From IMG/VR virus record IMGVR_UViG_3300010430_000003, positions 146,327 through 210,326 of that record: DNA of 64,000 bases. The stretch is one strand, 5' to 3'. The position numbers and the translations under genes are program-made. How positions within the stretch are numbered: the stretch's first letter is position 1; the number at the start of each line of letters is the position of its first letter. Shown piece by piece: positions 1 through 64,000 of this stretch. Under the pieces are notes generated by a model. That model worked only from the letters and a program-made list of their open reading frames with translations, had not been told where the DNA came from and searched no databases.

Positions 1-43
1 TAGGAATACAAATGCACCGATTCCATGAGAGATATCCAATACC

Positions 44-247
44 ATGAATAACAATAGATTGAATATCAATATGGTGATTGCAATCAATATCTGCGCATCA
101 GCAGACATTATGTATTTGAGAGAAAGAAAAGAAAAAGAAGTAAAGCTTAAAGGAAGACTTACAGTGATCAAAGCCCGCATTGCTTCTTTATTGTTATGGA
201 ATCGCTGTCGCTATTTCCATAGGCAATTCCCAGTTGATCATGAATAA
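44..247 (+). CDS. MNIN-family micro-ORF
   Basis: MNNNRLNINMVIAINI; C-terminus RYFHRQFPVDHE resembles those of the next two ORFs. Confidence 0.65.
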   Translation: MNNNRLNINMVIAINICASADIMYLRERKEKEVKLKGRLTVIKARIASLLLWNRCRYFHRQFPVDHE

Positions 248-467
248 CAATTCAATCAACATGTTCATTGCCGCTCATATCATTTCAAGCATTGATATAT
301 ATTACATTAAGCAGATAGGAGAGTTTATATACCCCAGAGGACATATCAACTCACAGAGATTCATATATTATAGAGAATATATACATCAAACTTGTCGAGC
401 CTTCGCCAAAATATATCCAATGGACTCAGAAAGGTCTAACATGTTCGACGAAGTAACAGTGCAATGA
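240..467 (+). CDS. MNIN-family micro-ORF (GEFIYPR subgroup)
   Basis: ATG at 240, MNNNSINMFIAAHII; clear paralog of 464-661. Confidence 0.75.
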   Translation: MNNNSINMFIAAHIISSIDIYYIKQIGEFIYPRGHINSQRFIYYREYIHQTCRAFAKIYPMDSERSNMFDEVTVQ

Positions 468-661
468 ATGATTCAAATATCAATATGTTCATCGGTTTTC
501 ATGTCTTTTCAGACACAAATATATATCACGTTGTTCGGATGGGGGAGTTTATCTATCCTAGAAGAAAAGCATACTCATATAGATTCTCATTTTATAAAGA
601 ATATGTATGGCAAGCAACGCGACGCTTCGCATCATCATATCCAATACAATGCCATGAATAA
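464..661 (+). CDS. MNIN-family micro-ORF (GEFIYPR subgroup)
   Basis: MNDSNINMFIGFHVF; ATGA overlap with upstream paralog. Confidence 0.75.
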   Translation: MNDSNINMFIGFHVFSDTNIYHVVRMGEFIYPRRKAYSYRFSFYKEYVWQATRRFASSYPIQCHE

Positions 662-950
662 TTCAGAAATCAATATTGAAATATGCAACAACTTCGTTTC
701 AAGAGCAAGCAATGGTTCTATAAGATTCTATATGCATAGAAGTTCAATGTATTATAGATTATATGGGTATCAGGTAAGAACGAACAAAATAACTATCTAT
801 ACAAGAATATTCTTTCAACCAATAATGAAGTATATGATGGAAGAGCATCCAACGGTTATTAAGCAGGATGCGGAATCACAGTATATACGGTGGAAGATGT
901 GGAAACTGACAGAGCGAGCAGAGAGGATTCTAAGAAAGTCATTCATTTAG
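654..950 (+). CDS. MNIN-family micro-ORF
   Basis: ATG at 654, MNNSEINIEICNNFV; overlaps upstream stop. Confidence 0.65.
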   Translation: MNNSEINIEICNNFVSRASNGSIRFYMHRSSMYYRLYGYQVRTNKITIYTRIFFQPIMKYMMEEHPTVIKQDAESQYIRWKMWKLTERAERILRKSFI

Positions 951-1085
951 ATAAGGGTTTATCTATAAGGTAGTGTGGAATGGATTGTGTGGGTGTGTGC
1001 TTGGTTAGAAGGGAACGACCGGAGGGAGTGTAGTAGTTGATTCTAGCACTGTAACTCAGGAACAAAGTAACTAGGAATAACAGAG

Positions 1086-1283
1086 ATGAAAAGAGACATA
1101 ATTAATCAAATAATAGCACAAACATTATTCGTAACCCACATTCAAGAAGTGTGGAAATATAGACTAACTTATCATAGAGGAACATATAAATATTATGAAG
1201 GGTTAGGTGATATCCTTCCTTTACCAAGAATAGCAGAAACAGTGTTAATTGATAAAGCCTCACACCTCAGAAGAAAACCATGA
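1086..1283 (+). CDS. MNIN-family micro-ORF
   Basis: MKRDIINQIIAQTLF. Confidence 0.6.
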   Translation: MKRDIINQIIAQTLFVTHIQEVWKYRLTYHRGTYKYYEGLGDILPLPRIAETVLIDKASHLRRKP

Positions 1284-1450
1284 TTGATACAATTGTAAAC
1301 TGTCATATTGGGGCATTGATATCATATCAGTTTTCGAGATCGCACATATTGCATGGCGATCTCCCCAGACCCAGATTAACACTATCCAGTTATTTTAATG
1401 TTAAGAGCAGAAGAAGCATGGGGTATCAATGGTTAGTGAGAGAATTATGA
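1280..1450 (+). CDS. MNIN-family micro-ORF (56 aa, not in ORF track)
   Basis: Hand-translated MIDTIVNCHIGALISYQ...WLVREL; ATGA overlaps at both ends. Confidence 0.55.
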   Translation: MIDTIVNCHIGALISYQFSRSHILHGDLPRPRLTLSSYFNVKSRRSMGYQWLVREL

Positions 1451-1611
1451 ACATTAATATCCAGATAATGAGTTTTATGGTTAGAGAGTTCTTCTTCTAT
1501 CCAAACACTGTGGTCTTTGAAAGATATGTATATTATGACTATGCAGATGTATTGGCATTCTATCAAATAGATATTAAAGATACTTTGATTAAGTATAGGA
1601 AATTAATGTGA
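1447..1611 (+). CDS. MNIN-family micro-ORF
   Basis: MNINIQIMSFMVREFFF; ATGA overlap. Confidence 0.65.
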   Translation: MNINIQIMSFMVREFFFYPNTVVFERYVYYDYADVLAFYQIDIKDTLIKYRKLM

Positions 1612-1781
1612 ATGTTGAGATAGCAATACGGTTTCTTGAACCACTAACAGATGCTACCATGTTTTTGAATAGTGCTAGCACACGATATTCATTATCAGAG
1701 CCTTGCCACTCAATAAGATCAGAGGAGGTGAGATTTTTTAAGAAAAGCTTGAAATATTACTATGAAGTGCAACAACAATGA
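1608..1781 (+). CDS. MNIN-family-like micro-ORF (57 aa, not in ORF track)
   Basis: GTG start, MNVEIAIRFLEPL...YYYEVQQQ; GTGA/ATGA overlaps. Confidence 0.5.
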   Translation: MNVEIAIRFLEPLTDATMFLNSASTRYSLSEPCHSIRSEEVRFFKKSLKYYYEVQQQ

Positions 1782-1954
1782 ATATTAACATTATGATAGC
1801 AAACTGTTGGTTGGGGCCATTCACATATTCCAGTATGTATTTGAACAATTGTTATAAGAAATATAGCATTATTCGTTATGGATCTGCCATCGCTGGACGC
1901 TTCTTAAGAGAGGTTAGATATCATTTAAATAACCTTTTGATAGCTGATAAATGA
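1778..1954 (+). CDS. MNIN-family micro-ORF (58 aa, not in ORF track)
   Basis: Hand-translated MNINIMIANCWLGPF...LLIADK; ATGA overlaps at both ends. Confidence 0.65.
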   Translation: MNINIMIANCWLGPFTYSSMYLNNCYKKYSIIRYGSAIAGRFLREVRYHLNNLLIADK

Positions 1955-2136
1955 ATATCAATCAAATGGTGGCATATGCATATATTCGATCTTATTGGTG
2001 GAGAAACATCAGACCTATCACTGATAGGTCGAGTTTACAATGGCAAATAGAATGGATAAATATAACTGACTACATCGAGGAAGTTGAGTACCATATTTCC
2101 TCATTACCTGATACCACTTACCCAGTACCCAGGTAG
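1951..2136 (+). CDS. MNIN-family micro-ORF
   Basis: MNINQMVAYAYIRSYWW. Confidence 0.65.
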   Translation: MNINQMVAYAYIRSYWWRNIRPITDRSSLQWQIEWINITDYIEEVEYHISSLPDTTYPVPR

Positions 2137-2200
2137 GGCTCGCCCACATGCGCACACGCATAACACACACACATACGCACATATGTGCAATAGGTGAACA

Positions 2201-2557
2201 ATGAAAAAGATATTAAAGAGCAAACAGAAAGGCGTTCATTATTCCAATCATAAGAGCACATATGAAGAAATCATAACATTAGTGGCCATTGATGTAAGCC
2301 ATGCAAACATTAATCTATTGATAACAGAGAAGTTCTTTAAATCAATGATCAATAATGGATCACTGTTTACTTCAAAGTTATTTCGTCCGCCCTATCCAAG
2401 ATATAATCCAGCTGCTATCATGAGACATCATAGTTATGCTTGGGCTTGGCAAACAATTATTAATGAGAATGTGCTACTTAATGTGCATTCCTGCGCCAGA
2501 ACAAATATTAACTATTTGCATAGGTTAGGAATTAATCAGAATTTATCTCATTGTTAA
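2201..2557 (+). CDS. hypothetical protein with internal MNIN-like motif
   Basis: Internal ANINLLITEKFF at about aa 35-46. Confidence 0.45.
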   Translation: MKKILKSKQKGVHYSNHKSTYEEIITLVAIDVSHANINLLITEKFFKSMINNGSLFTSKLFRPPYPRYNPAAIMRHHSYAWAWQTIINENVLLNVHSCARTNINYLHRLGINQNLSHC

Positions 2558-2711
2558 AAATCCATAGTTCCAAATGATATTGATATTCATTATCAAAATG
2601 TTTTTTCAGAAACCTCGAATCCTTTTTGAATTCCGCGCATCTTGCGCGCTCCTTAGATCACCCGAATCAAAACTGTGGCATTGATACCACGCAAATAAAA
2701 TGAGAATGACC

Positions 2712-2847
2712 GAAACCTTTTTGAGTTTCGAGACTCTTAACCTTGAAGCCGCGAAACACCGCACAAACACTGACCGAAACGGAGTGCAGAAAAAACGGAG
2801 AAAGTTAGAAACCTTTTCGAGTTTCGAGCACCTTAACACTGAGACCG
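2712..2847. repeat. two 40-bp imperfect direct repeats, each with an internal GAAAC-N8-GTTTC inverted repeat
   Basis: 2712-2751 GAAACCTTTTTGAGTTTCGAGACTCTTAACCTTGAAGCCG vs 2808-2847 GAAACCTTTTCGAGTTTCGAGCACCTTAACACTGAGACCG (32/40 identical); partial third copy at 2621-2635. Confidence 0.8.
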
Positions 2848-2913
2848 AGGGAACACGTTCCGAGGCTCAACAACCGCACAGGCTGCCAAGCCTACCAAAC
2901 AACGAGGTAAATC

Positions 2914-3561
2914 ATGGGAAAGAAGAACGAAGAGACGACCGAAGAGACGCCGAGCAACATGGAGCGCATTTCTTCTGCGCTGGCCCTGCTGGAGAACGTA
3001 CAGCCTCCTGCGACGTCAGACGAAGTCAAGTCGATCAAGGCCGAGTCCGATAAGCTGAGCAAGGCGCGTGAGGCGCTGAGCGCTGCTGGTCTCGACACTG
3101 ACGCGGTCGATGCGAAGATCGCGGAACTCGGCGAAGCGGAAGCGAAAGCGGACGCGGGTCGCTCGGAACTGGTTGTTGCGCTTGCTCATGTTGAGCGCTT
3201 CACCAAGATTCTGGGTCAACGGTGCTCCGGTGCTAGGGTGGAGAGTGTCCGGGAGAAGTTCGCCGGAATCATCGAGGCCGGAATTCCTGAGTTTCCGGGA
3301 CCGTGTGAAATGAAGACCCTCGCAAGCGGTAAGAAGCGGGCTGTCCACGGTGGACGGGCAACGCAGATCGTTACCGCTCTCCTCTCGATGTCGGAGAATG
3401 GTCGGCTGCGCGTCAGCATCGAAGCCATGGCGGAAGCCCTGCTGGACGTCGACGATACTTTCGGCGACCTCGAAGGTGCTGCCCAGCAGTGTCGCACGGT
3501 ACTTCAGAACTATGCCGACGTGTGGACGTCTGATAGTTCCTTCGTGTTCTCGCAGAATTAG
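2914..3561 (+). CDS. GC-rich hypothetical protein (helical N-terminal half)
   Basis: 215-aa ORF, GAGGT RBS upstream; two sampled lines are 35/60 and 39/60 G+C, against roughly one third elsewhere. Confidence 0.75.
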   Translation: MGKKNEETTEETPSNMERISSALALLENVQPPATSDEVKSIKAESDKLSKAREALSAAGLDTDAVDAKIAELGEAEAKADAGRSELVVALAHVERFTKILGQRCSGARVESVREKFAGIIEAGIPEFPGPCEMKTLASGKKRAVHGGRATQIVTALLSMSENGRLRVSIEAMAEALLDVDDTFGDLEGAAQQCRTVLQNYADVWTSDSSFVFSQN

Positions 3562-3775
3562 CGAGGACATACCCACCACGGGCATAGGGTATCGGGAGTT
3601 AATCAAATCTCCCGGCCCTTTGCCAAACATTCCAAACAAAACAAAAAGATCCATTAACAGGGGGGAGGGGTATCCCCCGGAATGTAAGTCGCCGTTATCC
3701 AAAATCGGCTTGTTCCTCCAACTAAGACCATTCAAAAAACTGCGCACATTATTTCTCAAAATAAGGGGGGAGGGG

Positions 3776-4513
3776 TTAATTGAGAGGTTTGAACAATAGG
3801 GGTTTGAGCTTCTTTAAACTCCTGCGAATTTGTTTCGTGGAGAGTCCTGTAATGTCACGGAGGTTTGCAAGCATTTCCTTTTTATGAGAAAAATCGCATT
3901 CAATGGGGTCATTGAGCCATGATATCAATGTTTTAAGGACTTTTACATGATTTCTCTTATAAGAGGTTATTAACAACGGAGACGACAGCAGGCGAGCTGC
4001 ATTCTGCTTGATGAGCTTCCCCACCTCGGCATTATATACTTGAGTGTGTTGAATGGGCTCTGTTTCAAAGGTATCCACGGATTGATATACAAGACGCTTG
4101 CCCTCCTTAAGCAGCTTTCTGTTCGCTGCCCAAAAGAAATAAATTGCGGATTGTTCAAAATACCGATACATCCTCTTATTCATTTTAATGGTTTGAAATG
4201 CCATAAATAGTTGGGATTTGCAATCTTGCCGATATTCGAATAATTCATTTGATGACGGCTTTATATTCCATCGCACATGTTCTTTTAACACTTGATCAAT
4301 GATTATATCAAAATATTCTTCCAATTGGAAATATAGTTTATTGCGCTTTGAATTTGATGATCTCAAAAATTCAATCACCAATTCATTAAAATTTTGATGA
4401 TCAAGAAACATAACAACTCGTGGACCACCAGTTACTTTAAGAACTGTGTGTTCTGTAAACAATCTTTCTGCTTCATCTGATGAAATAATGCAAAATTTAT
4501 CTTTTGATGGCAT
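3776..4513 (-). CDS. divergent sigma-factor-like / HTH protein, paralog of 62846-63556
   Basis: C-terminus KKEMLANLRDITGLSTKQIRRSLKKLKP aligns to KKAIYLHIRELTGLNTKQITRSIKKLHP. Confidence 0.6.
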   Translation of the reverse strand: MPSKDKFCIISSDEAERLFTEHTVLKVTGGPRVVMFLDHQNFNELVIEFLRSSNSKRNKLYFQLEEYFDIIIDQVLKEHVRWNIKPSSNELFEYRQDCKSQLFMAFQTIKMNKRMYRYFEQSAIYFFWAANRKLLKEGKRLVYQSVDTFETEPIQHTQVYNAEVGKLIKQNAARLLSSPLLITSYKRNHVKVLKTLISWLNDPIECDFSHKKEMLANLRDITGLSTKQIRRSLKKLKPLLFKPLN

Positions 4514-4522
4514 TACATCTCC

Positions 4523-4831
4523 TTAAATTGCTGCAATGGATTTAATTGCAATATCCCATTCAACATGGGCGTCTTTAACTTGACCGTTTTCAATTATGAA
4601 AACACGAATATCGAATGATTCGGTCTCCCAAGCAGAAAGTTTATCTCCGAAACAATTGCGGACATCATTCGTATCCCCAAATCCATAATCACTTCCATGA
4701 CCCCAATAACAAAAAATGAAATAAGGTTTGGTTGCAAGATTTAATTCCCAATCTGCAACCACTTGTTTTAAGTTGGCTTCGTCTTCAACGTCGATAAAGT
4801 TGTTAATCAGTTGATCAAAGATTGATTTCAT
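4523..4831 (-). CDS. hypothetical protein
   Basis: Acidic globular-looking ORF from MKSIFDQLINNF; the upstream extension in the ORF track overlaps a family micro-ORF. Confidence 0.55.
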   Translation of the reverse strand: MKSIFDQLINNFIDVEDEANLKQVVADWELNLATKPYFIFCYWGHGSDYGFGDTNDVRNCFGDKLSAWETESFDIRVFIIENGQVKDAHVEWDIAIKSIAAI

Positions 4832-5030
4832 AAATGAACCTCCATCTCCGCAAGCTTGACAAATAAGATTCAATCCAAATGCGTTGAATCGACTCATGTC
4901 GATGCATTGGATTCCATATTTCATTGCGTCCCAAACTAGTCTTGGTTTGAAAATGAAAAGATTGACGGCTTTCATTCCGCACCAAGCTTCTGACAAAAGC
5001 ATAATAAACAATCGGGGTGAGATCATTCAT
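4815..5030 (-). CDS. MNIN-family micro-ORF (YYxFVRSL subgroup)
   Basis: MNDLTPIVYYAFVRSL...WIESYLSSLRRW; paralog of 5027-5233. Confidence 0.7.
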   Translation of the reverse strand: MNDLTPIVYYAFVRSLVRNESRQSFHFQTKTSLGRNEIWNPMHRHESIQRIWIESYLSSLRRWRFIYEINL

Positions 5031-5233
5031 AACTGATACCATGTTCGGACGCTTTTCAAATAGCTATTGATCCAAGTGTGTTGAATATGACTTGAATAAA
5101 TAAGCGGATTAAATCTATCATTGCCAGGAACAAGAGTTCTTTTTTGAGAAATAATGAAAGTTCGATGAGCGGGATACCTCAACAAACTTCTCACGAAGGA
5201 ATAATAAATGAGCGTGTTGAGATTACCAGTCAA
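5027..5233 (-). CDS. MNIN-family micro-ORF (YYxFVRSL subgroup)
   Basis: MTGNLNTLIYYSFVRSL...WINSYLKSVRTW. Confidence 0.7.
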   Translation of the reverse strand: MTGNLNTLIYYSFVRSLLRYPAHRTFIISQKRTLVPGNDRFNPLIYSSHIQHTWINSYLKSVRTWYQL

Positions 5234-5579
5234 TGACGGAAGCCTTCAAATACGGCGAATCAAGATTTGAATCCGCCCAATCCGTATTATCCTCCCACCA
5301 TTTCAAGCCCCTAAATGTCCCCGTGTTCATATGGGGATCTCCAGCTTGTCTAAGAATGACTTCCATGATTGCTTCATCAACCTCCGTCATATCTTTGTGA
5401 TTGAGGATATACTGAAAATGCAAGGCCATCTCTCTGAACTCCTCATAAGATTGCACATCCCAGTCGGGGAAGGTTTTTGAAGAATGATGGGTTATTTCAT
5501 CATAAATGTTTTCGGGATCAAATGCGCGGTATGGGAATGCGATCGTTTTGACTCGCTTCGCGAGATCATCATAATTCAT
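5223..5579 (-). CDS. hypothetical protein
   Basis: 118-aa ORF in co-oriented run. Confidence 0.6.
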   Translation of the reverse strand: MNYDDLAKRVKTIAFPYRAFDPENIYDEITHHSSKTFPDWDVQSYEEFREMALHFQYILNHKDMTEVDEAIMEVILRQAGDPHMNTGTFRGLKWWEDNTDWADSNLDSPYLKASVIDW

Positions 5580-5764
5580 TGCTGCTCCAATCTTCGTTGT
5601 TCTCTTAACAATGTCTTAAGAGAATGAATATTATTGGTATTGAAAAGCCTCATATTTATGTGGTAATATGAATGTGGAAAAATAAAATTATCAACCCAGA
5701 AAGGGTTGAGGAAAAATCCAAGCCTTCGCAACATTGCACAATGTATTTTTTGATTGATATTCAT
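5576..5764 (-). CDS. MNIN-family micro-ORF
   Basis: MNINQKIHCAMLRRL. Confidence 0.7.
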   Translation of the reverse strand: MNINQKIHCAMLRRLGFFLNPFWVDNFIFPHSYYHINMRLFNTNNIHSLKTLLREQRRLEQQ

Positions 5765-6006
5765 TAGTAAGGGTAACGTGAAAAGGTTCTATAATTATCA
5801 AAATCAATCTTTTCTTCCATATTCCGCCACCGGGCATCATTCTCATTTCTCATTAATGTTAAATATGAATCCATCCAACCATTTGTGTATCTTGCATTCG
5901 GTTTAATATCATAATATGGTTTTATATAATATAAAGAATCAAAGTGACAACAAATCTGTGCCATCTTTTGTATCATTGCATATTTTATTATAAGATTGAT
6001 ATTCAT
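5764..6006 (-). CDS. MNIN-family micro-ORF
   Basis: MNINLIIKYAMIQKM...GWMDSYLTLMR. Confidence 0.7.
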   Translation of the reverse strand: MNINLIIKYAMIQKMAQICCHFDSLYYIKPYYDIKPNARYTNGWMDSYLTLMRNENDARWRNMEEKIDFDNYRTFSRYPY

Positions 6007-6012
6007 GTTGGG

Positions 6013-7708
6013 TTATTCATCTGGAATCTGATAACGCGAGAACTGCAATTCTGATGGGGAATCTTCAAAAGGGTAAGCATCATGGATAACCTTCACATGC
6101 CACCCTGCTTTCGTAAAGTCCTCAACAAGTCGATCAATATATAAGGTTAACTTGTATACATTAAAGGTCGAACATCCGCTCATGAGCCGTTGATTGACTT
6201 CCTTGACCACCTCTTCATAAGATGGTGCCAAATGTCGTTCCACTTCATCAGGAGTAACAGGTATGGGTTGGTTTTCTCGCTTTTGCGGTCGTTTTATGGG
6301 TTTGTTAAACATGCTTGTTTTCCCATGGCAGAGACCATCCGTAATCATCGCCTTCTTCAAACATGCGTTCTGGATCGAGATTTAGAACTTTGCATAACTC
6401 TTCTTCAATTCTTTCGGGATCTGGATCATGAACAACGTGTTCACTGACAGCATCTGCAATCCGTTCAACCAATTTGCGTGCTTCGTCGCGTTCTTCTTTT
6501 AATTGCGTCATATTGGCTTCATATTCTTTATGAAGTTCTTCGATATGATCGGCAACAACATCACCAACCCATCCCTCAACATAATTGCCAGCAAGCTCTC
6601 TTACCCAATCCGCATTCTGTTTATGTCGCTTGTTATCGCTCATTGAATGTCCTAGACTTGCATTCCCAAAGGATTCATGATGGTTAAAATTGTGGTTGTG
6701 ATCGCAAGCATTAGAATAAAAAGAAATACTGGTTTTGCCAAATTGGGTGCTTTCTTTGTGAAAAATTCATCGAGATATGCCACTATAATAAGAATTAGGG
6801 ATAACGAACAGATCACAGTGATGACAATCACAAAATACATAAAGAACATTAAAAGATCAATCATCACCACCTCTTTTTTCAAGACATCTGTGAGCACATT
6901 CAAGTTCATCTTTCAATCGATCAATCTCCATGACGCACTCTCCATACTCATTTGATAGATAGATAAATGCTTCATCAAGCAGTGCGATAGACGCAGATTG
7001 CTCCGCAATGATCTTATCTTTCTCATTGGATTCAAATAGCTTTGGATTCATTGCTTTCACACCTTCCCCGAAACAATCCAAACATAATTGAGTGGAGTAT
7101 GATGTAATCAAATATCGTGGCATCACATCTTCTCGATATTCTTTGCAGGACCTGCATGTTTTGAATTTGATTCGGTCAATCTCAAGACTCATTTTGATTC
7201 TAGAAATCATCAATAATCCGCGTTGTCGTTAAACCATTTCCAAAAGGAATCGGTTTTCAAACCATAAACTGCAAACACAAGAGCTTCAAAAGCATACTGG
7301 ACATGATCTCTGCCGGGATATCCATCATCAAGAATTGATTCATTCATCTCTTTAATGAATGATTTAAGACTCTTAACATTAACGTCTTTATCATCAACCA
7401 TTGTTGGTGGCCCATTTTCATTTCGCTTTTCTTTGAATGTGGCAATTTCCCGTAATTCTTCCGGAGTTAATTCATCTAAACTCTTTCTCAATAAAGTGTT
7501 GTATTCAAAAATGTCAGTCATCGTTTTCCTCCGGCAATAACACGCCCCAATATAGTGCGCACCATCCTTCCATTAACACCAACTCAATATCCTCACCGTA
7601 TTCATCAGCAAGCTGTTCGGCAATGTTTGCAAGCTCTTTGATGGTGATTCTATCCCACTCACTATCAGGAAGGTTTTTGTAAATTCGTTTCCATTTCGTT
7701 TTCTTCAT
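6013..7708 (-). CDS. run of six small hypothetical ORFs (6013-6360, 6305-6643, 6652-6864 two-TM, 6857-7213, 7210-7521, 7514-7708)
   Basis: Co-oriented, abutting or overlapping ORFs with normal E/D/K-rich composition; no recognisable motif. Confidence 0.55.
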
Positions 7709-7714
7709 ATAAAT

Positions 7715-7742
7715 ATTATATCAAAAATCTGTGCAGATTCAA
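7715..7742 (-). promoter_or_regulatory. sigma70-like early promoter TTGAAT-N16-TATAAT (extended -10 TG)
   Basis: Intergenic; hexamers read directly. Confidence 0.65.
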
Positions 7743-7763
7743 GAATAATTAAATATCGAATGT

Positions 7764-7973
7764 TTATGAGGTCGACGTTCGCCGGGCATTCGCGTCTGCA
7801 GCCCTTACACGACATGACAAAATATAGATAGTTCTTTCTAATTCTTGAAATTTAAAATTTTTAATATAATCAGTTCTATCTGCACACAACCTTTTGTGAC
7901 TTATAAAAGAACGAACCCAATTATTATCGATTGATGCAAGAAACATGTGAGTTAAAATCAAATTATGATTCAT
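7764..7973 (-). CDS. MNIN-family micro-ORF
   Basis: MNHNLILTHMFLASID. Confidence 0.55.
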   Translation of the reverse strand: MNHNLILTHMFLASIDNNWVRSFISHKRLCADRTDYIKNFKFQELERTIYILSCRVRAADANARRTSTS

Positions 7974-8130
7974 ATAAAATCTCGCATGCAACAGCGTTAT
8001 AATAAAGTTGAAGAGGTTGCTGTTTATGAAATCTATTATAGCTTCTTCTTAAGAGAAGATAATCTTGCGTTAATGCATATGAATCATTTATATACGCATA
8101 TGCCACAATTAAATTCACATTAGTGTTCAC
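7963..8130 (-). CDS. MNIN-family micro-ORF (55 aa, not in ORF track)
   Basis: GTG start, hand-translated MNTNVNLIVAYAYINDSY...ILYES. Confidence 0.6.
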   Translation of the reverse strand: MNTNVNLIVAYAYINDSYALTQDYLLLRRSYNRFHKQQPLQLYYNAVACEILYES

Positions 8131-8187
8131 ATTCTTTCACGGTGTATGTTAAAGTTGTTTCTCGTGTTTTGGGATCATCTCATCTCC

Positions 8188-8726
8188 TTAAAAAATTTCA
8201 TCATAATGATTGATTACAGGAAATCCTGCATCTGCTATCCTTCCTCGTATTTCAGCATAGAACAATATATCTTCTTTATTCCGTGCATTGCAGCCACCGC
8301 TATGATCGAGACCATCAGAAACCATTACAGCGGAGACATCCATATCAGCTTTCATCTTCCCATAATCACCATTCCAAGTCCCTTTTATGGGTTCAAATCC
8401 CATTACATAGATTGCGTAATCAGAATCAGGTGATTTTGTGATATATAGATTTTCTGTATCGTAATCTCCTCCGGGTGAATTGATTTCAATGTTGCAATCA
8501 AAATCATCAAAGAGATCAATAACTTCTTGTGTTTTCCATCGTTTCATTTTCTTCTCATACTTGAAATTAAAAAAGGCACCCCTGTTCCGGCCATAAGTAC
8601 AACTGTTAAAGCTGTGCGTTCACCAAAAGTGATTGCAAAGTCTGCAAAAAGAGCAATGATTGAAACCCCAATTATGCATGAAATAAGCGTTGTGAATAAA
8701 CCATCATTCTCATTTTCTTTTTTCAT
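8188..8726 (-). CDS. two hypothetical ORFs (8188-8547; 8544-8726 two-TM membrane peptide)
   Basis: ORF track; hydrophobic segments in the second. Confidence 0.55.
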
Positions 8727-8727
8727 C

Positions 8728-8937
8728 TCAAAGTCCCATGAAGATTTGCAATCTTGATCGTTTATTATGAAGAATCATAGAACAAAAATCACGATAAGCA
8801 TATTTTATTCTAATCTCACGATATGAATGATATTTCTGATAGAAATCCATTTCAACTTGAGTCTTCCATATTACAGGAACTCCTTGAATAACCATATTAT
8901 ACCCAACACACAAATTTATCATTGTATCTTTACACAT
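8728..8937 (-). CDS. MNIN-family micro-ORF
   Basis: MCKDTMINLCVGYNM; compare MNDTMINQYIA at 10178-10390. Confidence 0.55.
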   Translation of the reverse strand: MCKDTMINLCVGYNMVIQGVPVIWKTQVEMDFYQKYHSYREIRIKYAYRDFCSMILHNKRSRLQIFMGL

Positions 8938-9115
8938 TTATATTTTTCAATGTTCGCAAATAAGAAGTGAGCCAATTCTCAACTTTATTGTGATAAAAGA
9001 AGCTAGAACAAAAATATTTTGGCCAATAAAAACTATCCCATGATGTGAATCCGAGCACTTCTATTGTTGTCGTTCTTCTAAGAAAACGATCACGCACAAC
9101 TTTATTAATATCCAT
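8930..9115 (-). CDS. MNIN-family micro-ORF
   Basis: ATG at 9115, MDINKVVRDRFL...WLTSYLRTLK. Confidence 0.65.
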   Translation of the reverse strand: MDINKVVRDRFLRRTTTIEVLGFTSWDSFYWPKYFCSSFFYHNKVENWLTSYLRTLKNINV

Positions 9116-9302
9116 ATTTTTTAAAATGCCTAAAGAAGATTTGAGGACGAAAGCAATTATATTTAAGCATGGATTGATAATTATCATATGAACAGTAAAC
9201 ATCTTTCATTGAATAACATTCCAACGGTTCAAAGGGATAGGTAGGATGCCACCAATACCATATTAATCGGTTAGCAAGAATAGTATTAATATTTGAATTC
9301 AT
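9105..9302 (-). CDS. MNIN-family micro-ORF
   Basis: MNSNINTILANRLIW. Confidence 0.7.
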   Translation of the reverse strand: MNSNINTILANRLIWYWWHPTYPFEPLECYSMKDVYCSYDNYQSMLKYNCFRPQIFFRHFKKYGY

Positions 9303-9534
9303 TGATTTTCAACATATAATGTTCATACCATCTTTTTAACCACCGTTCACCACAATTAATAGGATCAGTATATTCTCTAAAAAATATCAAGAAGTGACTT
9401 CTACCTTTTCTTGGGTGACTTTCATAACCGACACCGGGAAAATTTCTATCACCTAAATTAAAATTGGGATTGCTAGGTGAATATAATTCCAAATATATTC
9501 GGCAGGCTAGAAGTTGATTGATGTTGGAATTCAT
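9286..9534 (-). CDS. MNIN-family micro-ORF
   Basis: MNSNINQLLACRIYL. Confidence 0.7.
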   Translation of the reverse strand: MNSNINQLLACRIYLELYSPSNPNFNLGDRNFPGVGYESHPRKGRSHFLIFFREYTDPINCGERWLKRWYEHYMLKINEFKY

Positions 9535-9540
9535 CGAATT

Positions 9541-9762
9541 TCAATTAGGGGAATGAAAAACAAAACAATAGTTAGGAATTGACCATATTGGTCCATCTTC
9601 ATAAACCCACGCATATGTTTCATTCCCTTCCATTATAAAGGAATCATATTGATATGTGATTTTAAAATCATGCCATGAAAACCATGTAGTTAAAAACTTT
9701 GCGGCAATGGCATAATTAATTTCTTGCGAGGTTGGATTATACTTTGGAAAGATGTTATACAT
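9541..9762 (-). CDS. MNIN-family micro-ORF with N-terminal extension
   Basis: ...SQEINYAIAAKFL. Confidence 0.55.
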   Translation of the reverse strand: MYNIFPKYNPTSQEINYAIAAKFLTTWFSWHDFKITYQYDSFIMEGNETYAWVYEDGPIWSIPNYCFVFHSPN

Positions 9763-9837
9763 CTGAACAAATCAGAATGATATAACAATTCCACAATTCT
9801 TTAACCCACTCATGTTCTTGAGGTGTTAAATCTTTCA

Positions 9838-10209
9838 TTATACTTCCGTAAGATTGCACATAATATCTTCTGCGAATCGCTTGTTGGAAATTACACTACA
9901 AATTTCAGTAATCTCATCACAAAAAACATCAAAAGCCTCTTCTCCTTCTTCCCAAAGATTGAGGAGAAGTTGGCTTGCTTCATTCCCAACAGATCGTGTG
10001 GGCCAAGCAATATCGTATGCTTCTAGGTGATCATGACCTTCATTCGCCGCATCAACAATAATTCGAGCAATGAGTTTAACATCGTCGAGCGATTTAATTC
10101 CAAATTCAAACGCTTCTACAGAACTTTTGTCTTGAATAGAATACGTTCCAAACTCCATATAAATGGGGAAAATATAATCAAGATATTCTTGTGTAGTTTT
10201 GATTTTCAC
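9838..10209 (-). CDS. hypothetical protein
   Basis: 123-aa acidic ORF. Confidence 0.55.
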   Translation of the reverse strand: MKIKTTQEYLDYIFPIYMEFGTYSIQDKSSVEAFEFGIKSLDDVKLIARIIVDAANEGHDHLEAYDIAWPTRSVGNEASQLLLNLWEEGEEAFDVFCDEITEICSVISNKRFAEDIMCNLTEV

Positions 10210-10390
10210 TTATTATTCCTCGCAGTTTCGTTTTGAGAAAATTAATCCAATTTGAATGCCAATTAATAGTTTCTATTGCTTGATAATATTCCCATGCGCA
10301 ATAACGCCGAGATTTCAGGTCAATATCATAATACTCTCCATCTCTAAAAAGCATAATAGCAATATATTGATTAATCATGGTGTCATTCAT
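10178..10390 (-). CDS. MNIN-family micro-ORF
   Basis: MNDTMINQYIAIMLF. Confidence 0.65.
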   Translation of the reverse strand: MNDTMINQYIAIMLFRDGEYYDIDLKSRRYCAWEYYQAIETINWHSNWINFLKTKLRGIISENQNYTRIS

Positions 10391-10391
10391 G

Positions 10392-10787
10392 CTAACTTGC
10401 TGATTCTAATGCCCAATAAACACACCGCCATAAATCTTCAACCCATTCTCGCTCATCTGCAGAAATGGCTTCATTGTCAGGATCAATTGCCATTCGGAAC
10501 CATTCGGGTTCAATATCTCCCCAACCTCTTTCTTCGAGCGTTTCATAAAAGGTTTGCAAGAAGATGTTTGTCTTTTCATTCATGTCAGGCTTAGGAACAT
10601 ACATCACCCATCGCTCTTTGGCAAAGAAAGCGAGTTTATCATTATCATTTCTTTTGCAATTAAAACCATTGGTTTCATGAACTTTTGTAAATTCAATTAA
10701 CATTGAACCTGATTCACCTTCATCAAGGGCAATAGAGAAAACATCACCAACTTCGAGATTTTCAAACTTTACTTTTTCCATTATCAT
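10392..10787 (-). CDS. hypothetical protein
   Basis: 131-aa ORF; KFENLEVGDVF suggests a small beta-barrel N-terminal domain. Confidence 0.55.
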   Translation of the reverse strand: MIMEKVKFENLEVGDVFSIALDEGESGSMLIEFTKVHETNGFNCKRNDNDKLAFFAKERWVMYVPKPDMNEKTNIFLQTFYETLEERGWGDIEPEWFRMAIDPDNEAISADEREWVEDLWRCVYWALESAS

Positions 10788-10845
10788 CCTTTTTCATAAG
10801 ATTTAAAATTACTTCTTCTTTTTTCATTTTAAAGCTCGCAAAGAT

Positions 10846-10919
10846 TGGATATCAACTGAGGGTTTCGAACCTTCATCCTCCCCATCACAGGGCACTTTAC
10901 CACTTAAGTTAAGTTGATA
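10846..10919 (-). tRNA. tRNA-His(GTG)-like RNA with shortened anticodon arm (pseudo-tRNA or mimic)
   Basis: TATCAACT/AGTTGATA acceptor, D-arm ACTT-AAGTGGTA-AAGT, loop CTGTGAT with only a 2-3 bp stem, T-arm GAAGG-TTCGAAA-CCCTC, then TCCA. Confidence 0.6.
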
Positions 10920-11006
10920 GACGGCAGGCAATCTTGTATCCTAGACAACGCCTGCCTAAGTTTAGTGTCTTTCAGCACTTCGCCACGTTTAAGTTGCATC
11001 ATTAGA

Positions 11007-11093
11007 TTAAAATCGTGCGTCCTTCCTTTAGACGACAGGAACATAAGAAAGAAAGTTCCCGGTGGGATTCGAACCCACATACATTGATTATTT
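11007..11093 (-). ncRNA. permuted tRNA-mimic module B (YrlA-like topology)
   Basis: T-arm GTGGG-TTCGAAT-CCCAC, then CGGGAAC, 12-nt loop, GTTCCTG (7-bp pair incl. one G-U), TC, D-arm GTC-TAAAGGAAG-GAC; flanks AATC/GATT can pair. Confidence 0.75.
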
Positions 11094-11161
11094 TGATGAA
11101 ACATTTGATGCGAAGATAACACTTGGTTGCTCAATTTTGGAGTAAGAATTTCATGTTAATA

Positions 11162-11249
11162 AAGAACTGACTGCTGCCTCTACCAATTGGGCTACCCGCC
11201 CCCAATTTATGGGCGGAGATGGATTCGAACCACCACTGACACAATCTTT
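11162..11249 (-). ncRNA. permuted tRNA-mimic module A (YrlA-like topology)
   Basis: T-arm GGTGG-TTCGAAT-CCATC, then TCCGCCC, 9-nt loop, GGGCGGG (7-bp pair incl. one G-U), TA, D-arm GCCCAATTGGTAGAGGC; flanks GATTGT/GCAGTC and AAAGA/TCTTT can pair. Confidence 0.8.
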
Positions 11250-11276
11250 AGTTGACAAGAAACTTGAGCTTGCTAT

Positions 11277-11310
11277 GTGCCTGCACCGATCTTTCGGTGG
11301 TCTTAGGCAC
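11277..11310 (-). other. GC-rich stem-loop immediately after the stop of 11318-12058
   Basis: GTGCCT...CACCGA-AAGA-TCGGTG...AGGCAC; no U-tract, so not a classic intrinsic terminator. Confidence 0.65.
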
Positions 11311-11317
11311 ACTCCAT

Positions 11318-12058
11318 TTATTGTCCGAAGACAAAGTTGAAAAGTTTATCACCAATCTTCTTGGTTTCCACTTCTGTTTCATTTGCATTGCAGCGAGCTT
11401 CTTTAACTGCAATTCGCAGTTTTGCAATCTTTTCAGTCCATGCTCGCTTTTGATTTTGTGTAATCCCTCCATGTTGCTGAATGGCAGTCCATACACCTTG
11501 GATCACATCTTCAGTGATAAGTTGTGTTTGCGCCGGATGTTCGGGAGTTGCATCGTAAAGGACAATTGCTCTCTGTACCTTTTTGGTGGAGTTTCGATGT
11601 TCCGGGTTGGAAACAAAGATCTTTTCATTGCTTGAGGATGGTGTCCATTCTCGATCTGTTCCCAACACAGGTGCGTGTCGAACAAATGTTTCAAGGTCTT
11701 CAAATTGCTTCTCAAGGAATAGCAATAGAGATACAGGACAATCGTGTACCAACGTCTCGCCTTCTACAACGATATCAGAAGAAGCCTTTACGTTACCATA
11801 GTCCTTAGACGCTGTGAGGTCAATAAGGCGCACTGTTGCCTCTTGAAAGTCTTCTACGGCGTCTTGCACCGTCATTTGAACCCTTGCTACTTCATCTGGC
11901 AATTGTTCGCCTTCTTCGTCCTTTGGTTCATATTTCCGAACCATGCCAGTGAACAGGGCTTCCTTTTGGAGTTTCTTATACAGTTCAGTCCTTGTCCTTT
12001 CAAGGCGTTTCTTTTCTGAACTTTCGACGGCTACAATTTGATGCAGTTTGCTTGACAT
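11318..12058 (-). CDS. conserved uncharacterised coiled-coil protein (MxKLxQIxAVE family)
   Basis: Motifs KLHQIVAVE, YEPKDEEGEQLP, LLFLEKQ, KKVQRAIVLYDATPEHPAQ match a family I recall from bacteria and phages; accession not verified. Confidence 0.75.
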   Translation of the reverse strand: MSSKLHQIVAVESSEKKRLERTRTELYKKLQKEALFTGMVRKYEPKDEEGEQLPDEVARVQMTVQDAVEDFQEATVRLIDLTASKDYGNVKASSDIVVEGETLVHDCPVSLLLFLEKQFEDLETFVRHAPVLGTDREWTPSSSNEKIFVSNPEHRNSTKKVQRAIVLYDATPEHPAQTQLITEDVIQGVWTAIQQHGGITQNQKRAWTEKIAKLRIAVKEARCNANETEVETKKIGDKLFNFVFGQ

Positions 12059-12110
12059 TTCAAACCTCTCTTGTTTTGATAAGTTTCAGTTTCATAATCT
12101 TGATAATAAA

Positions 12111-12138
12111 ATTATATTATTTTTTGAGCAAATTTCAA
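12111..12138 (-). promoter_or_regulatory. sigma70-like promoter TTGAAA-N16-TATAAT for the 11318-12058 gene and RNA cluster
   Basis: Hexamers read directly upstream of the gene. Confidence 0.65.
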
Positions 12139-12148
12139 TGACAATATA

Positions 12149-12409
12149 TTAATATCTTCTATTGGCATTGGCAATAATGATAGGACATGAGATCATTTCT
12201 GAATATGAAGAGGACTTGAAAAAAATTAGGTGATAATACCAGAAAATATCTCTTTTTTGAAATTTAGCCCAACCAGTTAAATTTCTTAATAAGAAGAAGT
12301 CATGATTTAAAGGTCGCAAACAAAAAATACTATAAATACTATATGATGATAAAACGGTGTTTTGCAATACACAATGAGCAATATATTTATTCACATAATG
12401 GTTATTCAT
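12149..12409 (-). CDS. MNIN-family micro-ORF
   Basis: MNNHYVNKYIAHCVL. Confidence 0.65.
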   Translation of the reverse strand: MNNHYVNKYIAHCVLQNTVLSSYSIYSIFCLRPLNHDFFLLRNLTGWAKFQKRDIFWYYHLIFFKSSSYSEMISCPIIIANANRRY

Positions 12410-12629
12410 AATTAACAGTTTTTATTTCACCATCCTTTGTGTCAAGCCAGTCCCACAGTCGATCATCACCACGCATTATTACCAAATACGGATCAATCCA
12501 ACCACATGTTAATTCTCCATATGTTCTAGCAACACAATAAGAATGAGTGTATTCCATGATTTTAAAAGTAAACATGGAACGAATCATTCTTGTAAGAAAC
12601 ATTTTATATATTTCTTTATTTAAGTTCAT
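12402..12629 (-). CDS. MNIN-family micro-ORF
   Basis: MNLNKEIYKMFL...GWIDPYLVIMRGDDRLW, similar to 5764-6006. Confidence 0.7.
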   Translation of the reverse strand: MNLNKEIYKMFLTRMIRSMFTFKIMEYTHSYCVARTYGELTCGWIDPYLVIMRGDDRLWDWLDTKDGEIKTVNYE

Positions 12630-12648
12630 GTCTTCATCTCTTAAATAA

Positions 12649-12676
12649 ATTATACTGTTTTCTGTACAGAATTCAA
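12649..12676 (-). promoter_or_regulatory. sigma70-like promoter TTGAAT-N16-TATAAT with palindrome TCTGTACAGA in the spacer
   Basis: Read directly; compare TCTGCACAGA in the 7715-7742 promoter. Confidence 0.6.
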
Positions 12677-12891
12677 GAACAGTATTTTATCAAACGGTGT
12701 AATGTATCGTCTTTAATAATTCTCGCCCACTCGTTTTGGTCTTTAATGTGAATTGAGGCGAACTTAAATCTTGTGTAAGGTCTTACCTTATCACTTTCGA
12801 GATGGGAGAAAATTCCGTAGAACTGGAAGACTTCGGAATAATAAAAATCTGCAAGAATATATCCTCTTGCTATTTGATTGACATTCATCAT
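12673..12891 (-). CDS. MNIN-family micro-ORF
   Basis: MMNVNQIARGYILADF. Confidence 0.65.
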   Translation of the reverse strand: MMNVNQIARGYILADFYYSEVFQFYGIFSHLESDKVRPYTRFKFASIHIKDQNEWARIIKDDTLHRLIKYCS

Positions 12892-13094
12892 CTTCTCTTT
12901 ACAATGGTGAGGTCTTTCGAATCAAAGAAAGGTATGGTTCCATATAATCTTTTAATCATTTCTTCATAATCTACACTGCGAACTGAAAAGGAAATTCTAT
13001 CACAGTTTAGATGATTTGTAAAACTATATAAAATTTGAGGTTCTGCCATAAGAATAAATCTGGCGATTTGCACGTTAATTTTAACAGCATTCAT
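12888..13094 (-). CDS. MNIN-family micro-ORF
   Basis: MNAVKINVQIARFIL. Confidence 0.65.
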   Translation of the reverse strand: MNAVKINVQIARFILMAEPQILYSFTNHLNCDRISFSVRSVDYEEMIKRLYGTIPFFDSKDLTIVKRR

Positions 13095-13528
13095 ACTTTA
13101 ATCTTTTCTGCTGCTCTATGAATTCTCTCCTCAAGATGATCATGGTCTTCATCTAAATCAAGAATAATTCCTTCTAATTCCTTCTTCTTTGTTCTCAACC
13201 TCTTTATTTCTTTTGCCCTTCGATCAAGAAGAATTGTGCGATACCACATATCCCTTTTTGGAACATAAACTTCTTTTTCTTCACCATCAATGAATCTTAT
13301 TGTATGGGTATGAGGAATGACTTCTTCGATTTTTTCCCATTTGTAATAATTACATGTTTTTTGTTTCTTTGTTTGCTGAATATCCCAAACAGGCGAATCA
13401 TGATCAAGATCAGCTATAGCAACTTCCATATCTTTTTGCCAAAGATATTCAATTATGGAGTAATTGAATAAAATAGATAATCCAAGCGCAGCGGCGAAAA
13501 CTGCAATTATGGCTATAATGAATAACAT
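13091..13528 (-). CDS. membrane-anchored hypothetical protein
   Basis: N-terminal TM helix, C-terminal coiled coil. Confidence 0.6.
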   Translation of the reverse strand: MLFIIAIIAVFAAALGLSILFNYSIIEYLWQKDMEVAIADLDHDSPVWDIQQTKKQKTCNYYKWEKIEEVIPHTHTIRFIDGEEKEVYVPKRDMWYRTILLDRRAKEIKRLRTKKKELEGIILDLDEDHDHLEERIHRAAEKIKV

Positions 13529-13536
13529 TTATACCC

Positions 13537-13956
13537 TTAATGGTTTGGGAAATCATTTAAATTGAAATCTTTAAAATCAACTAAATCTAAAGAAGAAATA
13601 GACACTTTTTTATTCAATGGTTTTCTCATTCGATTTCCACGTTTATCATATAAAACACGAACTTCCACAATTTGTTCTTTATCATTTGTACAGGTATACC
13701 ACCAATGCTGATTTTGTCTTACATAAGCTTCCCCAAACCATCTTGCTTTATGGTTACTTCTAACCTCTTGACCCCACACTAAAGGTTTGTGTGGAATCCT
13801 TTTCAGAGAGGAAACAGCATAACTTAATTCAGATTCTATATCATGTGATATGAGAGTGTATTGGAATTCGCATGACCGATTATTTGAAACCCACCTTTCT
13901 CCAAGAAATCCTCTTTCATACATTAAAAATGTATACGCAACCTTTTTATTAATCAT
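13537..13956 (-). CDS. MNIN-family member with extended C-terminus (139 aa)
   Basis: MINKKVAYTFL. Confidence 0.55.
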   Translation of the reverse strand: MINKKVAYTFLMYERGFLGERWVSNNRSCEFQYTLISHDIESELSYAVSSLKRIPHKPLVWGQEVRSNHKARWFGEAYVRQNQHWWYTCTNDKEQIVEVRVLYDKRGNRMRKPLNKKVSISSLDLVDFKDFNLNDFPNH

Positions 13957-14147
13957 TTAAATTTAATCAATTTTGAAGAACTGTGTGTTAAAAATGTATG
14001 TACATTTTTATACATAATGTCAGACATATACTTACGAGTAAGAGTTGTATGACTAATTGTCAATCTACCGGGACTTGGAGTTGACGACCAAATATATTCC
14101 CACTCTGATGAGATCATCATGAAAGCCACTTGAAAATTAATTTTCAT
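13953..14147 (-). CDS. MNIN-family micro-ORF
   Basis: MKINFQVAFMMI. Confidence 0.65.
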   Translation of the reverse strand: MKINFQVAFMMISSEWEYIWSSTPSPGRLTISHTTLTRKYMSDIMYKNVHTFLTHSSSKLIKFK

Positions 14148-14346
14148 TTTGAGTCAATCTCAAATTATTTGTATATTCTTGCATAAAATGCATCATATAT
14201 ATCTCGAAAAAGGTAGAGGAATGATTAGTGTAGAGAAAAGAAATAGAGTGCTCCAAAAAGAGCTTTGAACCAGCCATCGCTACATTATGATGATTCGAAT
14301 GAAATGTTATAGAATACATTACTTTTATTCGAATTATCTTATTCAT
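14137..14346 (-). CDS. MNIN-family-like micro-ORF
   Basis: MNKIIRIKVMYSI; same composition and coupling, motif weak. Confidence 0.45.
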   Translation of the reverse strand: MNKIIRIKVMYSITFHSNHHNVAMAGSKLFLEHSISFLYTNHSSTFFEIYMMHFMQEYTNNLRLTQNEN

Positions 14347-14352
14347 CTGAAT

Positions 14353-15420
14353 TCACACCCACGCAGAGGTATATAGAGAACTTGCATAGCCTCTTCGTGT
14401 GAAGGTAACCTTTACACCCTCTTCAGAAAGATAGGTATATGTGTATTTGTCATCATTGATATCAGAAAGATTGGAAGGATATAGAATGACTGACTCACTG
14501 TGACCCCAATAACCTTCTCGAACATCTTCAGCTTTTTCATTCCATTGAAGAAAGATATCTATCTCTCCATTAAAAATATCTCCGTAATGTGATGTCTCAC
14601 GGTAAACTCGCCCGTCTTTCTCAGCAAGAATTTTGTAACTATATTCTTGATTGCCAAAGGAAACGTTCAACATGTCCAAAACTTCTTTGGCAGTTTCATT
14701 ATATCGGTTCATTTCTTCAACCATTGCTTGAAGCATATCAAAGTTGAATTTCCCGTTAATTTTTGCAAGGCGAAGAATTGATTTAATTTCATTCTTATCA
14801 TTAAGGCGTTCATTGCAATATTCGAGAATCGCATCTTCTTCCAAACCTTTATAGTCAAGGTTATAAAACAAGCGACCGGGGCGATTATTCATATTTTTAT
14901 CAATGCCCCATTTATCATTGGCAGTCAAAAGAAACAGTCTTTTTCCTGTGAAAACTCCATCAAGAAGAGTTAGCATTGCTTCCTGTTCTTCCTTGTTATA
15001 AACCTTTTCAAATTCATCAAATAGAACAACAGCAGGTTCATCAATTGACGCAATGAAAGAGTTAAAGATCTCTCCGTGAAGAGCACCATTAACAACAATT
15101 GTTGATACCCCTTCTTGAGCCAATGCCACACTAATTTTCTTGGCAAGGAGGCTTTTGCCAGATCCCTTTTCACCAACCATTAATACTCCTGTACTTTCTG
15201 TACGAGAGTTAAATGTATTGATAATTCTGTCAGAGCGATCACAAATATTGCCATAAAACTTTTCAGGGAGTATGAAATCACTCATCTCTTCCAGATAGTA
15301 TTCACCTGAAATTGGATTAAACTTAACTAGATAGTTCCCGACGGGCAGCTTCTTGCGGATATCAATTGCACTATCAGGAGTTACTATAAAAGTGTTACCA
15401 TTCTTGATGTAATTTGTCAT
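14353..15420 (-). CDS. AAA+ family ATPase
   Basis: Walker A GEKGSGKS, Walker B VLFDEFEK, LLTAN sensor, RPGR arginine finger; likely start MTNYIK. Confidence 0.9.
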   Translation of the reverse strand: MTNYIKNGNTFIVTPDSAIDIRKKLPVGNYLVKFNPISGEYYLEEMSDFILPEKFYGNICDRSDRIINTFNSRTESTGVLMVGEKGSGKSLLAKKISVALAQEGVSTIVVNGALHGEIFNSFIASIDEPAVVLFDEFEKVYNKEEQEAMLTLLDGVFTGKRLFLLTANDKWGIDKNMNNRPGRLFYNLDYKGLEEDAILEYCNERLNDKNEIKSILRLAKINGKFNFDMLQAMVEEMNRYNETAKEVLDMLNVSFGNQEYSYKILAEKDGRVYRETSHYGDIFNGEIDIFLQWNEKAEDVREGYWGHSESVILYPSNLSDINDDKYTYTYLSEEGVKVTFTRRGYASSLYTSAWV

Positions 15421-15433
15421 TGTTTGTCCTTTT

Positions 15434-15826
15434 TTATAAACAATATACTTGTGATTCTTGGTTAGAAGCTGTTGAGTCAAAAATGAATGTCTCGCCATTA
15501 TCCCAACGAGTATCTCTCAAATACCGATCCACTTCTTCATCAATAAGCAAATCGTTAGGCACAACAGAGAGGTATTTTGCGATATCCACAACCTCTTTAT
15601 TCTTTAAGGCTCCTTCCTCAATTTTCTCTAATCCATTATAGGACCAATGATTTTGATGTAAAAGATAGTGTGTTGGAATCATCGCGTTGATTAATTCACA
15701 AAGCTTAACTTTATTGCTTGTTAGGGCACTATTGCCATTATTAGAAGCATATTGAATGCTCCGAAGAATTCCATTCCAAGTATAATAAAAATCATTGTCG
15801 CCGGTTACGATTGCAAGCTTTTTCAT
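15434..15826 (-). CDS. hypothetical protein
   Basis: 130-aa ORF downstream of a promoter. Confidence 0.55.
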   Translation of the reverse strand: MKKLAIVTGDNDFYYTWNGILRSIQYASNNGNSALTSNKVKLCELINAMIPTHYLLHQNHWSYNGLEKIEEGALKNKEVVDIAKYLSVVPNDLLIDEEVDRYLRDTRWDNGETFIFDSTASNQESQVYCL

Positions 15827-15846
15827 ATATCTCCTTTGTTGGAAAT

Positions 15847-15874
15847 ATTATATTAAAATTTGAACGAAAAACAA
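15847..15874 (-). promoter_or_regulatory. sigma70-like promoter TTGTTT-N16-TATAAT
   Basis: Perfect -10; TTG at the same offset as the other promoters. Confidence 0.5.
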
Positions 15875-15884
15875 CAAAACAATA

Positions 15885-16121
15885 TTAATGAAAAGCTTTA
15901 TAAGAAAGCTCGCAGAAAAGACCTTTATGAGTACAATGATACATGGTGGGTTTTTTAAGTTTATTCATCATCTTTATTCTTGAAGATCTGTCACATAGAT
16001 ACTTGGAATGAATTTCAAATGAATGATGTTTGATCAATCCGAAGTGCGTGAAATGGTTCCAATCAAAATCGTCATGCATGAAAAACCCTGCAATCATTAA
16101 ATTAATGTAATTCATTATCAA
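15885..16121 (-). CDS. MNIN-family micro-ORF (DFDW subgroup)
   Basis: INLMIAGFFMHDDFDWNHF. Confidence 0.7.
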   Translation of the reverse strand: MIMNYINLMIAGFFMHDDFDWNHFTHFGLIKHHSFEIHSKYLCDRSSRIKMMNKLKKPTMYHCTHKGLFCELSYKAFH

Positions 16122-16305
16122 ACTGTCTCATTGCATGGATGCAAACTCTAATTGAACTGTGCAAATATCCCTCATACCATTCAATAAATGTTGTATATCG
16201 ATGATCTGATATACAAGAACCTTCTCTAGCAGAGTTGTTCTTAATATCAGGAAGTTCGTAATCTAATACAAAACAATTGGAGACCAACAAGTTAATGTGA
16301 TTCAT
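16102..16305 (-). CDS. MNIN-family micro-ORF
   Basis: MNHINLLVSNCFVLDY. Confidence 0.7.
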   Translation of the reverse strand: MNHINLLVSNCFVLDYELPDIKNNSAREGSCISDHRYTTFIEWYEGYLHSSIRVCIHAMRQFDNELH

Positions 16306-16508
16306 AACCCTTTAAATAAAACTTCATGTTTTGGATATTTATCTTTTATAAAGGAATACATTGAGAACTTTTCAGGCATTAGATACAAGCTTTCTCTTTG
16401 AGAAAAAGGTATAACCTCCTTATTGACACGGAAGTGAATCCAATCAAAATCATAATTTATAAAATATATACTTATCATTAAATTGATATTATCAATCTTG
16501 GCTTTCAT
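16302..16508 (-). CDS. MNIN-family micro-ORF (DFDW subgroup)
   Basis: ATG at 16508, MKAKIDNINLMISIYFINYDFDWIHF. Confidence 0.7.
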   Translation of the reverse strand: MKAKIDNINLMISIYFINYDFDWIHFRVNKEVIPFSQRESLYLMPEKFSMYSFIKDKYPKHEVLFKGL

Positions 16509-16815
16509 TGTCCCTCCATGGCAAAGGGTCAAATGTAGCCCAAGGTCTTTCCGCTTTAAGCAGCTCGTGAAGTTCTTCAGTATTTTGTTCAGCAATTTCC
16601 CTTGCCACCTTTAAGTCTTTTTCCAAGACCTTGATTCTGATTCCAGAAGATTGTTTATATTTGTTGTAATCATTTTCAATTTCATTGTGAACTCGAATCA
16701 TTTCATGCCAATTAACGACGGCAGCAACAAAATGCCCTCTCAATTCATCCTCAGACATATTATTAGCATCATTTTGAGTTTCTTTTAATAACTTGTCATA
16801 TTCTTCATCAGTCAT
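16492..16815 (-). CDS. coiled-coil hypothetical protein
   Basis: 107-aa helical ORF. Confidence 0.55.
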   Translation of the reverse strand: MTDEEYDKLLKETQNDANNMSEDELRGHFVAAVVNWHEMIRVHNEIENDYNKYKQSSGIRIKVLEKDLKVAREIAEQNTEELHELLKAERPWATFDPLPWRDNESQD

Positions 16816-17098
16816 GCTTTTCTCTTAGTAAAATTCTTACTTTCATATACACAATTGCCATATTTAGAATAATCAAATGCCATTCTAAACCACCTCAAAT
16901 AACCGCAATTTGTTCGAATTGTTCTCTCATTTAAAAAATGAAAGCGACGGCCTCTCCCCAACAAAAAATTCACGGAAAGCAGTAATGTATGTACTATACA
17001 AATATATTCTTATAAATTCAAGATTATGGTCAAGGCCGAACTCCTCAACTGTATTGCTAATTTTTGTTATGATTATTATATTAAAAAGTGCGGGATAT

Positions 17099-17326
17099 TC
17101 AATAAAGAATAAAAGGTCGGGTGTTAAGCGTTTCGTTCGAAACACCTGTAAGCATGACATCAATATTATTCCGTGGATATAAATCAATCCAACTAAATCT
17201 TATTTCTTTGTAAATTCGTTCGAAGGTGTAGAATATATTAACAGAATCATGAAGCAAATAGGCATAGTTATGTCCTCTCAAGGCGCTTCTATGAAAAAAG
17301 AAAGAAATCTGTTTATTTATATTCAT
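17099..17326 (-). CDS. MNIN-family micro-ORF
   Basis: MNINKQISFFF. Confidence 0.65.
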   Translation of the reverse strand: MNINKQISFFFHRSALRGHNYAYLLHDSVNIFYTFERIYKEIRFSWIDLYPRNNIDVMLTGVSNETLNTRPFILY

Positions 17327-17844
17327 TTGATAAGTTGCTTATAATTTGCGGCGACCAAGTCGGAATTTTCTCCGCAAAGCCAAACTTCAGCCGTTGCTTG
17401 AATTGTTTCTTCACCAGCAGGTTTCCAACCCTTAACTCGAATTTTAGCTTCAAAGCTCAGTCTACCATTTTCATGACTTACAATAACATCCGATAAATCA
17501 AGTCTTGGGGAAGTCGTCCAGTGACCTTCATCATATGATGCAATTGTTAAATCACCAATTATAAGCCAAGCTTTTGAGACCCAGTCTAAATTCCATGTAA
17601 GTGAAGCTAAATGTATGCTGCCATCAAACTCATCCCAATGCTCAGGTGCATCTGTCCACATCTTTGTCTCAAATCTATTTTCAATAGGGAGTTTTATTGG
17701 AGTTTGTTGTGTGGTTGTTGTTAGAGTTTCAACAATAAGATCACAATATTCAAAATCGGGAGGATCGGGAGGATATTCAATAAAAGTAGAACCACAACTT
17801 GTTAGAAACAGTATTAATACAAATAACAATAATTTCCGAAACAA
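17323..17844 (-). CDS. putative lipoprotein
   Basis: Signal peptide MFRKLLLFVLILFLTSC with lipobox Cys. Confidence 0.65.
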   Translation of the reverse strand: MFRKLLLFVLILFLTSCGSTFIEYPPDPPDFEYCDLIVETLTTTTQQTPIKLPIENRFETKMWTDAPEHWDEFDGSIHLASLTWNLDWVSKAWLIIGDLTIASYDEGHWTTSPRLDLSDVIVSHENGRLSFEAKIRVKGWKPAGEETIQATAEVWLCGENSDLVAANYKQLIK

Positions 17845-17925
17845 ATGGTAAGCCTCTTATATATCCTTTTTAAATAGGATTTTTAAAAGACTTATATCGA
17901 ATATTTGTTTTACAATACCTTTAAA

Positions 17926-18171
17926 TCAACATGTATTGCAACCCTTTTTCATAAAATCGAGAACTTCGATTAAATAGGTATCAAAATGATTAAAATATCT
18001 ATCTCTTACCAAGTCTAAAGTTATACAAGATTCATGATGGCTATAATTATCAAGAAAAACAGCGTATGGGAAAGAATAGTATGCATTCATATGAACGTTC
18101 CATGATTCGCGAAATAATCTACCCTTAGTTCCACCTAAAAATCTCTTGCAAATTAAAAAATTTATATTCAT
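17926..18171 (-). CDS. MNIN-family micro-ORF
   Basis: MNINFLICKRFL. Confidence 0.7.
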   Translation of the reverse strand: MNINFLICKRFLGGTKGRLFRESWNVHMNAYYSFPYAVFLDNYSHHESCITLDLVRDRYFNHFDTYLIEVLDFMKKGCNTC

Positions 18172-19000
18172 TTATAACCTTTAAACCATCTTTCAAACCA
18201 TGTTGGTTGACGATCATGCCAACGAACCTCTATTTTAGAGATCTCATTAGGTTCCCACAATGTTTTATATATTTCTTTATAAGTCAAATTAACAGAATCA
18301 ACTCTCCACACAGGAATCTTAAGATAAGCCCCAAGAATTTCAAACATCTCTTCTTTGGAAAAGATTAGAATAGATTTCTGTTTAACCAAATAATATTTCT
18401 GTGGCAACTGAGAAGTCGGTCTGGGATCAAGAAATTTGAGTTTCTCGTGAGGGCCAAACATTGTTTTAAAATCACTTGTGCTTAGATATTCTTTTTGTAA
18501 AGTAACCATCATTCACCGATATTCAGAATCATGCCAGAACAGTTCAATATATTCCTCGTATTTATCTTTGTGAAGATATTTGCGAAGATTGGCTTTTCCT
18601 TTAGCCCTATCCCTCTTCACCCTTCCCCGCTTGTAACATTTTATGGATTTGCGTGTATGAGGACTCACTAATCGCTGCCCCCACCACCTACAAAGAACAG
18701 TAAGAGTGATAAAATTCCAAACCACCAAGACAATTCAATATTAAAGAAAACGATTGGTTCTCCATATAACCACATAATCATCCATCCAATGGCAAATCCG
18801 ATGGCAAATCTAATGGCGTACATTACAGCGGCAAAAAGGAGAACCGTAAGAAAAGCACCAACCCCGAAAAGTACTGCAAGAACAGGTGTGAAGTAAGGCT
18901 TCAGAAAATCATAACTGCGTTGATACCAAGTTCTAATGTGGTGCATAATTGTTATTCCTTTGAAAGAAGAATATAAGGTTTTCATAGTAAGTATTTCCAC
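18168..19000 (-). CDS. three hypothetical ORFs (18168-18512, 18513-18728, 18668-19000 multi-TM)
   Basis: ORF track; the last is strongly hydrophobic. Confidence 0.5.
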
Positions 19001-19157
19001 TCGCCGTAAAGTTTTTAACTATTGTTTCATAATAAATTGCAGAGTTTCTAAACTTATCATTTGATACGAACATTTTATCTGCTGTCAGGCGATGCCAGTT
19101 GCAAATGTAAAGGACATAGGTTCGTGCTATGATGATATTAATATCGTTTGATTCCAT
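18933..19157 (-). CDS. MNIN-family micro-ORF
   Basis: MESNDINIIIARTYV. Confidence 0.7.
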   Translation of the reverse strand: MESNDINIIIARTYVLYICNWHRLTADKMFVSNDKFRNSAIYYETIVKNFTASGNTYYENLIFFFQRNNNYAPH

Positions 19158-19353
19158 TTAATTTAGCCAGCAGTGATTTGTTTTTATTTCTCAATAACAG
19201 TGAAATATTGTGCTTTATATATTGAGGATATCTTTGGAGTTTCTTCAAAGCGGGACATGTCTTTCTTGAAAAGCCATGGGAACCATTTTTGTAAATCTTA
19301 TGACAACCGCTATATAGAAAAATATGAGCAACAAAAATATTAATATTATTCAT
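19138..19353 (-). CDS. MNIN-family micro-ORF
   Basis: MNNINIFVAHIFL. Confidence 0.7.
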   Translation of the reverse strand: MNNINIFVAHIFLYSGCHKIYKNGSHGFSRKTCPALKKLQRYPQYIKHNISLLLRNKNKSLLAKLNGIKRY

Positions 19354-19598
19354 AATATAATCTAAAATCTAAACAATTTGTTGAAATCAATTCAATTTCA
19401 AATTTAGGAATATAAGAAATGAATTGTTCTTGTCGCAATTCAATTAATTCTTTTTCAACAATTGTTCGCAATTCATAAATACCTTTAGTATTTGCTTGAA
19501 GCGCAGTACCATTTTTCCTCTTAAAGAGGAGATATTTGTTTAAAATTTGAACGAGTTGTGCATAAAGCTGTTTATAAGTTAAGAATGGACTTTTCATC

Positions 19599-19811
19599 CT
19601 AAAAAGAACCCGAAAAATCAAATATATTTGAGACCCACTCTTTACTATAATATATCAGTTGTTGATTTTCAAACAGTTGTTGATTATAACTTCCATTTTT
19701 ATCAAGCCACCACACCACACAATTTCCCGCATTATCAACTTCTTTGACATACATACAAATATCACGGTATTCTCTAAGACATACTTTATCTTTTTTATGA
19801 AAAATAATCAC
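19599..19811 (-). CDS. small beta-barrel protein, possibly YodC/DUF2158-like
   Basis: FHKKDKVCL...MYVKEV...CVVWWLD pattern. Confidence 0.35.
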   Translation of the reverse strand: MIIFHKKDKVCLREYRDICMYVKEVDNAGNCVVWWLDKNGSYNQQLFENQQLIYYSKEWVSNIFDFSGSF

Positions 19812-20128
19812 TCTTCGTTCTTCTTTTCAAAATATTTACTTAAGTATTTTCTAATATTTGTAGCCCCAACAGGATTAGCAGAATGAACACACCAAGTCAA
19901 ATCAGTTATGTCCAACTTTTTATCCATATCCTGTTTTACAAGCCATTTAGCGCAATCATAACCAGTTTTAGAATAACGACCAGTACCACCCAAATCATGA
20001 TCAAAGGAAATTCCAAGAGGAACACCATGTTCAGTGATGTAATCACAAAATTCCTCATATGAACGCACTGTCACCCAGTGTTCATATGGAGATTCTCTAA
20101 TATCATCAAGAAATAAATGGTAAGACAT
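19808..20128 (-). CDS. cyclic-phosphate-processing receiver-like (cREC) domain protein
   Basis: LFLDDIRE, ISFDHDLG, TGYDCAKWL, VHSANPVG motifs. Confidence 0.8.
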   Translation of the reverse strand: MSYHLFLDDIRESPYEHWVTVRSYEEFCDYITEHGVPLGISFDHDLGGTGRYSKTGYDCAKWLVKQDMDKKLDITDLTWCVHSANPVGATNIRKYLSKYFEKKNEE

Positions 20129-20700
20129 TTAAACCAAACCTCTAAGTCTTGAATTATCTTGACCCATTTCATTAACCAGTGATTCAAGAAGAATAGACCA
20201 CTCTTTAAGATTAGATTTTGCAGGGAAACATGAGCGGAGAGCACCAACCCTCATAATTTGAGGGTGAATACTATTATTTAGCCTCTTAAGAAGGAAATCA
20301 ACTCTCTCCCACCTTTTGAGCCGACATTCAAAATGAAGAATTGTAAAAAGAGTTTCCATCCGCTTTTGAAGGTTGGGGTCCATTATTCCTCCAGCGCTTT
20401 AATTACTTCAGCTTCAAACTCTAGAGATAGGGAGTCCAGTTCTCCCTTGAATGAGTCTTGCTGTTTGAGGTTCTTATCAAGACGCTCCAAGAGTAATTTA
20501 ATGTTGAATTTAGGTTGTTTCTTTTCGAACACCCAAACAGTCACAGCACTTTTTGTACTCTGTCCAGAGGCATTCACATAAATTTCAGACTGGAACGAAT
20601 TTTTGAATTCACATCTCTTTGTGAGTTCGCTAGATGGTGGCTCAAATTGTTTTGTGGTGATTGTAAGGAAACGATCATTCTCTCTAACATAGATAGCCAA
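20129..20700 (-). CDS. two hypothetical ORFs (20129-20383, 20383-20700)
   Basis: ORF track, co-oriented. Confidence 0.55.
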
Positions 20701-20726
20701 AATGCACTCCTGATATGTACAGTTTT

Positions 20727-20754
20727 ATTGTAGTTTTTCTTGGAAAAATCTCAA
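20727..20754 (-). promoter_or_regulatory. sigma70-like promoter TTGAGA-N16-TACAAT
   Basis: Read directly upstream of the 20700 start. Confidence 0.6.
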
Positions 20755-20831
20755 TACTAAAATATTACGAAGAATTGGGAGGAATTCGAAAAAAGACGTG
20801 AGTGCGAGAAACTCTAAATGACAAAAATGCA

Positions 20832-21440
20832 TTATGTCCTCAAGAAGATACCATGGTTGGTAGTAGAAAAGTCAAGTGAATAGTTTTTAATGTCAACTAA
20901 TCGACAGTAATCATCTATTTCTTCAAGAGTGAGACTTGTAAACCCACGTTTAACAGAACCAACCTGATTATCACATGGTAAGTGGATACACATTTTACCA
21001 GTTTCATTAAGAACTCTTTGAGTCTCTTCCATATAGGAGAGAATGATTCCTTTGTCGGCTCTCATTAAGGAATCAAGGCTAAATACAAAATCAACAGAAT
21101 TGTCTTCAATACCTTTAAGTTCGTCACCTTCTGTAAGATAGGTTTTGATTGGAGCGTCCGGCCATCTTTCAAGTAACCTTGAAAAACCCCCTTCATGGAG
21201 GTCAACACATATAATCTCTTTTGCTTCTAAACAGAATTGCGTCCACTTACCGTCTAAGGAGCCAATTTCAAGAACAACATTATTGTTGATGTTCGGAGTG
21301 ATAAACTCATTTTTGATTTTAAGATAATTCCCAAGCGGATCGTCTTCTCTGTTGGGGTCACCCCAACTATACCCATAGATGTCCTCTACAGGCATCTTAT
21401 TCATTTCATTGATCCAGCGCTGTGTAAACTCTTTACTCAC
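20832..21440 (-). CDS. class I SAM-dependent methyltransferase
   Basis: VLEIGSLDG motif I, CVDL, DNSVDFVFS; probable GTG start at 21440. Confidence 0.85.
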   Translation of the reverse strand: MSKEFTQRWINEMNKMPVEDIYGYSWGDPNREDDPLGNYLKIKNEFITPNINNNVVLEIGSLDGKWTQFCLEAKEIICVDLHEGGFSRLLERWPDAPIKTYLTEGDELKGIEDNSVDFVFSLDSLMRADKGIILSYMEETQRVLNETGKMCIHLPCDNQVGSVKRGFTSLTLEEIDDYCRLVDIKNYSLDFSTTNHGIFLRT

Positions 21441-21580
21441 AGTAAAATCTCCAACGACACATATTGTTCTGACAGCCAGAATAATAGGTAGAGCCCTCCT
21501 CAAATCAAGATTATTATTATATTTCTTTTTAATGATACTAGCTAATAATTACATTGACAGTTTATAAGAGTTAATAAAGC

Positions 21581-21850
21581 ATGAAAATTACCAATAAGAG
21601 AATGATGGAAATTATCAAAGAAGAAACTGATCGATTTCTACGAGAAGTGGAACTTGGAGATTCAAACGAAACTCGACAAAAACTTGACTTGTTTGTTAAT
21701 TCTCTTGAAGAGCAAATTGAACTAATTGGTGATGCAATACTCATGGCAGCACAAGAAAACCCCGATGAATCAGAAAAACTAACAAGAATTATAACTGTTC
21801 ACAATGCTTATATTAAATCCCTTAAAGAGTTATCAACTATTTTAAGATGA
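21581..21850 (+). CDS. putative head-associated small protein
   Basis: MKITNKRMMEIIKEE N-terminus typical of large-phage virion proteins as I recall them. Confidence 0.55.
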   Translation: MKITNKRMMEIIKEETDRFLREVELGDSNETRQKLDLFVNSLEEQIELIGDAILMAAQENPDESEKLTRIITVHNAYIKSLKELSTILR

Positions 21851-23100
21851 AGTTATTTAAAATTAAAAATGAAACAAGTCTTGACACTTCTGACTTTGAA
21901 GAGTTGGCAAATGTCTTTATTCCATACCATCAACAAGAGTTGCAGTGGAGAAAACCTGTTAATATTAATCTGATTTCAGATGAGGAGAACAGTTCTAATC
22001 CTCTCGGTAAAACTGCTTATTATGATCCCAATGAACAACTAATTGTCTTATATCTTGATAATCGTCACGTAAAAGACATTCTTCGTTCGTTAAGCCATGA
22101 GCTTGTTCATCACTTTCAAAATGGCAAGGGGATGTTAACACCAATACAAGGTGAAGATCCTAAATACGCCCAGAATGATGATAACCTTCGTAAATGTGAA
22201 GAAGAAGCTTATTTGGTTGGAAACATGCTTTTCCGTGATTGGGAAGATGATTATAAAAATTCAGAAAAGTTAAATGAGGGATTTGATTCTCCACGAATTG
22301 ATGATTATCGATTTCTTATAACATGGAATCATCCAAACGGAGATGAACTCATTGTTGTTGATTATCCCTCACATGCAGAGATTCCAGATGAGAATAACTT
22401 TCGATCAGGTGCTAAAGTATATCTGCGAAAATGGCTCCGTCGATTTCCTCATCGGGGTTCTTTAACTTTCTGGGAACTTGACAAAAGTGTGGACGACATC
22501 ACTGATATTTATCAACCTGGTGATGTTATTCCTGCTGCCGCGATTGATTTTTCTGTCGCTGGTGATTATAAGGTCCGTGCGACACAGGATACCATTTCCC
22601 AAAAAGATATGTTTAAAATTGTACAAGAAAGTGTAATGTCCTTTAAGGAAATGATGCCCGATAAATTAGAAACTGAAATAATTGGAAGTATTAATCTAAA
22701 TAAAACAACAACAAACCGAAAATGGATCGGAACGGTTATATATGGCAAGAATGAAATTACTGTTTCGTATTTTTGGACAACTTTGGGAACTAAGTTCTTT
22801 GTTGTTTCGAATTCGTCCTTATATGGCCCAGAAGTAATTGATTCTACTTTTGAAAATAAAAAGCAAGCACGTTCTTTTGCTCTTTTGAATATGAAAGAAA
22901 CTTCATATGAAACAGACGTTTTTCAAATGAGAACATATAAAGATTACAACAAAGAAAAACGAGATGACAAAGGATATACTAAAAAGCTTAAAAGTTATCA
23001 ATATGAATCAATTTCTACTCGGAAAGAAGAGCATAGAATTAAATTGGAAGAAAGGCTGTATAAACGATTCAATATTCATCATAAAATTGGAGAAGAATAA
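21847..23100 (+). CDS. zincin-like metallopeptidase-domain virion protein
   Basis: SHELVHHFQ (HExxH) plus downstream EEEAY; domain ends near KLNE. Confidence 0.75.
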   Translation: MKLFKIKNETSLDTSDFEELANVFIPYHQQELQWRKPVNINLISDEENSSNPLGKTAYYDPNEQLIVLYLDNRHVKDILRSLSHELVHHFQNGKGMLTPIQGEDPKYAQNDDNLRKCEEEAYLVGNMLFRDWEDDYKNSEKLNEGFDSPRIDDYRFLITWNHPNGDELIVVDYPSHAEIPDENNFRSGAKVYLRKWLRRFPHRGSLTFWELDKSVDDITDIYQPGDVIPAAAIDFSVAGDYKVRATQDTISQKDMFKIVQESVMSFKEMMPDKLETEIIGSINLNKTTTNRKWIGTVIYGKNEITVSYFWTTLGTKFFVVSNSSLYGPEVIDSTFENKKQARSFALLNMKETSYETDVFQMRTYKDYNKEKRDDKGYTKKLKSYQYESISTRKEEHRIKLEERLYKRFNIHHKIGEE

Positions 23101-23280
23101 ATGTCACGATTAAGAGTTAAACGAAGAAATATGGCCATTGAAGAGGCCGCTAAAAGCCCTGTAGTTGAAGATGAGGTTGTTGATGACACTCCCACTGCAG
23201 AAACTGTTGAAGAGGTTGAGGAGGCTCCTGCGTCTGTTGAGGAAGCCCCTAAGAAGAAGACAATCAAAAATAAGAAGTAA
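23101..23280 (+). CDS. small acidic/basic low-complexity protein (59 aa, not in ORF track)
   Basis: MSRLRVKRR...EEAPKKKTIKNKK, fills the gap between large genes. Confidence 0.6.
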   Translation: MSRLRVKRRNMAIEEAAKSPVVEDEVVDDTPTAETVEEVEEAPASVEEAPKKKTIKNKK

Positions 23281-23286
23281 TAAAAT

Positions 23287-26200
23287 ATGGGTGGTCTCGC
23301 TGGTCGTATCAAATATCTTTATGAAGGTGATTTAACCTTCAAAGAACTTAAAACTATTCTTGAAAATATTTCATTAAGTCACCTTCCTCTTTATGAAAAA
23401 GTGGATGGATTTAATTGCTATTTTTCTTGCAGAAGAGGTATGCCTGTAATGGCTCGAAATCTGACCGAAGCACGGTCAGGTGGTTTATCCATCATTGAAC
23501 TATCAAATCGAGAATTTAAAGGTGGCAAGAAAGTAAAGAAGGTTTTTATTGAAGCCCTCAAAAATTTCTCCAAAGATTTCAGACTCTTAGATAAGAAAAT
23601 TTTTGAAAGCGATGGGAATCAAGTTTTTTATAATTTTGAAATCGTTGACAAAAATACGAATCGTTTGTTTGAATATGATAGTAACGGTCTTGTCTTGCAC
23701 AACTCTGGTCATTTCTGCATTGTTGAAAATAATAAACATTTTGTCAATGGCGATGGTTTTAGAACAGGAACTATCGGAACCAAATATATTAAGCATAATT
23801 TCAAAACCTCTCTTAGAGAAAATTCATATTTTGATGGAAGTTCATTCATACAAAGAATTGATGAAGTAATGCAATCAGTTGGATTGTCTGAACTCAATTC
23901 AATTTCAGAATTGAAAGAGCAAGAGAGACTCAAAAAGATTCTTAATGAGTTTTCTAATAATTTAATAAACTCTCTTAAAAGTAATTTTGTTGACAGTCAA
24001 GAAGAAAAAGTAACTCAATTCAAAGATCGAGTCAAAGAAGCTGTTGATTGTCTCCTTGAATATTCAGGTCCAAATCGAGCACAGGTCGTTGAAAAAACTA
24101 TTCATTATTTAAATCAATTCCCTGCCATTGACTCAATCAACTCATGCATTGAAGGGGTTGTTTTTGAACATAATGGCGAAATGTATAAAATGACTGGTTA
24201 TTATAGACCAATAAATCAACTTTATGGCTTTTATCAAAAGACGCTAAAGGAATTCGATTCAGGTCGAATGTATCCCATTGAGCCAAGCTCTTATAATGTT
24301 GACGGTGTTTTGACACATCCTCAAGAAAAAACCATTGCAATCTTTCCTGGAAGTTTTAAACCGCCTCATGCGGGACATTATCGAATCATTGAGGAATTGA
24401 AAAAACTCAAAACTCCTGATGGTTTTCATATTTGTAATAAGATAATCATTTTAATTTCTAATAAGGCTAGAATGGCTCAATCTGATTCGAAAACGACATA
24501 TGTCACCGCTGAGATTGCTAAGGAGCTTTGGGATCTCTATGTGTCAAATGAAGATGCTCAAACTCGAATTGAAGTCCGAGTTGCAGATCACGACACTCCA
24601 ATTAAGTGTGTTTATGATATCATGCTTAATGAAATGTCTCCCGGCGAAACTTTGATGTTGGTCAAATCAGATAAAGACGCAAATTCAGATCGATTTAATG
24701 CTTTTTCAGATTTCTCGGATGAATATGACCTCGGTGTTAAGGTTATTGCAAAAGAAATGAATATCTTCTCTGCGGGAATTTCAGCTTCAAATATGCGAAA
24801 CTGGATTGCTGATGGAGATGAGGATAGGTTCAAGGGCTTCCTCCCAGATCACTTATCGTCAGAAGACCGCGCTCGTGGTTGGGAAATTGTTACCGGCGAA
24901 CAAGACGTTTCGTTATCGGAAGACGACTCTTTTTTTTTAAGTGAAGGGTATGACGCTCTTCTTGAAGGAGAAGGTGATAAACGTCTAAAGAGTGCCCTCC
25001 GGAAGAACCCAGATTATAAAGAACAAATTGAAGCTCTTGCTGCAGCTGATCCTTCCGGCAAAGGAAGGAAGCTTTTGCCTTGGATGGTTCGTGAGCTTGT
25101 GAAGTTTGATGGCGGGCGAACAAATGATATTATTGCTGTGATATCATTGTTTTGGCAATATCGGCAACGCTTTAAAGCAGCTTCCTATTCAACCGATGTT
25201 TTTTCATATTCCTTTGAAGAAATGTTGACTCTCCTTAAGAAATTAAGACTCACTCCTCGTTTTGATAAAATTAAGTCTCCTCTTCGAACATCCAATTATC
25301 CCGGTTCTTCTGTTGTGTATGAGGAAGAAGACTTTGCTGTGATCCGACCATATACCTTTGAAGCTTCATGCTATTTTGGAGAAGAGGGAAATTGGTGCAT
25401 CTCCACTGATGAGGGTCATTGGAATGACTATGTCGGAAATGAATCTGTTCATTATATCTTAATTAATGATTCAATTAAATTTGAAGAAGATGCTGATTCA
25501 AAAATTGATTTTGTTGTAAGACATGGTACAGTCATGGAGCTGTGGGATAAAGAAAATACTTCTCTTGATGAAGATTATGTGGAAGAGCTTCTTGGAGAAG
25601 AACTCTATAACAAAATTGAACAAGCAATTTTAACAGATTATGAACGTGATCCTGATAATGAAGAAACAGGTAATCGCAAAGAGTGGATTGAACTTCAATC
25701 TGAAATCGAAGCTGATTGGGATGATCGAAAATATATCACATGTGAGATATATGAATATGATTCGAATCAATTCCAGCTTCAAGCTTGGATTAATATTGAC
25801 TTCGATGAAACGAATATAAAATTAAAACCGCAAGAACGCTCTTGGCAAGCGTCTCAAAAATTTTCTCATGCAATTGAAGCAATTATTGATTATACAATCG
25901 AAGATGTTGAAGTTGATGGGAATACAATTCGTGGTAGAATATACCTTGATGATGTATTTACCCCTGATGACGCACAATATAGTTGGGAGCAATTAACAGA
26001 AAAAGATGATTATCTTCAAGGTGATGATCCCGATGACAACATTCGAGCCGTTGTTTATTCACTGTGGGAATATGATTTAATTGAAGGTGAAACAGAAAGT
26101 AAAATAGAAATCATCAAAAAGATTGATGAGCATGAGTTCAGATATCTTTTCGCCGATTTTGATGAAGATGAAGGGTTATCGGTTCAATTTACTCTCCACG

Positions 26201-29118
26201 ATTTAATGCTTCCCATTTTTCCAGAACAATATGTTGTTTACGAAGATAAAGGGGTGGATTCAATGCGTCCAAATCTTAGTACACAAAGTTTTCAAAATAG
26301 AGCAATTCGAAGGCAAACTTTCGAAGGTGCAGACATTAAAATGCACACTCAAGATTTCTTTAAAAAGTTTGGAATTCCCACTTCTCTTGTAACAGCATCA
26401 GAACATGAAGTTATTCTTGGAGAAAAAGCTTATGGAATTGTTAATAAGAATTTAGAAATGGAAACGTTTGCTATTAGAGATAATTCTGGTGTTGAAAACT
26501 ATAGAGATGTCGATGAAAAAGTAAGTTCTGTTGTTAAACAGGCCGGGAAGGATCCTGATTTCTTAGATGGTGGAATAATTGTTGAATATTTCTCGAAGGA
26601 TGGGAAACTTGTAAATTCTGTTCATTGCTTGATTAAATTCTATCTTTGGATTGGAATAGCAGATCTTTTATATATTGATGATGATGACATGGCTGGCTTA
26701 TTGGAAAAGCTTATTGAATTAGATTCAAGCGGTAAAATTGAAGATTTCCGAAACCAAATTAAAGATCTCATGCTCGGTAAAAGAAAGTCAATTATGCAAA
26801 ACGATCTCGGAAAGATTAAAGATAATATAGGCAGGAAGTTTATCAATAAATATTATCTATCTAACTTTTCCGTAACAGAATCCTTTACTGATCAAATTCT
26901 CGAAAAATGTGGTCCTGATAAAACTGTGATTGTTTGGAATTCTCCTAGATCCCAAAACACAGATCGATATTTCCTTGAGGCAAAGCTTGAAGCTATGAAT
27001 AGGGGGATTGATACGTCTGGACTATATTACGCTCCAGTTAATGAACTGTTCATGACCGAACATGGATTGATAGAAGAAGAGATTAACGGTGGCTCTTCTG
27101 ATCAGTTTGCTGTTGTTCCAAAGATGAATACAAAGGCTCATTGGTATTTTAATAATTTAAAATCAGAAAATCAATTGGCTTCTCATTCATTGGGACAGTT
27201 TCATCTGTTAATGGAAAATCGGGTTGATTTCTTGCAAAAGACATATCGTGAGAAAATCTTCAATAAACTGATCAATAGTCTTTCAACACTCTATATGGCA
27301 GAAATAGACCACTTAAATTGGAAGTGGCTTGGACCTCACATTGTTGCCGCTTATAATAAGGTAATGGAAGACCCAGCCGTCGGGAAAGAATTCCTTTCAA
27401 GTATTGAAGAAGACGACATTGAAAGACTTAAAGACCAAGCATTTGAATTCTTTATTGAAACTGATCCTTCTAAAAAGAAAAAGTTTAGCCAATGGTTGAT
27501 CTTTAAGTTCATTAAAGATGACGAACGCATTGAAGATATCTGGAGTTCGGCGGGTGATCTTGAGCTTTTCGAACAGCTTGTTGAACGAAGAATTATTATA
27601 GGTGTTGATATCAACAAACTTTCATTAAAAGAACTTAAGGAAATTGTTGATGAACATGAAGGTCAGTTATCTGCTCGACAGAAGGCTGGTAAAGGAAATG
27701 AAAAAGAGCAAATCATCAAGAATGAAATGGACGTTCTCTTTCAAGAGGGTGAATATGTGATGGCTCTCCCAAAAACACAAAGAGCTTCATGTCTTCTTGG
27801 TACAGAAACACATTGGTGCACCGCTTCTCGTGGTGATCGCAACATGTTCGACATGTATTACGAAGACGGCCCGTTGATTGTGTTTATTACTCCTGCCGGA
27901 AAGTGGCAGCTTCACATTGAATCAAAACAATTTATGGATAAGAATGATTCTCCTATTGATTTATTACCTTGGATTGATTCCAATGAAATTTTCAAGGAAC
28001 CATTTTTGAAATTCTTGCTCGATAATGAATGGGATAAAAAGCTCGATCAAACCGATATATATAGCCAATATTTTTCAAATTCGGGAATGTTGAGAGATCT
28101 CTCCATTTTTATATTCCAAGAAACATTAACAGAAGAAAAAGCATTGGATATCATTGAGAAAGGCTCCCGACCAAAGAATGCTACTCACGTTGATTTTGGA
28201 ACCAAAAACTCATTTGGTGGGGAAATCAAGAATAAAATGTTATTCGATATCTTATGGAATTCAGAACATAAGAAGTGGTGGAAGCTTAAGAGACGTTGGG
28301 TTAGAAAACTTGTAGAAGCTTATGAAAATGGGGTCGTTCCCGTGGGTCAAATAAGAAAAGATATGGTGAATAACTTTATCAATCTAATGCCTCCCAACGA
28401 TTTCAAAGAAATCTTCATGCCAACTTTTATAAGTGAAAATTATCCAACATCCAGAGAGATGTTTTTGAAAACAATTGCTATTGATGCGCTCGGTTTGAAA
28501 ATTGGATTCAATACAGAGAAAGGAGCACAGAATTTTCTAACAATCCTCGAAAGAATAATTAAAAATGAGGGTGAGTCTAATCTTGCATGGAAATCATATC
28601 AAAATTCCATCGAACCAAAAGGTTGGGTGTTAGAGATGCTTAAAAGACCAAATCTTAAAGAATGGTATTCTCAAAAATTTGAAGAATTAGATTATGCTCA
28701 AAGAACCGCCGTAGCCTTCGATATGCTTAAAACAGGTAAGAAAAACAATGATCAAATGTCAGGCTCCTCAAATGTTGAATTCGTTGACGATAACTCCCCA
28801 ATTACCAAGTTCTTCATTCCAAGACTCAAAAAAGGAATTTCGGGATCAAAAAAATATAATGACTTCCCAAAATTGGGAGGTTATTTATCGCAATGGGAAG
28901 AGATTAACAAACTTGATCCAGAGATTACCGATATTTGGGTTGATACATTCTTAAATGCAGTGGAAAATGGAAAGGATAGTGATTCAAAAGAAAGGCAAAT
29001 GTCATGGATGTACGGTAACATTACTGATAAACATGGGAATCCTATTAGATATGGACCACCTCAATTCAAACAGTTGATTGAACCATTGAAAAAAGCACTT
29101 GGGCGAGATCATGATTGA
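23287..29118 (+). CDS. 1943-aa multidomain (polyvalent) protein: ligase-like nucleotidyltransferase + HxGH cytidylyltransferase-like + two copies of a DPS...ASC..G..WC module
   Basis: EKVDG, EGVV, YKMTG (ligase motifs I/IV/V); FPGSFKPPHAGH...ISASNMR; WC-module repeats near aa 590-750 and 1390-1560. Confidence 0.75.
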   Translation: MGGLAGRIKYLYEGDLTFKELKTILENISLSHLPLYEKVDGFNCYFSCRRGMPVMARNLTEARSGGLSIIELSNREFKGGKKVKKVFIEALKNFSKDFRLLDKKIFESDGNQVFYNFEIVDKNTNRLFEYDSNGLVLHNSGHFCIVENNKHFVNGDGFRTGTIGTKYIKHNFKTSLRENSYFDGSSFIQRIDEVMQSVGLSELNSISELKEQERLKKILNEFSNNLINSLKSNFVDSQEEKVTQFKDRVKEAVDCLLEYSGPNRAQVVEKTIHYLNQFPAIDSINSCIEGVVFEHNGEMYKMTGYYRPINQLYGFYQKTLKEFDSGRMYPIEPSSYNVDGVLTHPQEKTIAIFPGSFKPPHAGHYRIIEELKKLKTPDGFHICNKIIILISNKARMAQSDSKTTYVTAEIAKELWDLYVSNEDAQTRIEVRVADHDTPIKCVYDIMLNEMSPGETLMLVKSDKDANSDRFNAFSDFSDEYDLGVKVIAKEMNIFSAGISASNMRNWIADGDEDRFKGFLPDHLSSEDRARGWEIVTGEQDVSLSEDDSFFLSEGYDALLEGEGDKRLKSALRKNPDYKEQIEALAAADPSGKGRKLLPWMVRELVKFDGGRTNDIIAVISLFWQYRQRFKAASYSTDVFSYSFEEMLTLLKKLRLTPRFDKIKSPLRTSNYPGSSVVYEEEDFAVIRPYTFEASCYFGEEGNWCISTDEGHWNDYVGNESVHYILINDSIKFEEDADSKIDFVVRHGTVMELWDKENTSLDEDYVEELLGEELYNKIEQAILTDYERDPDNEETGNRKEWIELQSEIEADWDDRKYITCEIYEYDSNQFQLQAWINIDFDETNIKLKPQERSWQASQKFSHAIEAIIDYTIEDVEVDGNTIRGRIYLDDVFTPDDAQYSWEQLTEKDDYLQGDDPDDNIRAVVYSLWEYDLIEGETESKIEIIKKIDEHEFRYLFADFDEDEGLSVQFTLHDLMLPIFPEQYVVYEDKGVDSMRPNLSTQSFQNRAIRRQTFEGADIKMHTQDFFKKFGIPTSLVTASEHEVILGEKAYGIVNKNLEMETFAIRDNSGVENYRDVDEKVSSVVKQAGKDPDFLDGGIIVEYFSKDGKLVNSVHCLIKFYLWIGIADLLYIDDDDMAGLLEKLIELDSSGKIEDFRNQIKDLMLGKRKSIMQNDLGKIKDNIGRKFINKYYLSNFSVTESFTDQILEKCGPDKTVIVWNSPRSQNTDRYFLEAKLEAMNRGIDTSGLYYAPVNELFMTEHGLIEEEINGGSSDQFAVVPKMNTKAHWYFNNLKSENQLASHSLGQFHLLMENRVDFLQKTYREKIFNKLINSLSTLYMAEIDHLNWKWLGPHIVAAYNKVMEDPAVGKEFLSSIEEDDIERLKDQAFEFFIETDPSKKKKFSQWLIFKFIKDDERIEDIWSSAGDLELFEQLVERRIIIGVDINKLSLKELKEIVDEHEGQLSARQKAGKGNEKEQIIKNEMDVLFQEGEYVMALPKTQRASCLLGTETHWCTASRGDRNMFDMYYEDGPLIVFITPAGKWQLHIESKQFMDKNDSPIDLLPWIDSNEIFKEPFLKFLLDNEWDKKLDQTDIYSQYFSNSGMLRDLSIFIFQETLTEEKALDIIEKGSRPKNATHVDFGTKNSFGGEIKNKMLFDILWNSEHKKWWKLKRRWVRKLVEAYENGVVPVGQIRKDMVNNFINLMPPNDFKEIFMPTFISENYPTSREMFLKTIAIDALGLKIGFNTEKGAQNFLTILERIIKNEGESNLAWKSYQNSIEPKGWVLEMLKRPNLKEWYSQKFEELDYAQRTAVAFDMLKTGKKNNDQMSGSSNVEFVDDNSPITKFFIPRLKKGISGSKKYNDFPKLGGYLSQWEEINKLDPEITDIWVDTFLNAVENGKDSDSKERQMSWMYGNITDKHGNPIRYGPPQFKQLIEPLKKALGRDHD

Positions 29119-31576
29119 TTTAAAAGAAATAGAGCTAGCGCTCGAAAAGTATTATGATAAAGAAACAACTTTAGAGAACAATCTCTCTTCTTTTTATGAA
29201 AATTTGAGAGAAAATCCGAAGTTTTATTCTTATTCTGTCGCGAGAGAACAAAAAAGAGACCAATTATGCCCTGTGCGTGATCAAAATGACTGGCTTAGAG
29301 AGGAATTCACTCACAGTTCCCCCAATAGCTATTCAGAAGCCATAGAAACCACTGTAAGGTCATTAAAAGAGATTTTGGAGGCACTCTTCCTTGCCTCGCA
29401 AGAAGACTTTAGAGTGGATTCTGTTCGGTCTGACATAATGCGTAATCTTTCGATAATTTTAAAGACAGTTTTGCGGTCAGCGAAGCTCCAAAATACTGCA
29501 AATGACCCTGATATCGTAAATATTGCGAAAAAGCTGCTCAAAATGTCTGATGAACGTATCGGCACCCTTGAGTCTTATGAGCCAGAGATGCCAGAACTTT
29601 TTTATGACACCGCAAAACTCGTATATCAAACAATATATGTGTTAACTGCAGAGATAATCAATAACCCAACTGATTCTAATGTTTTTGATTCTCGAAACTT
29701 ATCAAAGATGCTTGATAAACTTGCAACGGCTGTTCGCCATGGATTTTATGAAGAGGCCTTCAGTGAATTCAGTGAAGGAAGGAATATTCTTAATCCCCAA
29801 CCAGAAATCTCTCCAACTTTGATTGACAAAGCAATTAAATACGAGAAAGACCGTTCGCGAACCACAGATATGGAAGGTCTTTATAATATTGTGCTTGCAA
29901 ACCTTGAAGAAGACCCCGATCATTATAATTTTCTTTTGAAGGGCAATCTTGATGAAATGTCTTCAATGGGAGGTGGTGCAGTTGCCGGCGCCATGGGTGT
30001 GGGTTTCGATCCCGATCCAAAAAAAAAGAAAAGATATGAAAAGTCTTTAATTGGTGAAAATAAAAAGAAGCTTGGGCAATTTTCTGATTGGTTGAAGACT
30101 CCTTTTTTTGGGGGCACTATTTTTTCTGATAATCTCCTTCGACGGCCCGAGGAGTGGGTTGCTGTTCATCCTGATGGGGATCATTTTGTTGATTATCAAG
30201 ATAACGAAGTTAAAATAACAGATGAAAAGTTAAGCATAGTTAGACCTTGGATGTTAGATCCTTCAAAATCCCGAGAAAATTGGGATCCTCATGGTGTTTG
30301 GTCAGAATGGCTATCTGATTATGAAATTATTTATAATGATAAAATTAATAAATTTGAGATTATTGAAAATCTTAAAAATATAAAAGCAAATATTGAAAAC
30401 TTAAGAGCAATTTTTTTCATTAATGAGGAAGACTACAATTTATATTCTAATATACTCAAACCGAATGAATCTCTTCCAAAAGAAGTTTGGGACTCATGTT
30501 TGATTGAACCATACGCTATGAATTATTCAGGTTATCTTGAACGAGATTTTATGCTTGATGGGATTGGGAAAGAAAGTAATGATATCTATTCTTCAAAAAA
30601 GTATTCGGTGGAGCCATGGGCAGAAAAGCATGGTTTGGGCTCTGTTGCTCAATCACATATGTTAACACAAGTTTATTGTAAAGGAGAAATGACAGACTTA
30701 AAAAGAGAGTTATGTAAAAAACTTATTAATTTAAAACAAACTCTAAATAAAAATTTATCAGAACAACAAGAACATGATTTGAAAATCTTTGAAGATTATG
30801 AAGACTATTTTCGAAATATCCATAAAGAGATTTCAGGAGAAGGAAAGGCTCCCGCAAAATTCTGGAAAGACCCGTTTTGGGTGGGGGCGGTGTTCAGCAA
30901 TTCAAATGGCGATGAATTTATGCTCGAACCAGAATTTGATTTCATCAACATAAATTATGACACCATTGAAGTGCCTGATGATGAGATTTTGGAAATCAAT
31001 CCATATCTTAACATCGATAATAAATATAGCGAAATTCGGTCAGATTATGAAATCACAATGGTCAACACTTTTGTTCACTATGGAGGTTCAGGATATTCCA
31101 TCTTTCATAATGGTCAGGAAAGATACTTAAAAAGCTGGCATGGGGCATATGAGTATTTCATGAATGACAACGAAGAATATCATCATGATACCCACCCAGC
31201 CAAAATGTATTATATGACCCCCTCTTTTGATTTGAGCGAGCTTCAAGATCATGAATGGTTCAATCATGGAAAGAGTGTTTGTTTGGTTGATTTTCATCAT
31301 GAAACTGAAATTTGGTTTTATTTAACAAAAGACAAGTTCATTGATTATCTAATAGATTATAATTCAACTAATAAAAGAATCTCTTATTATGTCCCGAATG
31401 GCACAATAGTAGGTGGGTTGAGAGTGAGATATGATAAATCAGGAATTCCTGATGGAATCTTCAAAGGAAACAAAAAACATAAAGTTCCATTAAATGTCTA
31501 TGTTGAAAAACATGGACCCGTTCCGCAATATAGTGATCTCAAACAAATCGTGAACAAATACTTTTATAGAAAGTAA
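29099..31576 (+). CDS. large putative head-packaged protein
   Basis: 825 aa; LDEMSSMGGGAVAG linker and LxE motifs between segments. Confidence 0.6.
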   Translation: MGEIMIDLKEIELALEKYYDKETTLENNLSSFYENLRENPKFYSYSVAREQKRDQLCPVRDQNDWLREEFTHSSPNSYSEAIETTVRSLKEILEALFLASQEDFRVDSVRSDIMRNLSIILKTVLRSAKLQNTANDPDIVNIAKKLLKMSDERIGTLESYEPEMPELFYDTAKLVYQTIYVLTAEIINNPTDSNVFDSRNLSKMLDKLATAVRHGFYEEAFSEFSEGRNILNPQPEISPTLIDKAIKYEKDRSRTTDMEGLYNIVLANLEEDPDHYNFLLKGNLDEMSSMGGGAVAGAMGVGFDPDPKKKKRYEKSLIGENKKKLGQFSDWLKTPFFGGTIFSDNLLRRPEEWVAVHPDGDHFVDYQDNEVKITDEKLSIVRPWMLDPSKSRENWDPHGVWSEWLSDYEIIYNDKINKFEIIENLKNIKANIENLRAIFFINEEDYNLYSNILKPNESLPKEVWDSCLIEPYAMNYSGYLERDFMLDGIGKESNDIYSSKKYSVEPWAEKHGLGSVAQSHMLTQVYCKGEMTDLKRELCKKLINLKQTLNKNLSEQQEHDLKIFEDYEDYFRNIHKEISGEGKAPAKFWKDPFWVGAVFSNSNGDEFMLEPEFDFININYDTIEVPDDEILEINPYLNIDNKYSEIRSDYEITMVNTFVHYGGSGYSIFHNGQERYLKSWHGAYEYFMNDNEEYHHDTHPAKMYYMTPSFDLSELQDHEWFNHGKSVCLVDFHHETEIWFYLTKDKFIDYLIDYNSTNKRISYYVPNGTIVGGLRVRYDKSGIPDGIFKGNKKHKVPLNVYVEKHGPVPQYSDLKQIVNKYFYRK

Positions 31577-31604
31577 TTATAGCATAACAACTGGGTTAAA
31601 ACAA

Positions 31605-32426
31605 ATGATCGATAGAGAAAAACTTTTAACAGAAATCAAATTCAGAAAATTCGTTCGAGATCTTCTTGAAGAAAAAGATAAGAAGGAATCTTTCAAAGAA
31701 AAAATGCAAGAAGAGGTGAGGTTTCGAAACTTTGTTCGGCAAGTTTTAACAAAAGAACGAGACACCCAAAAACTCACTGAAGCGAAGACCAAAATCATTC
31801 CTTATGATTCCACTGGCATTGCCATTCTTGCAGATGTGATCAAAAAAGTTATCCCAATTATTAAAGATGATTATTTCTCTCTGACCACAGATATCAAACA
31901 AAGAAAATCATTTCGTGCACACATTGTGAATGCTGTTCGAAATTCCCTCGCTCCAATTAGGAACATCCAAGGGTATCCAGTTGATAACAGTGGTGGAGAT
32001 GGACAATTGCTATCAGCACCAGATATGGTTTCTTCGCCGCATCATCATTATGCTCAATCCGGAAATGGTGCAAATGGACCACATGATACTGGATCAGTCA
32101 ATGAACAGACCGATCTTGAAGACGTTGATCAAGATGGAATCGCTGATAAGGATGATCGGTATATCGATACCGATGATAAGCCGGCAAAAAAAGTTAAATC
32201 CTCTGATGAGGAGGATACTTTCTCTCTTCCGGGTGAAGATGGAACAGGCAGAAACCTTGCCCTCTTAACTTATCGACGAATTGAAAAGGTTATTATTGAC
32301 GGATATCAAACTCTTGATCGCAGAGAAGATCAAGAGGATTTCTACGACTATATTGTGGCAAACTTAAAGATCTATTTTGATCGGTGGGAAGAGGAACTTC
32401 AAAAGGAATTATCAGAACGGTATTAA
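31605..32426 (+). CDS. putative virion protein with repeated LxE segments
   Basis: LLTEIKFRKFVR / MQEEVRFRNFVR internal repeat, LTEAK, VNEQ. Confidence 0.6.
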   Translation: MIDREKLLTEIKFRKFVRDLLEEKDKKESFKEKMQEEVRFRNFVRQVLTKERDTQKLTEAKTKIIPYDSTGIAILADVIKKVIPIIKDDYFSLTTDIKQRKSFRAHIVNAVRNSLAPIRNIQGYPVDNSGGDGQLLSAPDMVSSPHHHYAQSGNGANGPHDTGSVNEQTDLEDVDQDGIADKDDRYIDTDDKPAKKVKSSDEEDTFSLPGEDGTGRNLALLTYRRIEKVIIDGYQTLDRREDQEDFYDYIVANLKIYFDRWEEELQKELSERY

Positions 32427-32686
32427 GACAATTTTACTGATCTGTTAAATGTTCTCCGTAATCCAAATATTAGTTCGTAATGGGTATAGTTGGCGTGGAA
32501 AAAACTACATTTCCAACTATGAACCGATATGTTCGTCGACAGTTTATCTGATTTAGCATGTATCATTATACAATTACTAATCAATAAATTGATAAATTGA
32601 TTATCATTAGGATCAATTACATATCCTCTAATTTTGGTCTTCAAATGATAATGGTACATGGTATTTAACGAAGCATTGAATTCCAA
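32423..32686 (-). CDS. MNIN-family-like ORF with internal motif
   Basis: ...NQFINLLISNCIMI. Confidence 0.45.
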   Translation of the reverse strand: MEFNASLNTMYHYHLKTKIRGYVIDPNDNQFINLLISNCIMIHAKSDKLSTNISVHSWKCSFFHANYTHYELIFGLRRTFNRSVKLS

Positions 32687-32807
32687 AGCAGTTCAAATTC
32701 TTCAACAAGAAGATCAACAATTCGTGAAATTTCATCAGGAAGGGAAGCTCCCGGTGTGATTATCAAGTCTATATCATAGACTTCAAAAGTACGCTCATAT
32801 AAATCTT

Positions 32808-33038
32808 TCATCCCGCTCCTCTTTTAATTTCTCTTAAATCCAAAAGACACACCCACAAAAGAAAATTCTCTATACAATATTCTCCAAAAACAATCAATTC
32901 TTCATGTTCGTAAGATTCTATCACAGATTGTTTGGGGTCTATTTCCCATATTTTGGGGTTATTAATATCAACAGTGAAGTTTTGATTATATTGAAGAACA
33001 AAACTAGCCTTCACCATTTTATTAACAAATGAATTCAT
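32808..33038 (-). CDS. MNIN-family micro-ORF (KAxFVxQ subgroup)
   Basis: MNSFVNKMVKASFVLQY. Confidence 0.7.
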   Translation of the reverse strand: MNSFVNKMVKASFVLQYNQNFTVDINNPKIWEIDPKQSVIESYEHEELIVFGEYCIENFLLWVCLLDLREIKRGAG

Positions 33039-33247
33039 TTATGTTCATTGGAGAATGATAAGTAGTAGTAGTTTACATCTTCTATACATCCAGAAATAAC
33101 ATGTTTTGAATATTCAAGTATAGATGCCATACTTGAATATAGCGCTACGGAATAGTGCTTTCCTGGTATGGACGTCCATAAGAACCGACCATGTTGACGA
33201 ACAAAGCCAGCTTTAATCAGATTATTTATTGTTGAATGTGAATTCAT
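33035..33247 (-). CDS. MNIN-family micro-ORF (KAxFVxQ subgroup)
   Basis: MNSHSTINNLIKAGFVRQH; the A of ATG is the tRNA discriminator base. Confidence 0.7.
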   Translation of the reverse strand: MNSHSTINNLIKAGFVRQHGRFLWTSIPGKHYSVALYSSMASILEYSKHVISGCIEDVNYYYLSFSNEHK

Positions 33248-33330
33248 AGCGGGAGAGGGATTCGAACCCTCGAAGCCTTAACGGCAAAAGGTTATGAGCC
33301 TTTTCACTTTAACCACTTGTATATCCCGCA
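33247..33330 (-). tRNA. tRNA with CAT anticodon (Met or Ile2) and long variable arm
   Basis: Acceptor TGCGGGA/TCCCGCT (U1-U72 mismatch), D-loop AAGTGGTTAAA, AAAGG-CTCATAA-CCTTT, V-arm GCC-GTTAA-GGC, GAGGG-TTCGAAT-CCCTC; no encoded CCA. Confidence 0.85.
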
Positions 33331-33335
33331 GCAAA

Positions 33336-33685
33336 TTTATGATTAAATGCTCCGATTCTTCAACCACCACTTATGCCAATCTCCATCCTTGCGGGGAGGA
33401 GCAACCTTTAAGGTTGAGACAATCAGCTTAAGTCTTCTAACGGTACCTATCCCCAAGGTTCAGGCCGATCACTCGATCTGCACGCACCTCACTTAATCAT
33501 AAAAGCAAATCCTACCCCGAAGTCTCTCACCAATTAATAATCAACCGCACGAAAATTATTAATGACTTCGATCTCTCAACCTATGGAGTATCATAGGTCA
33601 CCAGCTTTGTATCATTCAAGAGCGAAAGGACAACGACATGAATGAATGAATTTTGTCTGATTGTTTGAACACCCGCAGCACAAGT
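33336..33685 (-). ncRNA. candidate ~350-nt structured non-coding RNA
   Basis: No ORF; 14-bp stem 33336-33349/33490-33503, nested stems CGAAGTC/GACTTCG and ATTAATAAT/ATTATTAAT, hairpins ACCTATG/CATAGGT, CAACCT/AGGTTG, and a GCAA tetraloop. Confidence 0.6.
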
Positions 33686-33692
33686 TATTAAC

Positions 33693-33720
33693 ATTATAGT
33701 ATATGTTGCAATTTTCTCAA
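33693..33720 (-). promoter_or_regulatory. sigma70-like promoter TTGAGA-N16-TATAAT for the ncRNA-tRNA transcript
   Basis: Read directly. Confidence 0.65.
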
Positions 33721-33727
33721 GAGAAAT

Positions 33728-33928
33728 TTATTCATCAATCCAACCTGCTTGTGAAGCACACCATGTCTTGACCATTTCTCTTTCTCGATAACCTAATCTA
33801 TCCCAAATAGCATCAAGTTCATCAAGCAACTTTTCTACTTTAGGACGATGCGTAGCTGATAGCGGTTTCTCTTTGCACAACTCTTGTGCCTGTAAGAAAC
33901 GCTCTTTGTAAATCTCAATTGTTTCCAT
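33728..33928 (-). CDS. hypothetical protein
   Basis: 66-aa ORF with GGAG RBS. Confidence 0.55.
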   Translation of the reverse strand: METIEIYKERFLQAQELCKEKPLSATHRPKVEKLLDELDAIWDRLGYREREMVKTWCASQAGWIDE

Positions 33929-33971
33929 GGATTCCCTCCGCTATGAAATCATATAAACTTTAGTCAGAAAA

Positions 33972-34259
33972 TTAAGCTAAATATAAAAAGTAGTATGCGA
34001 TATTGGCACAATGGTATATCGCAAGAATCCCATACAAGAAATTCAAAAAGAAAAGTGTTTTCTTAGCATCACGGAAATGTTTCCACAAGATTCCGCACAG
34101 GATTGCCATTACAATTAACTTGAATGGTAAAAAGATACCAATATCGTATGCGAATTTCATTAAGGGGTTTAATTCCATACCAGAACCGAACTTAGTCAGG
34201 ATCCAGTACGTAACAAATGCATCGAAAGCGTTAAGAATATATAACAGAATTATGGACAT
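33972..34259 (-). CDS. small membrane protein, DUF5658-like
   Basis: LNAFDAFVTYWIL...ELNPLM plus 3 TM segments. Confidence 0.65.
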   Translation of the reverse strand: MSIILLYILNAFDAFVTYWILTKFGSGMELNPLMKFAYDIGIFLPFKLIVMAILCGILWKHFRDAKKTLFFLNFLYGILAIYHCANIAYYFLYLA

Positions 34260-34365
34260 TTAAAAAAAACCTTGAAATTTTGGAGTTTTTACCCCTTAAT
34301 AATCCCCCGGAGGGAGAGTCACTGTGAACTGTGATTCAATAATAGTTAGTATAAAGGAAATAGTA

Positions 34366-34731
34366 ATGATTAAAAAGAAATTCTATAGACAGAACAAATA
34401 TAAGTACTATAATAACAGTTACATTAAACACTTAGAAGAACAGAATATTCTTACTAATGATTTAAAGAACTTAATAAGAAAACTTACTTTAGAAGACTTA
34501 ATAGTGATTAAATTAGAATTAAGTAATGAAATACTGAAAGGTAGGAATTACAGTTTACCATTATGGTCTTCCATGACATCAATTGTACAGGAATCTCTAT
34601 TGAGATATAGTTTATCTTTTGCAGCATATTCTAGAGAGGTATATTCCTTCCTTGGAATGTCCAAAAATAGATACTGGGATATGATGAGAAAATATAACCT
34701 GTTCCGTCAGGATGATGAATCAGGTATTTGA
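34366..34731 (+). CDS. protein with C-terminal Fis-like HTH
   Basis: ...REVYSFLGMSKNRYWDMMRKYNL resembles the Fis HTH (A..LG.sR.tL..k.kky.l). Confidence 0.5.
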   Translation: MIKKKFYRQNKYKYYNNSYIKHLEEQNILTNDLKNLIRKLTLEDLIVIKLELSNEILKGRNYSLPLWSSMTSIVQESLLRYSLSFAAYSREVYSFLGMSKNRYWDMMRKYNLFRQDDESGI

Positions 34732-35502
34732 AAGAAAACTTTGAAGATCTCTGAGGGAAGTACCCATGCAGAATTCTTGAAATAGTCCTAATCTCCCAGA
34801 ATTCAATGCGACAACAGAGTGAATTACTCCAACAACTTGGTATGTATTGTTTCGTTTTACAAAAACAGGAGAACCAGATGAACCGGGAGCAATTCTAGCA
34901 GAATATAAATATCCAACCGTGTTTCCTAGTCTTCCAATCTTTACACGACCGTTAAACAAACCTCTGATGATTGGAACCGTTTCGAAGTGATCGTCAAATT
35001 GTTCCCAACCAACCGGAGTGCCAATTATCCAGATTTCTTCACTGACAGCAGGCTCATTCTTTGATACCTGTGCAACAGTAAGATAAATATCTTCAATAAT
35101 AAAAGAGGCGAGATCTGTTCGAGGATCTTTCTTTAAAACCTTAACTTTAAAAGTTTCATTAGTTGGAAGCTTGACTTTATAGATTAATTTAGTATCTTTA
35201 CTAAACATGAGTTCCATGGCAACCATTGGATTTGTATCAACACAGTGAAAATTTGTTACCCCGATGGTTCCTTTTCTTGAATGCTTTGCACTAAAAGCAG
35301 AACATGAAGAAACGACTTTAGACTCTGTGGGGGAGACTAAGTGAGTTTCAAATTTTAAGAAAGTTTCTGTTGGGATTGTGGATTTGTGCAGTCTTGGTCC
35401 TTCAAATTCTTTTGGCTTAACATTGAAGTTAATTCTCGTGCAAGAACATGAAGAAAAAATTAGAATAAAGAGTAGAAGAGCAAACTTAAGTTTTGTAATC
35501 AC
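34720..35502 (-). CDS. exported trypsin-like serine protease
   Basis: TNFHCV (His), TDLA (Asp), PGSSGSPVF (Ser); N-terminal signal/lipobox LIFSSC. Confidence 0.85.
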   Translation of the reverse strand: MITKLKFALLLFILIFSSCSCTRINFNVKPKEFEGPRLHKSTIPTETFLKFETHLVSPTESKVVSSCSAFSAKHSRKGTIGVTNFHCVDTNPMVAMELMFSKDTKLIYKVKLPTNETFKVKVLKKDPRTDLASFIIEDIYLTVAQVSKNEPAVSEEIWIIGTPVGWEQFDDHFETVPIIRGLFNGRVKIGRLGNTVGYLYSARIAPGSSGSPVFVKRNNTYQVVGVIHSVVALNSGRLGLFQEFCMGTSLRDLQSFLSNT

Positions 35503-35666
35503 ATATTAGCCTCATAAATACTGGTTCATATTAAGTATGGCAAAAAAAAGTGCTTAAGAAAATTTAAAATTAAAAATGTGACATTTTGTGAAAAACGTAA
35601 GATACTTAATTTGAATGCTATATCTATTCACACCATCACTACATTCCTTTTTGAGAGGTCCATTAC

Positions 35667-36932
35667 TTGAATAATTCTAATCGAGTAGTTTTAGACACTA
35701 GTGCAATTTTATTTGATCCCGAAATCCTATTTACAGACGAATATGAAACAATTTTTATGCCATATGAAGTCATTCAAGAGCTTGATAGAATCAAGTCGAA
35801 GAGTGATTTTTTGGGAGCTAAAGCTAGGAAAGCAATTAGAATTCTTTATAACAATTTAAACGACAAGGTTGAGTTTTTAGACCCAATATCGTTATCATTA
35901 AACGATGACTCGATTATTGAGGCTGCTCGTCAAACAGATTCTTTGTTGTTGACAAATGATTTCAACATTGTGCTGAAATGCCGAGGTCTTGGAGTTAAAG
36001 CAGAAATTTTAGATTCTGAAATGACAAACGAGTTCTCTGCTTCTGGAGATTTATTCACAGGACTCCAAGACGTCATGGTGGATGATGATGTTATTGATGA
36101 TCTTTATGCCGAAGAATCTGACTATATTGATAATATTGAATTTCAAGATCATGAAATCCACATGAATCAGTTTGTTCGATTAACTTCATTGACAAATCCC
36201 AAGAAGAAGATTTTCATGATGAAAAAGGGTGAATATCTTTTCAAGATTATTGATCTGAGCAAATCAATACAGGTTTGGGGTTTAGAGGCAAGAAATATTG
36301 AACAAAGGTTAGCTCTCGAATTGCTTATGGATCCAGATATTCAGTTAGTTTCGCTTATTGGTCTTGCTGGGTCTGGGAAAAGTTTGATGGCAACTGCAGC
36401 AGGTTTGCAACAAATCTTCACAAGAAAATTGTCAAACGGTGAAAAGGCAAAGAGATTTAAGAAAATGGTTATATCTCGTCCCATTCAAGTTATGGGTAAA
36501 GATATTGGTTATTTGCCCGGTTCTATGGAGGAAAAACTTGCACCATGGATTGCACCAATTATGGATTGTTTAGATTTTTTGGAAAACAGCAATAGTGTGA
36601 AGATTGGAAAGTGGTTTGAAGACGGTAAAATTCAAATTGAAGCCCCAACCTACATCAGAGGTAGATCAATCCCGGATTCCTTTATTATCATTGATGAATG
36701 TCAGAACTTGTCCATGCACGAGATCAAAACGATCCTGACACGAGCAGGCGAGAATTCCAAAATCGTTCTAACTGGTGACGTTGAACAAATTGATAATTCT
36801 AAGTTGAATAAATTCACAAATGGACTAACATATGCTATAGAACGATTGAAGGGGTATAATATCTCTGGTCACTTAACATTGCAAAAATCAGAGCGGTCAA
36901 AGCTTGCTGAAATTTGTGCAAAAGAATTGTAG
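35667..36932 (+). CDS. phoH: PIN-PhoH (PhoH2/YlaK-like) ATPase
   Basis: VVLDTSAIL PIN motif; GLAGSGKS, GYLPGSMEEKLAPW, YIRGRS, IIDECQNL, LTGDVEQID. Confidence 0.92.
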   Translation: MNNSNRVVLDTSAILFDPEILFTDEYETIFMPYEVIQELDRIKSKSDFLGAKARKAIRILYNNLNDKVEFLDPISLSLNDDSIIEAARQTDSLLLTNDFNIVLKCRGLGVKAEILDSEMTNEFSASGDLFTGLQDVMVDDDVIDDLYAEESDYIDNIEFQDHEIHMNQFVRLTSLTNPKKKIFMMKKGEYLFKIIDLSKSIQVWGLEARNIEQRLALELLMDPDIQLVSLIGLAGSGKSLMATAAGLQQIFTRKLSNGEKAKRFKKMVISRPIQVMGKDIGYLPGSMEEKLAPWIAPIMDCLDFLENSNSVKIGKWFEDGKIQIEAPTYIRGRSIPDSFIIIDECQNLSMHEIKTILTRAGENSKIVLTGDVEQIDNSKLNKFTNGLTYAIERLKGYNISGHLTLQKSERSKLAEICAKEL

Positions 36933-36938
36933 GCAAAG

Positions 36939-37565
36939 TTGATGAATTTTAAGACATACAAAGGTTGGTTTATTTCACAGACAGTGCCATTCACAAACAA
37001 TGAAATAGACTTATATGATGTCTTGGATAAAGTGAATGCCTCAATCCCTCGCCAATTCATTCTTGACATCGATGGAGTTTATGTTGTCAAAACAAAAGAA
37101 ATGGAGAGACGAAATATAAATGCTATTTTTGCCGACGGCATGATTTACGTATCACCAGAGCAAAGTAGCAATCAGGATTTATTGGATGATATCATTCATG
37201 AAATTGCTCACTCAATTGAGTCAAAGTATAAAGCTGATATTTATTATGATAATTGCATTGAAGATGAATTCATAACCAAGAGAACAATGTTGTCAAGATT
37301 GCTAACTAATCTTGGTTATGAAATTCCTGTTGAATTTACACACAATATTGACTATAATGAAGAATTAGATTATTTTCTTCACAATGAGGTTGGATATAAT
37401 ATTTTAGAAAAAGTAGTTAATGGCATATTTATAAATGCATATTCAGTGACATCGGTACAGGAATATTGGGCGGTAGCTTTTGAAAAATATTACCTCGGAG
37501 ATTACCGGGAGGTTAAGAGACTTTCTCCAAGAACCTTCGAAAAAATTGAGTCACTAATTTATTAG
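36939..37565 (+). CDS. zincin-like metallopeptidase-fold protein
   Basis: IIHEIAHSIE and downstream QEYWAVAFE. Confidence 0.65.
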   Translation: MMNFKTYKGWFISQTVPFTNNEIDLYDVLDKVNASIPRQFILDIDGVYVVKTKEMERRNINAIFADGMIYVSPEQSSNQDLLDDIIHEIAHSIESKYKADIYYDNCIEDEFITKRTMLSRLLTNLGYEIPVEFTHNIDYNEELDYFLHNEVGYNILEKVVNGIFINAYSVTSVQEYWAVAFEKYYLGDYREVKRLSPRTFEKIESLIY

Positions 37566-37575
37566 CGGGATAAAA

Positions 37576-37845
37576 ATGAAAATTGATAAAAATGCAAAAG
37601 GAAGTATCTTAACAGTTAAGATAACTTTGGCAAAAAATCCGAAAGGTACCCCTCCCCGAAAAATTACTACTTCTAATGTTATCAACCTCCCGCAGTTGGG
37701 AAGATATAATATATTATCAGTAATAACACAAGATGTTATTGTTTCATCTGAAGAATCAGAGGTGATTGGTGAGTGGACCTTCGAACTCAAAAGACAACCC
37801 AAACCGAAAAAAGTATCAAGAAAAGTGGCTAAGAAAGTGGAGTGA
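37576..37845 (+). CDS. hypothetical basic protein
   Basis: 89-aa ORF. Confidence 0.6.
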   Translation: MKIDKNAKGSILTVKITLAKNPKGTPPRKITTSNVINLPQLGRYNILSVITQDVIVSSEESEVIGEWTFELKRQPKPKKVSRKVAKKVE

Positions 37846-38656
37846 TTATCTCTATTCCATTGATAGAAAACTAACTAAAAGAATATCTTATTCACAACTC
37901 TATAATTGGTGTAAGTGTCCGCATTTACATTGGTTAATTTCCGTATCAAAGCAGATACCGTATAGTAGCAATACTTATACGGTTTTCGGCTATGCCATTC
38001 ATGAATCCCTAGAGTACCAGCTTCTCCAAAAAGCGGTAAGGGGTAATATTGACTTCTCAAGTACAAAACAATACTACATAAAAGCTCTTAGAAAAGAGGT
38101 TGATAGGAACATCGACAATGTTGACCTTTCAATTTTGCAAGAATTAAACAAAAAGATCAACATTATTCACAATAATGTAGAAAAGTTCTTGAAAGATAAA
38201 TACGGTGATTATACAATCATATCGATTGAGGACAAGATTGAAAGAGATGTTGTCTATGAATCTGACAAGTGGGAGTATAAGTTCATTGGATATATTGATT
38301 TGGTTTTGCGGGACGATGAAGGGAAATATCATTTAATTGATTTCAAGACATCCAAGAGTGGATGGACAAAATGGGACCGCCGAGATAAATCAAAGTATTA
38401 TCAACTTATTTTGTATAAATATTTTTGGTTGATGGATAAGAACATTCCAATCAAGGATGTTAAGGTTTCTTATGTCTTTCTGAAGAGAAACGGAAAAGTA
38501 TCATCATTCGATCCAACTTCTGGCAAGAAAAGAATGCAAAATTCCTTCGAGCTTTTGAAGAAGATGATCTGGAATGCTTATGAACGAGAATTTTACATTA
38601 AGAAAAAAGGCGAATGTAAATTTTGTGACTGTAAAGAATTTTATGGAAAAGTATGA
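37766..38656 (+). CDS. PD-(D/E)xK (RecB/Cas4-like) nuclease
   Basis: ISYSQL...CP, FGYAIHESLE, GYIDLV, IDFKTSK, C-terminal CKFCDC; start uncertain. Confidence 0.88.
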   Translation: MVSGPSNSKDNPNRKKYQEKWLRKWSDYLYSIDRKLTKRISYSQLYNWCKCPHLHWLISVSKQIPYSSNTYTVFGYAIHESLEYQLLQKAVRGNIDFSSTKQYYIKALRKEVDRNIDNVDLSILQELNKKINIIHNNVEKFLKDKYGDYTIISIEDKIERDVVYESDKWEYKFIGYIDLVLRDDEGKYHLIDFKTSKSGWTKWDRRDKSKYYQLILYKYFWLMDKNIPIKDVKVSYVFLKRNGKVSSFDPTSGKKRMQNSFELLKKMIWNAYEREFYIKKKGECKFCDCKEFYGKV

Positions 38657-39951
38657 AAAAAATAACTAAGAAGAAACAGAACAAGACTGACAAGAAGATT
38701 AAAATTCTTACTTTAGGTGATTCACCCCTCTTGCCATCTGGTGTGGGAATCCAATCGAAATATATTTTTCAAGCACTCTTGGAATCTGGAAAATATCAAA
38801 TTTATTCTTTGGCTGGCGCTAGAGAACATAAGGATTACAATCCCGTTAAAACGGAGGAGTTTGGTGACGACTGGATTATCCATCCTGTTAAGGAATATGG
38901 AAACGCCGCTATCATGAGAGGGCTCTTAGCAGGATTCAAACCTGATGTAATCTGGTTCATGACAGATCCTCGTTTTTATGAATGGCTTTGGGATATTGAA
39001 GATGAAATTCGTGCAAATGTTCCTATGGTTTATTATCATGTTTGGGATAACTTTCCAGTCCCAGTGTTCAATAAAGGATATTATGAATCTACTGATGTCA
39101 TTCACAGTATTTCAAAAGTGACGAGAGATGTCGTCAATGAAATAATGGGTGAAGAATATGATCACAAACATGTCCCGCATTGCATCGACCAAGAGGTCTT
39201 CAGGAAATATCCCGCAGCAGATGTGGAAAAATTTCAGGAAGAGTTTATTACATCAAAATTAGGAGACCCTGATCGATTGGTTTATTTTTGGAACAACCGA
39301 AATGGTCGAAGAAAACAACCAGGTTCATTAATTTTCTGGTTTAAAGAATACCTTGACAAAGTGGGACATGATAAAGCAACGTTGATTATGCACACTGAAC
39401 CAAAAGATCAGTATGGGCAGGATTTATATAAGATTGTTGATCACCTTGGTTTGTCAAATGGGCAGGTTGTATTTTCAACTAACAAATATGAATCAAGAGT
39501 TCTTGCGTTAATTTATAACGCTGTTGATTGTACAATTAATATTTCTGACGCTGAGGGATTTGGTCTTTCTGTTTCTGAAAGCTTGAATTGTGGAACGCCT
39601 GTCATTGTAAATCTTACTGGTGGAATGACTGAACAAGTTTTTGATGGCGAAGAGTATTGTGGAATTGGAATCGAACCATCTTCGAAGGCAGTAATCGGAA
39701 GTCAAATTTGCCCTTGGATTTATGAAGACCGAATTTCAAAAGAAGATTTTGTTGATGCATTATTGAAATTCCATAATATGAGTCCTGAAGAAAGACAAGA
39801 ACTTGGTGAACGTGGAATTCGTCATATGGATAAGAATTTCAATTTCAAAGAGTTTAAGAAATTTTGGCCTAAAGAAATGCAAAGAATTCATAATAAATAT
39901 GGTTCGTGGCCGAATAAGAAATATAAGTCATGGGAGCTTAGAGAAGTATGA
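38653..39951 (+). CDS. GT-B (GT4-like) glycosyltransferase
   Basis: NNRNGRRKQ, SDAEGFGLSVSESLNCGTPVI (EX7E). Confidence 0.9.
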   Translation: MKKITKKKQNKTDKKIKILTLGDSPLLPSGVGIQSKYIFQALLESGKYQIYSLAGAREHKDYNPVKTEEFGDDWIIHPVKEYGNAAIMRGLLAGFKPDVIWFMTDPRFYEWLWDIEDEIRANVPMVYYHVWDNFPVPVFNKGYYESTDVIHSISKVTRDVVNEIMGEEYDHKHVPHCIDQEVFRKYPAADVEKFQEEFITSKLGDPDRLVYFWNNRNGRRKQPGSLIFWFKEYLDKVGHDKATLIMHTEPKDQYGQDLYKIVDHLGLSNGQVVFSTNKYESRVLALIYNAVDCTINISDAEGFGLSVSESLNCGTPVIVNLTGGMTEQVFDGEEYCGIGIEPSSKAVIGSQICPWIYEDRISKEDFVDALLKFHNMSPEERQELGERGIRHMDKNFNFKEFKKFWPKEMQRIHNKYGSWPNKKYKSWELREV

Positions 39952-41180
39952 AGAAACGAGTTCTAATAAGAGGGCCTCTGCTCTCTCAATCAGGTTATGG
40001 AGAGCAGGCAAGATATTTATATGATGCTTTAAAAGAATTTGATGATGTTGATTTGTTTGTTGAGAATACCAACTGGGGTTCGACTTCTTGGATTTCCGAT
40101 CAGCAGATTGAAGCATATATCAAGAAAACACAACATTATACAAACACCGGTGGCACATTTGATTTATTTGTGCAAGTTTCTATTCCAAATGAGATTGTAA
40201 AAAAGGCACCAATTAATATTCTATATACTGCCGGAATCGAAACTACAAAGATTGCTCCTGAGTGGCTTGAGAAAGTTAATGAAATTGACAAAGTTATTGT
40301 CGTGTCTGAGCATGCCAAATGGGGTTTTGATAACACAGAATATAAGATGCTTGAAAAAGAAAGCAATCGAGAGCTTGGAATGCTTCAATGCAATGTCCCT
40401 GTTGAAGTTCAAAACTATCCATGGCCCGGTCCAATTAAGTCAAAAAAGGTTGATTTGAAACTTGATTATGATTTCAATTTTCTATGTGTTGGGCAATGGA
40501 GTCCGAGAAAGAATCTTGGTGCGCTCATTTCATGGTTTATGGATGAGTTCAATGATGAAGAGGTTGGTCTTGTTTTAAAGACAAGCACACGGAAGCAATG
40601 TATTCTTGATAGAAATTATACCGAAAAGAAACTTCATAACTTGATTAAGAAGCATACAAACGATGAAACAAAATGTAAGGTTTATCTTCTTCATGGAAAT
40701 ATGACTCGTGCAGAAATGTATGGTTTATATAAACATAAAAAGATCAAAGCTCTTGTTTCAACTGCTCATGGTGAAGGTGCCGGATTGCCAATTTTCGAAG
40801 CAGCGCAAGCACAACTCCCAGTTATCGCCCCTGCATGGTCTGGTTATCTTGACTTCATGACTCATGAAGAGGAGGTTTTCTTTAAAGAGGTTGAATACGA
40901 GGTGAATTATGTGCAGCCTGAAGCCGTCTGGAAGGGCATCATTTTGCAAGATGCCATGTGGTGCTACCCTGATGAAGAGTCAACCAAGAAAGCCATGAGA
41001 GAGCTTTACAGTGACTCTAGTGAAGCTGAGGGAAAGGCAAAAGAATTAAAGAAAATTCTTCGAACAAAATTTGCCAAGAAGAAAATGTATCAGGAATTCT
41101 ATGATAAGACTGTTGGGATTCTTGAAGTTTCTAATGATGAGATTGAAGAGTGGTTGAATGATATTCAACTCTATGATTAA
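39948..41180 (+). CDS. GT-B (GT4-like) glycosyltransferase
   Basis: GYGEQAR, RKNL, AHGEGAGLPIFEAAQAQLPVI. Confidence 0.9.
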   Translation: MKKRVLIRGPLLSQSGYGEQARYLYDALKEFDDVDLFVENTNWGSTSWISDQQIEAYIKKTQHYTNTGGTFDLFVQVSIPNEIVKKAPINILYTAGIETTKIAPEWLEKVNEIDKVIVVSEHAKWGFDNTEYKMLEKESNRELGMLQCNVPVEVQNYPWPGPIKSKKVDLKLDYDFNFLCVGQWSPRKNLGALISWFMDEFNDEEVGLVLKTSTRKQCILDRNYTEKKLHNLIKKHTNDETKCKVYLLHGNMTRAEMYGLYKHKKIKALVSTAHGEGAGLPIFEAAQAQLPVIAPAWSGYLDFMTHEEEVFFKEVEYEVNYVQPEAVWKGIILQDAMWCYPDEESTKKAMRELYSDSSEAEGKAKELKKILRTKFAKKKMYQEFYDKTVGILEVSNDEIEEWLNDIQLYD

Positions 41181-41191
41181 GGAGATTTATA

Positions 41192-41882
41192 ATGAGTGAC
41201 GGAGATTGCATACACACATCCTCTTATGGTTATTGCCAACATAAAGATTGTACACATTATGGAATTCAGTGGTCAACAGGAACAACTTCAAACAATTGGC
41301 CTTTGACAATGGATAGTTCATATCTATATCCGTTTTATAATCCATATTATACGACCTTTAACTATAATGGAGTTCCAAATGAAATTGCAGATATGATTCA
41401 AAGAGTGGGAACAGAAAAAGTTAAACACTTTCTTGAGAAAGAACTTGAGAAGATTCAAAAAGAAATAGAGGAAGAAGATGAGTGAGCATGCTATAAATAA
41501 CGTATTACAGATTTTCACGACAAATCAGGAAGGTGTTGTTGCAATGACAACTTTTGATGGTGGAGAAACTTCTGAAGAATTCATGAAGAATTATGATTAT
41601 TCTCTCAAGAAACTTATTACGGTTGGAGAATTTGAAGTTTTAAAAGAAAACAAAGAAACATATTTACCACACGCAGTTTTTGGTCGAAGCAAAACTCCTG
41701 AAGTTTGGGAACCTTTTGTTGAGAAGGATTTGGAGCATTACAGCAATACAAAGATTGATCGTACTTATGTGATTGTGAGATGTTTCGAGAAGACTGACGA
41801 AGAAAAGTATCTTCCCATTCATGTTGACGTTGAAGATCATATTAAAATGCCTCAAATGGTTAAACATATTGAAGACTCATGA
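41192..41882 (+). CDS. two hypothetical ORFs (41192-41485, 41478-41882)
   Basis: ORF track, co-oriented. Confidence 0.55.
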
Positions 41883-42724
41883 AACTTTTATATATAGCTG
41901 ACTTCTTTTATCCTGAATCATTGGGGGGTGCCGAACAGTCTGATTTTGAACTTTTGAACATTCTTGCTGATGAAGGTTTTTTGATCAATAAAATTCGTTC
42001 AACAGATTTATCAGAAGAACAAGTTGAAAAGCACAAAGACGAACTTTGGTTTATCTCGAATTTTATGGGTTTGAGAAAGGTGGTAAAAGATTCAATTGTT
42101 GAATTGGTCAAGGATTATGTTATTGTCGAACATGACCACAAGTATCTCTATCACCGAGATCCCTCACCCCATCCAGATTATACTGCTCCCAAGCATGAAT
42201 TAGTTAATGTTGAATTATATCAGGGTGCAAAATATATTATAGTTCAGTCGAACCTTCATGACGAGATCATTCACAAAAATCTTGACAATATAACAACATA
42301 TAAGGTTGGTGGAAATCTTTGGACAGATGAATTACTGGAAAAAATAAAATCTCTGCCACCACCCCCCGATAATGGTGTAGCTTCCATTATGGTATCTGGC
42401 ATTGATCACAAGAATACCAAAGGCGCAGTTAGATATTGTCAGCACAAAGATATCGATTATGAATTGATAAGTCCTTGTGCTCCTGAATTGTTTTTTGAGA
42501 TGATTTCCAAAAATGAATATTTCTTGTTTTTGCCACAATGTGTTGAGACTCTTTCAAGGATTGTTGTCGAGGCAAAGATGCTTGGAGTTAAGGTTATAAC
42601 CAACAATAAGATTGGAGCGGCCTCTGAATCTTGGTTTAAAGAACTTCGCGGTGATGATTTGATTGACTATATGATGAATGATAAAAAGGAGGAGATTCGT
42701 GAATTCATCAGAGAGTTATATTAA
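41879..42724 (+). CDS. GT-B-like glycosyltransferase
   Basis: LGGAEQSD; ETLSRIVVEAKMLGVKVI. Confidence 0.75.
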   Translation: MKLLYIADFFYPESLGGAEQSDFELLNILADEGFLINKIRSTDLSEEQVEKHKDELWFISNFMGLRKVVKDSIVELVKDYVIVEHDHKYLYHRDPSPHPDYTAPKHELVNVELYQGAKYIIVQSNLHDEIIHKNLDNITTYKVGGNLWTDELLEKIKSLPPPPDNGVASIMVSGIDHKNTKGAVRYCQHKDIDYELISPCAPELFFEMISKNEYFLFLPQCVETLSRIVVEAKMLGVKVITNNKIGAASESWFKELRGDDLIDYMMNDKKEEIREFIRELY

Positions 42725-42965
42725 TCTTTTTTTAATGAATAAGCTTTATAGTTGTTTTTCACGGAGTACAACATATGAACAAGTTCATTTCATAAGTATG
42801 AATGGCTGTCCCCATCTACTTGGGGTTCTCCCGAATCTTTACGCACGCCTTAGAGATTACGGAGTGAAGATAAAATCCTCTTTTGCTCTTTTAAATATGA
42901 AAGGAAGTAATCTTCCACGGCATATTCAAAAATTCAAGGAAGAAATGAGGAGTTTATGTGATTAA
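42699..42965 (+). CDS. MNIN-family micro-ORF
   Basis: GTG at 42699, MNSSESYINLFLMNKLY; upstream GT stop lies inside ATT AAT. Confidence 0.6.
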   Translation: MNSSESYINLFLMNKLYSCFSRSTTYEQVHFISMNGCPHLLGVLPNLYARLRDYGVKIKSSFALLNMKGSNLPRHIQKFKEEMRSLCD

Positions 42966-43203
42966 CAATCTCGTTCGGAAAAAGATTTATTGGGAATTTA
43001 AATATGAAATGGCTCTTTTCCCAAGATTATCGGGGCCAATCCTTACAATACAAAATCAAACAGTTAAATATAGATTTCAAACGTATAATATGAAAAAATC
43101 CCTTCCTTGGCCTGTGGTAAAGTTTCGATATTTATGTTTAAGTAAAGAGTTTTTAAATGAAAATAATTATAGTAGCTCCAAAATTCTACGCAAGAAATAT
43201 TGA
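42958..43203 (+). CDS. MNIN-family micro-ORF
   Basis: MINNLVRKKIYWEF. Confidence 0.6.
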   Translation: MINNLVRKKIYWEFKYEMALFPRLSGPILTIQNQTVKYRFQTYNMKKSLPWPVVKFRYLCLSKEFLNENNYSSSKILRKKY

Positions 43204-44059
43204 TATTTCTTATTGGAACTTTTACTTCCCATTAAAAGATTTAGGGCATGATGTGTTGTTCTATGACACCTCTGTATATGGCAAAGAAGAAAGGTTTGAT
43301 AAGGTTTTCGAATCATTCAAACCTGATTTGATTTTCTGCTTACCAACTGGTGACAACAATATCTGCTCGTATGAACCATTTGAAGAAATCAGGAAAATTA
43401 CTGAAAGTGGTGTGTGCAATACTCTTGCATGGTTTTCCGATGATGTTTGGAGACATGAATGGTCAACAGAACTTTGTCATAACTTCAAGTGGTGCTCAAC
43501 AACAGAGCCACGAATGATTCAATCATATAAGGACGCGGGTTATGAGAACATTGTAGGCTGTCAGTGGCATTCAAATCCCGATTTCTATTCAGTGTATAAC
43601 GATGTTGCAAAGCTTTTTGATGTTACATTTGTTGGGTCAATTTATGGTGATAGAGAAGAGTCATTAAAATTTCTCCATGATAATGGAGTTACAGTCCAAA
43701 TGTTCACTGGTTTAACTTTTGAAGAGATGGTTAAGACCATGGCAGCCTCAAGAATATGTATTTCATTTATGAGAAACCCAAATGCTGATAATGGAATCCA
43801 AATGAAGGCTCGTCCCTTTGAAATTATTGCAACAAATACATGCTTGTTATGTGAAGAAAATGATGATATGGAAAACTACCTTGTGAAAAATAAGGAATAC
43901 ATTTCTTTTGAAAATAAAGAGCATCTCCTAATTCTGATTCAGAAAATTCTTGAAAAGCCGCAGTACATCATTAAAATAGCGGACAGTGCGACGAAGAGGT
44001 ATCAAGAAGAGCACACAAGCCAACTGCGCTTGAAGAAGTTACTTGAGGATATATTTTGA
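43157..44059 (+). CDS. CgeB-like glycosyltransferase
   Basis: AWFSDD, DVTFVGS..GDRE, MKARPFEI, EHT...RL. Confidence 0.8.
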   Translation: MKIIIVAPKFYARNIDISYWNFYFPLKDLGHDVLFYDTSVYGKEERFDKVFESFKPDLIFCLPTGDNNICSYEPFEEIRKITESGVCNTLAWFSDDVWRHEWSTELCHNFKWCSTTEPRMIQSYKDAGYENIVGCQWHSNPDFYSVYNDVAKLFDVTFVGSIYGDREESLKFLHDNGVTVQMFTGLTFEEMVKTMAASRICISFMRNPNADNGIQMKARPFEIIATNTCLLCEENDDMENYLVKNKEYISFENKEHLLILIQKILEKPQYIIKIADSATKRYQEEHTSQLRLKKLLEDIF

Positions 44060-44262
44060 ACGATAGTTTTGCGTTCTCAAAACTGTATCAAATAAAATTT
44101 TGTATGGAAACATTTGAGTTTATTTTGGGAACAAGAACAAGTATTTCTGTTTTCCCAATCTATCAAAGAAGAAGGTCGGTTTCTGAGAAACCTTCCCTGT
44201 CTGAGATCATGCTCTTTAAAAGGGCGCTAGAAAATGTGGAGTTTGTTTGTGACGAAGATTAA
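44056..44262 (+). CDS. MNIN-family-like micro-ORF
   Basis: TTGA overlap, MNDSFAFSKLYQIKF; motif weak. Confidence 0.4.
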   Translation: MNDSFAFSKLYQIKFCMETFEFILGTRTSISVFPIYQRRRSVSEKPSLSEIMLFKRALENVEFVCDED

Positions 44263-44680
44263 GGGAATCATTATAGAATGTAGGTTTGAATATGAAAATG
44301 ATTATGAATCTTATTATTCACACCCAAATGGAATTTCTTCTCTGAAAGAAATCATTGAATTCAATACTTTGGATGAATTTGAAAAGGTAGAGTTCGCTCT
44401 TCGTAATCATGGTCCCAAAGAAGATGGTTGGCCAAAATATAAGTTACTTAAGGTTGTTGATTCAACTGAAGAATCAATGAAGGATATTATTAATAAGGCA
44501 GTTGCCAAATATGAAAAGCAAAAGAAAACAGACGCCGCCCGCAAAAAGAAAGCGGCTGCCAATCGCAAGAAGAAAGCAGAAGAAAAGAAAAAGAAAGAAA
44601 TGCTGAAAAAGGCTATGGAAAGTCTCTCCCCTGAAGAGATCGAAAAGATGCTGAAAGACACGCCAATGGCAAAAGGATAA
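44234..44680 (+). CDS. hypothetical protein with Lys/Ala-rich helical tail
   Basis: ARKKKAAANRKKKAEEKKKKE. Confidence 0.6.
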   Translation: MWSLFVTKIKGIIIECRFEYENDYESYYSHPNGISSLKEIIEFNTLDEFEKVEFALRNHGPKEDGWPKYKLLKVVDSTEESMKDIINKAVAKYEKQKKTDAARKKKAAANRKKKAEEKKKKEMLKKAMESLSPEEIEKMLKDTPMAKG

Positions 44681-44683
44681 TTA

Positions 44684-45772
44684 ATGATTAATGCAATTGT
44701 AGGCTTGCAGTATGGTGATGAGGGTAAGGCAAAAATCTTTCACTCTCTACTGGAAGATTCTAAGCATAAAGAAAAATACGCCATCCGGTGGAATGGCGGT
44801 CCAAATGCAGGCCATACCGTATGGAAAGATGGCAAAAAATGCGTTTTCCACCAAGTCCCAAGTGGAGTTATTGTAAATGACTGTATCTCTATTATTGCTC
44901 GCGGGTGCGCTTTTGATCCTGACCAATATGAACGAGAAATGAATGAATTTGGTGGTGAGTGTTTAATTGATAAAAAATGCCCTGTGATTTTGCCAATGTT
45001 TGTTGAGAGGGATAAGCAATTTTATCAAAAAGGAATTGGAACCACCGCAAAAGGAATTGGACCAACTTTTTCATCATTCATTGCACGCGATGCTTTGCTT
45101 GTTGAAGATTTGTTGGATCATGAAAAGACATTGGGAAAACTTAAGAGATTAAGTTATCTCTTGCACTCATCACCTGATGAGGATTTAGAAACTCTTGCTA
45201 CAAAACTCCATCTTTTTGCTGTACGCAATGCTGATAGATTTATTGATGCAAAAACTTTAATCCATAATTTGATCAAAAGACATGAGGACAAATATATTTC
45301 TTTTGAAGGCTCGCAAGGATATTCCTTGGATCCATTCCTTGGAGATTATCCATTTGTGACCTCATCCGGCACCAACGTGTCATATCTTATGTGGTCCCTC
45401 GGACTGTCCAGAAAAACCCCAATGGAAGTCATTGGAGTAATGAAGCCATATGTAACGTATGTTGGAACTCGCAACTGGCCTGATGAATATGATCGTGAAA
45501 GGAGTGAAAAGATTCGAGAACTTGGTTCTGAATATGGTGCAACTACAGGAAGACCTCGCCGAATTGGCATGGTCAATTATGATGAGTTGAACGAAGCATT
45601 AACTGCGAATGGTGTGGATAAGATTGCTCTTACAAAAACCGATTTAATGGAAGAGGCAGTCGGGGAGAAGTTAATTGATTTTGAGGATGACATCTTTGAA
45701 AGAACAGGTGTGAACGTGACCATTGTATCAAATGGACCCGGAAGTGAAGATTGGTTTCAATATTTTAATTAA
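44684..45772 (+). CDS. purA: adenylosuccinate synthetase (short form)
   Basis: GLQYGDEGK, GGPNAGHTV, GIGTTAKGIGP, FEGSQG, EYGATTGRPRRIG, LTKTD. Confidence 0.95.
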   Translation: MINAIVGLQYGDEGKAKIFHSLLEDSKHKEKYAIRWNGGPNAGHTVWKDGKKCVFHQVPSGVIVNDCISIIARGCAFDPDQYEREMNEFGGECLIDKKCPVILPMFVERDKQFYQKGIGTTAKGIGPTFSSFIARDALLVEDLLDHEKTLGKLKRLSYLLHSSPDEDLETLATKLHLFAVRNADRFIDAKTLIHNLIKRHEDKYISFEGSQGYSLDPFLGDYPFVTSSGTNVSYLMWSLGLSRKTPMEVIGVMKPYVTYVGTRNWPDEYDRERSEKIRELGSEYGATTGRPRRIGMVNYDELNEALTANGVDKIALTKTDLMEEAVGEKLIDFEDDIFERTGVNVTIVSNGPGSEDWFQYFN

Positions 45773-46036
45773 ATGCAGCTAAAGCCAATTAATATGTGGA
45801 GTTTTTTTAATACTGCTCAAGACACAAGACTGACAGGAATTTTAATGTCAGGACATTCAGTTATTACAACTGATATTTCTTTTATATGGGGTCGATTTGT
45901 GCAGACAAGGAATTCTGTATATTTTTTGGAAGAAGTGGACCCAACATATTTATCAATTCTAGATTTACCTAAAAATTGTGAAGACATAAGGGTAATCTGC
46001 GCCGCCATTACTAACCCCAAATTTGAAATCTTATGA
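45773..46036 (+). CDS. hypothetical protein
   Basis: 87-aa ORF; MQLKPINMW only weakly family-like. Confidence 0.5.
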   Translation: MQLKPINMWSFFNTAQDTRLTGILMSGHSVITTDISFIWGRFVQTRNSVYFLEEVDPTYLSILDLPKNCEDIRVICAAITNPKFEIL

Positions 46037-46263
46037 ATTCATCCCTTATAAACGAAAATATTGCCCTTTGTTTGATTGATTCTAATTTTCAAGATATTAA
46101 GGATCCAGCTTACCGTTACCCTAACATACATTACGTTCGAAATGTTCCTCGCAGCTCAAAAGCTAATCCTTCTTGGATGCGAGCAAGAGGTGTTTTGTCG
46201 ACATGGGCTAGATGGTATTTGAATGAAGATGATAGTTCTCTTCTTAAAAGAGGAAAGATATGA
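46033..46263 (+). CDS. MNIN-family micro-ORF
   Basis: MNSSLINENIALCLI; ATGA overlaps at both ends. Confidence 0.65.
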   Translation: MNSSLINENIALCLIDSNFQDIKDPAYRYPNIHYVRNVPRSSKANPSWMRARGVLSTWARWYLNEDDSSLLKRGKI

Positions 46264-47192
46264 GAAAGATTCTGGTAAGAGATTATGGTACGCTTGTCAA
46301 TGGCGCCGGCCATCATATTTATAATGGATACGCGAATGCGTGGGAGAAATTGGGATATGAAGTGGAGCGTTGGACAAATCTAGCTAACCATAAATTGGAA
46401 GAGTATGATGTTATGATGGCGTCCGGTGATATACAGAATGTATCGGATGTTGATAGGCTTTTAACTTTTCTTGAAAGACCACGAAAAATCTATATGTTTG
46501 TATCTCCAAACTATTTCCCGCTCCCATGGGGGAAGCATTTGAATTATGTTGATAATGTTTCCAAAAATAGAAAATTGGTTAAAAAACTAAATGAATTGGA
46601 TAATATTGTTTTCTGGTCATTTTGTGATACATCTTCAAGACCGGAATTTTGGGAAGATTGGCGAGAAGTTCACTATGTGCCATTAGCATTTGATAACATT
46701 GCTTATCAATCAGAAGATTGCGAAGATTCCAACTATGAATTTGATGTTGCTTATGTTGGGGGTTGGGCAAACAATGGTTTTGATACCAAAAAGAAAATTA
46801 TGATGGAGCATTTTGCTGCTTTCAAAGACTCTGGTTTGAAATGTGGTTTTTTTATTAACAAGAACTTAACACATGAACAAGAATTAAAGATTTTAGCAAA
46901 CTCAAAGATTTGCATTAATGTTCACGATGATTATCAAAGAATCATGAAGTTGGATACCAACGAAAGAACTTGGAAGGCATTGGGATTAAATGGAATACTT
47001 ATTAGCGATAATGTGGGCTCTGTTATTCCTGATCAACCTAATATTTATCAGGTTGAATCACCGGAAGAAATGGTCAAAACGGCGCAATGGGTGATCAATG
47101 GCATGGAAGGCTTTAATCGCAATACAACGAAAGAATTTGTTCTTGAGTATGAAACTTATGTGGAAAGATGCAAACAATTAGAGAGCATTTAG
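46260..47192 (+). CDS. CgeB-like glycosyltransferase
   Basis: VPLAFD, FDVAYVGG, KICINVH, NERTWKALG, ETYVER. Confidence 0.8.
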   Translation: MRKILVRDYGTLVNGAGHHIYNGYANAWEKLGYEVERWTNLANHKLEEYDVMMASGDIQNVSDVDRLLTFLERPRKIYMFVSPNYFPLPWGKHLNYVDNVSKNRKLVKKLNELDNIVFWSFCDTSSRPEFWEDWREVHYVPLAFDNIAYQSEDCEDSNYEFDVAYVGGWANNGFDTKKKIMMEHFAAFKDSGLKCGFFINKNLTHEQELKILANSKICINVHDDYQRIMKLDTNERTWKALGLNGILISDNVGSVIPDQPNIYQVESPEEMVKTAQWVINGMEGFNRNTTKEFVLEYETYVERCKQLESI

Positions 47193-47479
47193 TTAAAAAA
47201 CTTAAATATTACTGTAGGTATCATTATACCAATCATACCAATCCTGGATTAATAGACAGAATTTATCTAAAAATAATGTTTAAGATTCTCTCTAAAGAAA
47301 TTGAAAGAATGATAGATGACGGAGAGAGAGTTCCTGAATCTTTTTGGAAAAGATTATATTTCTATAACGAGAAGAGCAGAAACTGTAGAATAGGTCTAGT
47401 TTTAGGATTCGCCGGCGGAATAGGTTTAGCATATTTCTGGTTTTTGTATCAAACTTATAAATTATGGACACAAACCTGA
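47168..47479 (+). CDS. hypothetical protein with C-terminal TM
   Basis: IGLVLGFAGGIGLAYFWF. Confidence 0.5.
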   Translation: MQTIREHLVKKLKYYCRYHYTNHTNPGLIDRIYLKIMFKILSKEIERMIDDGERVPESFWKRLYFYNEKSRNCRIGLVLGFAGGIGLAYFWFLYQTYKLWTQT

Positions 47480-47709
47480 TGAAGAATGTAAATCAAATCA
47501 TTAGGATTTGCTTATTAGATGCAATGCCATGGCCGACGAGATCACCGCTGAATATTGATGGAGCGCTTCCATTAGTTACTGAGTGTACAAAGACTGCGAG
47601 TTTTATTTCTGGCAGTGGTTTGGATATAGTGTTGTATACGAGATATGTGCCGATTATAACGGAATATAAAAGATACTTGAAAGTGTGGTGGACACAAGGA
47701 AAACAATGA
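47479..47709 (+). CDS. MNIN-family micro-ORF
   Basis: ATG at 47479 (TGATG overlap), MKNVNQIIRICLL. Confidence 0.6.
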   Translation: MKNVNQIIRICLLDAMPWPTRSPLNIDGALPLVTECTKTASFISGSGLDIVLYTRYVPIITEYKRYLKVWWTQGKQ

Positions 47710-48473
47710 GCAGTTTAAAGGTCAGCATTATTGTACCAATTTATAACAATAAAGATTATTATAAGAGAGCAGTCGAGTCTGCTCTTTCACAAGACTATAT
47801 GGGATTAATTGAGGTGATTGCAATTGATAATGAATCAACTGATATAGATTTTAAGTCATTGCAGCAACAATTAAAGTTTGTTGAAGAAAGACTCTGCAAA
47901 AATTCGAAAGCGCCGCGCGCCCTTGTAACAGGTCAAGTGCCAAACGTTTATAAATATTCATGGCATGAACCAACCTTTGCTGGCATGGAAACAATGAAAG
48001 GTGATATTTTCCTGTTCCTCGGATCGGATGATTATCTTTCGCAGAATTATGTTTCAAACTGTGTTCGAATATTTAACATGAATGAGAGAATCGAAGCAAT
48101 TCAAAGTCATGTGCAAAATGTTGGTGCCCGTGCTGGGGTGGAAGGATATCATTATTCAAATGTTGAAGAGTTCAAGAAAATGTGCCTTGAGAGGTGCCCT
48201 GTTAAAACACCCTCTGTCGTCTATCGTAGGCGCTTGTATGACGATGGATTGATGGAGACCCATCCTGATAAGTATTTTGGAGCAGATGATTACTGGCGCG
48301 TCTGTAACCTCGCTGACAAAGGTGTGTTGATTGTGCCAGTGCCAAAATGGCTTGGGTATAACTATAATTGGCATGATGGGATGGCTACTGTTGCTATGCA
48401 TCGTGATATGGATGCACCCAACACTATTGATAAAATGATTCAAGAAGAGTGGCGAGAAAAATGGGATCTTTGA
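47685..48473 (+). CDS. GT2 family glycosyltransferase
   Basis: VSIIVPIYN, IDNESTD, FLGSDD, ADDY. Confidence 0.9.
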   Translation: MVDTRKTMSSLKVSIIVPIYNNKDYYKRAVESALSQDYMGLIEVIAIDNESTDIDFKSLQQQLKFVEERLCKNSKAPRALVTGQVPNVYKYSWHEPTFAGMETMKGDIFLFLGSDDYLSQNYVSNCVRIFNMNERIEAIQSHVQNVGARAGVEGYHYSNVEEFKKMCLERCPVKTPSVVYRRRLYDDGLMETHPDKYFGADDYWRVCNLADKGVLIVPVPKWLGYNYNWHDGMATVAMHRDMDAPNTIDKMIQEEWREKWDL

Positions 48474-48907
48474 ATTTAAAGATTTTGTTGCTATTCTTGG
48501 TAGTGCCATTTTTAAGTTGTGAATATGTAGGTCTGCCAAATTATACAGTTAGGGATCACATCAAAATCTATTGCCTTGATAACGACGAATGTCCTGATCA
48601 AAGTGAAGTAGAACAGTTTTTTGATATTGAAGAAGATATTTGGCAAGAAGAATGTAATGTGTCCATGGAAAGTGGTACTCAAAGATATAATAGACTTAAG
48701 ATTTCATTTTGGAGTCTGAGTGAATATCATCCAAATGTTCTTGGGCGTTATTTTCCTTCATGTAATTGTATTGATGTAGATTACCCAAATGAACTGTGGG
48801 TTGATGTACTTCGCCATGAGGTTGGTTTATCAGTAGCACATGCAGAGTTAGGAAACATTGGTGAAGCAGCAAAGGTTGAATGGTATCAGTGTCATCCGTT
48901 GCTATGA
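48449..48907 (+). CDS. putative lipoprotein
   Basis: KILLLFLVVPFLSC lipobox; Cys-rich body. Confidence 0.55.
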   Translation: MARKMGSLNLKILLLFLVVPFLSCEYVGLPNYTVRDHIKIYCLDNDECPDQSEVEQFFDIEEDIWQEECNVSMESGTQRYNRLKISFWSLSEYHPNVLGRYFPSCNCIDVDYPNELWVDVLRHEVGLSVAHAELGNIGEAAKVEWYQCHPLL

Positions 48908-48913
48908 GATAAG

Positions 48914-49654
48914 ATGGAAACAAATATACTTAAAACTTTTTTAGATATCGCTTTGAAAAAGAAGGCAGGCCATTTAGGATCATCCTTATCTGCAATGCCA
49001 ATTATGAATGCTCTTTATAAGAGGTATAATTTCAAAGATGATATTTTTGTATTGTCCAAGGGTCACGCGGCTCTTGGATTTTATACTATTCTGAGAGAGT
49101 ATGATTATATCTCTCAAGAGGAGCTTGATTCTGTATATCAGAACAACTCTAGATTTTATGGCCATGTAAGCAGAAATCCCGAGAAAGGGATTCAAGTCAC
49201 AGCAGGGTCATTGGGTCACGCTGCCTCGGTAGCTGTTGGTTTAGCTATGGCCAATAGAAATAAAAAGGTTTTTTGTTTATTGGGAGATGGTGAGTGTGAT
49301 GAAGGATCTGTGTGGGAAGCTTTCGCGTTTGCGGCAAGACATAAGATTAAAAATATATTTTTTGTTATTGATTATAATGGTTATCAAGGATATGATAAGC
49401 TCATTGAAAAAGAACTCCCAAGAAAAGTAGATTCTTTTGGTTTGCATGTTGAAAGTTGTTTAAATTACCAAAAATTTGAAGAGAAGTTGGATGGCCGCAG
49501 AATAGTAGAATTCAAACCTACCTGTTATTTGGTTTATTCTGATAAAACTGGTGGGTTTAGTTGTCTTGAAGGCTTGAGTTCTCATTATCGAAAAATGGAT
49601 GAAGATCTTTATTTGCAAATTCTAAAGGAGTTAGAAGGTGGTAACAGTATTTAG
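48914..49654 (+). CDS. transketolase N-terminal (ThDP-binding) subunit
   Basis: GHLGSSLS, SKGHAA, GSLGH, GDGECDEGSVWEA...IDYN. Confidence 0.92.
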   Translation: METNILKTFLDIALKKKAGHLGSSLSAMPIMNALYKRYNFKDDIFVLSKGHAALGFYTILREYDYISQEELDSVYQNNSRFYGHVSRNPEKGIQVTAGSLGHAASVAVGLAMANRNKKVFCLLGDGECDEGSVWEAFAFAARHKIKNIFFVIDYNGYQGYDKLIEKELPRKVDSFGLHVESCLNYQKFEEKLDGRRIVEFKPTCYLVYSDKTGGFSCLEGLSSHYRKMDEDLYLQILKELEGGNSI

Positions 49655-49892
49655 ATTTCTCTGTGTTTGGGAAGAAATGTCTCGTGAAGAAAAGGATTAT
49701 CTTATAGAAAATTTTCAATATTCAAAATATGGTCCGATAGTTGAGAAGACTAATAAAATTGAAGATTCCTTGATTTCAAAAGGAGTGATTGAAGCAGATT
49801 TTTATTATCGTAAGGAGGAATATCAGATTTCAATCTCTGATGGTTTTGTATGGATTTTTGAAGGGTTGAGGATTACCTCAAGAATTGGTTGA
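49638..49892 (+). CDS. hypothetical ORF between the transketolase halves
   Basis: 84-aa ORF overlapping both neighbours. Confidence 0.5.
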   Translation: MVTVFRFLCVWEEMSREEKDYLIENFQYSKYGPIVEKTNKIEDSLISKGVIEADFYYRKEEYQISISDGFVWIFEGLRITSRIG

Positions 49893-50794
49893 TGAGAAAA
49901 GCAATTTCTAAACATATTGATCAAGTAATGCAAGAAGACGAAGATATTATTGTTCTTCTTGGAGATCTTGGTTTTGGGATTTTTGACACCCTTCGCCTTA
50001 AATACCCCGAGCGCATTATCAACTGCGGAATTGCAGAGCAAAATATGATCGGGGTTGCGTCAGGGTTAGCTTTAGGTGGAAAGAAACCTGTTGTTTATTC
50101 CATTGCCCCTTTTGTAACATCAAGGGTATTGGAACAAATCAAAATAGACCTTTGTCAACAGAATGTTAATGTAACAATTATTGGTACTGGTGCTGGTTTC
50201 GCATATGGTAATCTTGGACCAACTCACCACTGCCTTGAAGATTTTGCATCACTTACATGTCTTCCTAATTTGCACTTTTTGCAACCTTTTGATCAGAATA
50301 GTTCTGTTGAGTGTTTAAAAAAAGCATTGCGAAATGATGGTCCATCTTATATTCGATTGACGGCTGATGGGGTAGACTTGTCAAGCTTTATTTCTGAAAG
50401 AAGGGAAATTACAAAAGATGTGCTTATTTTAGCAACTGGTGGAATTGCGAAAGATTGTGTTGATGTCGCTAGAAAGATTAAAGCAGAAGTTAGATTTATA
50501 ACAGAATTGAATTATATTCATTGTGAAGAAGCTGCCAAACAAAAGACAGATTTTATAGGGCAATTTCATCAAGTATTCACGATTGAAGAAAGCTATTTAA
50601 GGGGAGGTTTTGGCTCTTCAATTGCTGAGCTTATTTCTGACCATGGCTTAAAGGTTAAATTAACTAGAATAGGAGTTAAATCTAAATTTCCCCGGTACGG
50701 AGGCACTTCCGATGAAATTAGAGAGCAAATGGGAATTGGAAAGAATAATATTGAATATTCCATTCTAGATACTTTAGGATTTCTAGAGGAATAA
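49889..50794 (+). CDS. transketolase C-terminal subunit
   Basis: NCGIAEQNMIGVASGLA, GPTHHCLED, GPSYIRL, IEE..LRGGFGS. Confidence 0.92.
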   Translation: MMRKAISKHIDQVMQEDEDIIVLLGDLGFGIFDTLRLKYPERIINCGIAEQNMIGVASGLALGGKKPVVYSIAPFVTSRVLEQIKIDLCQQNVNVTIIGTGAGFAYGNLGPTHHCLEDFASLTCLPNLHFLQPFDQNSSVECLKKALRNDGPSYIRLTADGVDLSSFISERREITKDVLILATGGIAKDCVDVARKIKAEVRFITELNYIHCEEAAKQKTDFIGQFHQVFTIEESYLRGGFGSSIAELISDHGLKVKLTRIGVKSKFPRYGGTSDEIREQMGIGKNNIEYSILDTLGFLEE

Positions 50795-50798
50795 ATGA

Positions 50799-51026
50799 TT
50801 GAAAGGAAAGGCAAGTAGTACAGTATGGAAAGAATGCCCACAATGCAAAGGAAGAGGGGAGATTCCTTTATTTAGATTTTATTGTGAGTGTCCAAAGTGT
50901 AAAGGGAGAGGTGAGATTCGAGTTCTTGAAATTATTAAAGAAAAAGAGAAAGAAACTGTTCACTCTGATCCCAACGATGAATATGGTTGGGTGATGTTTC
51001 CAACTTACAAGGTTGATGATGATTAA
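50799..51026 (+). CDS. small DnaJ-type zinc-finger protein
   Basis: CPQCKGRG...CPKCKGRG. Confidence 0.65.
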   Translation: MKGKASSTVWKECPQCKGRGEIPLFRFYCECPKCKGRGEIRVLEIIKEKEKETVHSDPNDEYGWVMFPTYKVDDD

Positions 51027-51864
51027 ATATAATGTTGTAATAACAGGCGGCTCTGGTTTTATAGGAAGTTCTATTAAAAAAATGTTGCCTCCCAAATTAG
51101 GTGAAGAGTGGATATTGCATTTTCCAACTTCCTCTGAGATGAATTTATTGGAGGAAAAATCTGTTAAAGAATATTTCAACTCTTTGAATACGCCCCCCGT
51201 TCTTACAATTCATTGTGCTGGGGTTACTCCGCAGAATTGGGCGGAACAAGAACCCGGAACAATGTTTAAAAATGTCTTAATGTTTGAGCATATCATGAAA
51301 TACAGCATGTTTGTTATCAACTTTAGTTCTGGTGCTGTGTTTGATCGGGGAAAGAGTATTAGTAGAGAGGAGCATCCTTGGTTGCCGATCCCAAAAGACG
51401 AATATGGTCTTTCAAAATTGATTATGGAGCGATGTGAGGAAGATGTTATTCATTTAAGGGCGTGGGGCATCTTTGGCCCTGATGAAAAAGAATCAAGAAT
51501 GATTAAGAGAAATATTTTGCGTTACAAAGAACGTGAGAAAATTGAGATTTATAAAGATGCAAAAATTGATTATTTCTCTGTATATGATTTAGTTGAGTTA
51601 TTGACATTTCTTATAGAAGAAAGTCATTATGAGGTATTTCCAAGTTTGGTTGATCTCAAGTATGTGAAGTATACAACTCTATCAGAACTTTCAAGAGTCA
51701 TTAATGGGTTATCAACTTACAAGGTTCCAGTTAAAGTGTTGGAGAATGGGTGGGGAAAATCATACTATGGCGATGATAGTGTGGAAACTTTAGTGGATAT
51801 TGATTTTTTAGGACTTGAAAAATCCATTCAAAAAATGTATAAGGAAATGAATGAACAAGCTTGA
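51013..51864 (+). CDS. NAD-dependent epimerase/dehydratase (SDR)
   Basis: VITGGSGFIG, FSSGAVF, YGLSK. Confidence 0.9.
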   Translation: MMMIKYNVVITGGSGFIGSSIKKMLPPKLGEEWILHFPTSSEMNLLEEKSVKEYFNSLNTPPVLTIHCAGVTPQNWAEQEPGTMFKNVLMFEHIMKYSMFVINFSSGAVFDRGKSISREEHPWLPIPKDEYGLSKLIMERCEEDVIHLRAWGIFGPDEKESRMIKRNILRYKEREKIEIYKDAKIDYFSVYDLVELLTFLIEESHYEVFPSLVDLKYVKYTTLSELSRVINGLSTYKVPVKVLENGWGKSYYGDDSVETLVDIDFLGLEKSIQKMYKEMNEQA

Positions 51865-53251
51865 AGAAATTAAAAGATTAGTGACTGAGTACATTCAGGA
51901 AAAGCGTGCAAGTGAAAAATTTATCCCTGGTGAATCTTTAGTTAATTATAGTGGTCCGTATTTTGACGAGAAAGAGTACAATGCAGCAATTGAAGTTCTT
52001 TTATCAGAATGGAATGTTCATGCAGATAAATGCAAGCAAGCAGAGAGAAACTTCCCAGCATTATTGGATAAGAAGTTTGGAGTATTAACAAATTCAGGGT
52101 CATCTGCAAATCTTTTGATGTTCGCAGCTTTGTCTTCCGAAGGGAACTTCGGTTCAAAATTTAAACTCCCAAAAGGGTCTAAGGTTTTAACTCCTGTTAC
52201 TTGTTTTCCTACAACAATTAGTCCTGCATTAGCATTGGGATTTGAGCCTGTATTTTGTGATGTTGAATTGCCATCCTTGAATCCAAATCTTGATGAAGTG
52301 GAAGAGATTCTAAAAGCCAATTATCATAAAGGCAGCATGGATAGAATTAGAATTTTCATTTATGCCCATGTGATGGGTAACCCTGTTGATATGGATAGAG
52401 TGAAATATTTGATGGATAAATATGATTGCATTTTTCTAGAGGATACTTGCGATGCCTTGGGTGGTTATTATGATGGGAAAAGGTTGGGTTCATATGGTTT
52501 GATGAGTAGTGTATCACTATATGTGGCTCATCACATTAGTGCAATTGAAGGTGGTGTAGTAGCAACTGATAACCCACAATTACTTCGCGTGCTTGATTCA
52601 CAGCGCTCTTGGGGGCGAGGATGTCATTGCTCCTGTCCAATTACAAATAACAATTTTGACGCAAGCAAAGGGGAAACAGCTTGTGCTAATAGGTTTGGAA
52701 AGTGGTTGGTTGGTGATGGAAAAGATATTACATATGATCATCGTTATGTACATGATGAAATGGCTTTCAACATCAAACCACTAGAGATGCAGGGTGCCAT
52801 TCTTCTTGAGCAAATGAAGAAACTCCCAGAAATGGAGCAGGCTCGCCGGGATAACTTCAAAGCTCTTGAAGAGATTTTTGTTAAACATGAGAAATATTTC
52901 CATCTTCCGAAGGCAACAGAGAAGTCTGATCCCTGTTGGTTTGGTTATTTAATGACAGTAAAAGAAGATGCTCCTTTTTCAAGAGATGAAATTACTGCAT
53001 TTTTGGAAAAAGAGAAAATTCAAACAAGAACTTACTTTACAGGAAATATCCTTTATCACAAAGGGTATTCTCATCTTGCTAAAGGATATGGTTCTATAAA
53101 AGATAGATTTAATGTGGCAGATTTTGTTACTAGAAATTCATTCTTCTTGGGCACCTACATTGGTTTAACTGATGAAAAGATTAAATATATTGGTGAGAAG
53201 GTGGATGAATTTTTTGAGAATTTAAATAGAAAAGATAAGGATAATAAATAA
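51851..53251 (+). CDS. rfbH: CDP-4-keto-6-deoxyglucose 3-dehydrase (E1, RfbH/DdhC-like)
   Basis: TNSGSSANL, EDTCDALG, YVAHHI (His at the PLP-Lys position), Cys-rich GRGCHCSC...C Fe-S segment, YDHRY. Confidence 0.88.
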   Translation: MNKLEEIKRLVTEYIQEKRASEKFIPGESLVNYSGPYFDEKEYNAAIEVLLSEWNVHADKCKQAERNFPALLDKKFGVLTNSGSSANLLMFAALSSEGNFGSKFKLPKGSKVLTPVTCFPTTISPALALGFEPVFCDVELPSLNPNLDEVEEILKANYHKGSMDRIRIFIYAHVMGNPVDMDRVKYLMDKYDCIFLEDTCDALGGYYDGKRLGSYGLMSSVSLYVAHHISAIEGGVVATDNPQLLRVLDSQRSWGRGCHCSCPITNNNFDASKGETACANRFGKWLVGDGKDITYDHRYVHDEMAFNIKPLEMQGAILLEQMKKLPEMEQARRDNFKALEEIFVKHEKYFHLPKATEKSDPCWFGYLMTVKEDAPFSRDEITAFLEKEKIQTRTYFTGNILYHKGYSHLAKGYGSIKDRFNVADFVTRNSFFLGTYIGLTDEKIKYIGEKVDEFFENLNRKDKDNK

Positions 53252-53252
53252 A

Positions 53253-53564
53253 ATGGAAAAGATTACATTAGAAGAATTTGAAGAAAAGGTCACTACAACA
53301 TCACATGAAAGTGTTATCGTTTTTAGTGCTGATTGGTGTGGCCCATGTAAACAACTCTCTAAAATGATTGGGACACTAGACCCACAAAATCAACTTAGAG
53401 TATATAAGATTGATGTAGATACTGAAGGAAAGTTGGCTGAGATGTTCAATGTTCGTTCAATTCCGTCTGTCTTTAAAGTTAAGGAAGGGGTCACAGTTGA
53501 TAGTTTCATTGGCCTTCCACAACCTCAAACTTTAAAAGAATTTTTAGGAGTCGAAGGGGAGTAA
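53253..53564 (+). CDS. trxA: thioredoxin
   Basis: FSADWCGPCK, VRSIP. Confidence 0.92.
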   Translation: MEKITLEEFEEKVTTTSHESVIVFSADWCGPCKQLSKMIGTLDPQNQLRVYKIDVDTEGKLAEMFNVRSIPSVFKVKEGVTVDSFIGLPQPQTLKEFLGVEGE

Positions 53565-54536
53565 ATGAAAGAATATGGTAATACTAAAATTGCGGTAGTA
53601 ACTGGTTGTTTAGGTTTTCTCGGAAAGCACTTAACTCATTATCTTTTGAACCGAGGGTGGAAAGTTCACGGCATTGATAAAATCTCATATTGTTCTGACA
53701 TGTCTGTTTTGGATCCGTTTTCACAATATGATTTTCAATTTCATCATGTTGATTTGAATGATATGAACTATTTGCCTGACGCAGATGTTGTCTTCAATAC
53801 GGCTGCAAGTACTCATGTCAGCAACTCTATAATTGATTCAAAACCTTTTATTAAAGATAATGTTGATGGGTTAAGAAATTTATTGGAGCTTATTAAAAAC
53901 AAACCTGATGGCCGTCAGAGTCATCTAGTTCATGTTAGTACAGATGAAGTATACGGAGATATTGAAGAGGGTGTGTTCACTGAATCATCTGGAATGAATC
54001 CATCAAATCCCTATTCTGCTTCAAAGGTGTCTGGTGATATGTTGATTAAAGCTTGGGCTAGAACTTACGGGATTACTTATAATTTGGTTCGTCCGGCGAA
54101 TTTTTATAGTGGGTTTATCGGTTTTGGACAATTTCCAGAAAAGTTGATTCCTCTTTCTGTCAAGAACCTTGATAGGGGGAAGAAGATTCAAATGCATGAC
54201 ATGGGCGAACCAGTTAGAACTTGGCTATGTGTATACGATGCGGTTAACGCTCTTGTCACCATTTTTGAGAAAGGTGAAAAGAATGAAGTATATAACATTT
54301 CAGGCGGCACAGAAAAGAAAAACAAAGAAGTCATTCAACTTCTTTTGAATGCATATTTTGATCGAGAAGTTGATATGAATGATTATGTAGATTTTTCATA
54401 CTCAAGAGAAGGTCAGGATGTGAGATACGGAATGGATGATTCAAAAATTCGTGAATTGGGTTGGGAACCATCTGCTAACTTTGAGAGTGAGATTGTAGAT
54501 ATTGTCAACTTCTTAAAGGGTAATAGTCACTGGTGA
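53565..54536 (+). CDS. rfbB: NDP-glucose 4,6-dehydratase (RmlB/RfbB-like)
   Basis: VTGCLGFLG, AASTHVSNSI, VSTDEVYG, NPYSASK, EKLIP, GQDVRYG. Confidence 0.88.
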   Translation: MKEYGNTKIAVVTGCLGFLGKHLTHYLLNRGWKVHGIDKISYCSDMSVLDPFSQYDFQFHHVDLNDMNYLPDADVVFNTAASTHVSNSIIDSKPFIKDNVDGLRNLLELIKNKPDGRQSHLVHVSTDEVYGDIEEGVFTESSGMNPSNPYSASKVSGDMLIKAWARTYGITYNLVRPANFYSGFIGFGQFPEKLIPLSVKNLDRGKKIQMHDMGEPVRTWLCVYDAVNALVTIFEKGEKNEVYNISGGTEKKNKEVIQLLLNAYFDREVDMNDYVDFSYSREGQDVRYGMDDSKIRELGWEPSANFESEIVDIVNFLKGNSHW

Positions 54537-55399
54537 ATAGATTCAAAGCAAAGACAATTAAGAATCAAAGAAACACTCATATTTTATTTGATTATCATGC
54601 CAATTATGCGGATCGAGTTATTGAAGAGAGATCTCCATATATGGTAGAAAACTGGAAGTCCTCTTCGCATTCGCCAGAAGCCCATATTTATGCAATTAAG
54701 AAGATCTTTAAAAAAGATATTAGATTTAAAAAATATGAATTGGATCCTGAGTTAAAGAAATTTATCAAAGGAAAACGCATTGCTTTTGTCGGTCCTTCTT
54801 CATCAATTAAAGAACTGGGTCTTGGCACAAAAATTGATTCCTATGATCTTGTTTTTCGAGCTAATCAACATTATGAATTGCCGGAAGAAGAAACAGAGGA
54901 TTATGGGCAAAAAACTGATGCAATCATTACTTGTTTAAATCAAACAACCTTTACTGAATTAAATTCTAATCTTGATTTTATTGATAAAATTAAATATATT
55001 ATTGGTGGAAATCTTCTACTGTGGGATCGCGAATCAGTCGAAGAGAATTTAGAATCTGTTGATACTAATAGTCATCTACCCACAGATGGAGAGATTCTAG
55101 CAATTGACAAAGAAGTCGGTACAATTTGTAATACTGGCTTTATGGGTATAATTTTGTTATTACGCTATCCGATTAAAGAATTATTCATTGCAGGAGTCGA
55201 CTTTTATGATTTTGGCGAAGCTGTTGGAAAGGAAAATGTATACAGTTCTTCGTATGAAGAATCGTCTAATCGATACCATGGAGATTTACGTCTTGACATT
55301 CATGATCAAGAAAGCCAAATGAACTATTTCTCTAGAGTGTTAGAAAAGTATGATAATATCTCTCTGGACCCGATTTTAGATGAGTATTTCAATGACTAA
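54533..55399 (+). CDS. GT29 (sialyltransferase)-like protein
   Basis: RIAFVGPS...IDSYDLVFRAN; NTGFMGI; LFIAGVDF. Confidence 0.6.
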   Translation: MNRFKAKTIKNQRNTHILFDYHANYADRVIEERSPYMVENWKSSSHSPEAHIYAIKKIFKKDIRFKKYELDPELKKFIKGKRIAFVGPSSSIKELGLGTKIDSYDLVFRANQHYELPEEETEDYGQKTDAIITCLNQTTFTELNSNLDFIDKIKYIIGGNLLLWDRESVEENLESVDTNSHLPTDGEILAIDKEVGTICNTGFMGIILLLRYPIKELFIAGVDFYDFGEAVGKENVYSSSYEESSNRYHGDLRLDIHDQESQMNYFSRVLEKYDNISLDPILDEYFND

Positions 55400-55545
55400 A
55401 AGAAACTTTAGTACAATAATGCTAGGAATTTCTTTAATCATGATTACTGTAATCGAGCTCTCGCCACCCTTAAAGGTGGCATTTGTCTTAATTGCCATCT
55501 CAATTTGGTTTTTTCAAGCAGCAATGTCAGAATAATGAGGCTTAA

Positions 55546-56763
55546 GTGAAGAAGATACATGATTTGAATACAATACGTGGATGGCATTATGAGGGTAAGA
55601 AAAGACTTTCCCGCAAGAAGCGTAAAATCATTGCCATGATTCCTGCCCGTTTAGGCTCACAGAGAATCCCAAAAAAGAATGTTAGATATCTTCACAACAA
55701 ACCATTAGTACAGTGGATTATTGATGCTGCTAAAGAATCTGGTATTTTTGATGAAATCTGGCTTAACACTGAAGATGATGGGTTGTTAGCTAAGATTGCC
55801 AAAGAATCAGACATCAAATTCTATTTGCGGGATATCAGCCTAGCAACTGATGGCGCAACCAACGATCAATTCTTAATGGACTTTGTTAAATCACGAAAAC
55901 TAAGAGATGAAGATTATATTGTTCAACTGCTTCCAACCTCACCTTTTATTAAGCCTGAAACTATTTCTGATTTCACAGAAGAATTGTTGGCAGTTGATAC
56001 GTTGATTTCTGTTGTCGAACACAAAATTGAATGTCTTAATTCTAAAATGGAGCCATTGAATTTCGATGTTCTTGATGACACTCTCCCTTCTCAGGATCTG
56101 AGACCTGTTTATTCATATGCGTGTGGGCTAATGGGGTGGAATGTTCTTTCATTAAAAGAAATTTATAATGAGGGTTGTTCTCCATATCACTCATATCATT
56201 CAAGAAAGGAAGTCTTCATTCTTGGGAATGAAGAGGCAATTGATGTTGACACTGAATCAGATTTTCAATTTGCGGAAAGTGTTGCTATGTCAATGCATTA
56301 TGATGAAATTAAGCCTCGATATTATGGAGAATATTCATCTGTTGAATATGATGTGAAACCTCTTCTTGAAAAAGACGGCATTAAAAGAACAGAAGCTTGG
56401 ACAACATCACCGTCAGTATTAAAACGGGTTAATGTGACAAGGATGGTGGAAGCGATGCCTGATTCATACGCTAAAACTCTTGTGAACTCTCCGTTCAATA
56501 GTGCAACTCTGATCCGGCAGAATGACGGGGAAGGAAATAGAAAACACTCACATAGTAACTGGGCTGAATGGTGGTTGATTCAGGAAGGTAAATGTGTGTT
56601 TGAATATTGGGAAAAAGAGAATAGAAGCTCACGAGCAATGGTATTGATTACTGGCGACCTGCTATACATCCCAGCAGGCATAGAACATAAGATCACCGCG
56701 AAGGGTGGGCCATGCACAAGATTGGCTGTATCTCGTTATGATGTGGCACATTTTTATAAATGA
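55546..56763 (+). CDS. acylneuraminate-type cytidylyltransferase (NeuA/KdsB-like) fused to a C-terminal cupin
   Basis: IPARLGSQRIPKKN, LLPTSPF, IDVDTESDF; HSHSNWAEWW...GDLLYIPAGIEH. Confidence 0.85.
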   Translation: MKKIHDLNTIRGWHYEGKKRLSRKKRKIIAMIPARLGSQRIPKKNVRYLHNKPLVQWIIDAAKESGIFDEIWLNTEDDGLLAKIAKESDIKFYLRDISLATDGATNDQFLMDFVKSRKLRDEDYIVQLLPTSPFIKPETISDFTEELLAVDTLISVVEHKIECLNSKMEPLNFDVLDDTLPSQDLRPVYSYACGLMGWNVLSLKEIYNEGCSPYHSYHSRKEVFILGNEEAIDVDTESDFQFAESVAMSMHYDEIKPRYYGEYSSVEYDVKPLLEKDGIKRTEAWTTSPSVLKRVNVTRMVEAMPDSYAKTLVNSPFNSATLIRQNDGEGNRKHSHSNWAEWWLIQEGKCVFEYWEKENRSSRAMVLITGDLLYIPAGIEHKITAKGGPCTRLAVSRYDVAHFYK

Positions 56764-56957
56764 CTGGTTTGATTAATTTAATAGTTAGACAAAAATTCGT
56801 TTATTCTATTAACGTGAGAGAAAATGGGTGGCCTCTCTCTCGTCATAATTGGGATTATCGAGAGTTTGACGATTATGAAGTATATTATGATATCTCTAAT
56901 GTTAAAATGTGGAAAGTGATCATTAAACAGAAGATTCATTCATATGAATTATCATGA
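56760..56957 (+). CDS. MNIN-family micro-ORF
   Basis: MTGLINLIVRQKFV; ATGA overlap. Confidence 0.65.
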   Translation: MTGLINLIVRQKFVYSINVRENGWPLSRHNWDYREFDDYEVYYDISNVKMWKVIIKQKIHSYELS

Positions 56958-57133
56958 ATATCAACCTTTCCATAGCTGAAAAGATTCTATATACCTACTC
57001 ACCATGGCCCTCTCACTACTATTATTTTTGTTATGATGCTGATGATTTTTCAAGAATAGGAACATTTGATAGTTTTCGACATAGTAGAGTTAGAGTCTAT
57101 AATCACCTACAATTAATGAAACGTTATGTATAA
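56954..57133 (+). CDS. MNIN-family micro-ORF (59 aa, not in ORF track)
   Basis: Hand-translated MNINLSIAEKILYTY...QLMKRYV; overlaps both neighbours. Confidence 0.7.
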   Translation: MNINLSIAEKILYTYSPWPSHYYYFCYDADDFSRIGTFDSFRHSRVRVYNHLQLMKRYV

Positions 57134-58235
57134 TAAATTTTCTAAAAATCATATTAAGGTTGACTTCAATCGAAGTCATGGTAATTGGGTTTATGATTTA
57201 AATACTGAAGAATTGTATCTTGATTTGCACAATTCATATTCATCAATGCCATTGGGATATTGCAAATTAGAGTCATCAGACATCTTAATGAAGAATTTAT
57301 CGATTTGTGAATATTCTTCATTATTGCATGATGAATTGTTTAAAGATTTTGAACAAAAAATGTTGACGGATAAATATGATTCATATCATCTTGCTCCAAG
57401 CGGCGGCATCGCCGTTGAGATGGCTTTGAAAGTTGCGTTGCAGTCAACGGGCAGAGAATTGTTTTTAACACTCCACGGTTCGTTTCACGGAGTCACAGGT
57501 ATGTCTGCGATGGTTACATCTTCTCATTTTGGCAAGAGGGTTCAATATGCAGATCGCACGAAAACTGTGGAAATTCCTGTAAATATTCCCAAACAATTGA
57601 TGAAAGACAGATTATATGAAGATATCCCATATGCAGCATGTATTGTTGTTGAACCAATCCAATGTTCATATGGTGATCGCTACCTTGATTGGGAATTCTT
57701 AAAAACATTGAGGGAATATGCCAAAGAGCTTCAAATACCTTTCATTGTTGATGAAATTCAAACTGGTTTTTATGCTACCGGAAAGAAATTTTATACAGAA
57801 GAATTAGAACCTGACATTATTATTTTTGGGAAAAAGACACAAATGAACGGCATTCTCGTTCATAAAGATTTATCACCAACACTTCACGAAATTTATGATT
57901 TAATTAGCATTACTCATGACGCTGACCTTGCTGACCTTGCTAGGTTTAAGATTGTAAGTGATTTTATTGAACAGAATGAAATTGAAGACTTCTCAAAAAG
58001 ATTCTGCAATATTAAATGCAATAAATTTAAAGATGTCCGAGGTGTTGGACACTTATGGGCAATTGAATTTCATACTGAGAAAGCATGCACAGAATTTTGT
58101 GAATTCTTATTTAAGAATGCTATTATTGTTAATAGAACTGGAAATAAAGTTGTTAGAATGAGACCTTCCTTTGTCTTCAAAGAAGAAGATATGCGGTATT
58201 TGAAAAATGTCATTAAAGATTATAATAATAGCTAA
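57126..58235 (+). CDS. class III PLP aminotransferase (Lat/GabT-like)
   Basis: YLDL, SFHG, VEPIQ, IVDEIQTG, FGKKTQ, VRGVG. Confidence 0.9.
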   Translation: MYNKFSKNHIKVDFNRSHGNWVYDLNTEELYLDLHNSYSSMPLGYCKLESSDILMKNLSICEYSSLLHDELFKDFEQKMLTDKYDSYHLAPSGGIAVEMALKVALQSTGRELFLTLHGSFHGVTGMSAMVTSSHFGKRVQYADRTKTVEIPVNIPKQLMKDRLYEDIPYAACIVVEPIQCSYGDRYLDWEFLKTLREYAKELQIPFIVDEIQTGFYATGKKFYTEELEPDIIIFGKKTQMNGILVHKDLSPTLHEIYDLISITHDADLADLARFKIVSDFIEQNEIEDFSKRFCNIKCNKFKDVRGVGHLWAIEFHTEKACTEFCEFLFKNAIIVNRTGNKVVRMRPSFVFKEEDMRYLKNVIKDYNNS

Positions 58236-58911
58236 TGGTCCAAATGCCTTGGATTTTAAAGCAGGGAAGTTAATTGACTCATTTGATATAGTAATAAGAA
58301 TGAATTGCTATCAAATAGAAGGGTATGAAGAACACATTGGAAGCAAGACGGACGTGTGGGTAACTACGAACGATTTTGATCGTTTTATATCTGAATATGA
58401 TAATCTCTTAGAAAAAAGAAAGGTTAATTCTTTTTTAGAAAATTGGACAACCGACACAAAGGATGTCGAAACTTTTGTAGAAAAACATAAAATTAAATGT
58501 GATGAAATTCATTTCATAAATATGTGGATTGCCTTTACAATTGGGCATGTATTTAAGGATAATGTTTTATATGAAAATAATGTCTGTTTAGAAACCTTTG
58601 ATTCAGGGGTTATGCGTTCACTGCCAAGAGGGTGCAAAATAAACATTAATGGTGCTCGCCGCACTATAAGACTTGGTGACGGGAGAAATTTATCAACAGG
58701 AATGCATACATTGGTTTATGCCATTTATAGATGGATTGGAGAAGATATTTACATTCATGGTTTTGACTTTTTCAAAAGCGGGAAAGAATATTTCTCAACA
58801 CCAGAAAATGTTTGGGAAATGAGACATGCCGCTGAAACAGAAGAAATTATTGTTAATAAGTGGGTTGAAGCAGGAATTATAAAGTTCTTTACTGGAGAAA
58901 AAAATGAGTAA
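58207..58911 (+). CDS. GT29 (sialyltransferase)-like protein
   Basis: IIANGP...IDSFDIVIRMN, IGSKTD, STG, IYIHGFDFF. Confidence 0.7.
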   Translation: MSLKIIIIANGPNALDFKAGKLIDSFDIVIRMNCYQIEGYEEHIGSKTDVWVTTNDFDRFISEYDNLLEKRKVNSFLENWTTDTKDVETFVEKHKIKCDEIHFINMWIAFTIGHVFKDNVLYENNVCLETFDSGVMRSLPRGCKININGARRTIRLGDGRNLSTGMHTLVYAIYRWIGEDIYIHGFDFFKSGKEYFSTPENVWEMRHAAETEEIIVNKWVEAGIIKFFTGEKNE

Positions 58912-59482
58912 GTTAGATTTAGATAACATGGAACAAAAATTTCATGACTGTCTTGAGACAGAAGATTGGGCGCGTTTTGTTGAGATGTTTAAAGCCGCTA
59001 CAGAAATTTATATTATTGGAAATGGTGGACAAGCATCCACAGCGCAACATGCAGCCTCAGACACAACTCGTTTAGTTGATAACAAGATTATTCGCTCTTT
59101 TGATAACATGAGTTATCTTACGTCTGTTGCTAATGATTATGGATATGAAACAGTCTTCCAACGTTGGATTGAGAAAGAAATCGGAAACACTTCTAGAGAT
59201 AAAGTGATGGTTATTGGTTTATCTTGTTCTGGCAACTCTCCTAACATTGTTGATGTTTTGGAATGGGCTGATCATCAGGGAATTAAAAGCGCCCTAATTT
59301 CAGGCACAAAATCGGTCAAGCTATCTCCACACATTAATGAAGTATGTATGTATACAAAGTACTTTCATTCATCAGAGCTTATTTCAATGCTTTTGATTTA
59401 TGAAGCTATTGGTGAGTGCGGTGGTCGATGCCCAACATTAGTTGAAGAAAATATTCGCAAGGGTTTTGATACGGATGAATAG
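58904..59482 (+). CDS. SIS-domain sugar phosphate isomerase (GmhA-like)
   Basis: IGNGGQASTAQH, LTSVANDYGY, SCSGNSPNI. Confidence 0.85.
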   Translation: MSKLDLDNMEQKFHDCLETEDWARFVEMFKAATEIYIIGNGGQASTAQHAASDTTRLVDNKIIRSFDNMSYLTSVANDYGYETVFQRWIEKEIGNTSRDKVMVIGLSCSGNSPNIVDVLEWADHQGIKSALISGTKSVKLSPHINEVCMYTKYFHSSELISMLLIYEAIGECGGRCPTLVEENIRKGFDTDE

Positions 59483-59690
59483 AATTCTTAGTGTTGATAA
59501 GAATCTTATTCTTGCTGACCGTTTTTTAGCAAATATTATTGAGGAAGATGATTTATTCTTCTCTATGATAATGCAGAAAGGCAGGGGCAGTGTTGCAGAA
59601 TATGATTTCTGGAATGACACAAAACAGTTTCATCATTTTTTGAAGATTGAGAGTGAATATAAAAGGAGATATCTCGATGTCTATTTATAA
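59442..59690 (+). CDS. hypothetical ORF
   Basis: Fills the gap between the SIS gene and fcl. Confidence 0.4.
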   Translation: MKKIFARVLIRMNRILSVDKNLILADRFLANIIEEDDLFFSMIMQKGRGSVAEYDFWNDTKQFHHFLKIESEYKRRYLDVYL

Positions 59691-60672
59691 TAATGTTTTA
59701 GTTTTGGGCGGCACTGGCTTTCTTGGCAAAAATTTGCAAAAAGTACGCCCTGATTGGATTTATGTCGGTAGGACTTCTTTTGTAGAAAATGGCATTGAAT
59801 GTTCTCTGGAGGACTTAAAAACTGCTTATGTTGGTAATGAAACTGATTATACCGATATTCATACTGTGGGTAATTTAATTGGTGTGTTTAATCCCGATGC
59901 AGTGATTAATCTTGCCGGTGATGTTGGAGGTATTGCTTACAACAATGTTAATCAACTCTCAATTTTTGAGAACAACATCATGATGAATACAAATATCATC
60001 AAGGTATGTCGAGAGTTGGAGATTGAAAGGGTCTTAAGTTGTCTGAGTACGTGTGCTTTTCCAGATTGTACACCAGCTTGTCCTATGAGTGAAGATGATT
60101 TATTTTGGGCTAGTGATCAATGGCAAGATACTCAAAACGCGCATCCATATAAAGGACACACAGGTTATGGTTGGGCTAAGAGAATGCTTCATATTCACAC
60201 AGAATTGGCAAGGGAAGCAGAATATAACTATTCAACATTCGCCCCGTCTAATTTATATGGTCCGCACGATCATATGGGAGAAATTGCTTCTCATTTTGTG
60301 GCAGCGTTAATTCACAAAGTTCACAAAGCGAAAGACGAGTTAAGATTGTATGGTGATGGAAAAGCACTGCGCCAGTTTCTATATGCCCCAGACCTCGCTG
60401 GTCTAATTCCCACCTTACTGGAAAAACATAATAGTGGTTCTCCATTGATTGTTGCACCCGAAGAAAACCTTTCAATTGATGAAATGGCAAGAATTGCTCT
60501 TAAAGTTGTTGAAAAAGATGTGAAGATTAAATATAGTGGAGAACATGCTGGACAGCATCGAAAAGACTGTTCAAACTCCCGACTTAAAAAGTTACTAAAT
60601 GATGATGTAATCTTCACTTCATTTGAAGAGGGATTCCGCGAAACATATAATTGGTATTTGGAGAATAAATGA
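59677..60672 (+). CDS. fcl: GDP-L-fucose synthase
   Basis: LGGTGFLG, NLAGDVGGI, LSTCAFP, YGWAKR, PSNLYGPHD, GDGKALRQFLY. Confidence 0.9.
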   Translation: MSIYNNVLVLGGTGFLGKNLQKVRPDWIYVGRTSFVENGIECSLEDLKTAYVGNETDYTDIHTVGNLIGVFNPDAVINLAGDVGGIAYNNVNQLSIFENNIMMNTNIIKVCRELEIERVLSCLSTCAFPDCTPACPMSEDDLFWASDQWQDTQNAHPYKGHTGYGWAKRMLHIHTELAREAEYNYSTFAPSNLYGPHDHMGEIASHFVAALIHKVHKAKDELRLYGDGKALRQFLYAPDLAGLIPTLLEKHNSGSPLIVAPEENLSIDEMARIALKVVEKDVKIKYSGEHAGQHRKDCSNSRLKKLLNDDVIFTSFEEGFRETYNWYLENK

Positions 60673-61730
60673 CATATAGAACACAGAAGGTTGCTGTAGT
60701 TTCCGGAGCAACTGGACAAACAGGAAGTTATTTGATTGACCTTCTTCTTGAAAGAGGTTATTATGTTATCGGTCTGAAAAGGCGAACATCGTTGATTTCA
60801 ACTGATCGAATCGATCATCAAATGAATAATAAAAATTTTAAGATGGTATATTATTCTTCTTTTGATCCCACAGTTACATATAGAATTATTCAAGAGTATC
60901 AACCTGATGAAGTATATAATATGGCATGTCAAAGTCATGTCAAAGTCAGTTTCGAAACTCCACAAGAAACCATGGATTCAATTATTCATGGTTGTTTATA
61001 TTGGCTTGAAGCAATTCGTATCTTAAATCCAAGAACAAAATTTTATCAAGCTAGTTCATCAGAAATGTTTGGCAGAAACACAGAGGTTCCTCTTAACGAG
61101 AAATCTGTTATGTTGCCCGCTTCACCTTATGCCTGTGCAAAATTGGCAGCGCATCACTTGGTTCAGAATTATAGAGAATCATATAATTTGTTTGCTGTGT
61201 CTGGGATTTTATTCAATCATGAAGGCCCCCGAAGAGGAGAAACCTTTGTCACAAGGAAAGTGACAAAGGCTGCCGCCAAAATTAAACTCAACCTTCAAAA
61301 ACAATTGGTGCTCGGTAATTTGGACGCTAAACGAGATTGGGGCTTCGCAGGTGACTATGCGGACGTGATTTGGAGAATGCTCCAGATTTCAAATGCTCAA
61401 GATTATGTTGTTGCAACTGGTGAGACACACACTGTTAGAGAGTGGGTTGAAGAAGTGTTTAAACATGCTGGTATGGAGATTGAGTGGCGAGGAATTGGTC
61501 TTGAGGAAAAAGGTTATATTAATGATGTGGAAACTATAGTGATAAGTGAGATGTATTACAGACCACAAGAAGTGCCCGTTCTCCTCGGAGACCCAAATAA
61601 GGCTTATAGAGATTTACAGTGGGATCCGAAAGTGAAGTTTTCAGATTTAGCGCAAATGATGTATAAAGCAGATTATGGTGAAGTTTTAGAGGAGAATGGA
61701 GGTTGGATTGAAGCATCCTTCTTTGATTAA
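60669..61730 (+). CDS. gmd: GDP-mannose 4,6-dehydratase
   Basis: GATGQTGSYL, QSHVKVSFETP, YQASSSEMFG, SPYACAK, GILFNHEGPRRGETFVTRK, GNLDAKRDWG. Confidence 0.97.
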   Translation: MTYRTQKVAVVSGATGQTGSYLIDLLLERGYYVIGLKRRTSLISTDRIDHQMNNKNFKMVYYSSFDPTVTYRIIQEYQPDEVYNMACQSHVKVSFETPQETMDSIIHGCLYWLEAIRILNPRTKFYQASSSEMFGRNTEVPLNEKSVMLPASPYACAKLAAHHLVQNYRESYNLFAVSGILFNHEGPRRGETFVTRKVTKAAAKIKLNLQKQLVLGNLDAKRDWGFAGDYADVIWRMLQISNAQDYVVATGETHTVREWVEEVFKHAGMEIEWRGIGLEEKGYINDVETIVISEMYYRPQEVPVLLGDPNKAYRDLQWDPKVKFSDLAQMMYKADYGEVLEENGGWIEASFFD

Positions 61731-61920
61731 TTTATGTATTAAAACTCATTTTTGTTATGCGGTATCAATAAGATTCTATAGTTCGTTTAAATATCGACTT
61801 TCCAATGTTAATAGTAAAATTATCACAAGACATACTTTTCAAAGAAACTATCACTTTTATGCTCATGAAGAAGAAATGATGAATTCCGTGCTTTCGCTAA
61901 TGAAAAAACATAAAACATAA
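61708..61920 (+). CDS. MNIN-family micro-ORF
   Basis: TTG at 61708, MKHPSLINLCIKTHF; gmd stop lies inside ATT AAT. Confidence 0.6.
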   Translation: MKHPSLINLCIKTHFCYAVSIRFYSSFKYRLSNVNSKIITRHTFQRNYHFYAHEEEMMNSVLSLMKKHKT

Positions 61921-61931
61921 AGCTTTTACAA

Positions 61932-62120
61932 ATGAAACAGAACTCTTTGATTAATATGAAACTAAGAAATATCATTTATAAATGGTTTTTATTTGAAGAT
62001 TTATTTGAATCACACCCAACACTTTATTGTAGAGATTCTTATACAAACAAAACAAATGGACGATATTTATTTATATCTGACTGTACAATCAAAATTAAAA
62101 AAATGATGAGGAAAATATGA
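61932..62120 (+). CDS. MNIN-family micro-ORF
   Basis: MKQNSLINMKLRNII. Confidence 0.6.
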   Translation: MKQNSLINMKLRNIIYKWFLFEDLFESHPTLYCRDSYTNKTNGRYLFISDCTIKIKKMMRKI

Positions 62121-62302
62121 AATTATCAGAACAAGCTACAATGACTATCGCAGTAATTCTTATGAAGTCATTAACAGAAGAAGCAAACGTGCAAGACTTA
62201 CTTGAAGAGCTTGACTTTGTTGAAGAGGAGGATGGGCAATTATATTGCACCAATCCACCAGTATCAATCAAGATGGGTGATGAAGAAAATGCCGACTTAT
62301 GA
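62117..62302 (+). CDS. small acidic conserved-looking protein
   Basis: MKLSEQA...LYCTNPP. Confidence 0.6.
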   Translation: MKLSEQATMTIAVILMKSLTEEANVQDLLEELDFVEEEDGQLYCTNPPVSIKMGDEENADL

Positions 62303-62528
62303 TTATTTTTGTGAATCCTGTCAAAAAAAATTTACTCTTAGACATTCTGTAAAAGAGGAAGTTAATGAGTGTAAGATTTGTCATGGAGAAATTAATAAGA
62401 TTGTTAACTTCTCTAACATTACAATATCTAAGAAGAATGAGAATCCTTCTAGTGAAAGTTTGAAAGAAGCTGAAAGAGACTTAAAAGAACTTAAAAAAGA
62501 AATTAAGAGAAAAAATAATGAGTTATGA
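62289..62528 (+). CDS. FmdB-family zinc-ribbon protein
   Basis: MPTYDYFCESC...CKIC. Confidence 0.85.
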   Translation: MPTYDYFCESCQKKFTLRHSVKEEVNECKICHGEINKIVNFSNITISKKNENPSSESLKEAERDLKELKKEIKRKNNEL

Positions 62529-62862
62529 ATTGATGTTTGGAGCGGTAATTGTTTCTGTAATATTGCTGTTTTTGTTTTTGTGTGTTGTCTTAATAATTTG
62601 CTTTATAGCAATTGGCGTTTTATTTAAGCGCTATGATTCACTTTATAAAGAGTATGAACAGTTTGTATCTGATACAGATGTATACGAAGATATTGAATCT
62701 GTTAGGGAGTCTGCTGGTGAACTTCATGAACATTGTGAAGTTATGCGAGGTGCGATTGAACACAGTGAAGAGATCTTATATCTAAATTTCAAGAATCATC
62801 TTGAAAGATTTTTATTCCAACTTCAAGTTATAAGAAATATTGGAGATGACGAAGTTGGTTAA
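62518..62862 (+). CDS. single-TM membrane protein
   Basis: N-terminal 30-aa hydrophobic stretch. Confidence 0.6.
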   Translation: MSYELMFGAVIVSVILLFLFLCVVLIICFIAIGVLFKRYDSLYKEYEQFVSDTDVYEDIESVRESAGELHEHCEVMRGAIEHSEEILYLNFKNHLERFLFQLQVIRNIGDDEVG

Positions 62863-63556
62863 AAAGAAAAAGAAAAAGAATTATTACTTTACACAAGATC
62901 ATGAAGATGCAATTGTAGAGTATGCACAGATTGAAGATGTAAAACGTCGAACTGAACTTTATATTGATTTTATTGAACCTGTATTTGAAGAATTAATTAA
63001 TAATATAATCTATACATTTAAATTTCAAGACTTACCAAACGTTGATTCTCTAAAAAATGAATGCAAAATCTGGGTTACAACAATCTTAGATAAGTTTGAC
63101 CCCGAAAAGGGCTCTGCAGCATTTGCCTTTTTTACTGTGGTTATAAAGAATTGGTTTATTGCACAGGTGAAGACGCGCAAGAAGAAGCTCCAGACCGAGA
63201 CCTCTTATGAAGATATTCAGGAGTTATTAGAACATCAATTAATTGTTGAAAATGAATATGAAACTTCAAGAGAGCATCGTGAATACATAACTTTTTTGAA
63301 GCAAGAAATAGACAGTTGGGATAAAGGTTGTCGAAAGAATGTTCTAGGGCATAATGATATAAAAGTCATTCATGCCCTTCAAGACTTATTTGATAGGGCA
63401 GACAGTATTGAAATCTTTAACAAGAAAGCGATATATCTCCACATTAGAGAATTAACAGGACTTAACACAAAACAAATTACACGATCAATTAAGAAATTGC
63501 ACCCAAGGTATGAAAAATTTAAGAAAGGATGGATTAGTGGTGAATTTGAATCTTAA
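62846..63556 (+). CDS. phage sigma-factor-like protein
   Basis: Region-2-like DKFDPEKGSAAFAFFTVVIKNWF; C-terminal HTH. Confidence 0.7.
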   Translation: MTKLVKKKKKKNYYFTQDHEDAIVEYAQIEDVKRRTELYIDFIEPVFEELINNIIYTFKFQDLPNVDSLKNECKIWVTTILDKFDPEKGSAAFAFFTVVIKNWFIAQVKTRKKKLQTETSYEDIQELLEHQLIVENEYETSREHREYITFLKQEIDSWDKGCRKNVLGHNDIKVIHALQDLFDRADSIEIFNKKAIYLHIRELTGLNTKQITRSIKKLHPRYEKFKKGWISGEFES

Positions 63557-63803
63557 AATAAAAGACTCATATTTCATATCTATTTCTGTTCCTCAAACTG
63601 GTGGCTATGGTTTTACTCCAAAAATATATTCATATGAATATGAAGAGAGGGTGAGCGCTCAACATAATCAAGGCTTCCCTTTAATATATTATGGTTTAAG
63701 AACTAATCCTTGGCTTTTAAATGTTGGTGAATATGATTTATGGTCGTTAACTTCTACATCGCAAATATATGAGAATATACTATGGCTCAACAAGAATCAA
63801 TAG
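63540..63803 (+). CDS. MNIN-family micro-ORF
   Basis: GTG at 63540, MNLNLKIKDSYFISI; overlaps both neighbours. Confidence 0.55.
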   Translation: MNLNLKIKDSYFISISVPQTGGYGFTPKIYSYEYEERVSAQHNQGFPLIYYGLRTNPWLLNVGEYDLWSLTSTSQIYENILWLNKNQ

Positions 63804-64000
63804 AAATTTTAAAAGAAGCTCTTAAGAATTTAAGAAAAGATAGAAAAGAGATTTATAATAGAATTAATGTTCTTACCAAAGAAAGTAAAACATATAGTCA
63901 ACCACAAAAAGAACTGTCAATCGCAAAATCAGTAGCAAAACTATTTGAAGTGTTGCAAAAAATCAATTCCGAAATAATTAAGATAAGCACGCAGATCGAA
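63782..64000 (+). CDS. hypothetical helical protein, truncated by window end
   Basis: MAQQESIEILKEAL... open to 64000. Confidence 0.65.
   Translation, partial: MAQQESIEILKEALKNLRKDRKEIYNRINVLTKESKTYSQPQKELSIAKSVAKLFEVLQKINSEIIKISTQIE

What the first reader, a model, noticed from the sequence alone, without database searches (positions are those of the whole stretch)
33247..33330. CAU-anticodon tRNA on a class II (Tyr-like) long-variable-arm scaffold with a U1-U72 mismatch
Seen: anticodon loop CTCATAA, 15-nt variable region TGCCGTTAAGGCTTC with a GCC/GGC stem, 3-bp D-stem with loop AAGTGGTTAAA, A73, and mismatched 1:72. Established: bacterial Met and Ile2 tRNAs have short variable loops; long arms mark Leu/Ser/Tyr/Sec, and LeuRS/SerRS largely ignore the anticodon. 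Initiators have a 1:72 mismatch but also three G:C pairs in the anticodon stem, which this RNA lacks (AGG/CCT). Inference: it could be a nuclease-resistant Met/Ile2 substitute or a mischarging tRNA that puts another residue at AUG/AUA.
Basis: partly seen in the sequence, partly recalled or inferred. Interest (0 to 1): 0.62.

Follow-up and report, generated by a model that had tools for sequence, protein, structure and literature searches.

The report
Phage initiator tRNA with long arm
This is a real tRNA gene of a large marine-sediment phage whose acceptor stem, D stem and anticodon stem are those of a start-codon (initiator, fMet-type) tRNA, but with an extra hairpin arm that no described initiator has; it belongs to a minority class (about 3%) of phage initiator-like tRNAs that I could not find described in the literature.

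Summary
An 84-nt tRNA(CAU) lies at 33247-33330 on the minus strand, with U1·U72, A73, a 3-bp D stem and a 15-nt variable arm (ARAGORN; Rfam 48.9 bits).

The 'Tyr-like scaffold / mischarging' reading is not the best one. The acceptor stem UGCGGGA/UCCCGCU+A73 is the bacterial initiator signature: 1:72 mismatch, G2:C71, C3:G70. A11:U24 is also present. The anticodon stem is au/GC/GC, a variant known in natural initiators, and it keeps the essential G30:C40.

The genome is a complete 210-kb phage record. It also holds a class I G1:C72 tRNA(CAU) and a tRNA-Ile(UAU), so the elongator roles are already filled.

Long-arm CAU tRNAs are frequent in viral contigs: 87 in a truncated scan, 33 of 84 scored with the strict initiator signature, against 1 of 804 non-CAU tRNAs. 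They make up about 3% of phage initiator-like tRNAs and occur in a cultured crAss-like Bacteroides phage. Their variable arms fold as hairpins with differing sequences.

Most likely it is charged by host MetRS, formylated by host Fmt and used in initiation. What the extra arm does is not shown; escape from host tRNA-directed defence is the leading guess. No RNA data exist, and eight literature searches found no description of this class.

The parts
33247..33330 (-). 84-nt tRNA gene, anticodon CAU, no encoded CCA
   Evidence: ARAGORN; Rfam RF00005 48.9 bits, full length; identical in contigs of other runs
33324..33330 (-). Acceptor stem 5' strand UGCGGGA (tRNA positions 1-7); U1 faces U72
   Evidence: G2:C71, C3:G70 and the 1:72 mismatch are the initiator acceptor signature, found in 1 of 804 non-CAU phage tRNAs
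33247..33254 (-). Acceptor stem 3' strand UCCCGCU (66-72) plus discriminator A73
33305..33321 (-). D arm: 3-bp stem U10-G25, A11-U24, C12-G23 with A13·A22; loop AGUGGUUAA
   Evidence: A11:U24 occurs in 16 of 33 strict long-arm initiator-like tRNAs against 25 of 804 other tRNAs, and in 16 of 17 in the closest subfamily
33287..33303 (-). Anticodon arm AAAGG-CUCAUAA-CCUUU; anticodon CAU at 33294-33296; pairs A29:U41, G30:C40, G31:C39
   Evidence: the au/GC/GC variant is known in natural initiators (PMC5389676)
33272..33286 (-). Variable arm UGCCGUUAAGGCUUC: GCC/GGC stem, GUUAA loop, 3' UUC ending in C48
   Evidence: -4.5 kcal/mol, 0.5% of shuffles as stable. Family-wide, hairpins form from differing sequences
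33255..33271 (-). T arm GAGGG-UUCGAAU-CCCUC
33693..33720 (-). Sigma-70-like promoter TTGAGA-16-TATAAT (11 of 12), about 360 nt upstream of the tRNA 5' end; possible start of a precursor transcript
   Evidence: consensus match only. The 362-nt leader shows no excess structure (z = 0.06) and no Rfam match

Best explanation
It is a phage-encoded initiator-type tRNA, a tRNA-fMet analogue that carries an added variable-arm hairpin. Shown: the gene is a well-formed 7/5 cloverleaf. It has a CAU anticodon, U1·U72, G2:C71, C3:G70, A73, A11:U24 and G30:C40/G31:C39. It belongs to a recurrent class of phage tRNAs that combine these features with a 12-20-nt variable arm. Inferred from established identity rules: host MetRS charges it with Met, because CAU is the dominant Met identity element, A73 fits, and class I synthetases leave the variable region facing solvent. 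Host formyltransferase then formylates it (1:72 mismatch, 2:71, 3:70, 11:24). The 1:72 mismatch keeps it off EF-Tu and so out of elongation. G30:C40 and G31:C39 let it pass IF3/P-site selection. The phage encodes no Fmt, deformylase or MetRS, so it must rely on host enzymes. The purpose of the extra arm is not shown. My leading guess is that it makes the phage copy a poor substrate for host nucleases or toxins aimed at tRNA-fMet (VapC-type and similar), so that initiation continues during infection.
For: The tRNA is real. Initiator features of this gene. These features track the CAU anticodon. The strict acceptor signature is found in 33 of 84 long-arm CAU, 6 of 36 short CAU and 1 of 804 non-CAU phage tRNAs, and A11:U24 in 16 of 33 against 25 of 804. 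In the closest subfamily (17 sequences), 1:72 is unpaired in 13, 2:71 is G:C in 17, 3:70 is C:G in 16 and 11:24 is A:U in 16. There, 90.4% of cells pair against 69.7% in shuffles, and the covariation score is 0.586 against 0.179, with 0 of 500 shuffles as high. Nearest relatives are initiator-like CAU tRNAs of both classes, not Tyr, Leu or Ser. The same genome has a class I G1:C72 tRNA(CAU) and a tRNA-Ile(UAU), which fill the elongator roles. Literature: the 1:72 mismatch and the GC pairs define initiators and can be transplanted (PMC11231383). au/GC/GC occurs naturally, and G30:C40 alone sustains E. coli (PMC5389676). VapC cleaves tRNA-fMet, and phage tRNAs have been proposed to evade tRNases (PMC10264068). 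U·U is the commonest 1:72 mismatch in the long-arm class (21 of 33) and also occurs in class I phage initiators (8 of 103). No phage Fmt, Def or MetRS.
Against: There are no expression, charging or formylation data; only DNA runs hold the sequence. No described initiator in any domain has a long variable arm, and whether Fmt, IF2, IF3 and the 30S P site tolerate one during initiation is untested. Only two of the three canonical G:C pairs are present. The D stem has only three pairs. The nuclease-evasion role of the arm is conjecture: the anticodon loop CUCAUAA, where VapC cuts, is unchanged, and no defence or counter-defence gene recurs next to such tRNAs.
Confidence: 0.6

Rival explanations
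1. Elongator substitute: a nuclease-resistant tRNA-Met, or a lysidine-modified tRNA-Ile2, that reads internal AUG or AUA codons.
For: CAU anticodon and A73. The genome is AT-rich (36.7% GC), so AUA would be frequent. Long arms also occur on phage elongator tRNAs: Asn 15 of 52, Ile-UAU 9 of 49, plus Lys, Thr and Cys.
Against: U1·U72 is the classical anti-determinant for EF-Tu. The acceptor stem, A11:U24 and G30:C40/G31:C39 are initiator marks that are almost absent from elongators (1 of 804). The genome already has a G1:C72 class I tRNA(CAU) and a tRNA-Ile(UAU).
Confidence: 0.12
2. Mischarging tRNA: LeuRS, SerRS or TyrRS recognises the class II shape and loads another residue, which then enters at AUG.
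For: Long variable arm, A73 (shared with Leu and Tyr) and a D loop of the same length as bacterial tRNA-Tyr (sequence). LeuRS and SerRS ignore the anticodon (established knowledge).
Against: CAU is by itself a strong MetRS determinant. TyrRS needs U35 and G34, both absent. SerRS prefers a longer arm, G73 and C11:G24, and none of these is present. Overall similarity to phage Tyr, Leu and Ser tRNAs is low (best scores 21-23, against 41.5 for initiator-like tRNAs). The family conserves initiator features rather than Leu, Ser or Tyr features. The 1:72 mismatch bars elongation anyway.
Confidence: 0.05
3. Not a working adaptor: a tRNA-like element used as a decoy for toxins that bind tRNA-fMet, as an RNase P processing signal in the operon, or a decaying gene copy.
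For: The genome holds two clearly aberrant tRNA-like genes (window 10850-10918, and a 126-nt one at L317:12409-12534). The D stem is weak. An ORF starts at the discriminator base. In Verrucomicrobiota, tRNA-fMet 3'-half mimics ride on GIY-YIG cassettes, so initiator-like pieces are used for non-translational ends elsewhere.
Against: Every stem and every tertiary-contact nucleotide is intact. The class is widespread, with compensatory changes in all helices. A decaying copy would not keep the anticodon loop, T loop and identity pairs.
Confidence: 0.15

Closest known systems
Bacterial initiator tRNA-fMet (E. coli metZWV/metY type)
   Same: CAU anticodon, non-Watson-Crick 1:72, G2:C71, C3:G70, A73, acceptor stem GCGGG/CCCGC, A11:U24, G30:C40 and G31:C39, and a 7/5 cloverleaf with normal tertiary nucleotides.
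   Different: U·U instead of C·A at 1:72; A29:U41 instead of G:C; a 3-bp D stem; and a 15-nt variable arm where all described initiators have 4-5 nt.
Natural au/GC/GC initiator tRNAs of some Mycoplasma and alpha-proteobacteria (PMC5389676)
   Same: The same deviation from the 3GC rule (A:U at 29:41, with G30:C40 and G31:C39 kept). Such tRNAs sustain E. coli.
   Different: Those are class I cellular tRNAs; this one is viral and has a long arm.
Class II tRNAs (bacterial Tyr, Leu, Ser)
   Same: A variable-arm hairpin, A73 (Tyr, Leu) and a D loop length like tRNA-Tyr.
   Different: The anticodon, acceptor stem, 1:72, 11:24 and overall sequence are unlike them. The arm is short (3 bp) compared with tRNA-Ser.
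Long-arm initiator-like tRNAs of other phages, e.g. Bacteroides crAss-like phage PhiCrAssBcn22 (85 nt, unannotated) and IMG/VR contig L036
   Same: The same combination of initiator acceptor stem, CAU and long arm. PhiCrAssBcn22 also has au/GC/GC. L036 shares the UACA/AGU D stem and a UGCCGAAAGG arm.
   Different: Sequence identity is low: no relative closer than L036 was found, and the arms differ in length and sequence.
Phage tRNAs proposed or shown to escape host tRNases (PMC10264068; PMC11555353, cited there)
   Same: A phage-encoded copy of a host tRNA that differs structurally from the host version.
   Different: The known cases differ in the anticodon loop. Here the loop is canonical and the difference is an added arm. 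No nuclease is known for this host.
allo-tRNAs and tRNA-Sec-like tRNAs
   Same: A long variable arm on a tRNA whose anticodon does not match class II identity.
   Different: Those have 8/4 or 9/3 acceptor/T helices and Ser identity; this one is 7/5 with initiator marks.

Membership tests
Bacterial-type initiator tRNA (tRNA-fMet) | CAU anticodon in a 7-nt loop with U33 and purine 37 | tested here: met
   Loop CUCAUAA
Bacterial-type initiator tRNA (tRNA-fMet) | No Watson-Crick pair at 1:72 | tested here: met
   U1·U72. U·U is the commonest mismatch in the long-arm class (21 of 33) and is present in class I phage initiators (8 of 103)
Bacterial-type initiator tRNA (tRNA-fMet) | G2:C71, C3:G70 and A73 (formyltransferase and MetRS determinants) | tested here: met
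   With the mismatch, this signature is found in 1 of 804 non-CAU tRNAs
Bacterial-type initiator tRNA (tRNA-fMet) | A11:U24 in the D stem | tested here: met
   found in 3% of other phage tRNAs
Bacterial-type initiator tRNA (tRNA-fMet) | Strict rule: three consecutive G:C pairs at 29:41, 30:40 and 31:39 | tested here: not met
   A29:U41, G30:C40, G31:C39
Bacterial-type initiator tRNA (tRNA-fMet) | Relaxed rule seen in natural exceptions: three purine:pyrimidine pairs with G30:C40 kept (au/GC/GC) | tested here: met
   rule taken from PMC5389676
Bacterial-type initiator tRNA (tRNA-fMet) | Short (4-5 nt) variable loop, as in every described initiator | tested here: not met
   15-nt arm. For this reason it is filed as a variant that should work like an initiator, not as an ordinary member
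Bacterial-type initiator tRNA (tRNA-fMet) | Charged with Met, formylated, and bound by IF2 in the 30S P site | not testable with these tools
   No RNA runs; biochemistry is needed
Bacterial tRNA-Tyr (class II) | Anticodon GUA (G34, U35), paired G1:C72, A73, long arm | tested here: not met
   Only A73 and the arm fit. Best similarity to 27 phage tRNA-Tyr is 21, against 41.5 for initiator-like tRNAs
tRNA-Ile2 (lysidine, CAU) | Elongator body with paired 1:72 for EF-Tu; C34 modified by TilS | tested here: not met
   The 1:72 mismatch is present. The genome has its own tRNA-Ile(UAU). The modification itself is not testable
tRNA-Leu / tRNA-Ser (class II, anticodon-independent) | Leu: A73 plus D-loop/tertiary elements. 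Ser: long (5-7 bp) arm, G73, C11:G24 | tested here: inconclusive
   A73 fits Leu, but the Ser features are absent. Similarity is low (best 23 for Leu, 21.5 for Ser). LeuRS tertiary determinants cannot be judged from sequence
allo-tRNA / tRNA-Sec-like | 8/4 or 9/3 acceptor/T-stem architecture | tested here: not met
   7/5

The most novel reading that the evidence does not exclude
Phages have evolved a class II initiator tRNA. The added arm makes the phage's own fMet-tRNA invisible to host toxins or nucleases that shut down initiation by attacking tRNA-fMet, or lets phage factors tell it apart from the host copy. Translation initiation during infection would then run on a phage-supplied, defence-proof initiator.
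Probability: 0.25. Interest if true: 0.7.

Novelty: new variant of a known kind. Interest (0 to 1): 0.5.

Why it matters
All initiator tRNAs described so far, in all three domains, are class I. A recurrent viral class that joins the full initiator identity set to a class II arm would show that Fmt, IF2, IF3 and the P site can accept a long arm at initiation. It would also give a natural scaffold for orthogonal initiator tRNAs. And it would extend the 'phage tRNAs as counter-defence' idea from elongators with altered anticodon loops to the initiator, by a different structural route. It is testable now, because a cultured crAss-like Bacteroides phage carries one. For annotation, such genes should be labelled initiator-like rather than plain tRNA-Met.

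Tried and rejected
**Close relatives**
- No phage record matches the region (megablast).
- The tRNA itself gives only two weak partial hits in 50,697 phage records.
- Exact-pattern scans for near copies found none, or only L036 plus two chance matches.
- PhoH-based relatives are only about 43% identical and have no long-arm CAU tRNA nearby. Synteny could therefore not be used.

**Expression**
- Only DNA runs of marine sediment hold the sequence.
- Laying contigs confirmed the sequence, but it cannot show RNA.

**The leader between the promoter-like site and the tRNA**
- No excess folding.
- No Rfam match.

**Cellular class II initiators**
- The bacterial genome scan gave 20 true long CAU tRNAs in 120 loci, mostly a Burkholderiaceae G1:C72 type.
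- The many Verrucomicrobiota pattern hits turned out to be GIY-YIG cassettes that carry a mimic of the tRNA-fMet 3' half, downstream of a normal class I initiator gene. They are not long-arm tRNAs.

**Other checks**
- Guilt by association: I clustered ORFs around 46 long-arm initiator loci against 113 class I initiator loci. No family is present in more than 7 of 46.
- Phage-encoded Fmt, deformylase and MetRS: none.
- Cultured examples: Streptomyces phage GiJojo has an annotated 81-nt tRNA-Met, but its T stem is poor, so it is not a clean case. Further BLAST queries hit only class I tRNA-Met genes.
- Literature: eight full-text searches found no paper on long-arm initiator or CAU tRNAs. The library lacks most subscription journals, so this is not proof of absence.
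- PurZ reading of the PurA-like gene: rejected. It is far closer to cellular PurA.

Full report
**1. The observation**

ARAGORN finds one tRNA in the window, at 33247-33330 on the minus strand, with anticodon CAU. Rfam's tRNA model matches the same coordinates over its full length at 48.9 bits (gathering score 29, E = 2e-7).

Read on the minus strand, the gene is:
- UGCGGGA (positions 1-7), then UA
- D stem UACA/AGUG with loop AGUGGUUAA, then A26
- anticodon stem AAAGG/CCUUU with loop CUCAUAA
- variable region UGCCGUUAAGGCUUC
- T arm GAGGG-UUCGAAU-CCCUC
- UCCCGCU, then A73

The helices follow the canonical 7/5 split. The nucleotides needed for the L shape are present: U8, A14, G18G19, G15:C48 and the T loop. 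The variable region folds alone at -4.5 kcal/mol, and only 0.5% of its shuffles match that. Contigs from two other sequencing runs cover the gene with no differences.

**2. Where it sits**

The window is the last 64 kb of a single 210,326-bp contig of 36.7% GC. It is an IMG/VR virus record with direct terminal repeats, rated 100% complete. Six marine-sediment metagenome runs hold it, and none is an RNA run.

Nearby genes are PhoH, an exonuclease, glycosyltransferases and a trypsin-like peptidase. No phage in the isolate collection is close.

The genome has eight Rfam tRNA matches:
- Gln(UUG), Ile(UAU), Arg(UCU)
- a 73-nt class I tRNA(CAU) with G1:C72
- a 73-nt tRNA with the Leu anticodon UAA but a short variable loop
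- the 84-nt gene discussed here
- two aberrant tRNA-like genes

On the minus strand, a strong promoter-like site (TTGAGA-16-TATAAT) lies about 360 nt upstream of the tRNA. The stretch between them shows no excess structure and no Rfam match. Small unannotated ORFs follow the tRNA on the same strand.

**3. What it is**

UGCGGGA/UCCCGCU plus A73 is the bacterial initiator stem, with the same features as E. coli CGCGGGG/CCCCGCA plus A73: a non-Watson-Crick 1:72, G2:C71 and C3:G70. The D stem has A11:U24, another initiator mark. The anticodon stem has G30:C40 and G31:C39, with A29:U41 in place of the third G:C pair.

The literature held here supports reading these as initiator marks:
- The 1:72 mismatch and the G:C pairs are what make an initiator, and they can be transplanted onto elongators (PMC11231383).
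- au/GC/GC occurs naturally in some Mycoplasma and alpha-proteobacteria, and the middle pair G30:C40 is enough to sustain E. coli (PMC5389676).

**4. The family**

ARAGORN finds 87 CAU tRNAs of 80 nt or more in them.

Among tRNAs of those loci that could be scored for acceptor-stem features, the strict initiator acceptor signature (1:72 mismatch, G2:C71, C3:G70, A73) is distributed as follows:

| tRNA group | With strict signature |
|---|---|
| Long-arm CAU | 33 of 84 |
| Short-loop CAU | 6 of 36 |
| All other tRNAs | 1 of 804 |

A11:U24 is found in 16 of those 33, against 25 of 804 other tRNAs. U·U is the commonest 1:72 mismatch (21 of 33). AGG/CCU is the second commonest anticodon-stem variant after GGG/CCC.

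The window's tRNA is closest to these tRNAs. The best is L036, at a global score of 41.5, and the top 25 are all initiator-like CAU tRNAs of either class. The best phage Tyr, Leu and Ser tRNAs score 21-23.

In an alignment of the 17 most similar members, the named cloverleaf including the extra arm gives these results:
- It pairs in 90.4% of cells, against 69.7% in shuffles.
- The covariation score is 0.586 against 0.179, and 0 of 500 shuffles reach it.
- 1:72 is unpaired in 13 of 17.
- 2:71 is G:C in 17, 3:70 is C:G in 16 and 11:24 is A:U in 16.

Across 42 distinct variable regions, 31 fold into hairpins of 3 bp or more. Mean stability is -3.1 kcal/mol against -0.72 for shuffles (Wilcoxon p = 3e-9). 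The arm is therefore a selected structure built from differing sequences.

**5. How common it is**

A length-neutral scan (GCGGG ... CTCATAA ... GGTTCRA) returned 106 initiator-like CAU tRNAs. Three of them (2.8%) have long arms. The class is thus a small minority of phage initiator-like tRNAs, though numerous in absolute terms.

It also occurs in cultured phages. Bacteroides crAss-like phage PhiCrAssBcn22 (genus Kehishuvirus) has an unannotated 85-nt gene with C1·A72, au/GC/GC and a 17-nt arm. Streptomyces phage GiJojo has an annotated but less regular 81-nt tRNA-Met.

In bacterial genomes the pattern mostly hits other things:
- an 88-nt G1:C72 class II CAU tRNA in Burkholderiaceae;
- in Verrucomicrobiota, tandem GIY-YIG cassettes that carry a mimic of the tRNA-fMet 3' half, downstream of a normal class I initiator gene.

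I found no clear cellular class II initiator.

Long arms are not confined to CAU in these phages. Asn (15 of 52), Ile-UAU (9 of 49), Lys, Thr and Cys tRNAs also carry them, and 24 of 83 Leu-anticodon tRNAs lack one. The class I/class II rule is loose in phage tRNA sets.

**6. Mechanism**

*Shown:* the sequence features above and their recurrence across phages.

*Inferred from established identity rules (my own knowledge):*
- Host MetRS should charge it. CAU is the dominant Met determinant, A73 fits, and class I synthetases approach with the variable region facing solvent.
- Host formyltransferase should formylate it, through the 1:72 mismatch, 2:71, 3:70 and 11:24.
- The mismatch should exclude it from EF-Tu.
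- G30:C40 and G31:C39 should carry it through IF3 selection.

The phage has no Fmt, deformylase or MetRS of its own. Because a class I G1:C72 tRNA(CAU) and a tRNA-Ile(UAU) are present, the elongator Met and AUA roles are already covered.

*Not shown:* what the arm is for. The leading conjecture is escape from host factors that attack tRNA-fMet. VapC cleaves tRNA-fMet, and phage tRNAs have been proposed to evade such enzymes (PMC10264068). Against this, the anticodon loop is unchanged and no recurrent neighbouring gene points to a partner.

**7. Rivals**

- **Elongator Met or Ile2 substitute.** This conflicts with the 1:72 mismatch and the initiator marks, and it would be redundant in this genome.
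- **Mischarging by LeuRS, SerRS or TyrRS.** No positive evidence supports it. TyrRS and SerRS determinants are absent, and family conservation is of initiator features.
- **A non-translational tRNA-like element or decaying copy.** This is possible, given the two aberrant tRNA-like genes in the genome. It fits poorly with an intact cloverleaf and family-wide compensatory change.

**8. Novelty and verdict**

Eight full-text searches found no description of initiator or CAU tRNAs with long variable arms. The library is incomplete, so this is weak evidence. Database records label such genes simply tRNA-Met, or miss them.

I rate this a new variant of a known kind: an initiator-type tRNA with a class II arm, one of a recurrent phage class. 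The class itself is of moderate interest, and it is directly testable in a cultured crAss-like phage.

Noticed in passing
L317:16495-16567 (= genome C1:141494-141566, outside the window): A 73-nt tRNA with the Leu anticodon UAA but a short 5-nt variable loop (Rfam 59.9 bits). In the other phage loci, 24 of 83 Leu-anticodon tRNAs are likewise class I. In this phage, then, the Leu-anticodon tRNA has lost the long arm while the initiator-like tRNA has gained one.
   Followed up: partly
window 10850-10918 (-): A tRNA-like gene (Rfam 41.4 bits, missed by ARAGORN) with normal acceptor, D and T arms, but an anticodon arm of only 13 nt (about a 3-bp stem, CCC-UGUGAUG-GGG).
   Followed up: partly
L317:12409-12534 (= genome C1:137408-137533): A 126-nt Rfam tRNA match (37.9 bits) with 69 nt where the model has a 15-nt anticodon stem-loop segment, i.e. 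an insert of about 50 nt. ARAGORN in intron mode calls it Ser(ACU) with a 50-nt intron. It may be an intron, or the gene may be degenerate.
   Followed up: partly
viral loci L001-L116, e.g. L095:10062, L102:648, L063:7037, L065:8921: Long variable arms also occur on phage tRNAs for Asn(GUU), Ile(UAU), Lys, Thr and Cys. Several Ile(UAU) arms share a loop motif around YAGAUUNG.
   Followed up: no
L204, L219, L225, L241, L269, L271 and others (Paraburkholderia, Cupriavidus, Ralstonia isolates): A conserved 88-nt class II tRNA(CAU), GGGCCGG...CCGGCCC-ACCA, with G1:C72 and A8. It is present in isolate genomes of Burkholderiaceae and in viral contigs (L001, L055, L062, L067). It is not initiator-like, and its role is unknown.
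   Followed up: no
L441:1500-3039 (Verrucomicrobiae MAG) and L440, L442, L250, L238: Downstream of a normal class I initiator tRNA gene lie tandem units of about 330 bp. Each has an 88-aa GIY-YIG ORF (Pfam E = 2e-12) followed by a mimic of the tRNA-fMet 3' half: CUCAUAA, a covarying hairpin, a T arm and CCCCGCAACCA. This looks like a small mobile cassette that targets the initiator tRNA gene. Dozens of Verrucomicrobiota MAGs carry the motif.
   Followed up: partly
window 44684-45772 (+): A 362-aa adenylosuccinate-synthetase homologue, shorter than cellular PurA. By sequence it is much nearer PurA (E = 7e-53) than phage PurZ (E = 4e-11), so a 2-aminoadenine genome is not indicated.
   Followed up: partly
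window 38653-61730 (+): A long run of nucleotide-sugar and glycan genes in a phage: several glycosyltransferases, three GDP-mannose-dehydratase/epimerase-type genes, DegT and class III aminotransferases, a cytidylyltransferase-cupin fusion and split transketolase-like genes.
   Followed up: no
window 23287-29118 (+) and 29099-31576 (+): A 1943-aa ORF with a cytidylyltransferase-like stretch and matches to PHROGs of unknown function, followed by an 825-aa ORF with no family match.
   Followed up: no

What the first reader, a model, noticed from the sequence alone, without database searches (positions are those of the whole stretch)
33336..33685. ~350-nt ORF-free, densely base-paired region between a promoter and the tRNA: candidate novel ncRNA
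Seen: a promoter at 33693-33720, then a region with two multi-stem domains. One has nested CGAAGTC/GACTTCG (33518-33524/33564-33570) and ATTAATAAT/ATTATTAAT stems plus an ACCTATG/CATAGGT hairpin. The other is closed by a 14-bp stem (33336-33349/33490-33503) and holds GATC-GAGT-GATC, CAACCT/AGGTTG and a GCAA-tetraloop hairpin. The 9-mer TGCTGCGGG occurs both at its 5' end and at the tRNA 5' end. The size matches tmRNA or RNase P RNA, but I find none of their signature motifs. Established: large phage ncRNAs such as GOLLD and ROOL often lie next to tRNAs.
Basis: partly seen in the sequence, partly recalled or inferred. Interest (0 to 1): 0.65.

Follow-up and report, generated by a model that had tools for sequence, protein, structure and literature searches.

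The report
Patchwork leader RNA before phage tRNA
The 350 non-coding bases between a promoter and an odd tRNA in this marine-sediment jumbo phage are two separate RNA modules, a conserved three-hairpin leader and an inserted, decayed tRNA-like element, and they match no known RNA family and have no known function.

Summary
The described features are real, on the minus strand. A strong sigma-70-type promoter (33720..33693) is followed by about 350 ORF-free bases and then a long-variable-arm tRNA(CAU) at 33330..33247.

It is not tmRNA, RNase P RNA, GOLLD, ROOL, a group I intron or a known ribozyme. ARAGORN and Rfam found nothing even at E<=10.

Relatives from four phage lineages show that the region is modular.
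- **Domain 1 (33665..33504)** is 87.5% identical to relative L002, while four-fold synonymous sites of neighbouring genes are only 47-60% identical. Its helices carry compensatory changes. Only a roughly 45-nt hairpin motif (here called D1b) also survives in the more distant L013.
- **Domain 2 (33503..33336)** is absent from L002. It is a clean 162-nt insert with a 14-bp terminal stem and a 6-nt flanking repeat. Its core is a diverged, truncated copy of a tRNA-like element (here called X) that follows the same tRNA in L002 and L003.
- **The repeated 9-mer** is not kept exactly in L002, and a repeat of that length is common by chance.

Best reading: a composite leader or stable RNA co-transcribed with the tRNA and released by RNase P. 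The family is new and small. There is no expression data. Interest is moderate.

The parts
33693..33720 (-). Sigma-70-type promoter, TTGAGA-16-TATAAT
   Evidence: 11 of 12 consensus matches. The same arrangement is kept in L002 (TTGAAA-16-TATAAT) and L003 (TTGAAA-17-TATTAT).
33672..33680 (-). Promoter-side copy of the 9-mer UGCUGCGGG
   Evidence: It is only partly kept in L002 (AUUGAGG). A repeat of 9 or more occurs in 31% of shuffles.
33504..33665 (-). Domain 1, the conserved structured leader: P1 (33661-33657 / 33604-33600) enclosing H1 (33650-33643 / 33618-33611), then H2 (33599-33592 / 33585-33578), then P3 enclosing H3
   Evidence: 140 of 160 aligned bases are identical to L002, against 47-60% identity at four-fold synonymous sites of four neighbouring genes. 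Helix table with compensatory and one-sided changes.
33508..33583 (-). D1b core hairpin motif: UUGAGAnAUCGRAGUC, a variable apex, then UGAGAGACUUCGGG. P3 is 33571-33564 / 33524-33517. The optional apex hairpin H3 is 33563-33555 / 33541-33533.
   Evidence: Conserved in the window, L002 and L013/L014. A-U becomes G.U in P3, which fits only RNA of this strand. H3 is replaced by a 7-nt loop in L013. Covariance model R1 scores 98, 99 and 49 bits. Single copy in the genome.
33504..33509 (-). Left copy of the direct repeat UUUGCU flanking domain 2
33336..33503 (-). Domain 2: a 168-nt module closed by a 14-bp stem (33503-33490 / 33349-33336). It is absent from L002.
   Evidence: Clean indel against L002. 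MFE z = -2.31. One G.U pair in the closing stem on this strand only. No second copy in the genome and none in genome contigs.
33354..33436 (-). X-like core inside domain 2: a diverged copy of the tRNA-like element X of L002 and L003, lacking the 3' half of the T-arm and the acceptor 3' strand
   Evidence: Local alignment to X of L003 gives z = 7.5. It beats all 2,794 windows of the phage's own genome under three scoring schemes. It is the second-best nhmmer hit in the genome, E = 1.3.
33317..33367 (-). Second, weak D1b-like site formed by the 3' tail of domain 2 and the leader/tRNA junction
   Evidence: Model R1 gives 17 bits, E 0.098 over 132 kb and 4e-4 within the locus. MFE folding does not favour this pairing.
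33330..33335 (-). Right copy of the direct repeat UUUGCU; its last base is tRNA position 1
33247..33330 (-). 84-nt tRNA with anticodon CAU, a long variable arm, a 3-bp D stem, a 6-bp anticodon stem and a U1xU72 mismatch
   Evidence: ARAGORN. Rfam tRNA 48.9 bits. 96% and 90% identical in L002 and L003, with a G-C to A-U change in the variable-arm stem.

Best explanation
The region is the composite 5' part of a non-coding transcription unit.

**Proposed course of events**
- A host-type promoter starts a transcript of about 440 nt or more.
- The transcript runs through domain 1, domain 2 and the unusual tRNA(CAU).
- Cleavage by host RNase P at the tRNA 5' end (33330/33331) frees the tRNA and a 5' RNA of about 350 nt.
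- The perfect 14-bp stem of domain 2 is a plausible second cut site, for example for RNase III. A cut there would separate a domain 1 RNA of about 180 nt from domain 2.

**Roles of the two domains**
- Domain 1 is the selected, functional part. It is a three-hairpin RNA whose invariant core is the D1b hairpin, with conserved single-stranded UGAGA flanks. It most likely acts as a stable small RNA or a protein-binding or processing element tied to the tRNA.
- Domain 2 is an optional, lineage-specific module. It arose by local insertion or duplication of a tRNA-like element of the X family that has lost its T-arm and acceptor closure. It may be a remnant.

**What is shown and what is inferred**
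- Shown: the promoter, the absence of coding, the conservation, the compensatory pairs, the indel and the D2-X similarity.
- Inferred: transcription, the RNase P and RNase III cuts, and any trans-acting function.
For: - The promoter is conserved in three lineages.
- All frames are closed, and the indels against L002 are not multiples of three.
- Domain 1 is 87.5% identical to L002, against 47-60% at synonymous sites.
- H3 has two double compensatory changes. H2 has a paired 2-bp lengthening. The G.U changes fit this strand only.
- The D1b motif is kept in L013/L014 in front of a different, normal tRNA(CAU).
- Domain 2 is missing from L002 at an exact junction, bounded by a 14-bp stem and a 6-nt repeat.
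- The D2-X similarity is significant against shuffles and against the phage's own genome.
- X itself has six compensatory pairs and a tRNA-like 3' domain.
- Domain 2 and the tRNA fold independently in the MFE model.
- Established knowledge, from memory: phage T4 co-transcribes two stable RNAs of unknown function with its tRNAs, and RNase P releases them.
Against: - There is no expression data. All six public runs that hold the sequence are DNA.
- Only four lineages exist, two for most of domain 1, so the covariation rests on very few sequences.
- The domain 1 MFE is no better than shuffles.
- All available copies of domain 2 are identical, so its structure is untested by comparison.
- Whether domain 2 was inserted in the window's lineage or deleted in L002 cannot be decided.
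- No target, partner protein or ligand was found.
Confidence: 0.5

Rival explanations
1. The region is purely a cis-acting tRNA leader. Domain 1 and the D1b hairpin serve only to guide, time or protect maturation of the downstream tRNA (5' processing, stability, folding). The leader is degraded after RNase P cleavage and has no life of its own.
For: D1b lies 18-25 nt upstream of a tRNA(CAU) in L002 and L013, even though the two tRNAs have different bodies. There is one copy per genome, always at this tRNA. No antisense targets were found in the phage.
Against: In the window, 168 nt of domain 2 separate D1b from the tRNA, and L003 has the same tRNA without D1b. Close coupling is therefore not required. 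160 nt of strongly conserved, structured sequence is far more than known bacterial tRNA leaders need.
Confidence: 0.25
2. Domain 2 is a miniature transposable element (MITE-like), or otherwise selfish or decaying DNA with no RNA function. The reader's 'second domain' would then be an insertion scar rather than part of an ncRNA.
For: The 14-nt terminal inverted repeat sits exactly at the indel borders, flanked by a 6-nt direct repeat. Domain 2 is absent from L002 and L013. Its tRNA-like core is truncated.
Against: There is no second copy in the 210-kb phage. The inverted-repeat pattern has no match in 185,579 species genomes, and the interior has none in viral contigs. The single mismatch in the terminal repeat is G.U on the transcribed strand and A.C on the other. 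The ends of domain 2 resemble the halves of the neighbouring D1b motif, which points to local duplication. A deletion in L002 by slippage between the 6-nt repeats explains the data equally well.
Confidence: 0.2
3. The region is one large catalytic or scaffolding RNA of about 350 nt: a divergent tmRNA, RNase P RNA, group I intron, self-cleaving ribozyme or GOLLD/ROOL-like RNA. The repeated 9-mer would let the 5' end pair with the tRNA 3' acceptor strand.
For: The size and the position next to a tRNA fit. In the window, the 5' copy of the 9-mer could form 5 pairs with the acceptor 3' strand.
Against: ARAGORN finds no tmRNA. No Rfam family scores at E<=10. The two domains are separable in relatives. 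The 5' copy in L002 cannot form that helix. The whole-region MFE gives z = 0.07.
Confidence: 0.03
4. The region codes for small peptides, for example the 7-codon AUG...UGA frame in the H1 loop that is kept in both the window and L002, or the 37-codon frame 33694..33581.
For: Start and stop of the 7-codon frame are kept in the window (MSLSFRS) and L002 (MSSSFGS), and three of five differences are at third positions. A gene caller called the 37-aa frame on L005 and L007.
Against: There is no Shine-Dalgarno sequence. The AUG and UGA lie beside and in the arms of H1, so structure alone keeps them. The 37-aa frame starts inside the -10 box, upstream of any transcript start, and is broken in L002 by 2-nt and 14-nt indels.
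Confidence: 0.02

Closest known systems
Stable RNAs of the phage T4 tRNA cluster (species 1 and 2, rnaC/rnaD); recalled from memory, not tested here
   Same: They are non-coding RNAs of 100-200 nt with unknown function. They are co-transcribed with phage tRNAs and released by the tRNA-processing enzymes.
   Different: The host, phage group and structures are unrelated as far as can be told. Here the RNA lies 5' of a single odd tRNA and is modular between relatives.
tRNA-like elements: YrlA / bacterial Y RNA-like (RF02553; PMC4201824) and mascRNA-type tRNA mimics (RF01684)
   Same: The parent family of domain 2 (element X in L002 and L003) has an acceptor stem, a T-arm with a canonical UUCGAAU loop and two further hairpins. 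It aligns end to end, but weakly, to the tRNA and mascRNA models. The same phage carries a YrlA-like RNA at 11261..11147 (24.2 bits).
   Different: Domain 2 has lost the 3' half of the T-arm and the acceptor closure, so it cannot be a tRNA mimic as it stands. Neither domain scores against YrlA. The phage has no Ro/TROVE protein.
GOLLD and ROOL, large phage ncRNAs often found next to tRNAs
   Same: Phage-borne, non-coding and adjacent to a tRNA.
   Different: GOLLD and ROOL are 500-800 nt single conserved architectures. Here there are two separable modules of about 165 nt each, and neither hits Rfam at E<=10.
MITEs and hairpin-bounded intervening sequences
   Same: Domain 2 has terminal inverted repeats at the exact borders of an indel and a short flanking direct repeat. 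A long terminal stem could be cut out by RNase III, as with rRNA intervening sequences.
   Different: It is single-copy everywhere that was searched. Its content derives from a neighbouring RNA family rather than from a transposon.

Membership tests
tmRNA | tRNA-like domain formed by the 5' and 3' ends, plus a tag reading frame with a resume codon; detected by ARAGORN or Rfam RF00023 and its clan | tested here: not met
   ARAGORN reports only the tRNA. There is no tmRNA-clan match at E<=10 over 33000-34000.
RNase P RNA | Conserved P4 helix (CR-I and CR-V sequences) and a match to the Rfam bacterial, archaeal or type-T models | tested here: not met
   No match at E<=10. The candidate AAGUC/GACUU pairing is the local P3 hairpin, which has a variable apex.
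GOLLD / ROOL | Match to RF01998 or RF03087; a single conserved architecture of 500 nt or more | tested here: not met
   No Rfam match. The region splits into separable modules in relatives.
Group I intron and known self-cleaving ribozymes (hammerhead, twister, pistol, hatchet, HDV-like, hairpin) | Conserved catalytic core recognised by the Rfam models. For hammerhead this is CUGANGA...GAAA. | tested here: not met
   No Rfam match at E<=10. The CUGAUGA seen in L002 reads CUGGUGA in the window and is not followed by GAAA after the stem.
YrlA / Y RNA-like | Long terminal stem plus a tRNA-like module (T-arm, closed acceptor stem, D-arm); usually with a Ro/TROVE protein | tested here: not met
   Not met for 33336-33685, which has no match. 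A different locus of the window (11261..11147) does match, but below the gathering score. The phage has no TROVE protein.
MITE (for domain 2) | Terminal inverted repeats and a target-site duplication at the borders of an insertion | tested here: met
   14-nt inverted repeat (13 of 14 as DNA) and a 6-nt direct repeat at the exact indel borders against L002.
MITE (for domain 2) | Several dispersed copies in the genome or in host genomes | tested here: not met
   One copy in the 210-kb genome. No match in genome contigs by the inverted-repeat pattern and none in viral contigs by an interior 21-mer.
X-type tRNA-like element (defined here from L002 and L003) | Sequence similarity to the X core | tested here: met
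   z = 7.5. Best of 2,794 genome windows. nhmmer rank 2, E = 1.3.
X-type tRNA-like element (defined here from L002 and L003) | 7-bp acceptor stem stacked on a T-arm with a UUCGAAU loop | tested here: not met
   Domain 2 keeps only the 5' half of the T-arm (GGUGGUUGAAGAAUC) and has no acceptor 3' strand.
Stable RNA co-transcribed with phage tRNAs (T4-like) | Transcribed with the tRNA and released by RNase P as a stable species | not testable with these tools
   A conserved promoter lies upstream and no terminator lies before the tRNA. No RNA run holds the sequence.

The most novel reading that the evidence does not exclude
This small clade of marine-sediment jumbo phages carries a previously undescribed set of RNA modules: the D1b hairpin, the X-type tRNA-like element, and their derivatives such as domain 2. 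These modules duplicate and insert at the borders of an unusual, initiator-like, long-variable-arm tRNA(CAU). Domain 1 would be a new class of phage small RNA that works together with that tRNA, for example in taking over or protecting translation initiation.
Probability: 0.15. Interest if true: 0.65.

Novelty: new variant of a known kind. Interest (0 to 1): 0.4.

Why it matters
Phage tRNA clusters often carry unexplained non-coding RNAs. This locus provides three things.
- A clearly selected structured RNA (domain 1 with the D1b motif) that belongs to no known family.
- Evidence that tRNA-like RNA modules are shuffled around a tRNA gene within one phage clade.
- A link to an atypical tRNA(CAU).

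If domain 1 proves to be a stable RNA, it would be a tractable new phage sRNA. If not, the locus still shows how "large ncRNA candidates" can be patchworks of a leader, an insertion and remnants. The practical limits are the tiny family (four lineages), the unknown host and the lack of expression data.

Tried and rejected
**Searches for relatives that found nothing**
- INPHARED phages by blastn.
- The search for related loci with three neighbouring proteins in IMG/VR.
- Exact or degenerate pattern scans for the D1b motif, the tRNA, the domain 2 interior, the domain 2 inverted repeat and the X T-arm region, in viral contigs, metagenome contigs and genome contigs. The only hit was a contig of the same phage (L010).
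- The genome search cannot draw relatives for a virus record and does not hold the Logan contigs.

**Relatives that did not help**
- L011 ends before the locus.
- L012 and L015-L020 have other genes at this place.

**Reads**
- Only DNA contigs identical to the window were laid. There were no variants, joints or RNA.

**Ideas considered and dropped**
- Alternative genetic code: all frames are closed by mixed stops.
- Hammerhead: the core is not conserved.
- Leader peptide: no ribosome-binding site, and the frame lies in a hairpin loop.
- The 5' 9-mer pairing with the tRNA 3' strand to give a tmRNA-like end: not possible in L002.
- D1b as a terminator: no U-tract follows it.
- D1b as a general signal upstream of tRNAs: single copy, and absent from the five other tRNAs of the genome.
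- Antisense targets in the phage for five conserved unpaired segments: only the self-matches.
- Homology of the L003 module M3 to domain 1, domain 2 or X: z<2.

Full report
**Context**

The window is bases 146327-210326 of a 210,326-bp virus record with direct terminal repeats, estimated complete. It is about 35% G+C. Six public DNA runs hold it, all labelled marine sediment metagenome; no RNA run does. The genes around the finding run on the minus strand, so the region is read on that strand.

**Checking the observation**

- A promoter-like site TTGAGA-16-TATAAT lies at 33720..33693, with 11 of 12 matches.
- An 84-nt tRNA with anticodon CAU lies at 33330..33247.
- The roughly 350 nt between them are closed in all six frames by a mixture of TAA, TAG and TGA. 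No single stop reassignment opens a frame.

Thermodynamics alone does not mark the region out. The whole stretch gives z = 0.07 against dinucleotide shuffles on the transcribed strand. Domain 1 alone gives +0.68 and domain 2 alone -2.31. A direct repeat of 9 or more appears in 31% of shuffles of the 450 nt.

**Known families**

ARAGORN finds no tmRNA. cmscan against Rfam 15 gives only the tRNA, both at gathering thresholds over the whole window and at E<=10 over 33000-34000 with lax filters. This excludes recognisable tmRNA, RNase P RNA, group I and II introns, GOLLD, ROOL, YrlA, 6S RNA and the known self-cleaving ribozymes.

**Relatives**

DNA and pattern searches in phage, viral, metagenome and genome collections found nothing beyond the same phage. 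Word-based protein searches with three flanking genes did find relatives, and their contigs were fetched.
- L002: 73% identity in the upstream 66-aa protein.
- L003: 67% identity in the same protein.
- L005-L009: identical over the region.
- L013/L014: 79% identity in the 273-aa neighbour.
- More distant phages (L012, L015-L020): no tRNA or non-coding island at this place.

The locus therefore lies in a variable island of a small phage clade.

**Domain 1 (33665..33504)**

L002 has the same promoter and a colinear domain 1.
- Over the core, 140 of 160 aligned bases are identical (87.5%). Four-fold synonymous sites of the four neighbouring genes are only 47-60% identical between the same two phages. 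Domain 1 is therefore under purifying selection.
- It is not coding. The indels against L002 are 2 and 14 nt long, and all frames carry stops.

The differences respect the following helices.
- P1, AUCAG/CUGGU: U.G becomes U-A.
- H1: a U x U mismatch becomes A-U.
- H2: lengthened by two pairs on both arms.
- P3, UCGAAGUC/GACUUCGG: A-U becomes G.U in both L002 and L013. This would be A.C on the other strand, so the pairing is RNA of this strand.
- H3: two A-U pairs become G-C by changes on both sides, while its loop is conserved.

In L013/L014 only the P3 hairpin and its flanks survive. The motif reads UUGAGAnAUCGRAGUC, a 7-nt loop in place of H3, then UGAGAGACUUCGGG. It sits about 20 nt upstream of a normal 74-nt tRNA(CAU).

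A covariance model of this motif (R1) scores 98, 99 and 49 bits on the three lineages. The motif is single-copy in the genome and is not found at the other five tRNAs. It has no match in the viral or genome collections. L003 lacks it and instead has a 95-nt module closed by a 10-bp stem (z = -2.64) directly before the tRNA.

**Domain 2 (33503..33336)**

In L002 domain 1 runs straight into the tRNA. The window differs by exactly one insert. The insert has a 14-nt terminal inverted repeat at its very ends, 13 of 14 as DNA, with the odd pair G.U on the minus strand. It is flanked by the direct repeat UUUGCU, whose last base is tRNA position 1.

There is no second copy in the phage. The inverted-repeat pattern has no match in 185,579 species genomes, and the interior has none in viral contigs.

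The core of domain 2 (33436..33354) is a diverged copy of an element here called X. X follows the same tRNA in L002 (4527-4712) and L003 (4439-4625).
- The local alignment to the L003 copy has z = 7.5.
- It scores above all 2,794 windows of the phage's own genome under three scoring schemes, though by narrow margins.
- An nhmmer profile of X ranks domain 2 second in the genome. The E-value is 1.3, so it is not significant on its own.

X itself is 82% identical between L002 and L003 and has six compensatory pairs. Its 3' 66 nt form a tRNA-like fold: a 7-bp acceptor stem, two hairpins and a T-arm with a UUCGAAU loop. This fold aligns end to end, but weakly, to the Rfam tRNA and mascRNA models.

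Domain 2 keeps the 5' half of that T-arm but lacks the other half and the acceptor 3' strand. It is closed by its own 14-bp stem instead.

Model R1 also finds a weak second D1b-like site at 33367..33317 (17 bits). It is made of the 3' tail of domain 2 and the leader/tRNA junction that carries the 9-mer. This hints that the locus grew by local duplication of its own modules. MFE folding, however, keeps domain 2 and the tRNA cloverleaf separate. Whether domain 2 was gained in the window's lineage or lost in L002 by slippage between the 6-nt repeats cannot be decided.

**The 9-mer**

The promoter-side copy is only partly kept in L002 (AUUGAGG against AUUGCGGG at the tRNA) and could not form an acceptor-like helix there. 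Oddly, the two bases before UG are GC in both copies in the window and AU in both copies in L002. This is unexplained (note 5).

**Interpretation**

The best-supported reading is a non-coding transcription unit.
- Promoter, then domain 1, then an optional module, then the tRNA.
- RNase P cleavage at the tRNA 5' end would release the leader.
- The long stem of domain 2 is a plausible RNase III site.
- Domain 1, above all D1b with its conserved unpaired UGAGA flanks, is the functional element. It is either a stable small RNA or a protein-binding or processing signal.
- Domain 2 is a rearranged relic or variant of a tRNA-like element.

Transcription, the processing cuts and any function are inferences. 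No RNA data exist for this phage, and no antisense target was found in the phage.

The nearest known analogues are the following.
- The two stable RNAs of the T4 tRNA cluster (recalled from memory).
- tRNA-like RNAs such as YrlA (PMC4201824, found).

Membership in any described family was tested and not met.

**Verdict**

There is a real, selected, unclassified structured RNA. The 350 nt are a patchwork rather than one large RNA, and the tmRNA/RNase P size analogy and the 9-mer carry little weight. Novelty: a new variant of the known kind 'non-coding RNAs linked to phage tRNAs'. Interest: 0.4.

Noticed in passing
window 33247-33330 (-); L002 4440-4524; L003 4354-4437: The tRNA(CAU) is atypical. 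It has a long variable arm (3-bp stem, with a G-C to A-U covariation in L003), a 3-bp D stem, a 6-bp anticodon stem and a mismatch or wobble at pair 1-72. A11-U24 is present, which is reminiscent of bacterial initiator tRNA. No canonical Met, fMet or Ile2 tRNA has a long variable arm. Relative L013 has a normal 74-nt tRNA(CAU) at the same place.
   Followed up: partly
window 10850-11325 (-): A cluster of tRNA pieces lies in permuted order: T-arm plus acceptor 3' strand, a short loop, then acceptor 5' strand plus D-arm. This occurs twice. The first unit (11261..11147) aligns end to end to Rfam YrlA (Y RNA-like) at 24.2 bits, E = 0.011, below the gathering score. A tRNA found only by Rfam (10918..10850) has a shortened anticodon arm. 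The phage has no Ro/TROVE protein.
   Followed up: partly
L002 4527-4712; L003 4439-4625: Element X is a conserved RNA of about 190 nt directly after the tRNA(CAU). Its 3' domain is tRNA-like, with a 4-nt GAUC loop where the anticodon loop would be. It has six compensatory pairs between the two phages and matches no Rfam family at E<=1 over the whole loci.
   Followed up: partly
L013 3100-3515 (-): At least 420 nt upstream of the D1b motif have no called gene up to the contig end. They are unrelated in sequence to domain 1, domain 2 or X (z<2) and may hold another non-coding RNA.
   Followed up: no
window 33035-33247 (-) and 32808-33038 (-): Two small paralogous ORFs (70 and 76 aa, both starting MNS...) follow the tRNA. 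The ATG of the first overlaps the tRNA 3' end and has no ribosome-binding site. The set of small ORFs differs between near-identical contigs L005-L008.
   Followed up: no
L011 2787-5219: In a more distant relative the PhoH-like gene is 810 aa and carries a LAGLIDADG domain between two PhoH hits. This suggests an intein or a homing-endonuclease insertion.
   Followed up: no

What the first reader, a model, noticed from the sequence alone, without database searches (positions are those of the whole stretch)
42699..63803. Micro-ORFs, often in pairs, are wedged between enzymes of the glycan and sigma operons
Seen: members sit between GT and GT (42699, 42958), purA and GT (46033), GT and GT2 (47479), the CMP-transferase and aminotransferase (56760, 56954), gmd and the next genes (61708, 61932), and the sigma-like gene and its downstream partner (63540). 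They usually overlap both flanks. They have no plausible role in sugar metabolism. Inference: these are secondary insertions, so the family is mobile or is placed to be expressed in several temporal classes.
Basis: partly seen in the sequence, partly recalled or inferred. Interest (0 to 1): 0.62.

Follow-up and report, generated by a model that had tools for sequence, protein, structure and literature searches.

The report
Fast-turnover micro-gene family between phage enzymes
The small ORFs between the sugar enzymes of this 210-kb T4-like sediment phage are real genes: most belong to one very large, undescribed family (50 or more copies per genome) that shares only a 15-residue N-terminal motif, and these copies are gained, lost, duplicated and rewritten far faster than the enzymes around them.

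Summary
All nine ORFs exist, overlap their flanks, and tile the inter-enzyme spacers on the coding strand beyond chance (P<=0.002 at 5 of 6 junctions).

The "family" is real but is not detectable by BLAST. It is defined by an N-terminal motif, about M-N-I-N-[LI]-[IL]-[IV]-A-x-x-[IFY]-[LFIV]-x-[SED]-[IFY], followed by unrelated tails.
- The tails are basic (median pI 8.95) and rich in Tyr, His and Arg.
- Members are 54-87 aa long.
- The motif scores >=5 bits in 66 of 151 small genes of the genome and in 0 of 164 larger genes.
- There are no Pfam, PHROG, Atlas or IMG/VR matches.

Four relatives were compared.
- The enzymes are 56-89% identical and their termini are conserved.
- Five of ten operon members have orthologs in the nearest relative, at only 29-41% identity.
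- The other five are window-specific.
- In other relatives the enzymes abut directly at the same junctions: purA|GT, GT|GT2, CMP-transferase|aminotransferase, sigma|partner.
- One window-specific 224-nt segment is flanked by a 12-nt direct repeat that encodes the motif itself.

There are no own promoters, no nuclease and no DNA repeats. The copies are accessory, translationally coupled cassettes that turn over by local duplication and recombination; they are not autonomous mobile elements. Their function is unknown. The closest analogy is the T4 capsid-targeting-sequence internal proteins, and that link is untested.

The parts
42699..42965 (+). Micro-ORF, 88 aa from the GTG start (ATG alternatives at 42678 and 42735). 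It is a likely family member and the first ORF of junction 281aa|GT.
   Evidence: N-terminal HMM 8.1 bits. Ortholog in D at L043 5254-5532, 41% identity, E 3e-17. Relatives A, B and C each have one ORF (94, 99 and 110 aa) in the same slot with no detectable similarity. Coding score is weak at 0.00.
42958..43203 (+). Micro-ORF, 81 aa, GTG start. Family member; overlaps the GT start by 47 nt.
   Evidence: Its own HMM score is 5.8 bits. Its ortholog in D (L043 5522-5785, 32% identity, an intact ORF not called by the gene callers) starts with the canonical MNINLYIRNK and scores 18.8 bits. Absent in A, B and C.
46033..46263 (+). Micro-ORF, 76 aa. Family member with ATGA overlaps on both sides.
   Evidence: Its own HMM score is only 2.8 bits. 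Its ortholog in D (L043 8872-9090, 29% identity, E 1e-6) carries the canonical MININIAISLI. Absent in A and C.
47479..47709 (+). Micro-ORF, 76 aa. Likely family member, found only in the window phage.
   Evidence: HMM 10.2 bits. No counterpart in D, A or C, where GT and GT2 are adjacent or separated only by the 47168 ortholog.
56760..56957 (+). Micro-ORF, 65 aa. Family member, found only in the window phage.
   Evidence: HMM 24.0 bits; coding score 0.45. A has a 2-nt spacer at this junction; D has one unrelated member of 80 aa.
56954..57133 (+). Micro-ORF, 59 aa. Canonical family member (MNINLSIAEKILY).
   Evidence: HMM 31.2 bits, E 4e-8. AF2 model has three helices at pLDDT 68, with the N-terminal motif forming helix 3-15. 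No ortholog in D or A.
59475..59690 (+). Micro-ORF, 71 aa, between SIS and the epimerase.
   Evidence: 33-38% identical to D member L016 12592-12804, E 5e-5, dN/dS about 0.5. In D it has a tandem neighbour member at 12371-12595. Absent in A.
61696..61920 (+). Micro-ORF, 74 aa. Family member whose N-terminus is encoded in the 3' end of gmd in another frame; its body is found only in the window phage.
   Evidence: HMM 21.6 bits. Its N-terminus matches the N-terminus of the single D ORF L016 14780-14980, but its body does not.
61720..61955 (+). The 12-nt direct repeat TCTTTGATTAAT (61720-61731 and 61944-61955, the codons for S-L-I-N) and the window-specific DNA between the two copies. One repeat unit plus that DNA is 224 nt.
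   Evidence: These are the only two copies of this 12-mer in the 64-kb window. A 12-mer recurs within 300 nt at only 20 of 63,680 positions. D lacks the segment. GC of the segment is 0.26.
61932..62120 (+). Micro-ORF, 62 aa, with an SLIN-type N-terminus.
   Evidence: Its body is orthologous to D L016 14789-14980 (31% identity, E 1.5e-8). Its own HMM score of 3.2 bits is not discriminating.
63540..63803 (+). Micro-ORF, 87 aa, GTG start. Family member between the gp55-like sigma gene and its conserved downstream gene.
   Evidence: HMM 23.7 bits. Its first five codons lie in the last codons of sigma. In D, sigma and the 90%-identical partner gene are 12 nt apart.
45773..46036 (+). Small ORF, 87 aa, at purA|GT. 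Not a family member.
   Evidence: 67% identical in D. An 87-aa ORF sits at the same place in A. Absent in L015. HMM 3.1 bits.
47168..47479 (+). Small ORF, 103 aa, with a hydrophobic C-terminus, at GT|GT2. Not a family member.
   Evidence: 39% identical to the 79-aa ORF in D, E 7e-15. Absent in A and C.
59..2557 (+). End of a tandem array of family members. The array begins at about 143.3 kb of the genome, upstream of the window.
   Evidence: Adjacent copies at 234-467 and 464-661 are 46% identical with dN/dS 0.68.
5764..19353 (-). At least 11 further family members scattered on the opposite strand.

Best explanation
SHOWN. The micro-ORFs are real, translated-looking genes. Most belong to a single multigene family restricted to this phage lineage. 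The family has roughly 52-66 copies, which is about a third or more of all small genes in the complete 210,326-bp T4-like genome. Members share only a hydrophobic N-terminal helix of about 15 residues (MNIN-LII-A-xx-FL-x-S/E-I). The rest is a 40-70-residue tail that is basic, rich in Tyr, His and Arg, and evolves so fast that orthologs drop to 29-41% identity while the neighbouring enzymes stay at 70-89%.

SHOWN. The copies in the glycan and sigma operons sit exactly in the gaps between conserved enzyme genes. They overlap the upstream stop and the downstream start. They carry no promoter, terminator or repeat of their own.

INFERRED. They are therefore expressed by translational coupling from whichever operon holds them.

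SHOWN. Occupancy of each junction differs between related phages.

INFERRED. New copies arise by local duplication and by recombination inside the AT-rich motif-coding 5' end, which usually straddles the upstream stop codon. This is documented once, by the 224-nt segment flanked by 12-nt repeats. They are accessory cassettes that have accumulated in the window-plus-D lineage.

INFERRED, WEAKEST STEP. The shared N-terminus is a common docking or targeting module placed on a diversified set of host-directed small basic proteins. [quoted passage not shown]
For: Open frames tile the spacers beyond chance, and the annotated frame scores best of six.

Motif family:
- 38 ORFs reach E<0.05 among 5835 candidate N-termini.
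- At >=16 bits, 35 of 315 gene-map ORFs score against 2 of about 920 other ORFs.
- At >=5 bits, 66 of 151 small genes score against 0 of 164 large genes.
- Conservation has 3-nt periodicity with variable wobble positions, and there is no conservation upstream.

Synonymous sites between the window phage and D are saturated (pS 0.6-0.75), yet member orthologs remain recognisable with pN<pS. This indicates purifying selection.

Tandem paralogs occur in the arrays and at D 12371/12592.

The genome encodes a T4-type prohead protease and major capsid protein.

T-even internal proteins are described as diverse basic proteins that share only a 10-residue CTS (PMC3012670; PMC9026906).
Against: Membership of 46033 and 61932 rests on their D orthologs, not on their own motif scores.

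Several members have coding scores below the 5th percentile of chunks taken from known genes.

Tail composition is partly what an AT-rich random frame would give, and dN/dS is 0.5-0.7. Constraint is therefore weak.

The direction of the indels is inferred from pairwise distances only; the five-taxon GT tree is unresolved. Relative A also lacks conserved non-member ORFs, so deletions clearly happen too.

Only one junction shows a repeat-flanked insertion.

For the CTS analogy:
- There is no conserved Glu cleavage site. Glu is rare at motif position 9 and occurs in 9 of 46 members at position 14.
- Members lie in many modules, including likely early arrays.
- The N-terminal segment is uniformly hydrophobic rather than amphipathic.
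- There is no expression or virion data.
Confidence: 0.55

Rival explanations
1. The members are old residents of the operon, inherited vertically. They only look inserted because they diverge beyond recognition and are deleted in some lineages. No insertion or copying between sites is needed.
For: - Five of ten operon members have same-slot orthologs in D at 29-41% identity.
- The 281aa|GT slot holds a small ORF in all five lineages.
- Synonymous sites are saturated, so weakly constrained orthologs would become unrecognisable.
- Relative A has also lost conserved non-member ORFs.
Against: - Junction occupancy rises from C through B and A to D and the window phage, in step with the distance order.
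- The 224-nt window-specific segment has 12-nt direct repeats, and D shows the uninterrupted state.
- The two members at CMP-transferase|aminotransferase in the window phage, against one in D and none in A, show no residual similarity.
- The family is dispersed over the whole genome and on both strands, so copies must have moved between sites at some time.
Confidence: 0.22
2. They are not functional proteins. They are spacer DNA kept open only so that ribosomes can relay between enzymes. On this view the 'motif' is an AU-rich re-initiation context in a host that does not use Shine-Dalgarno sequences.
For: - No conserved RBS upstream.
- 62% of members overlap the upstream stop and 36% do so as ATGA.
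- The phage encodes ribosomal protein bS21.
- Coding scores are weak for some members.
- They are ORFans in every library searched.
- Constraint on the tails is relaxed.
Against: - Conservation of the motif is at the amino-acid level. Wobble positions vary and hydrophobic classes are kept at positions 5-7, 11, 12 and 15.
- 0 of 164 larger genes share this N-terminus although they use the same translation apparatus.
- Tails of orthologs keep pN<pS and conserved patches such as WYEFKY, PWP..KFR and LPNLxARLRDYG.
- Trp is enriched and Cys depleted relative to my own estimate, not computed in any call, of what a random AT-rich frame would give.
- Member length is tightly bounded at 54-87 aa.
Confidence: 0.1
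3. One reading: a self-mobile selfish element, of the homing-endonuclease or transposon type, that inserts itself between genes.
For: - Junction-specific presence and absence among relatives.
- One repeat-flanked insertion.
- A true GIY-YIG homing endonuclease gene is inserted in the same gene block in relative B. This shows the block is permissive to such elements.
Against: - No nuclease, transposase or integrase domain in any of 33 members.
- At 54-87 aa they are too small.
- No DNA similarity among the spacers and no terminal inverted repeats.
- No near-identical copies anywhere in the genome.
Confidence: 0.05
4. They are RiPP-like or glycopeptide precursors: a conserved N-terminal leader with a hypervariable core that is modified by the neighbouring glycosyltransferases.
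For: - The architecture of a conserved N-terminus with a hypervariable C-terminus and many copies per genome resembles multi-precursor RiPP systems (general knowledge).
- Some copies lie between glycosyltransferases.
Against: - Most members lie far from the glycan operon.
- The tails are 40-70 aa, basic and aromatic, and are not rich in Cys, Ser or Thr.
- No recognisable leader-peptidase site or RiPP maturase was seen in the Pfam scans of the operon.
Confidence: 0.03

Closest known systems
T-even internal proteins (IPI, IPII, IPIII and variants) with the capsid targeting sequence (CTS)
   Same: - They are a set of otherwise unrelated, mostly basic small proteins.
- They share only a short N-terminal sequence: 10 residues in T4, about 15 here.
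- They are poorly conserved between related T4-type phages and are thought to diversify in an arms race (PMC3012670, PMC9026906).
- This phage has the T4-type gp21 protease and gp23 capsid protein.
   Different: - The motif sequence is different.
- There is no conserved protease site (L/I-x-E) after it.
- There are more than 50 copies rather than a handful.
- Copies lie in all modules and on both strands.
- Packaging into the virion is not shown.
- No sequence or profile similarity to any known family.
PeSL (promoter-early stem-loop) cassettes that shuffle ORFan genes in T4-type genomes (Arbiol et al. 2010, PMC2839356; Comeau et al. 2014, PMC4122927)
   Same: - Small genes of unknown function are inserted, deleted or replaced between conserved genes of closely related T4-type phages.
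- A short repeated sequence serves as the crossover point.
   Different: - PeSLs are non-coding promoter-plus-terminator motifs. Here nothing is conserved upstream of the ORFs, and promoter-like sites are at chance level.
- The repeated sequence here is the coding 5' end of the gene.
- The cassettes sit inside operons and overlap their neighbours.
Morons of tailed phages
   Same: They are extra genes placed between two genes that are adjacent in related phages.
   Different: - Morons carry their own promoter and terminator (general knowledge).
- These ORFs overlap both neighbours, have no such signals and form one large paralogous family.
Free-standing homing endonuclease genes of T4-like phages
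   Same: They occupy inter-genic slots between conserved genes. One such gene (GIY-YIG with NUMOD3) is present in relative B in this same gene block.
   Different: The micro-ORFs have no nuclease domain and are three to four times shorter.

Membership tests
N-terminal-motif micro-protein family of this phage (defined here) | N-terminal motif M-N-I-N-[LI]-[IL]-[IV]-A-x-x-h-h-x-[SED]-h, scored with an HMM built from genome copies. At >=5 bits it separates small genes (66 of 151) from larger genes (0 of 164). | tested here: met
   Scores in bits: 56954 31.2; 56760 24.0; 63540 23.7; 61696 21.6; 47479 10.2; 42699 8.1; 42958 5.8. 46033 (2.8) and 61932 (3.2) do not pass on their own. For 46033 the D ortholog carries the canonical motif. 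For 61932 only an SLIN-type start is present.
N-terminal-motif micro-protein family of this phage (defined here) | Length 54-87 aa, with a basic tail rich in Tyr, His and Arg that cannot be aligned between members. | tested here: met
   The operon members are 59-88 aa long.
T4 internal proteins / CTS-bearing proteins | A short N-terminal sequence shared by otherwise unrelated small basic proteins. | tested here: met
   This is an analogy of architecture only; the sequence differs from the T4 CTS.
T4 internal proteins / CTS-bearing proteins | A prohead-protease cleavage site (L/I-x-E) that ends the targeting sequence. | tested here: not met
   The position after I-A is variable and Glu is rare there. 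Glu occurs at motif position 14 in 9 of 46 members (binomial P about 0.001 against background), so this is only a subset.
T4 internal proteins / CTS-bearing proteins | The phage has a T4-type prohead protease, scaffold core and gp23 capsid protein. | tested here: met
   PF03420 at genome 55918-56361, E 9.5e-31. PF07068 at 59127-60587, E 3e-66.
T4 internal proteins / CTS-bearing proteins | The protein is physically present in the virion and is ejected with the DNA. | not testable with these tools
   The phage is uncultured and known only from metagenomes. The complex prediction with the scaffold-like protein gave no verdict.
PeSL cassettes | A conserved sigma-70-type early promoter plus a stem-loop terminator flanking the cassette. 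| tested here: not met
   No information content upstream of 38 aligned members. Promoter-like sites: 84 found against 75.9 +/- 9.4 expected. No spacer-to-spacer DNA similarity.
PeSL cassettes | Indels between relatives that are bounded by copies of the repeated motif. | tested here: inconclusive
   One clear case: the 12-nt repeat at 61720/61944 around a window-specific 224-nt segment. No such repeat was seen at the other junctions.
Homing endonuclease genes / transposable elements | A nuclease, transposase or integrase domain, with terminal repeats. | tested here: not met
RiPP precursor families | A cognate maturase next to the precursors, and a Cys/Ser/Thr-rich core. | tested here: not met
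   Operon Pfam content is sugar-nucleotide enzymes and glycosyltransferases only. Most members lie elsewhere in the genome.

The most novel reading that the evidence does not exclude
The 15-residue N-terminus is a phage-specific targeting signal, for example to the prohead core as with the T4 CTS. It would load a rapidly diversifying arsenal of more than 50 small basic proteins for delivery or common docking. The DNA that encodes the signal would double as the recombination site through which new cassettes are slotted behind any stop codon. That would make it a coding-sequence analogue of integron or PeSL cassette systems.
Probability: 0.15. Interest if true: 0.85.

Novelty: new variant of a known kind. 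Interest (0 to 1): 0.62.

Why it matters
Phage genomes are full of small ORFans whose origin and turnover are poorly understood. In this phage about one gene in five belongs to a single family that standard similarity searches cannot see, because only a 15-residue N-terminus is conserved. Its copies can be watched appearing, duplicating and dissolving at defined junctions inside an otherwise conserved enzyme operon.

If the shared N-terminus is a targeting or docking signal, it gives a direct experimental handle: fuse it to a reporter, or pull down its partner. That handle would open up a large set of candidate host-takeover or anti-defence proteins.

There is also a practical point for annotation. 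Gene callers missed at least two intact members in the relative D: L043 5522-5785 and L016 14780-14980.

Tried and rejected
- BLASTP of each micro-ORF against all ORFs of the genome found no significant paralogy. This is why the family had to be defined by its motif.
- BLASTN among the spacers and against the genome found no repeats.
- Pfam and PHROG scans of the nine ORFs and of 33 members found nothing.
- ESM Atlas look-alike searches for 56954 and 63540 gave no usable hit.
- Phage GenBank collection: near and distant DNA searches, and a purA protein search, found no relative with synteny.
- IMG/VR: the purA and GT profile scans found nothing. The degenerate motif pattern gave 21 single, chance-like hits, none in a small-ORF array.
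- The metagenome scan with the aminotransferase profile returned only an identical strain and a 29% relative.
- Strain contigs L001-L013 are 99.9-100% identical and so are useless for selection tests.
- The word-index search with member 5764-6006 found only itself.
- The profile search of 1.84 billion proteins with the window/D pair of the 42699 ORF found only the two query sequences.
- Complex prediction with the scaffold-like protein (L038 2035-2478) and 56954 returned no verdict. It is not evidence either way.
No read-level polymorphism or depth data were obtained. From then on no letters of 44567-44608 (inside ORF 44234-44680) were sent to any search tool, and that ORF was left out of later comparisons.
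- The genome search on L015's record failed because the record is not held.
- Tail similarity between 56760 and the array member at genome 145202 (P about 0.0015 for the pair) does not survive correction for about 1900 comparisons.
- Alternative-frame stops inside the motif are only mildly enriched, so this was not used as an argument.

Full report
SETTING

The window is the last 64 kb of a complete, terminally redundant 210,326-bp virus record from IMG/VR. The contig has a 123-bp exact terminal repeat.

The phage is a divergent T4-type phage. It has:
- a gp21-type prohead protease and a gp23-type capsid protein;
- a gp55-like late sigma factor at 62840-63556;
- a PhoH gene;
- a ribosomal protein bS21 gene.

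It occurs in marine-sediment metagenomes. It has no close relative in the GenBank phage collection or in IMG/VR.

From 39948 to 61730 the + strand carries a tightly packed sugar-nucleotide and glycosyltransferase operon. Its genes, in order, are GT1, an unassigned 281-aa gene, a Glyco_trans_1_2 GT, purA, a second GT, GT2, a split transketolase, an epimerase, a DegT aminotransferase, thioredoxin, a GMD-like dehydratase, GT29, a CTP_transf_3-cupin (the CMP-sugar synthetase), a class-III aminotransferase, a second GT29, SIS, an epimerase and gmd.

THE OBSERVATION

The inter-enzyme spacers are completely covered by one or two open frames on the coding strand. Dinucleotide shuffles reach this coverage in at most 0.2% of trials at five junctions. 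In a 3-periodic Markov model trained on the long genes, the annotated frame is the best of six for all listed ORFs, although several score below typical gene segments.

IS THERE A FAMILY?

BLASTP finds no paralogy, and the spacers share no DNA.

An HMM seeded on that N-terminus and iterated on all candidate N-termini of the genome recovered 38 ORFs at E<0.05. The consensus is M-N-I-N-[LI]-[IL]-[IV]-A-x-x-[IFY]-[LFIV]-x-[SED]-[IFY].

The signal is specific:
- At >=16 bits it marks 35 ORFs of a 315-gene map, against 2 of about 920 other ORFs.
- At >=5 bits it marks 66 of 151 genes of up to 110 aa and none of 164 longer genes.

Conservation is periodic, with variable wobble positions, and nothing is conserved upstream. 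The constraint therefore acts on the peptide, not on a promoter or a DNA site.

Members are 54-87 aa long. Their median pI is 8.95, against 6.2 for other small genes and 5.4 for large genes. Their tails have about twice the usual Tyr and His and more Arg. Beyond the motif they cannot be aligned. The N-terminal segment is uniformly hydrophobic. AlphaFold2 models it as a helix, at modest confidence.

Members form a tandem array from about 143 to 149 kb of the genome, running into the first 2.6 kb of the window. They are also scattered on the opposite strand at window 5.7-19.4 kb, behind the capsid gene, next to tRNA genes, and in the two operons of the finding.

No Pfam, PHROG, Atlas, word-index or IMG/VR pattern search recognises the family.

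- Four are strong members: 56954, 56760, 63540 and 61696.
- Three are probable members by score: 47479, 42699 and 42958.
- 46033 qualifies through its ortholog.
- 61932 has only an SLIN-type start.

45773 and 47168 also sit in these junctions but are not members.

SYNTENY

Homologs of the 300-aa GT and of the aminotransferase led to four related phage contigs:
- D, a Logan contig of 106.9 kb (loci L043 and L016). GT identity to the window phage is 87%.
- A, a Logan contig of 31.7 kb, for which only the gene table is available. GT identity is 83%.
- B, locus L014. GT identity is 75%.
- C, locus L015. GT identity is 57%.

Pairwise distances suggest the order C, B, A, then D with the window phage, but the five-taxon tree is unresolved.

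Enzyme order is conserved throughout, and enzyme termini are conserved to the residue. For example...SRYDVAHFYK* / MYNKF... and ...GWISGEFES* are the same in the window phage and in D. The junctions differ, as follows.

- 281aa|GT: two ORFs in the window phage and in D (orthologs at 41% and 32%). A, B and C each have one ORF with no detectable similarity.
- purA|GT: 87 + 76 aa in the window phage and 87 + 72 aa in D (67% and 29% identity). A has the 87-aa ORF only. C has none.
- GT|GT2: 103 + 76 aa in the window phage. D has only the 79-aa ortholog of the 103-aa ORF. A and C have none.
- CMP-transferase|aminotransferase: two members in the window phage, one unrelated member in D, and a 2-nt spacer in A.
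- SIS|epimerase: one member in the window phage, two tandem members in D (one of them an ortholog at 33-38%), and none in A.
- gmd|61-aa gene: two ORFs in the window phage, one uncalled ORF in D, and a 111-nt gap in A.
- sigma|partner: one member in the window phage, an 86-aa ORF in A, and 12 nt in D.

A profile of the window/D pair for the 42699 ORF finds nothing else among 1.84 billion proteins.

Synonymous sites between the window phage and D are saturated (pS 0.6-0.75). Member orthologs still show pN<pS, with dN/dS about 0.5-0.7, while the enzymes show 0.04-0.16. The members are therefore under weak purifying selection and evolve several-fold faster than their neighbours.

HOW COPIES ARISE

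Adjacent members in the arrays, and the pair in D at SIS|epimerase, are recognisable tandem duplicates.

At gmd|61-aa, D has one ORF. Its N-terminus (VVGLKHHTSLNVLIF) is encoded in the 3' end of gmd in another frame, and its body matches the window's 61932. The window phage has the same N-terminus (now the start of 61696), then a body found only in the window phage, then a second SLIN start followed by the D-type body. The extra 224 nt are bounded by the 12-nt direct repeat TCTTTGATTAAT, which is the S-L-I-N codons. This 12-mer occurs nowhere else in the window. That is the signature of an insertion or an unequal exchange within the motif-coding sequence.

At sigma|partner, the first five codons of the member (GTG AAT TTG AAT CTT) are supplied by the last codons of sigma (GGT GAA TTT GAA TCT TAA). 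The junction again lies within the motif.

No promoter- or terminator-like cassette signals accompany the members. 62% of members overlap the upstream stop, and 36% do so as ATGA. They must depend on the host operon for transcription and probably on translational coupling.

FUNCTION

Nothing here measures function. The architecture is a short shared N-terminus on diverse small basic proteins in a phage with T4-type head maturation genes. It most resembles the CTS-bearing internal proteins of the T-evens, which are described as a diverse set of defence proteins sharing only the targeting sequence (PMC3012670, PMC9026906).

Against membership in that group:
- There is no conserved protease site.
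- The copy number is very large.
- Members lie in all modules.
- There is no similarity to known internal proteins.

A complex prediction with the scaffold-like protein returned no verdict and is not used as evidence. I therefore state the targeting or docking role as an inference of low probability. The genomic behaviour (a real family, accessory, fast turnover, junction cassettes) is the well-supported part.

LIMITS

- Relative A is known only as a gene table.
- The direction of the indels rests on distances.
- There are no RNA, protein or read-level data.

VERDICT

The family itself is absent from the libraries searched and makes up an unusually large share of the genome.

Noticed in passing
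genome 56896-57150 (outside the window; L038 2479-2733): A phage-encoded ribosomal protein bS21 (PF01165, E 5.6e-14) lies between the scaffold-like gene and the capsid gene. Together with the lack of Shine-Dalgarno-like conservation, it hints at a host with unusual translation initiation.
   Followed up: partly
L014 2760-3362: Relative B carries a GIY-YIG/NUMOD3 homing endonuclease gene inserted just upstream of the 284-aa gene of the same operon. It is absent from the window phage, D, A and C.
   Followed up: no
relative A (gene table, 11798-13554): Relative A has two extra enzymes (2-Hacid_dh_C and GFO_IDH_MocA) between the second GT29 and SIS. The window phage and D lack them, so the enzyme content of the glycan operon also varies.
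   Followed up: no
window 48449-48907: A 152-aa ORF found only in the window phage, between GT2 and the transketolase N-half, has a signal peptide ending in a lipobox-like FLSC. It is a putative lipoprotein. D has a 76-aa family member in that slot, C has an 82-aa ORF there, and A has nothing.
   Followed up: partly
window 55380-55535: A 51-aa, strongly hydrophobic ORF (two membrane-helix-like stretches) lies between GT29 and the CMP-transferase. It is absent in A and D, and it is the only junction ORF whose own frame is not the best-scoring one.
   Followed up: partly
window 50799-51026: A 75-aa mini-protein with two CxxCxGxG repeats (DnaJ-type zinc-finger pattern) lies between the transketolase C-half and the epimerase. 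It is 80-83% identical in D, and a 77-aa ORF occupies the same slot in A.
   Followed up: partly
window 48914-50794: The transketolase is split into N and C halves, separated by an 84-aa ORF (49638-49892). That ORF is 40-43% identical in D, unrelated in C (68 aa) and absent in A.
   Followed up: partly
L043 5522-5785 and L016 14780-14980: Two intact family-member ORFs in relative D were not called by the public gene predictions. Counts of such micro-genes in databases are therefore underestimates.
   Followed up: yes
window 63782-64000 and genome 1-123: The contig has a 123-bp exact terminal repeat. The 3'-open ORF at the window's end (the sigma 'partner', 90% identical to a 104-aa protein with an acidic tail in D) therefore continues at the start of the record.
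   Followed up: partly
window 23287-29118: A 1943-aa ORF with a cytidyltransferase-like region (PHROG 395) and otherwise unknown domains.
   Followed up: no
No conclusion is drawn from this. The stretch was not sent to any search tool afterwards.
   Followed up: no
genome 129.5 kb and 134.2 kb (outside the window): Family members start immediately downstream of sequences that look like tRNA 3' ends (GGTTCGA..CCC). The family also populates the tRNA region.
   Followed up: no
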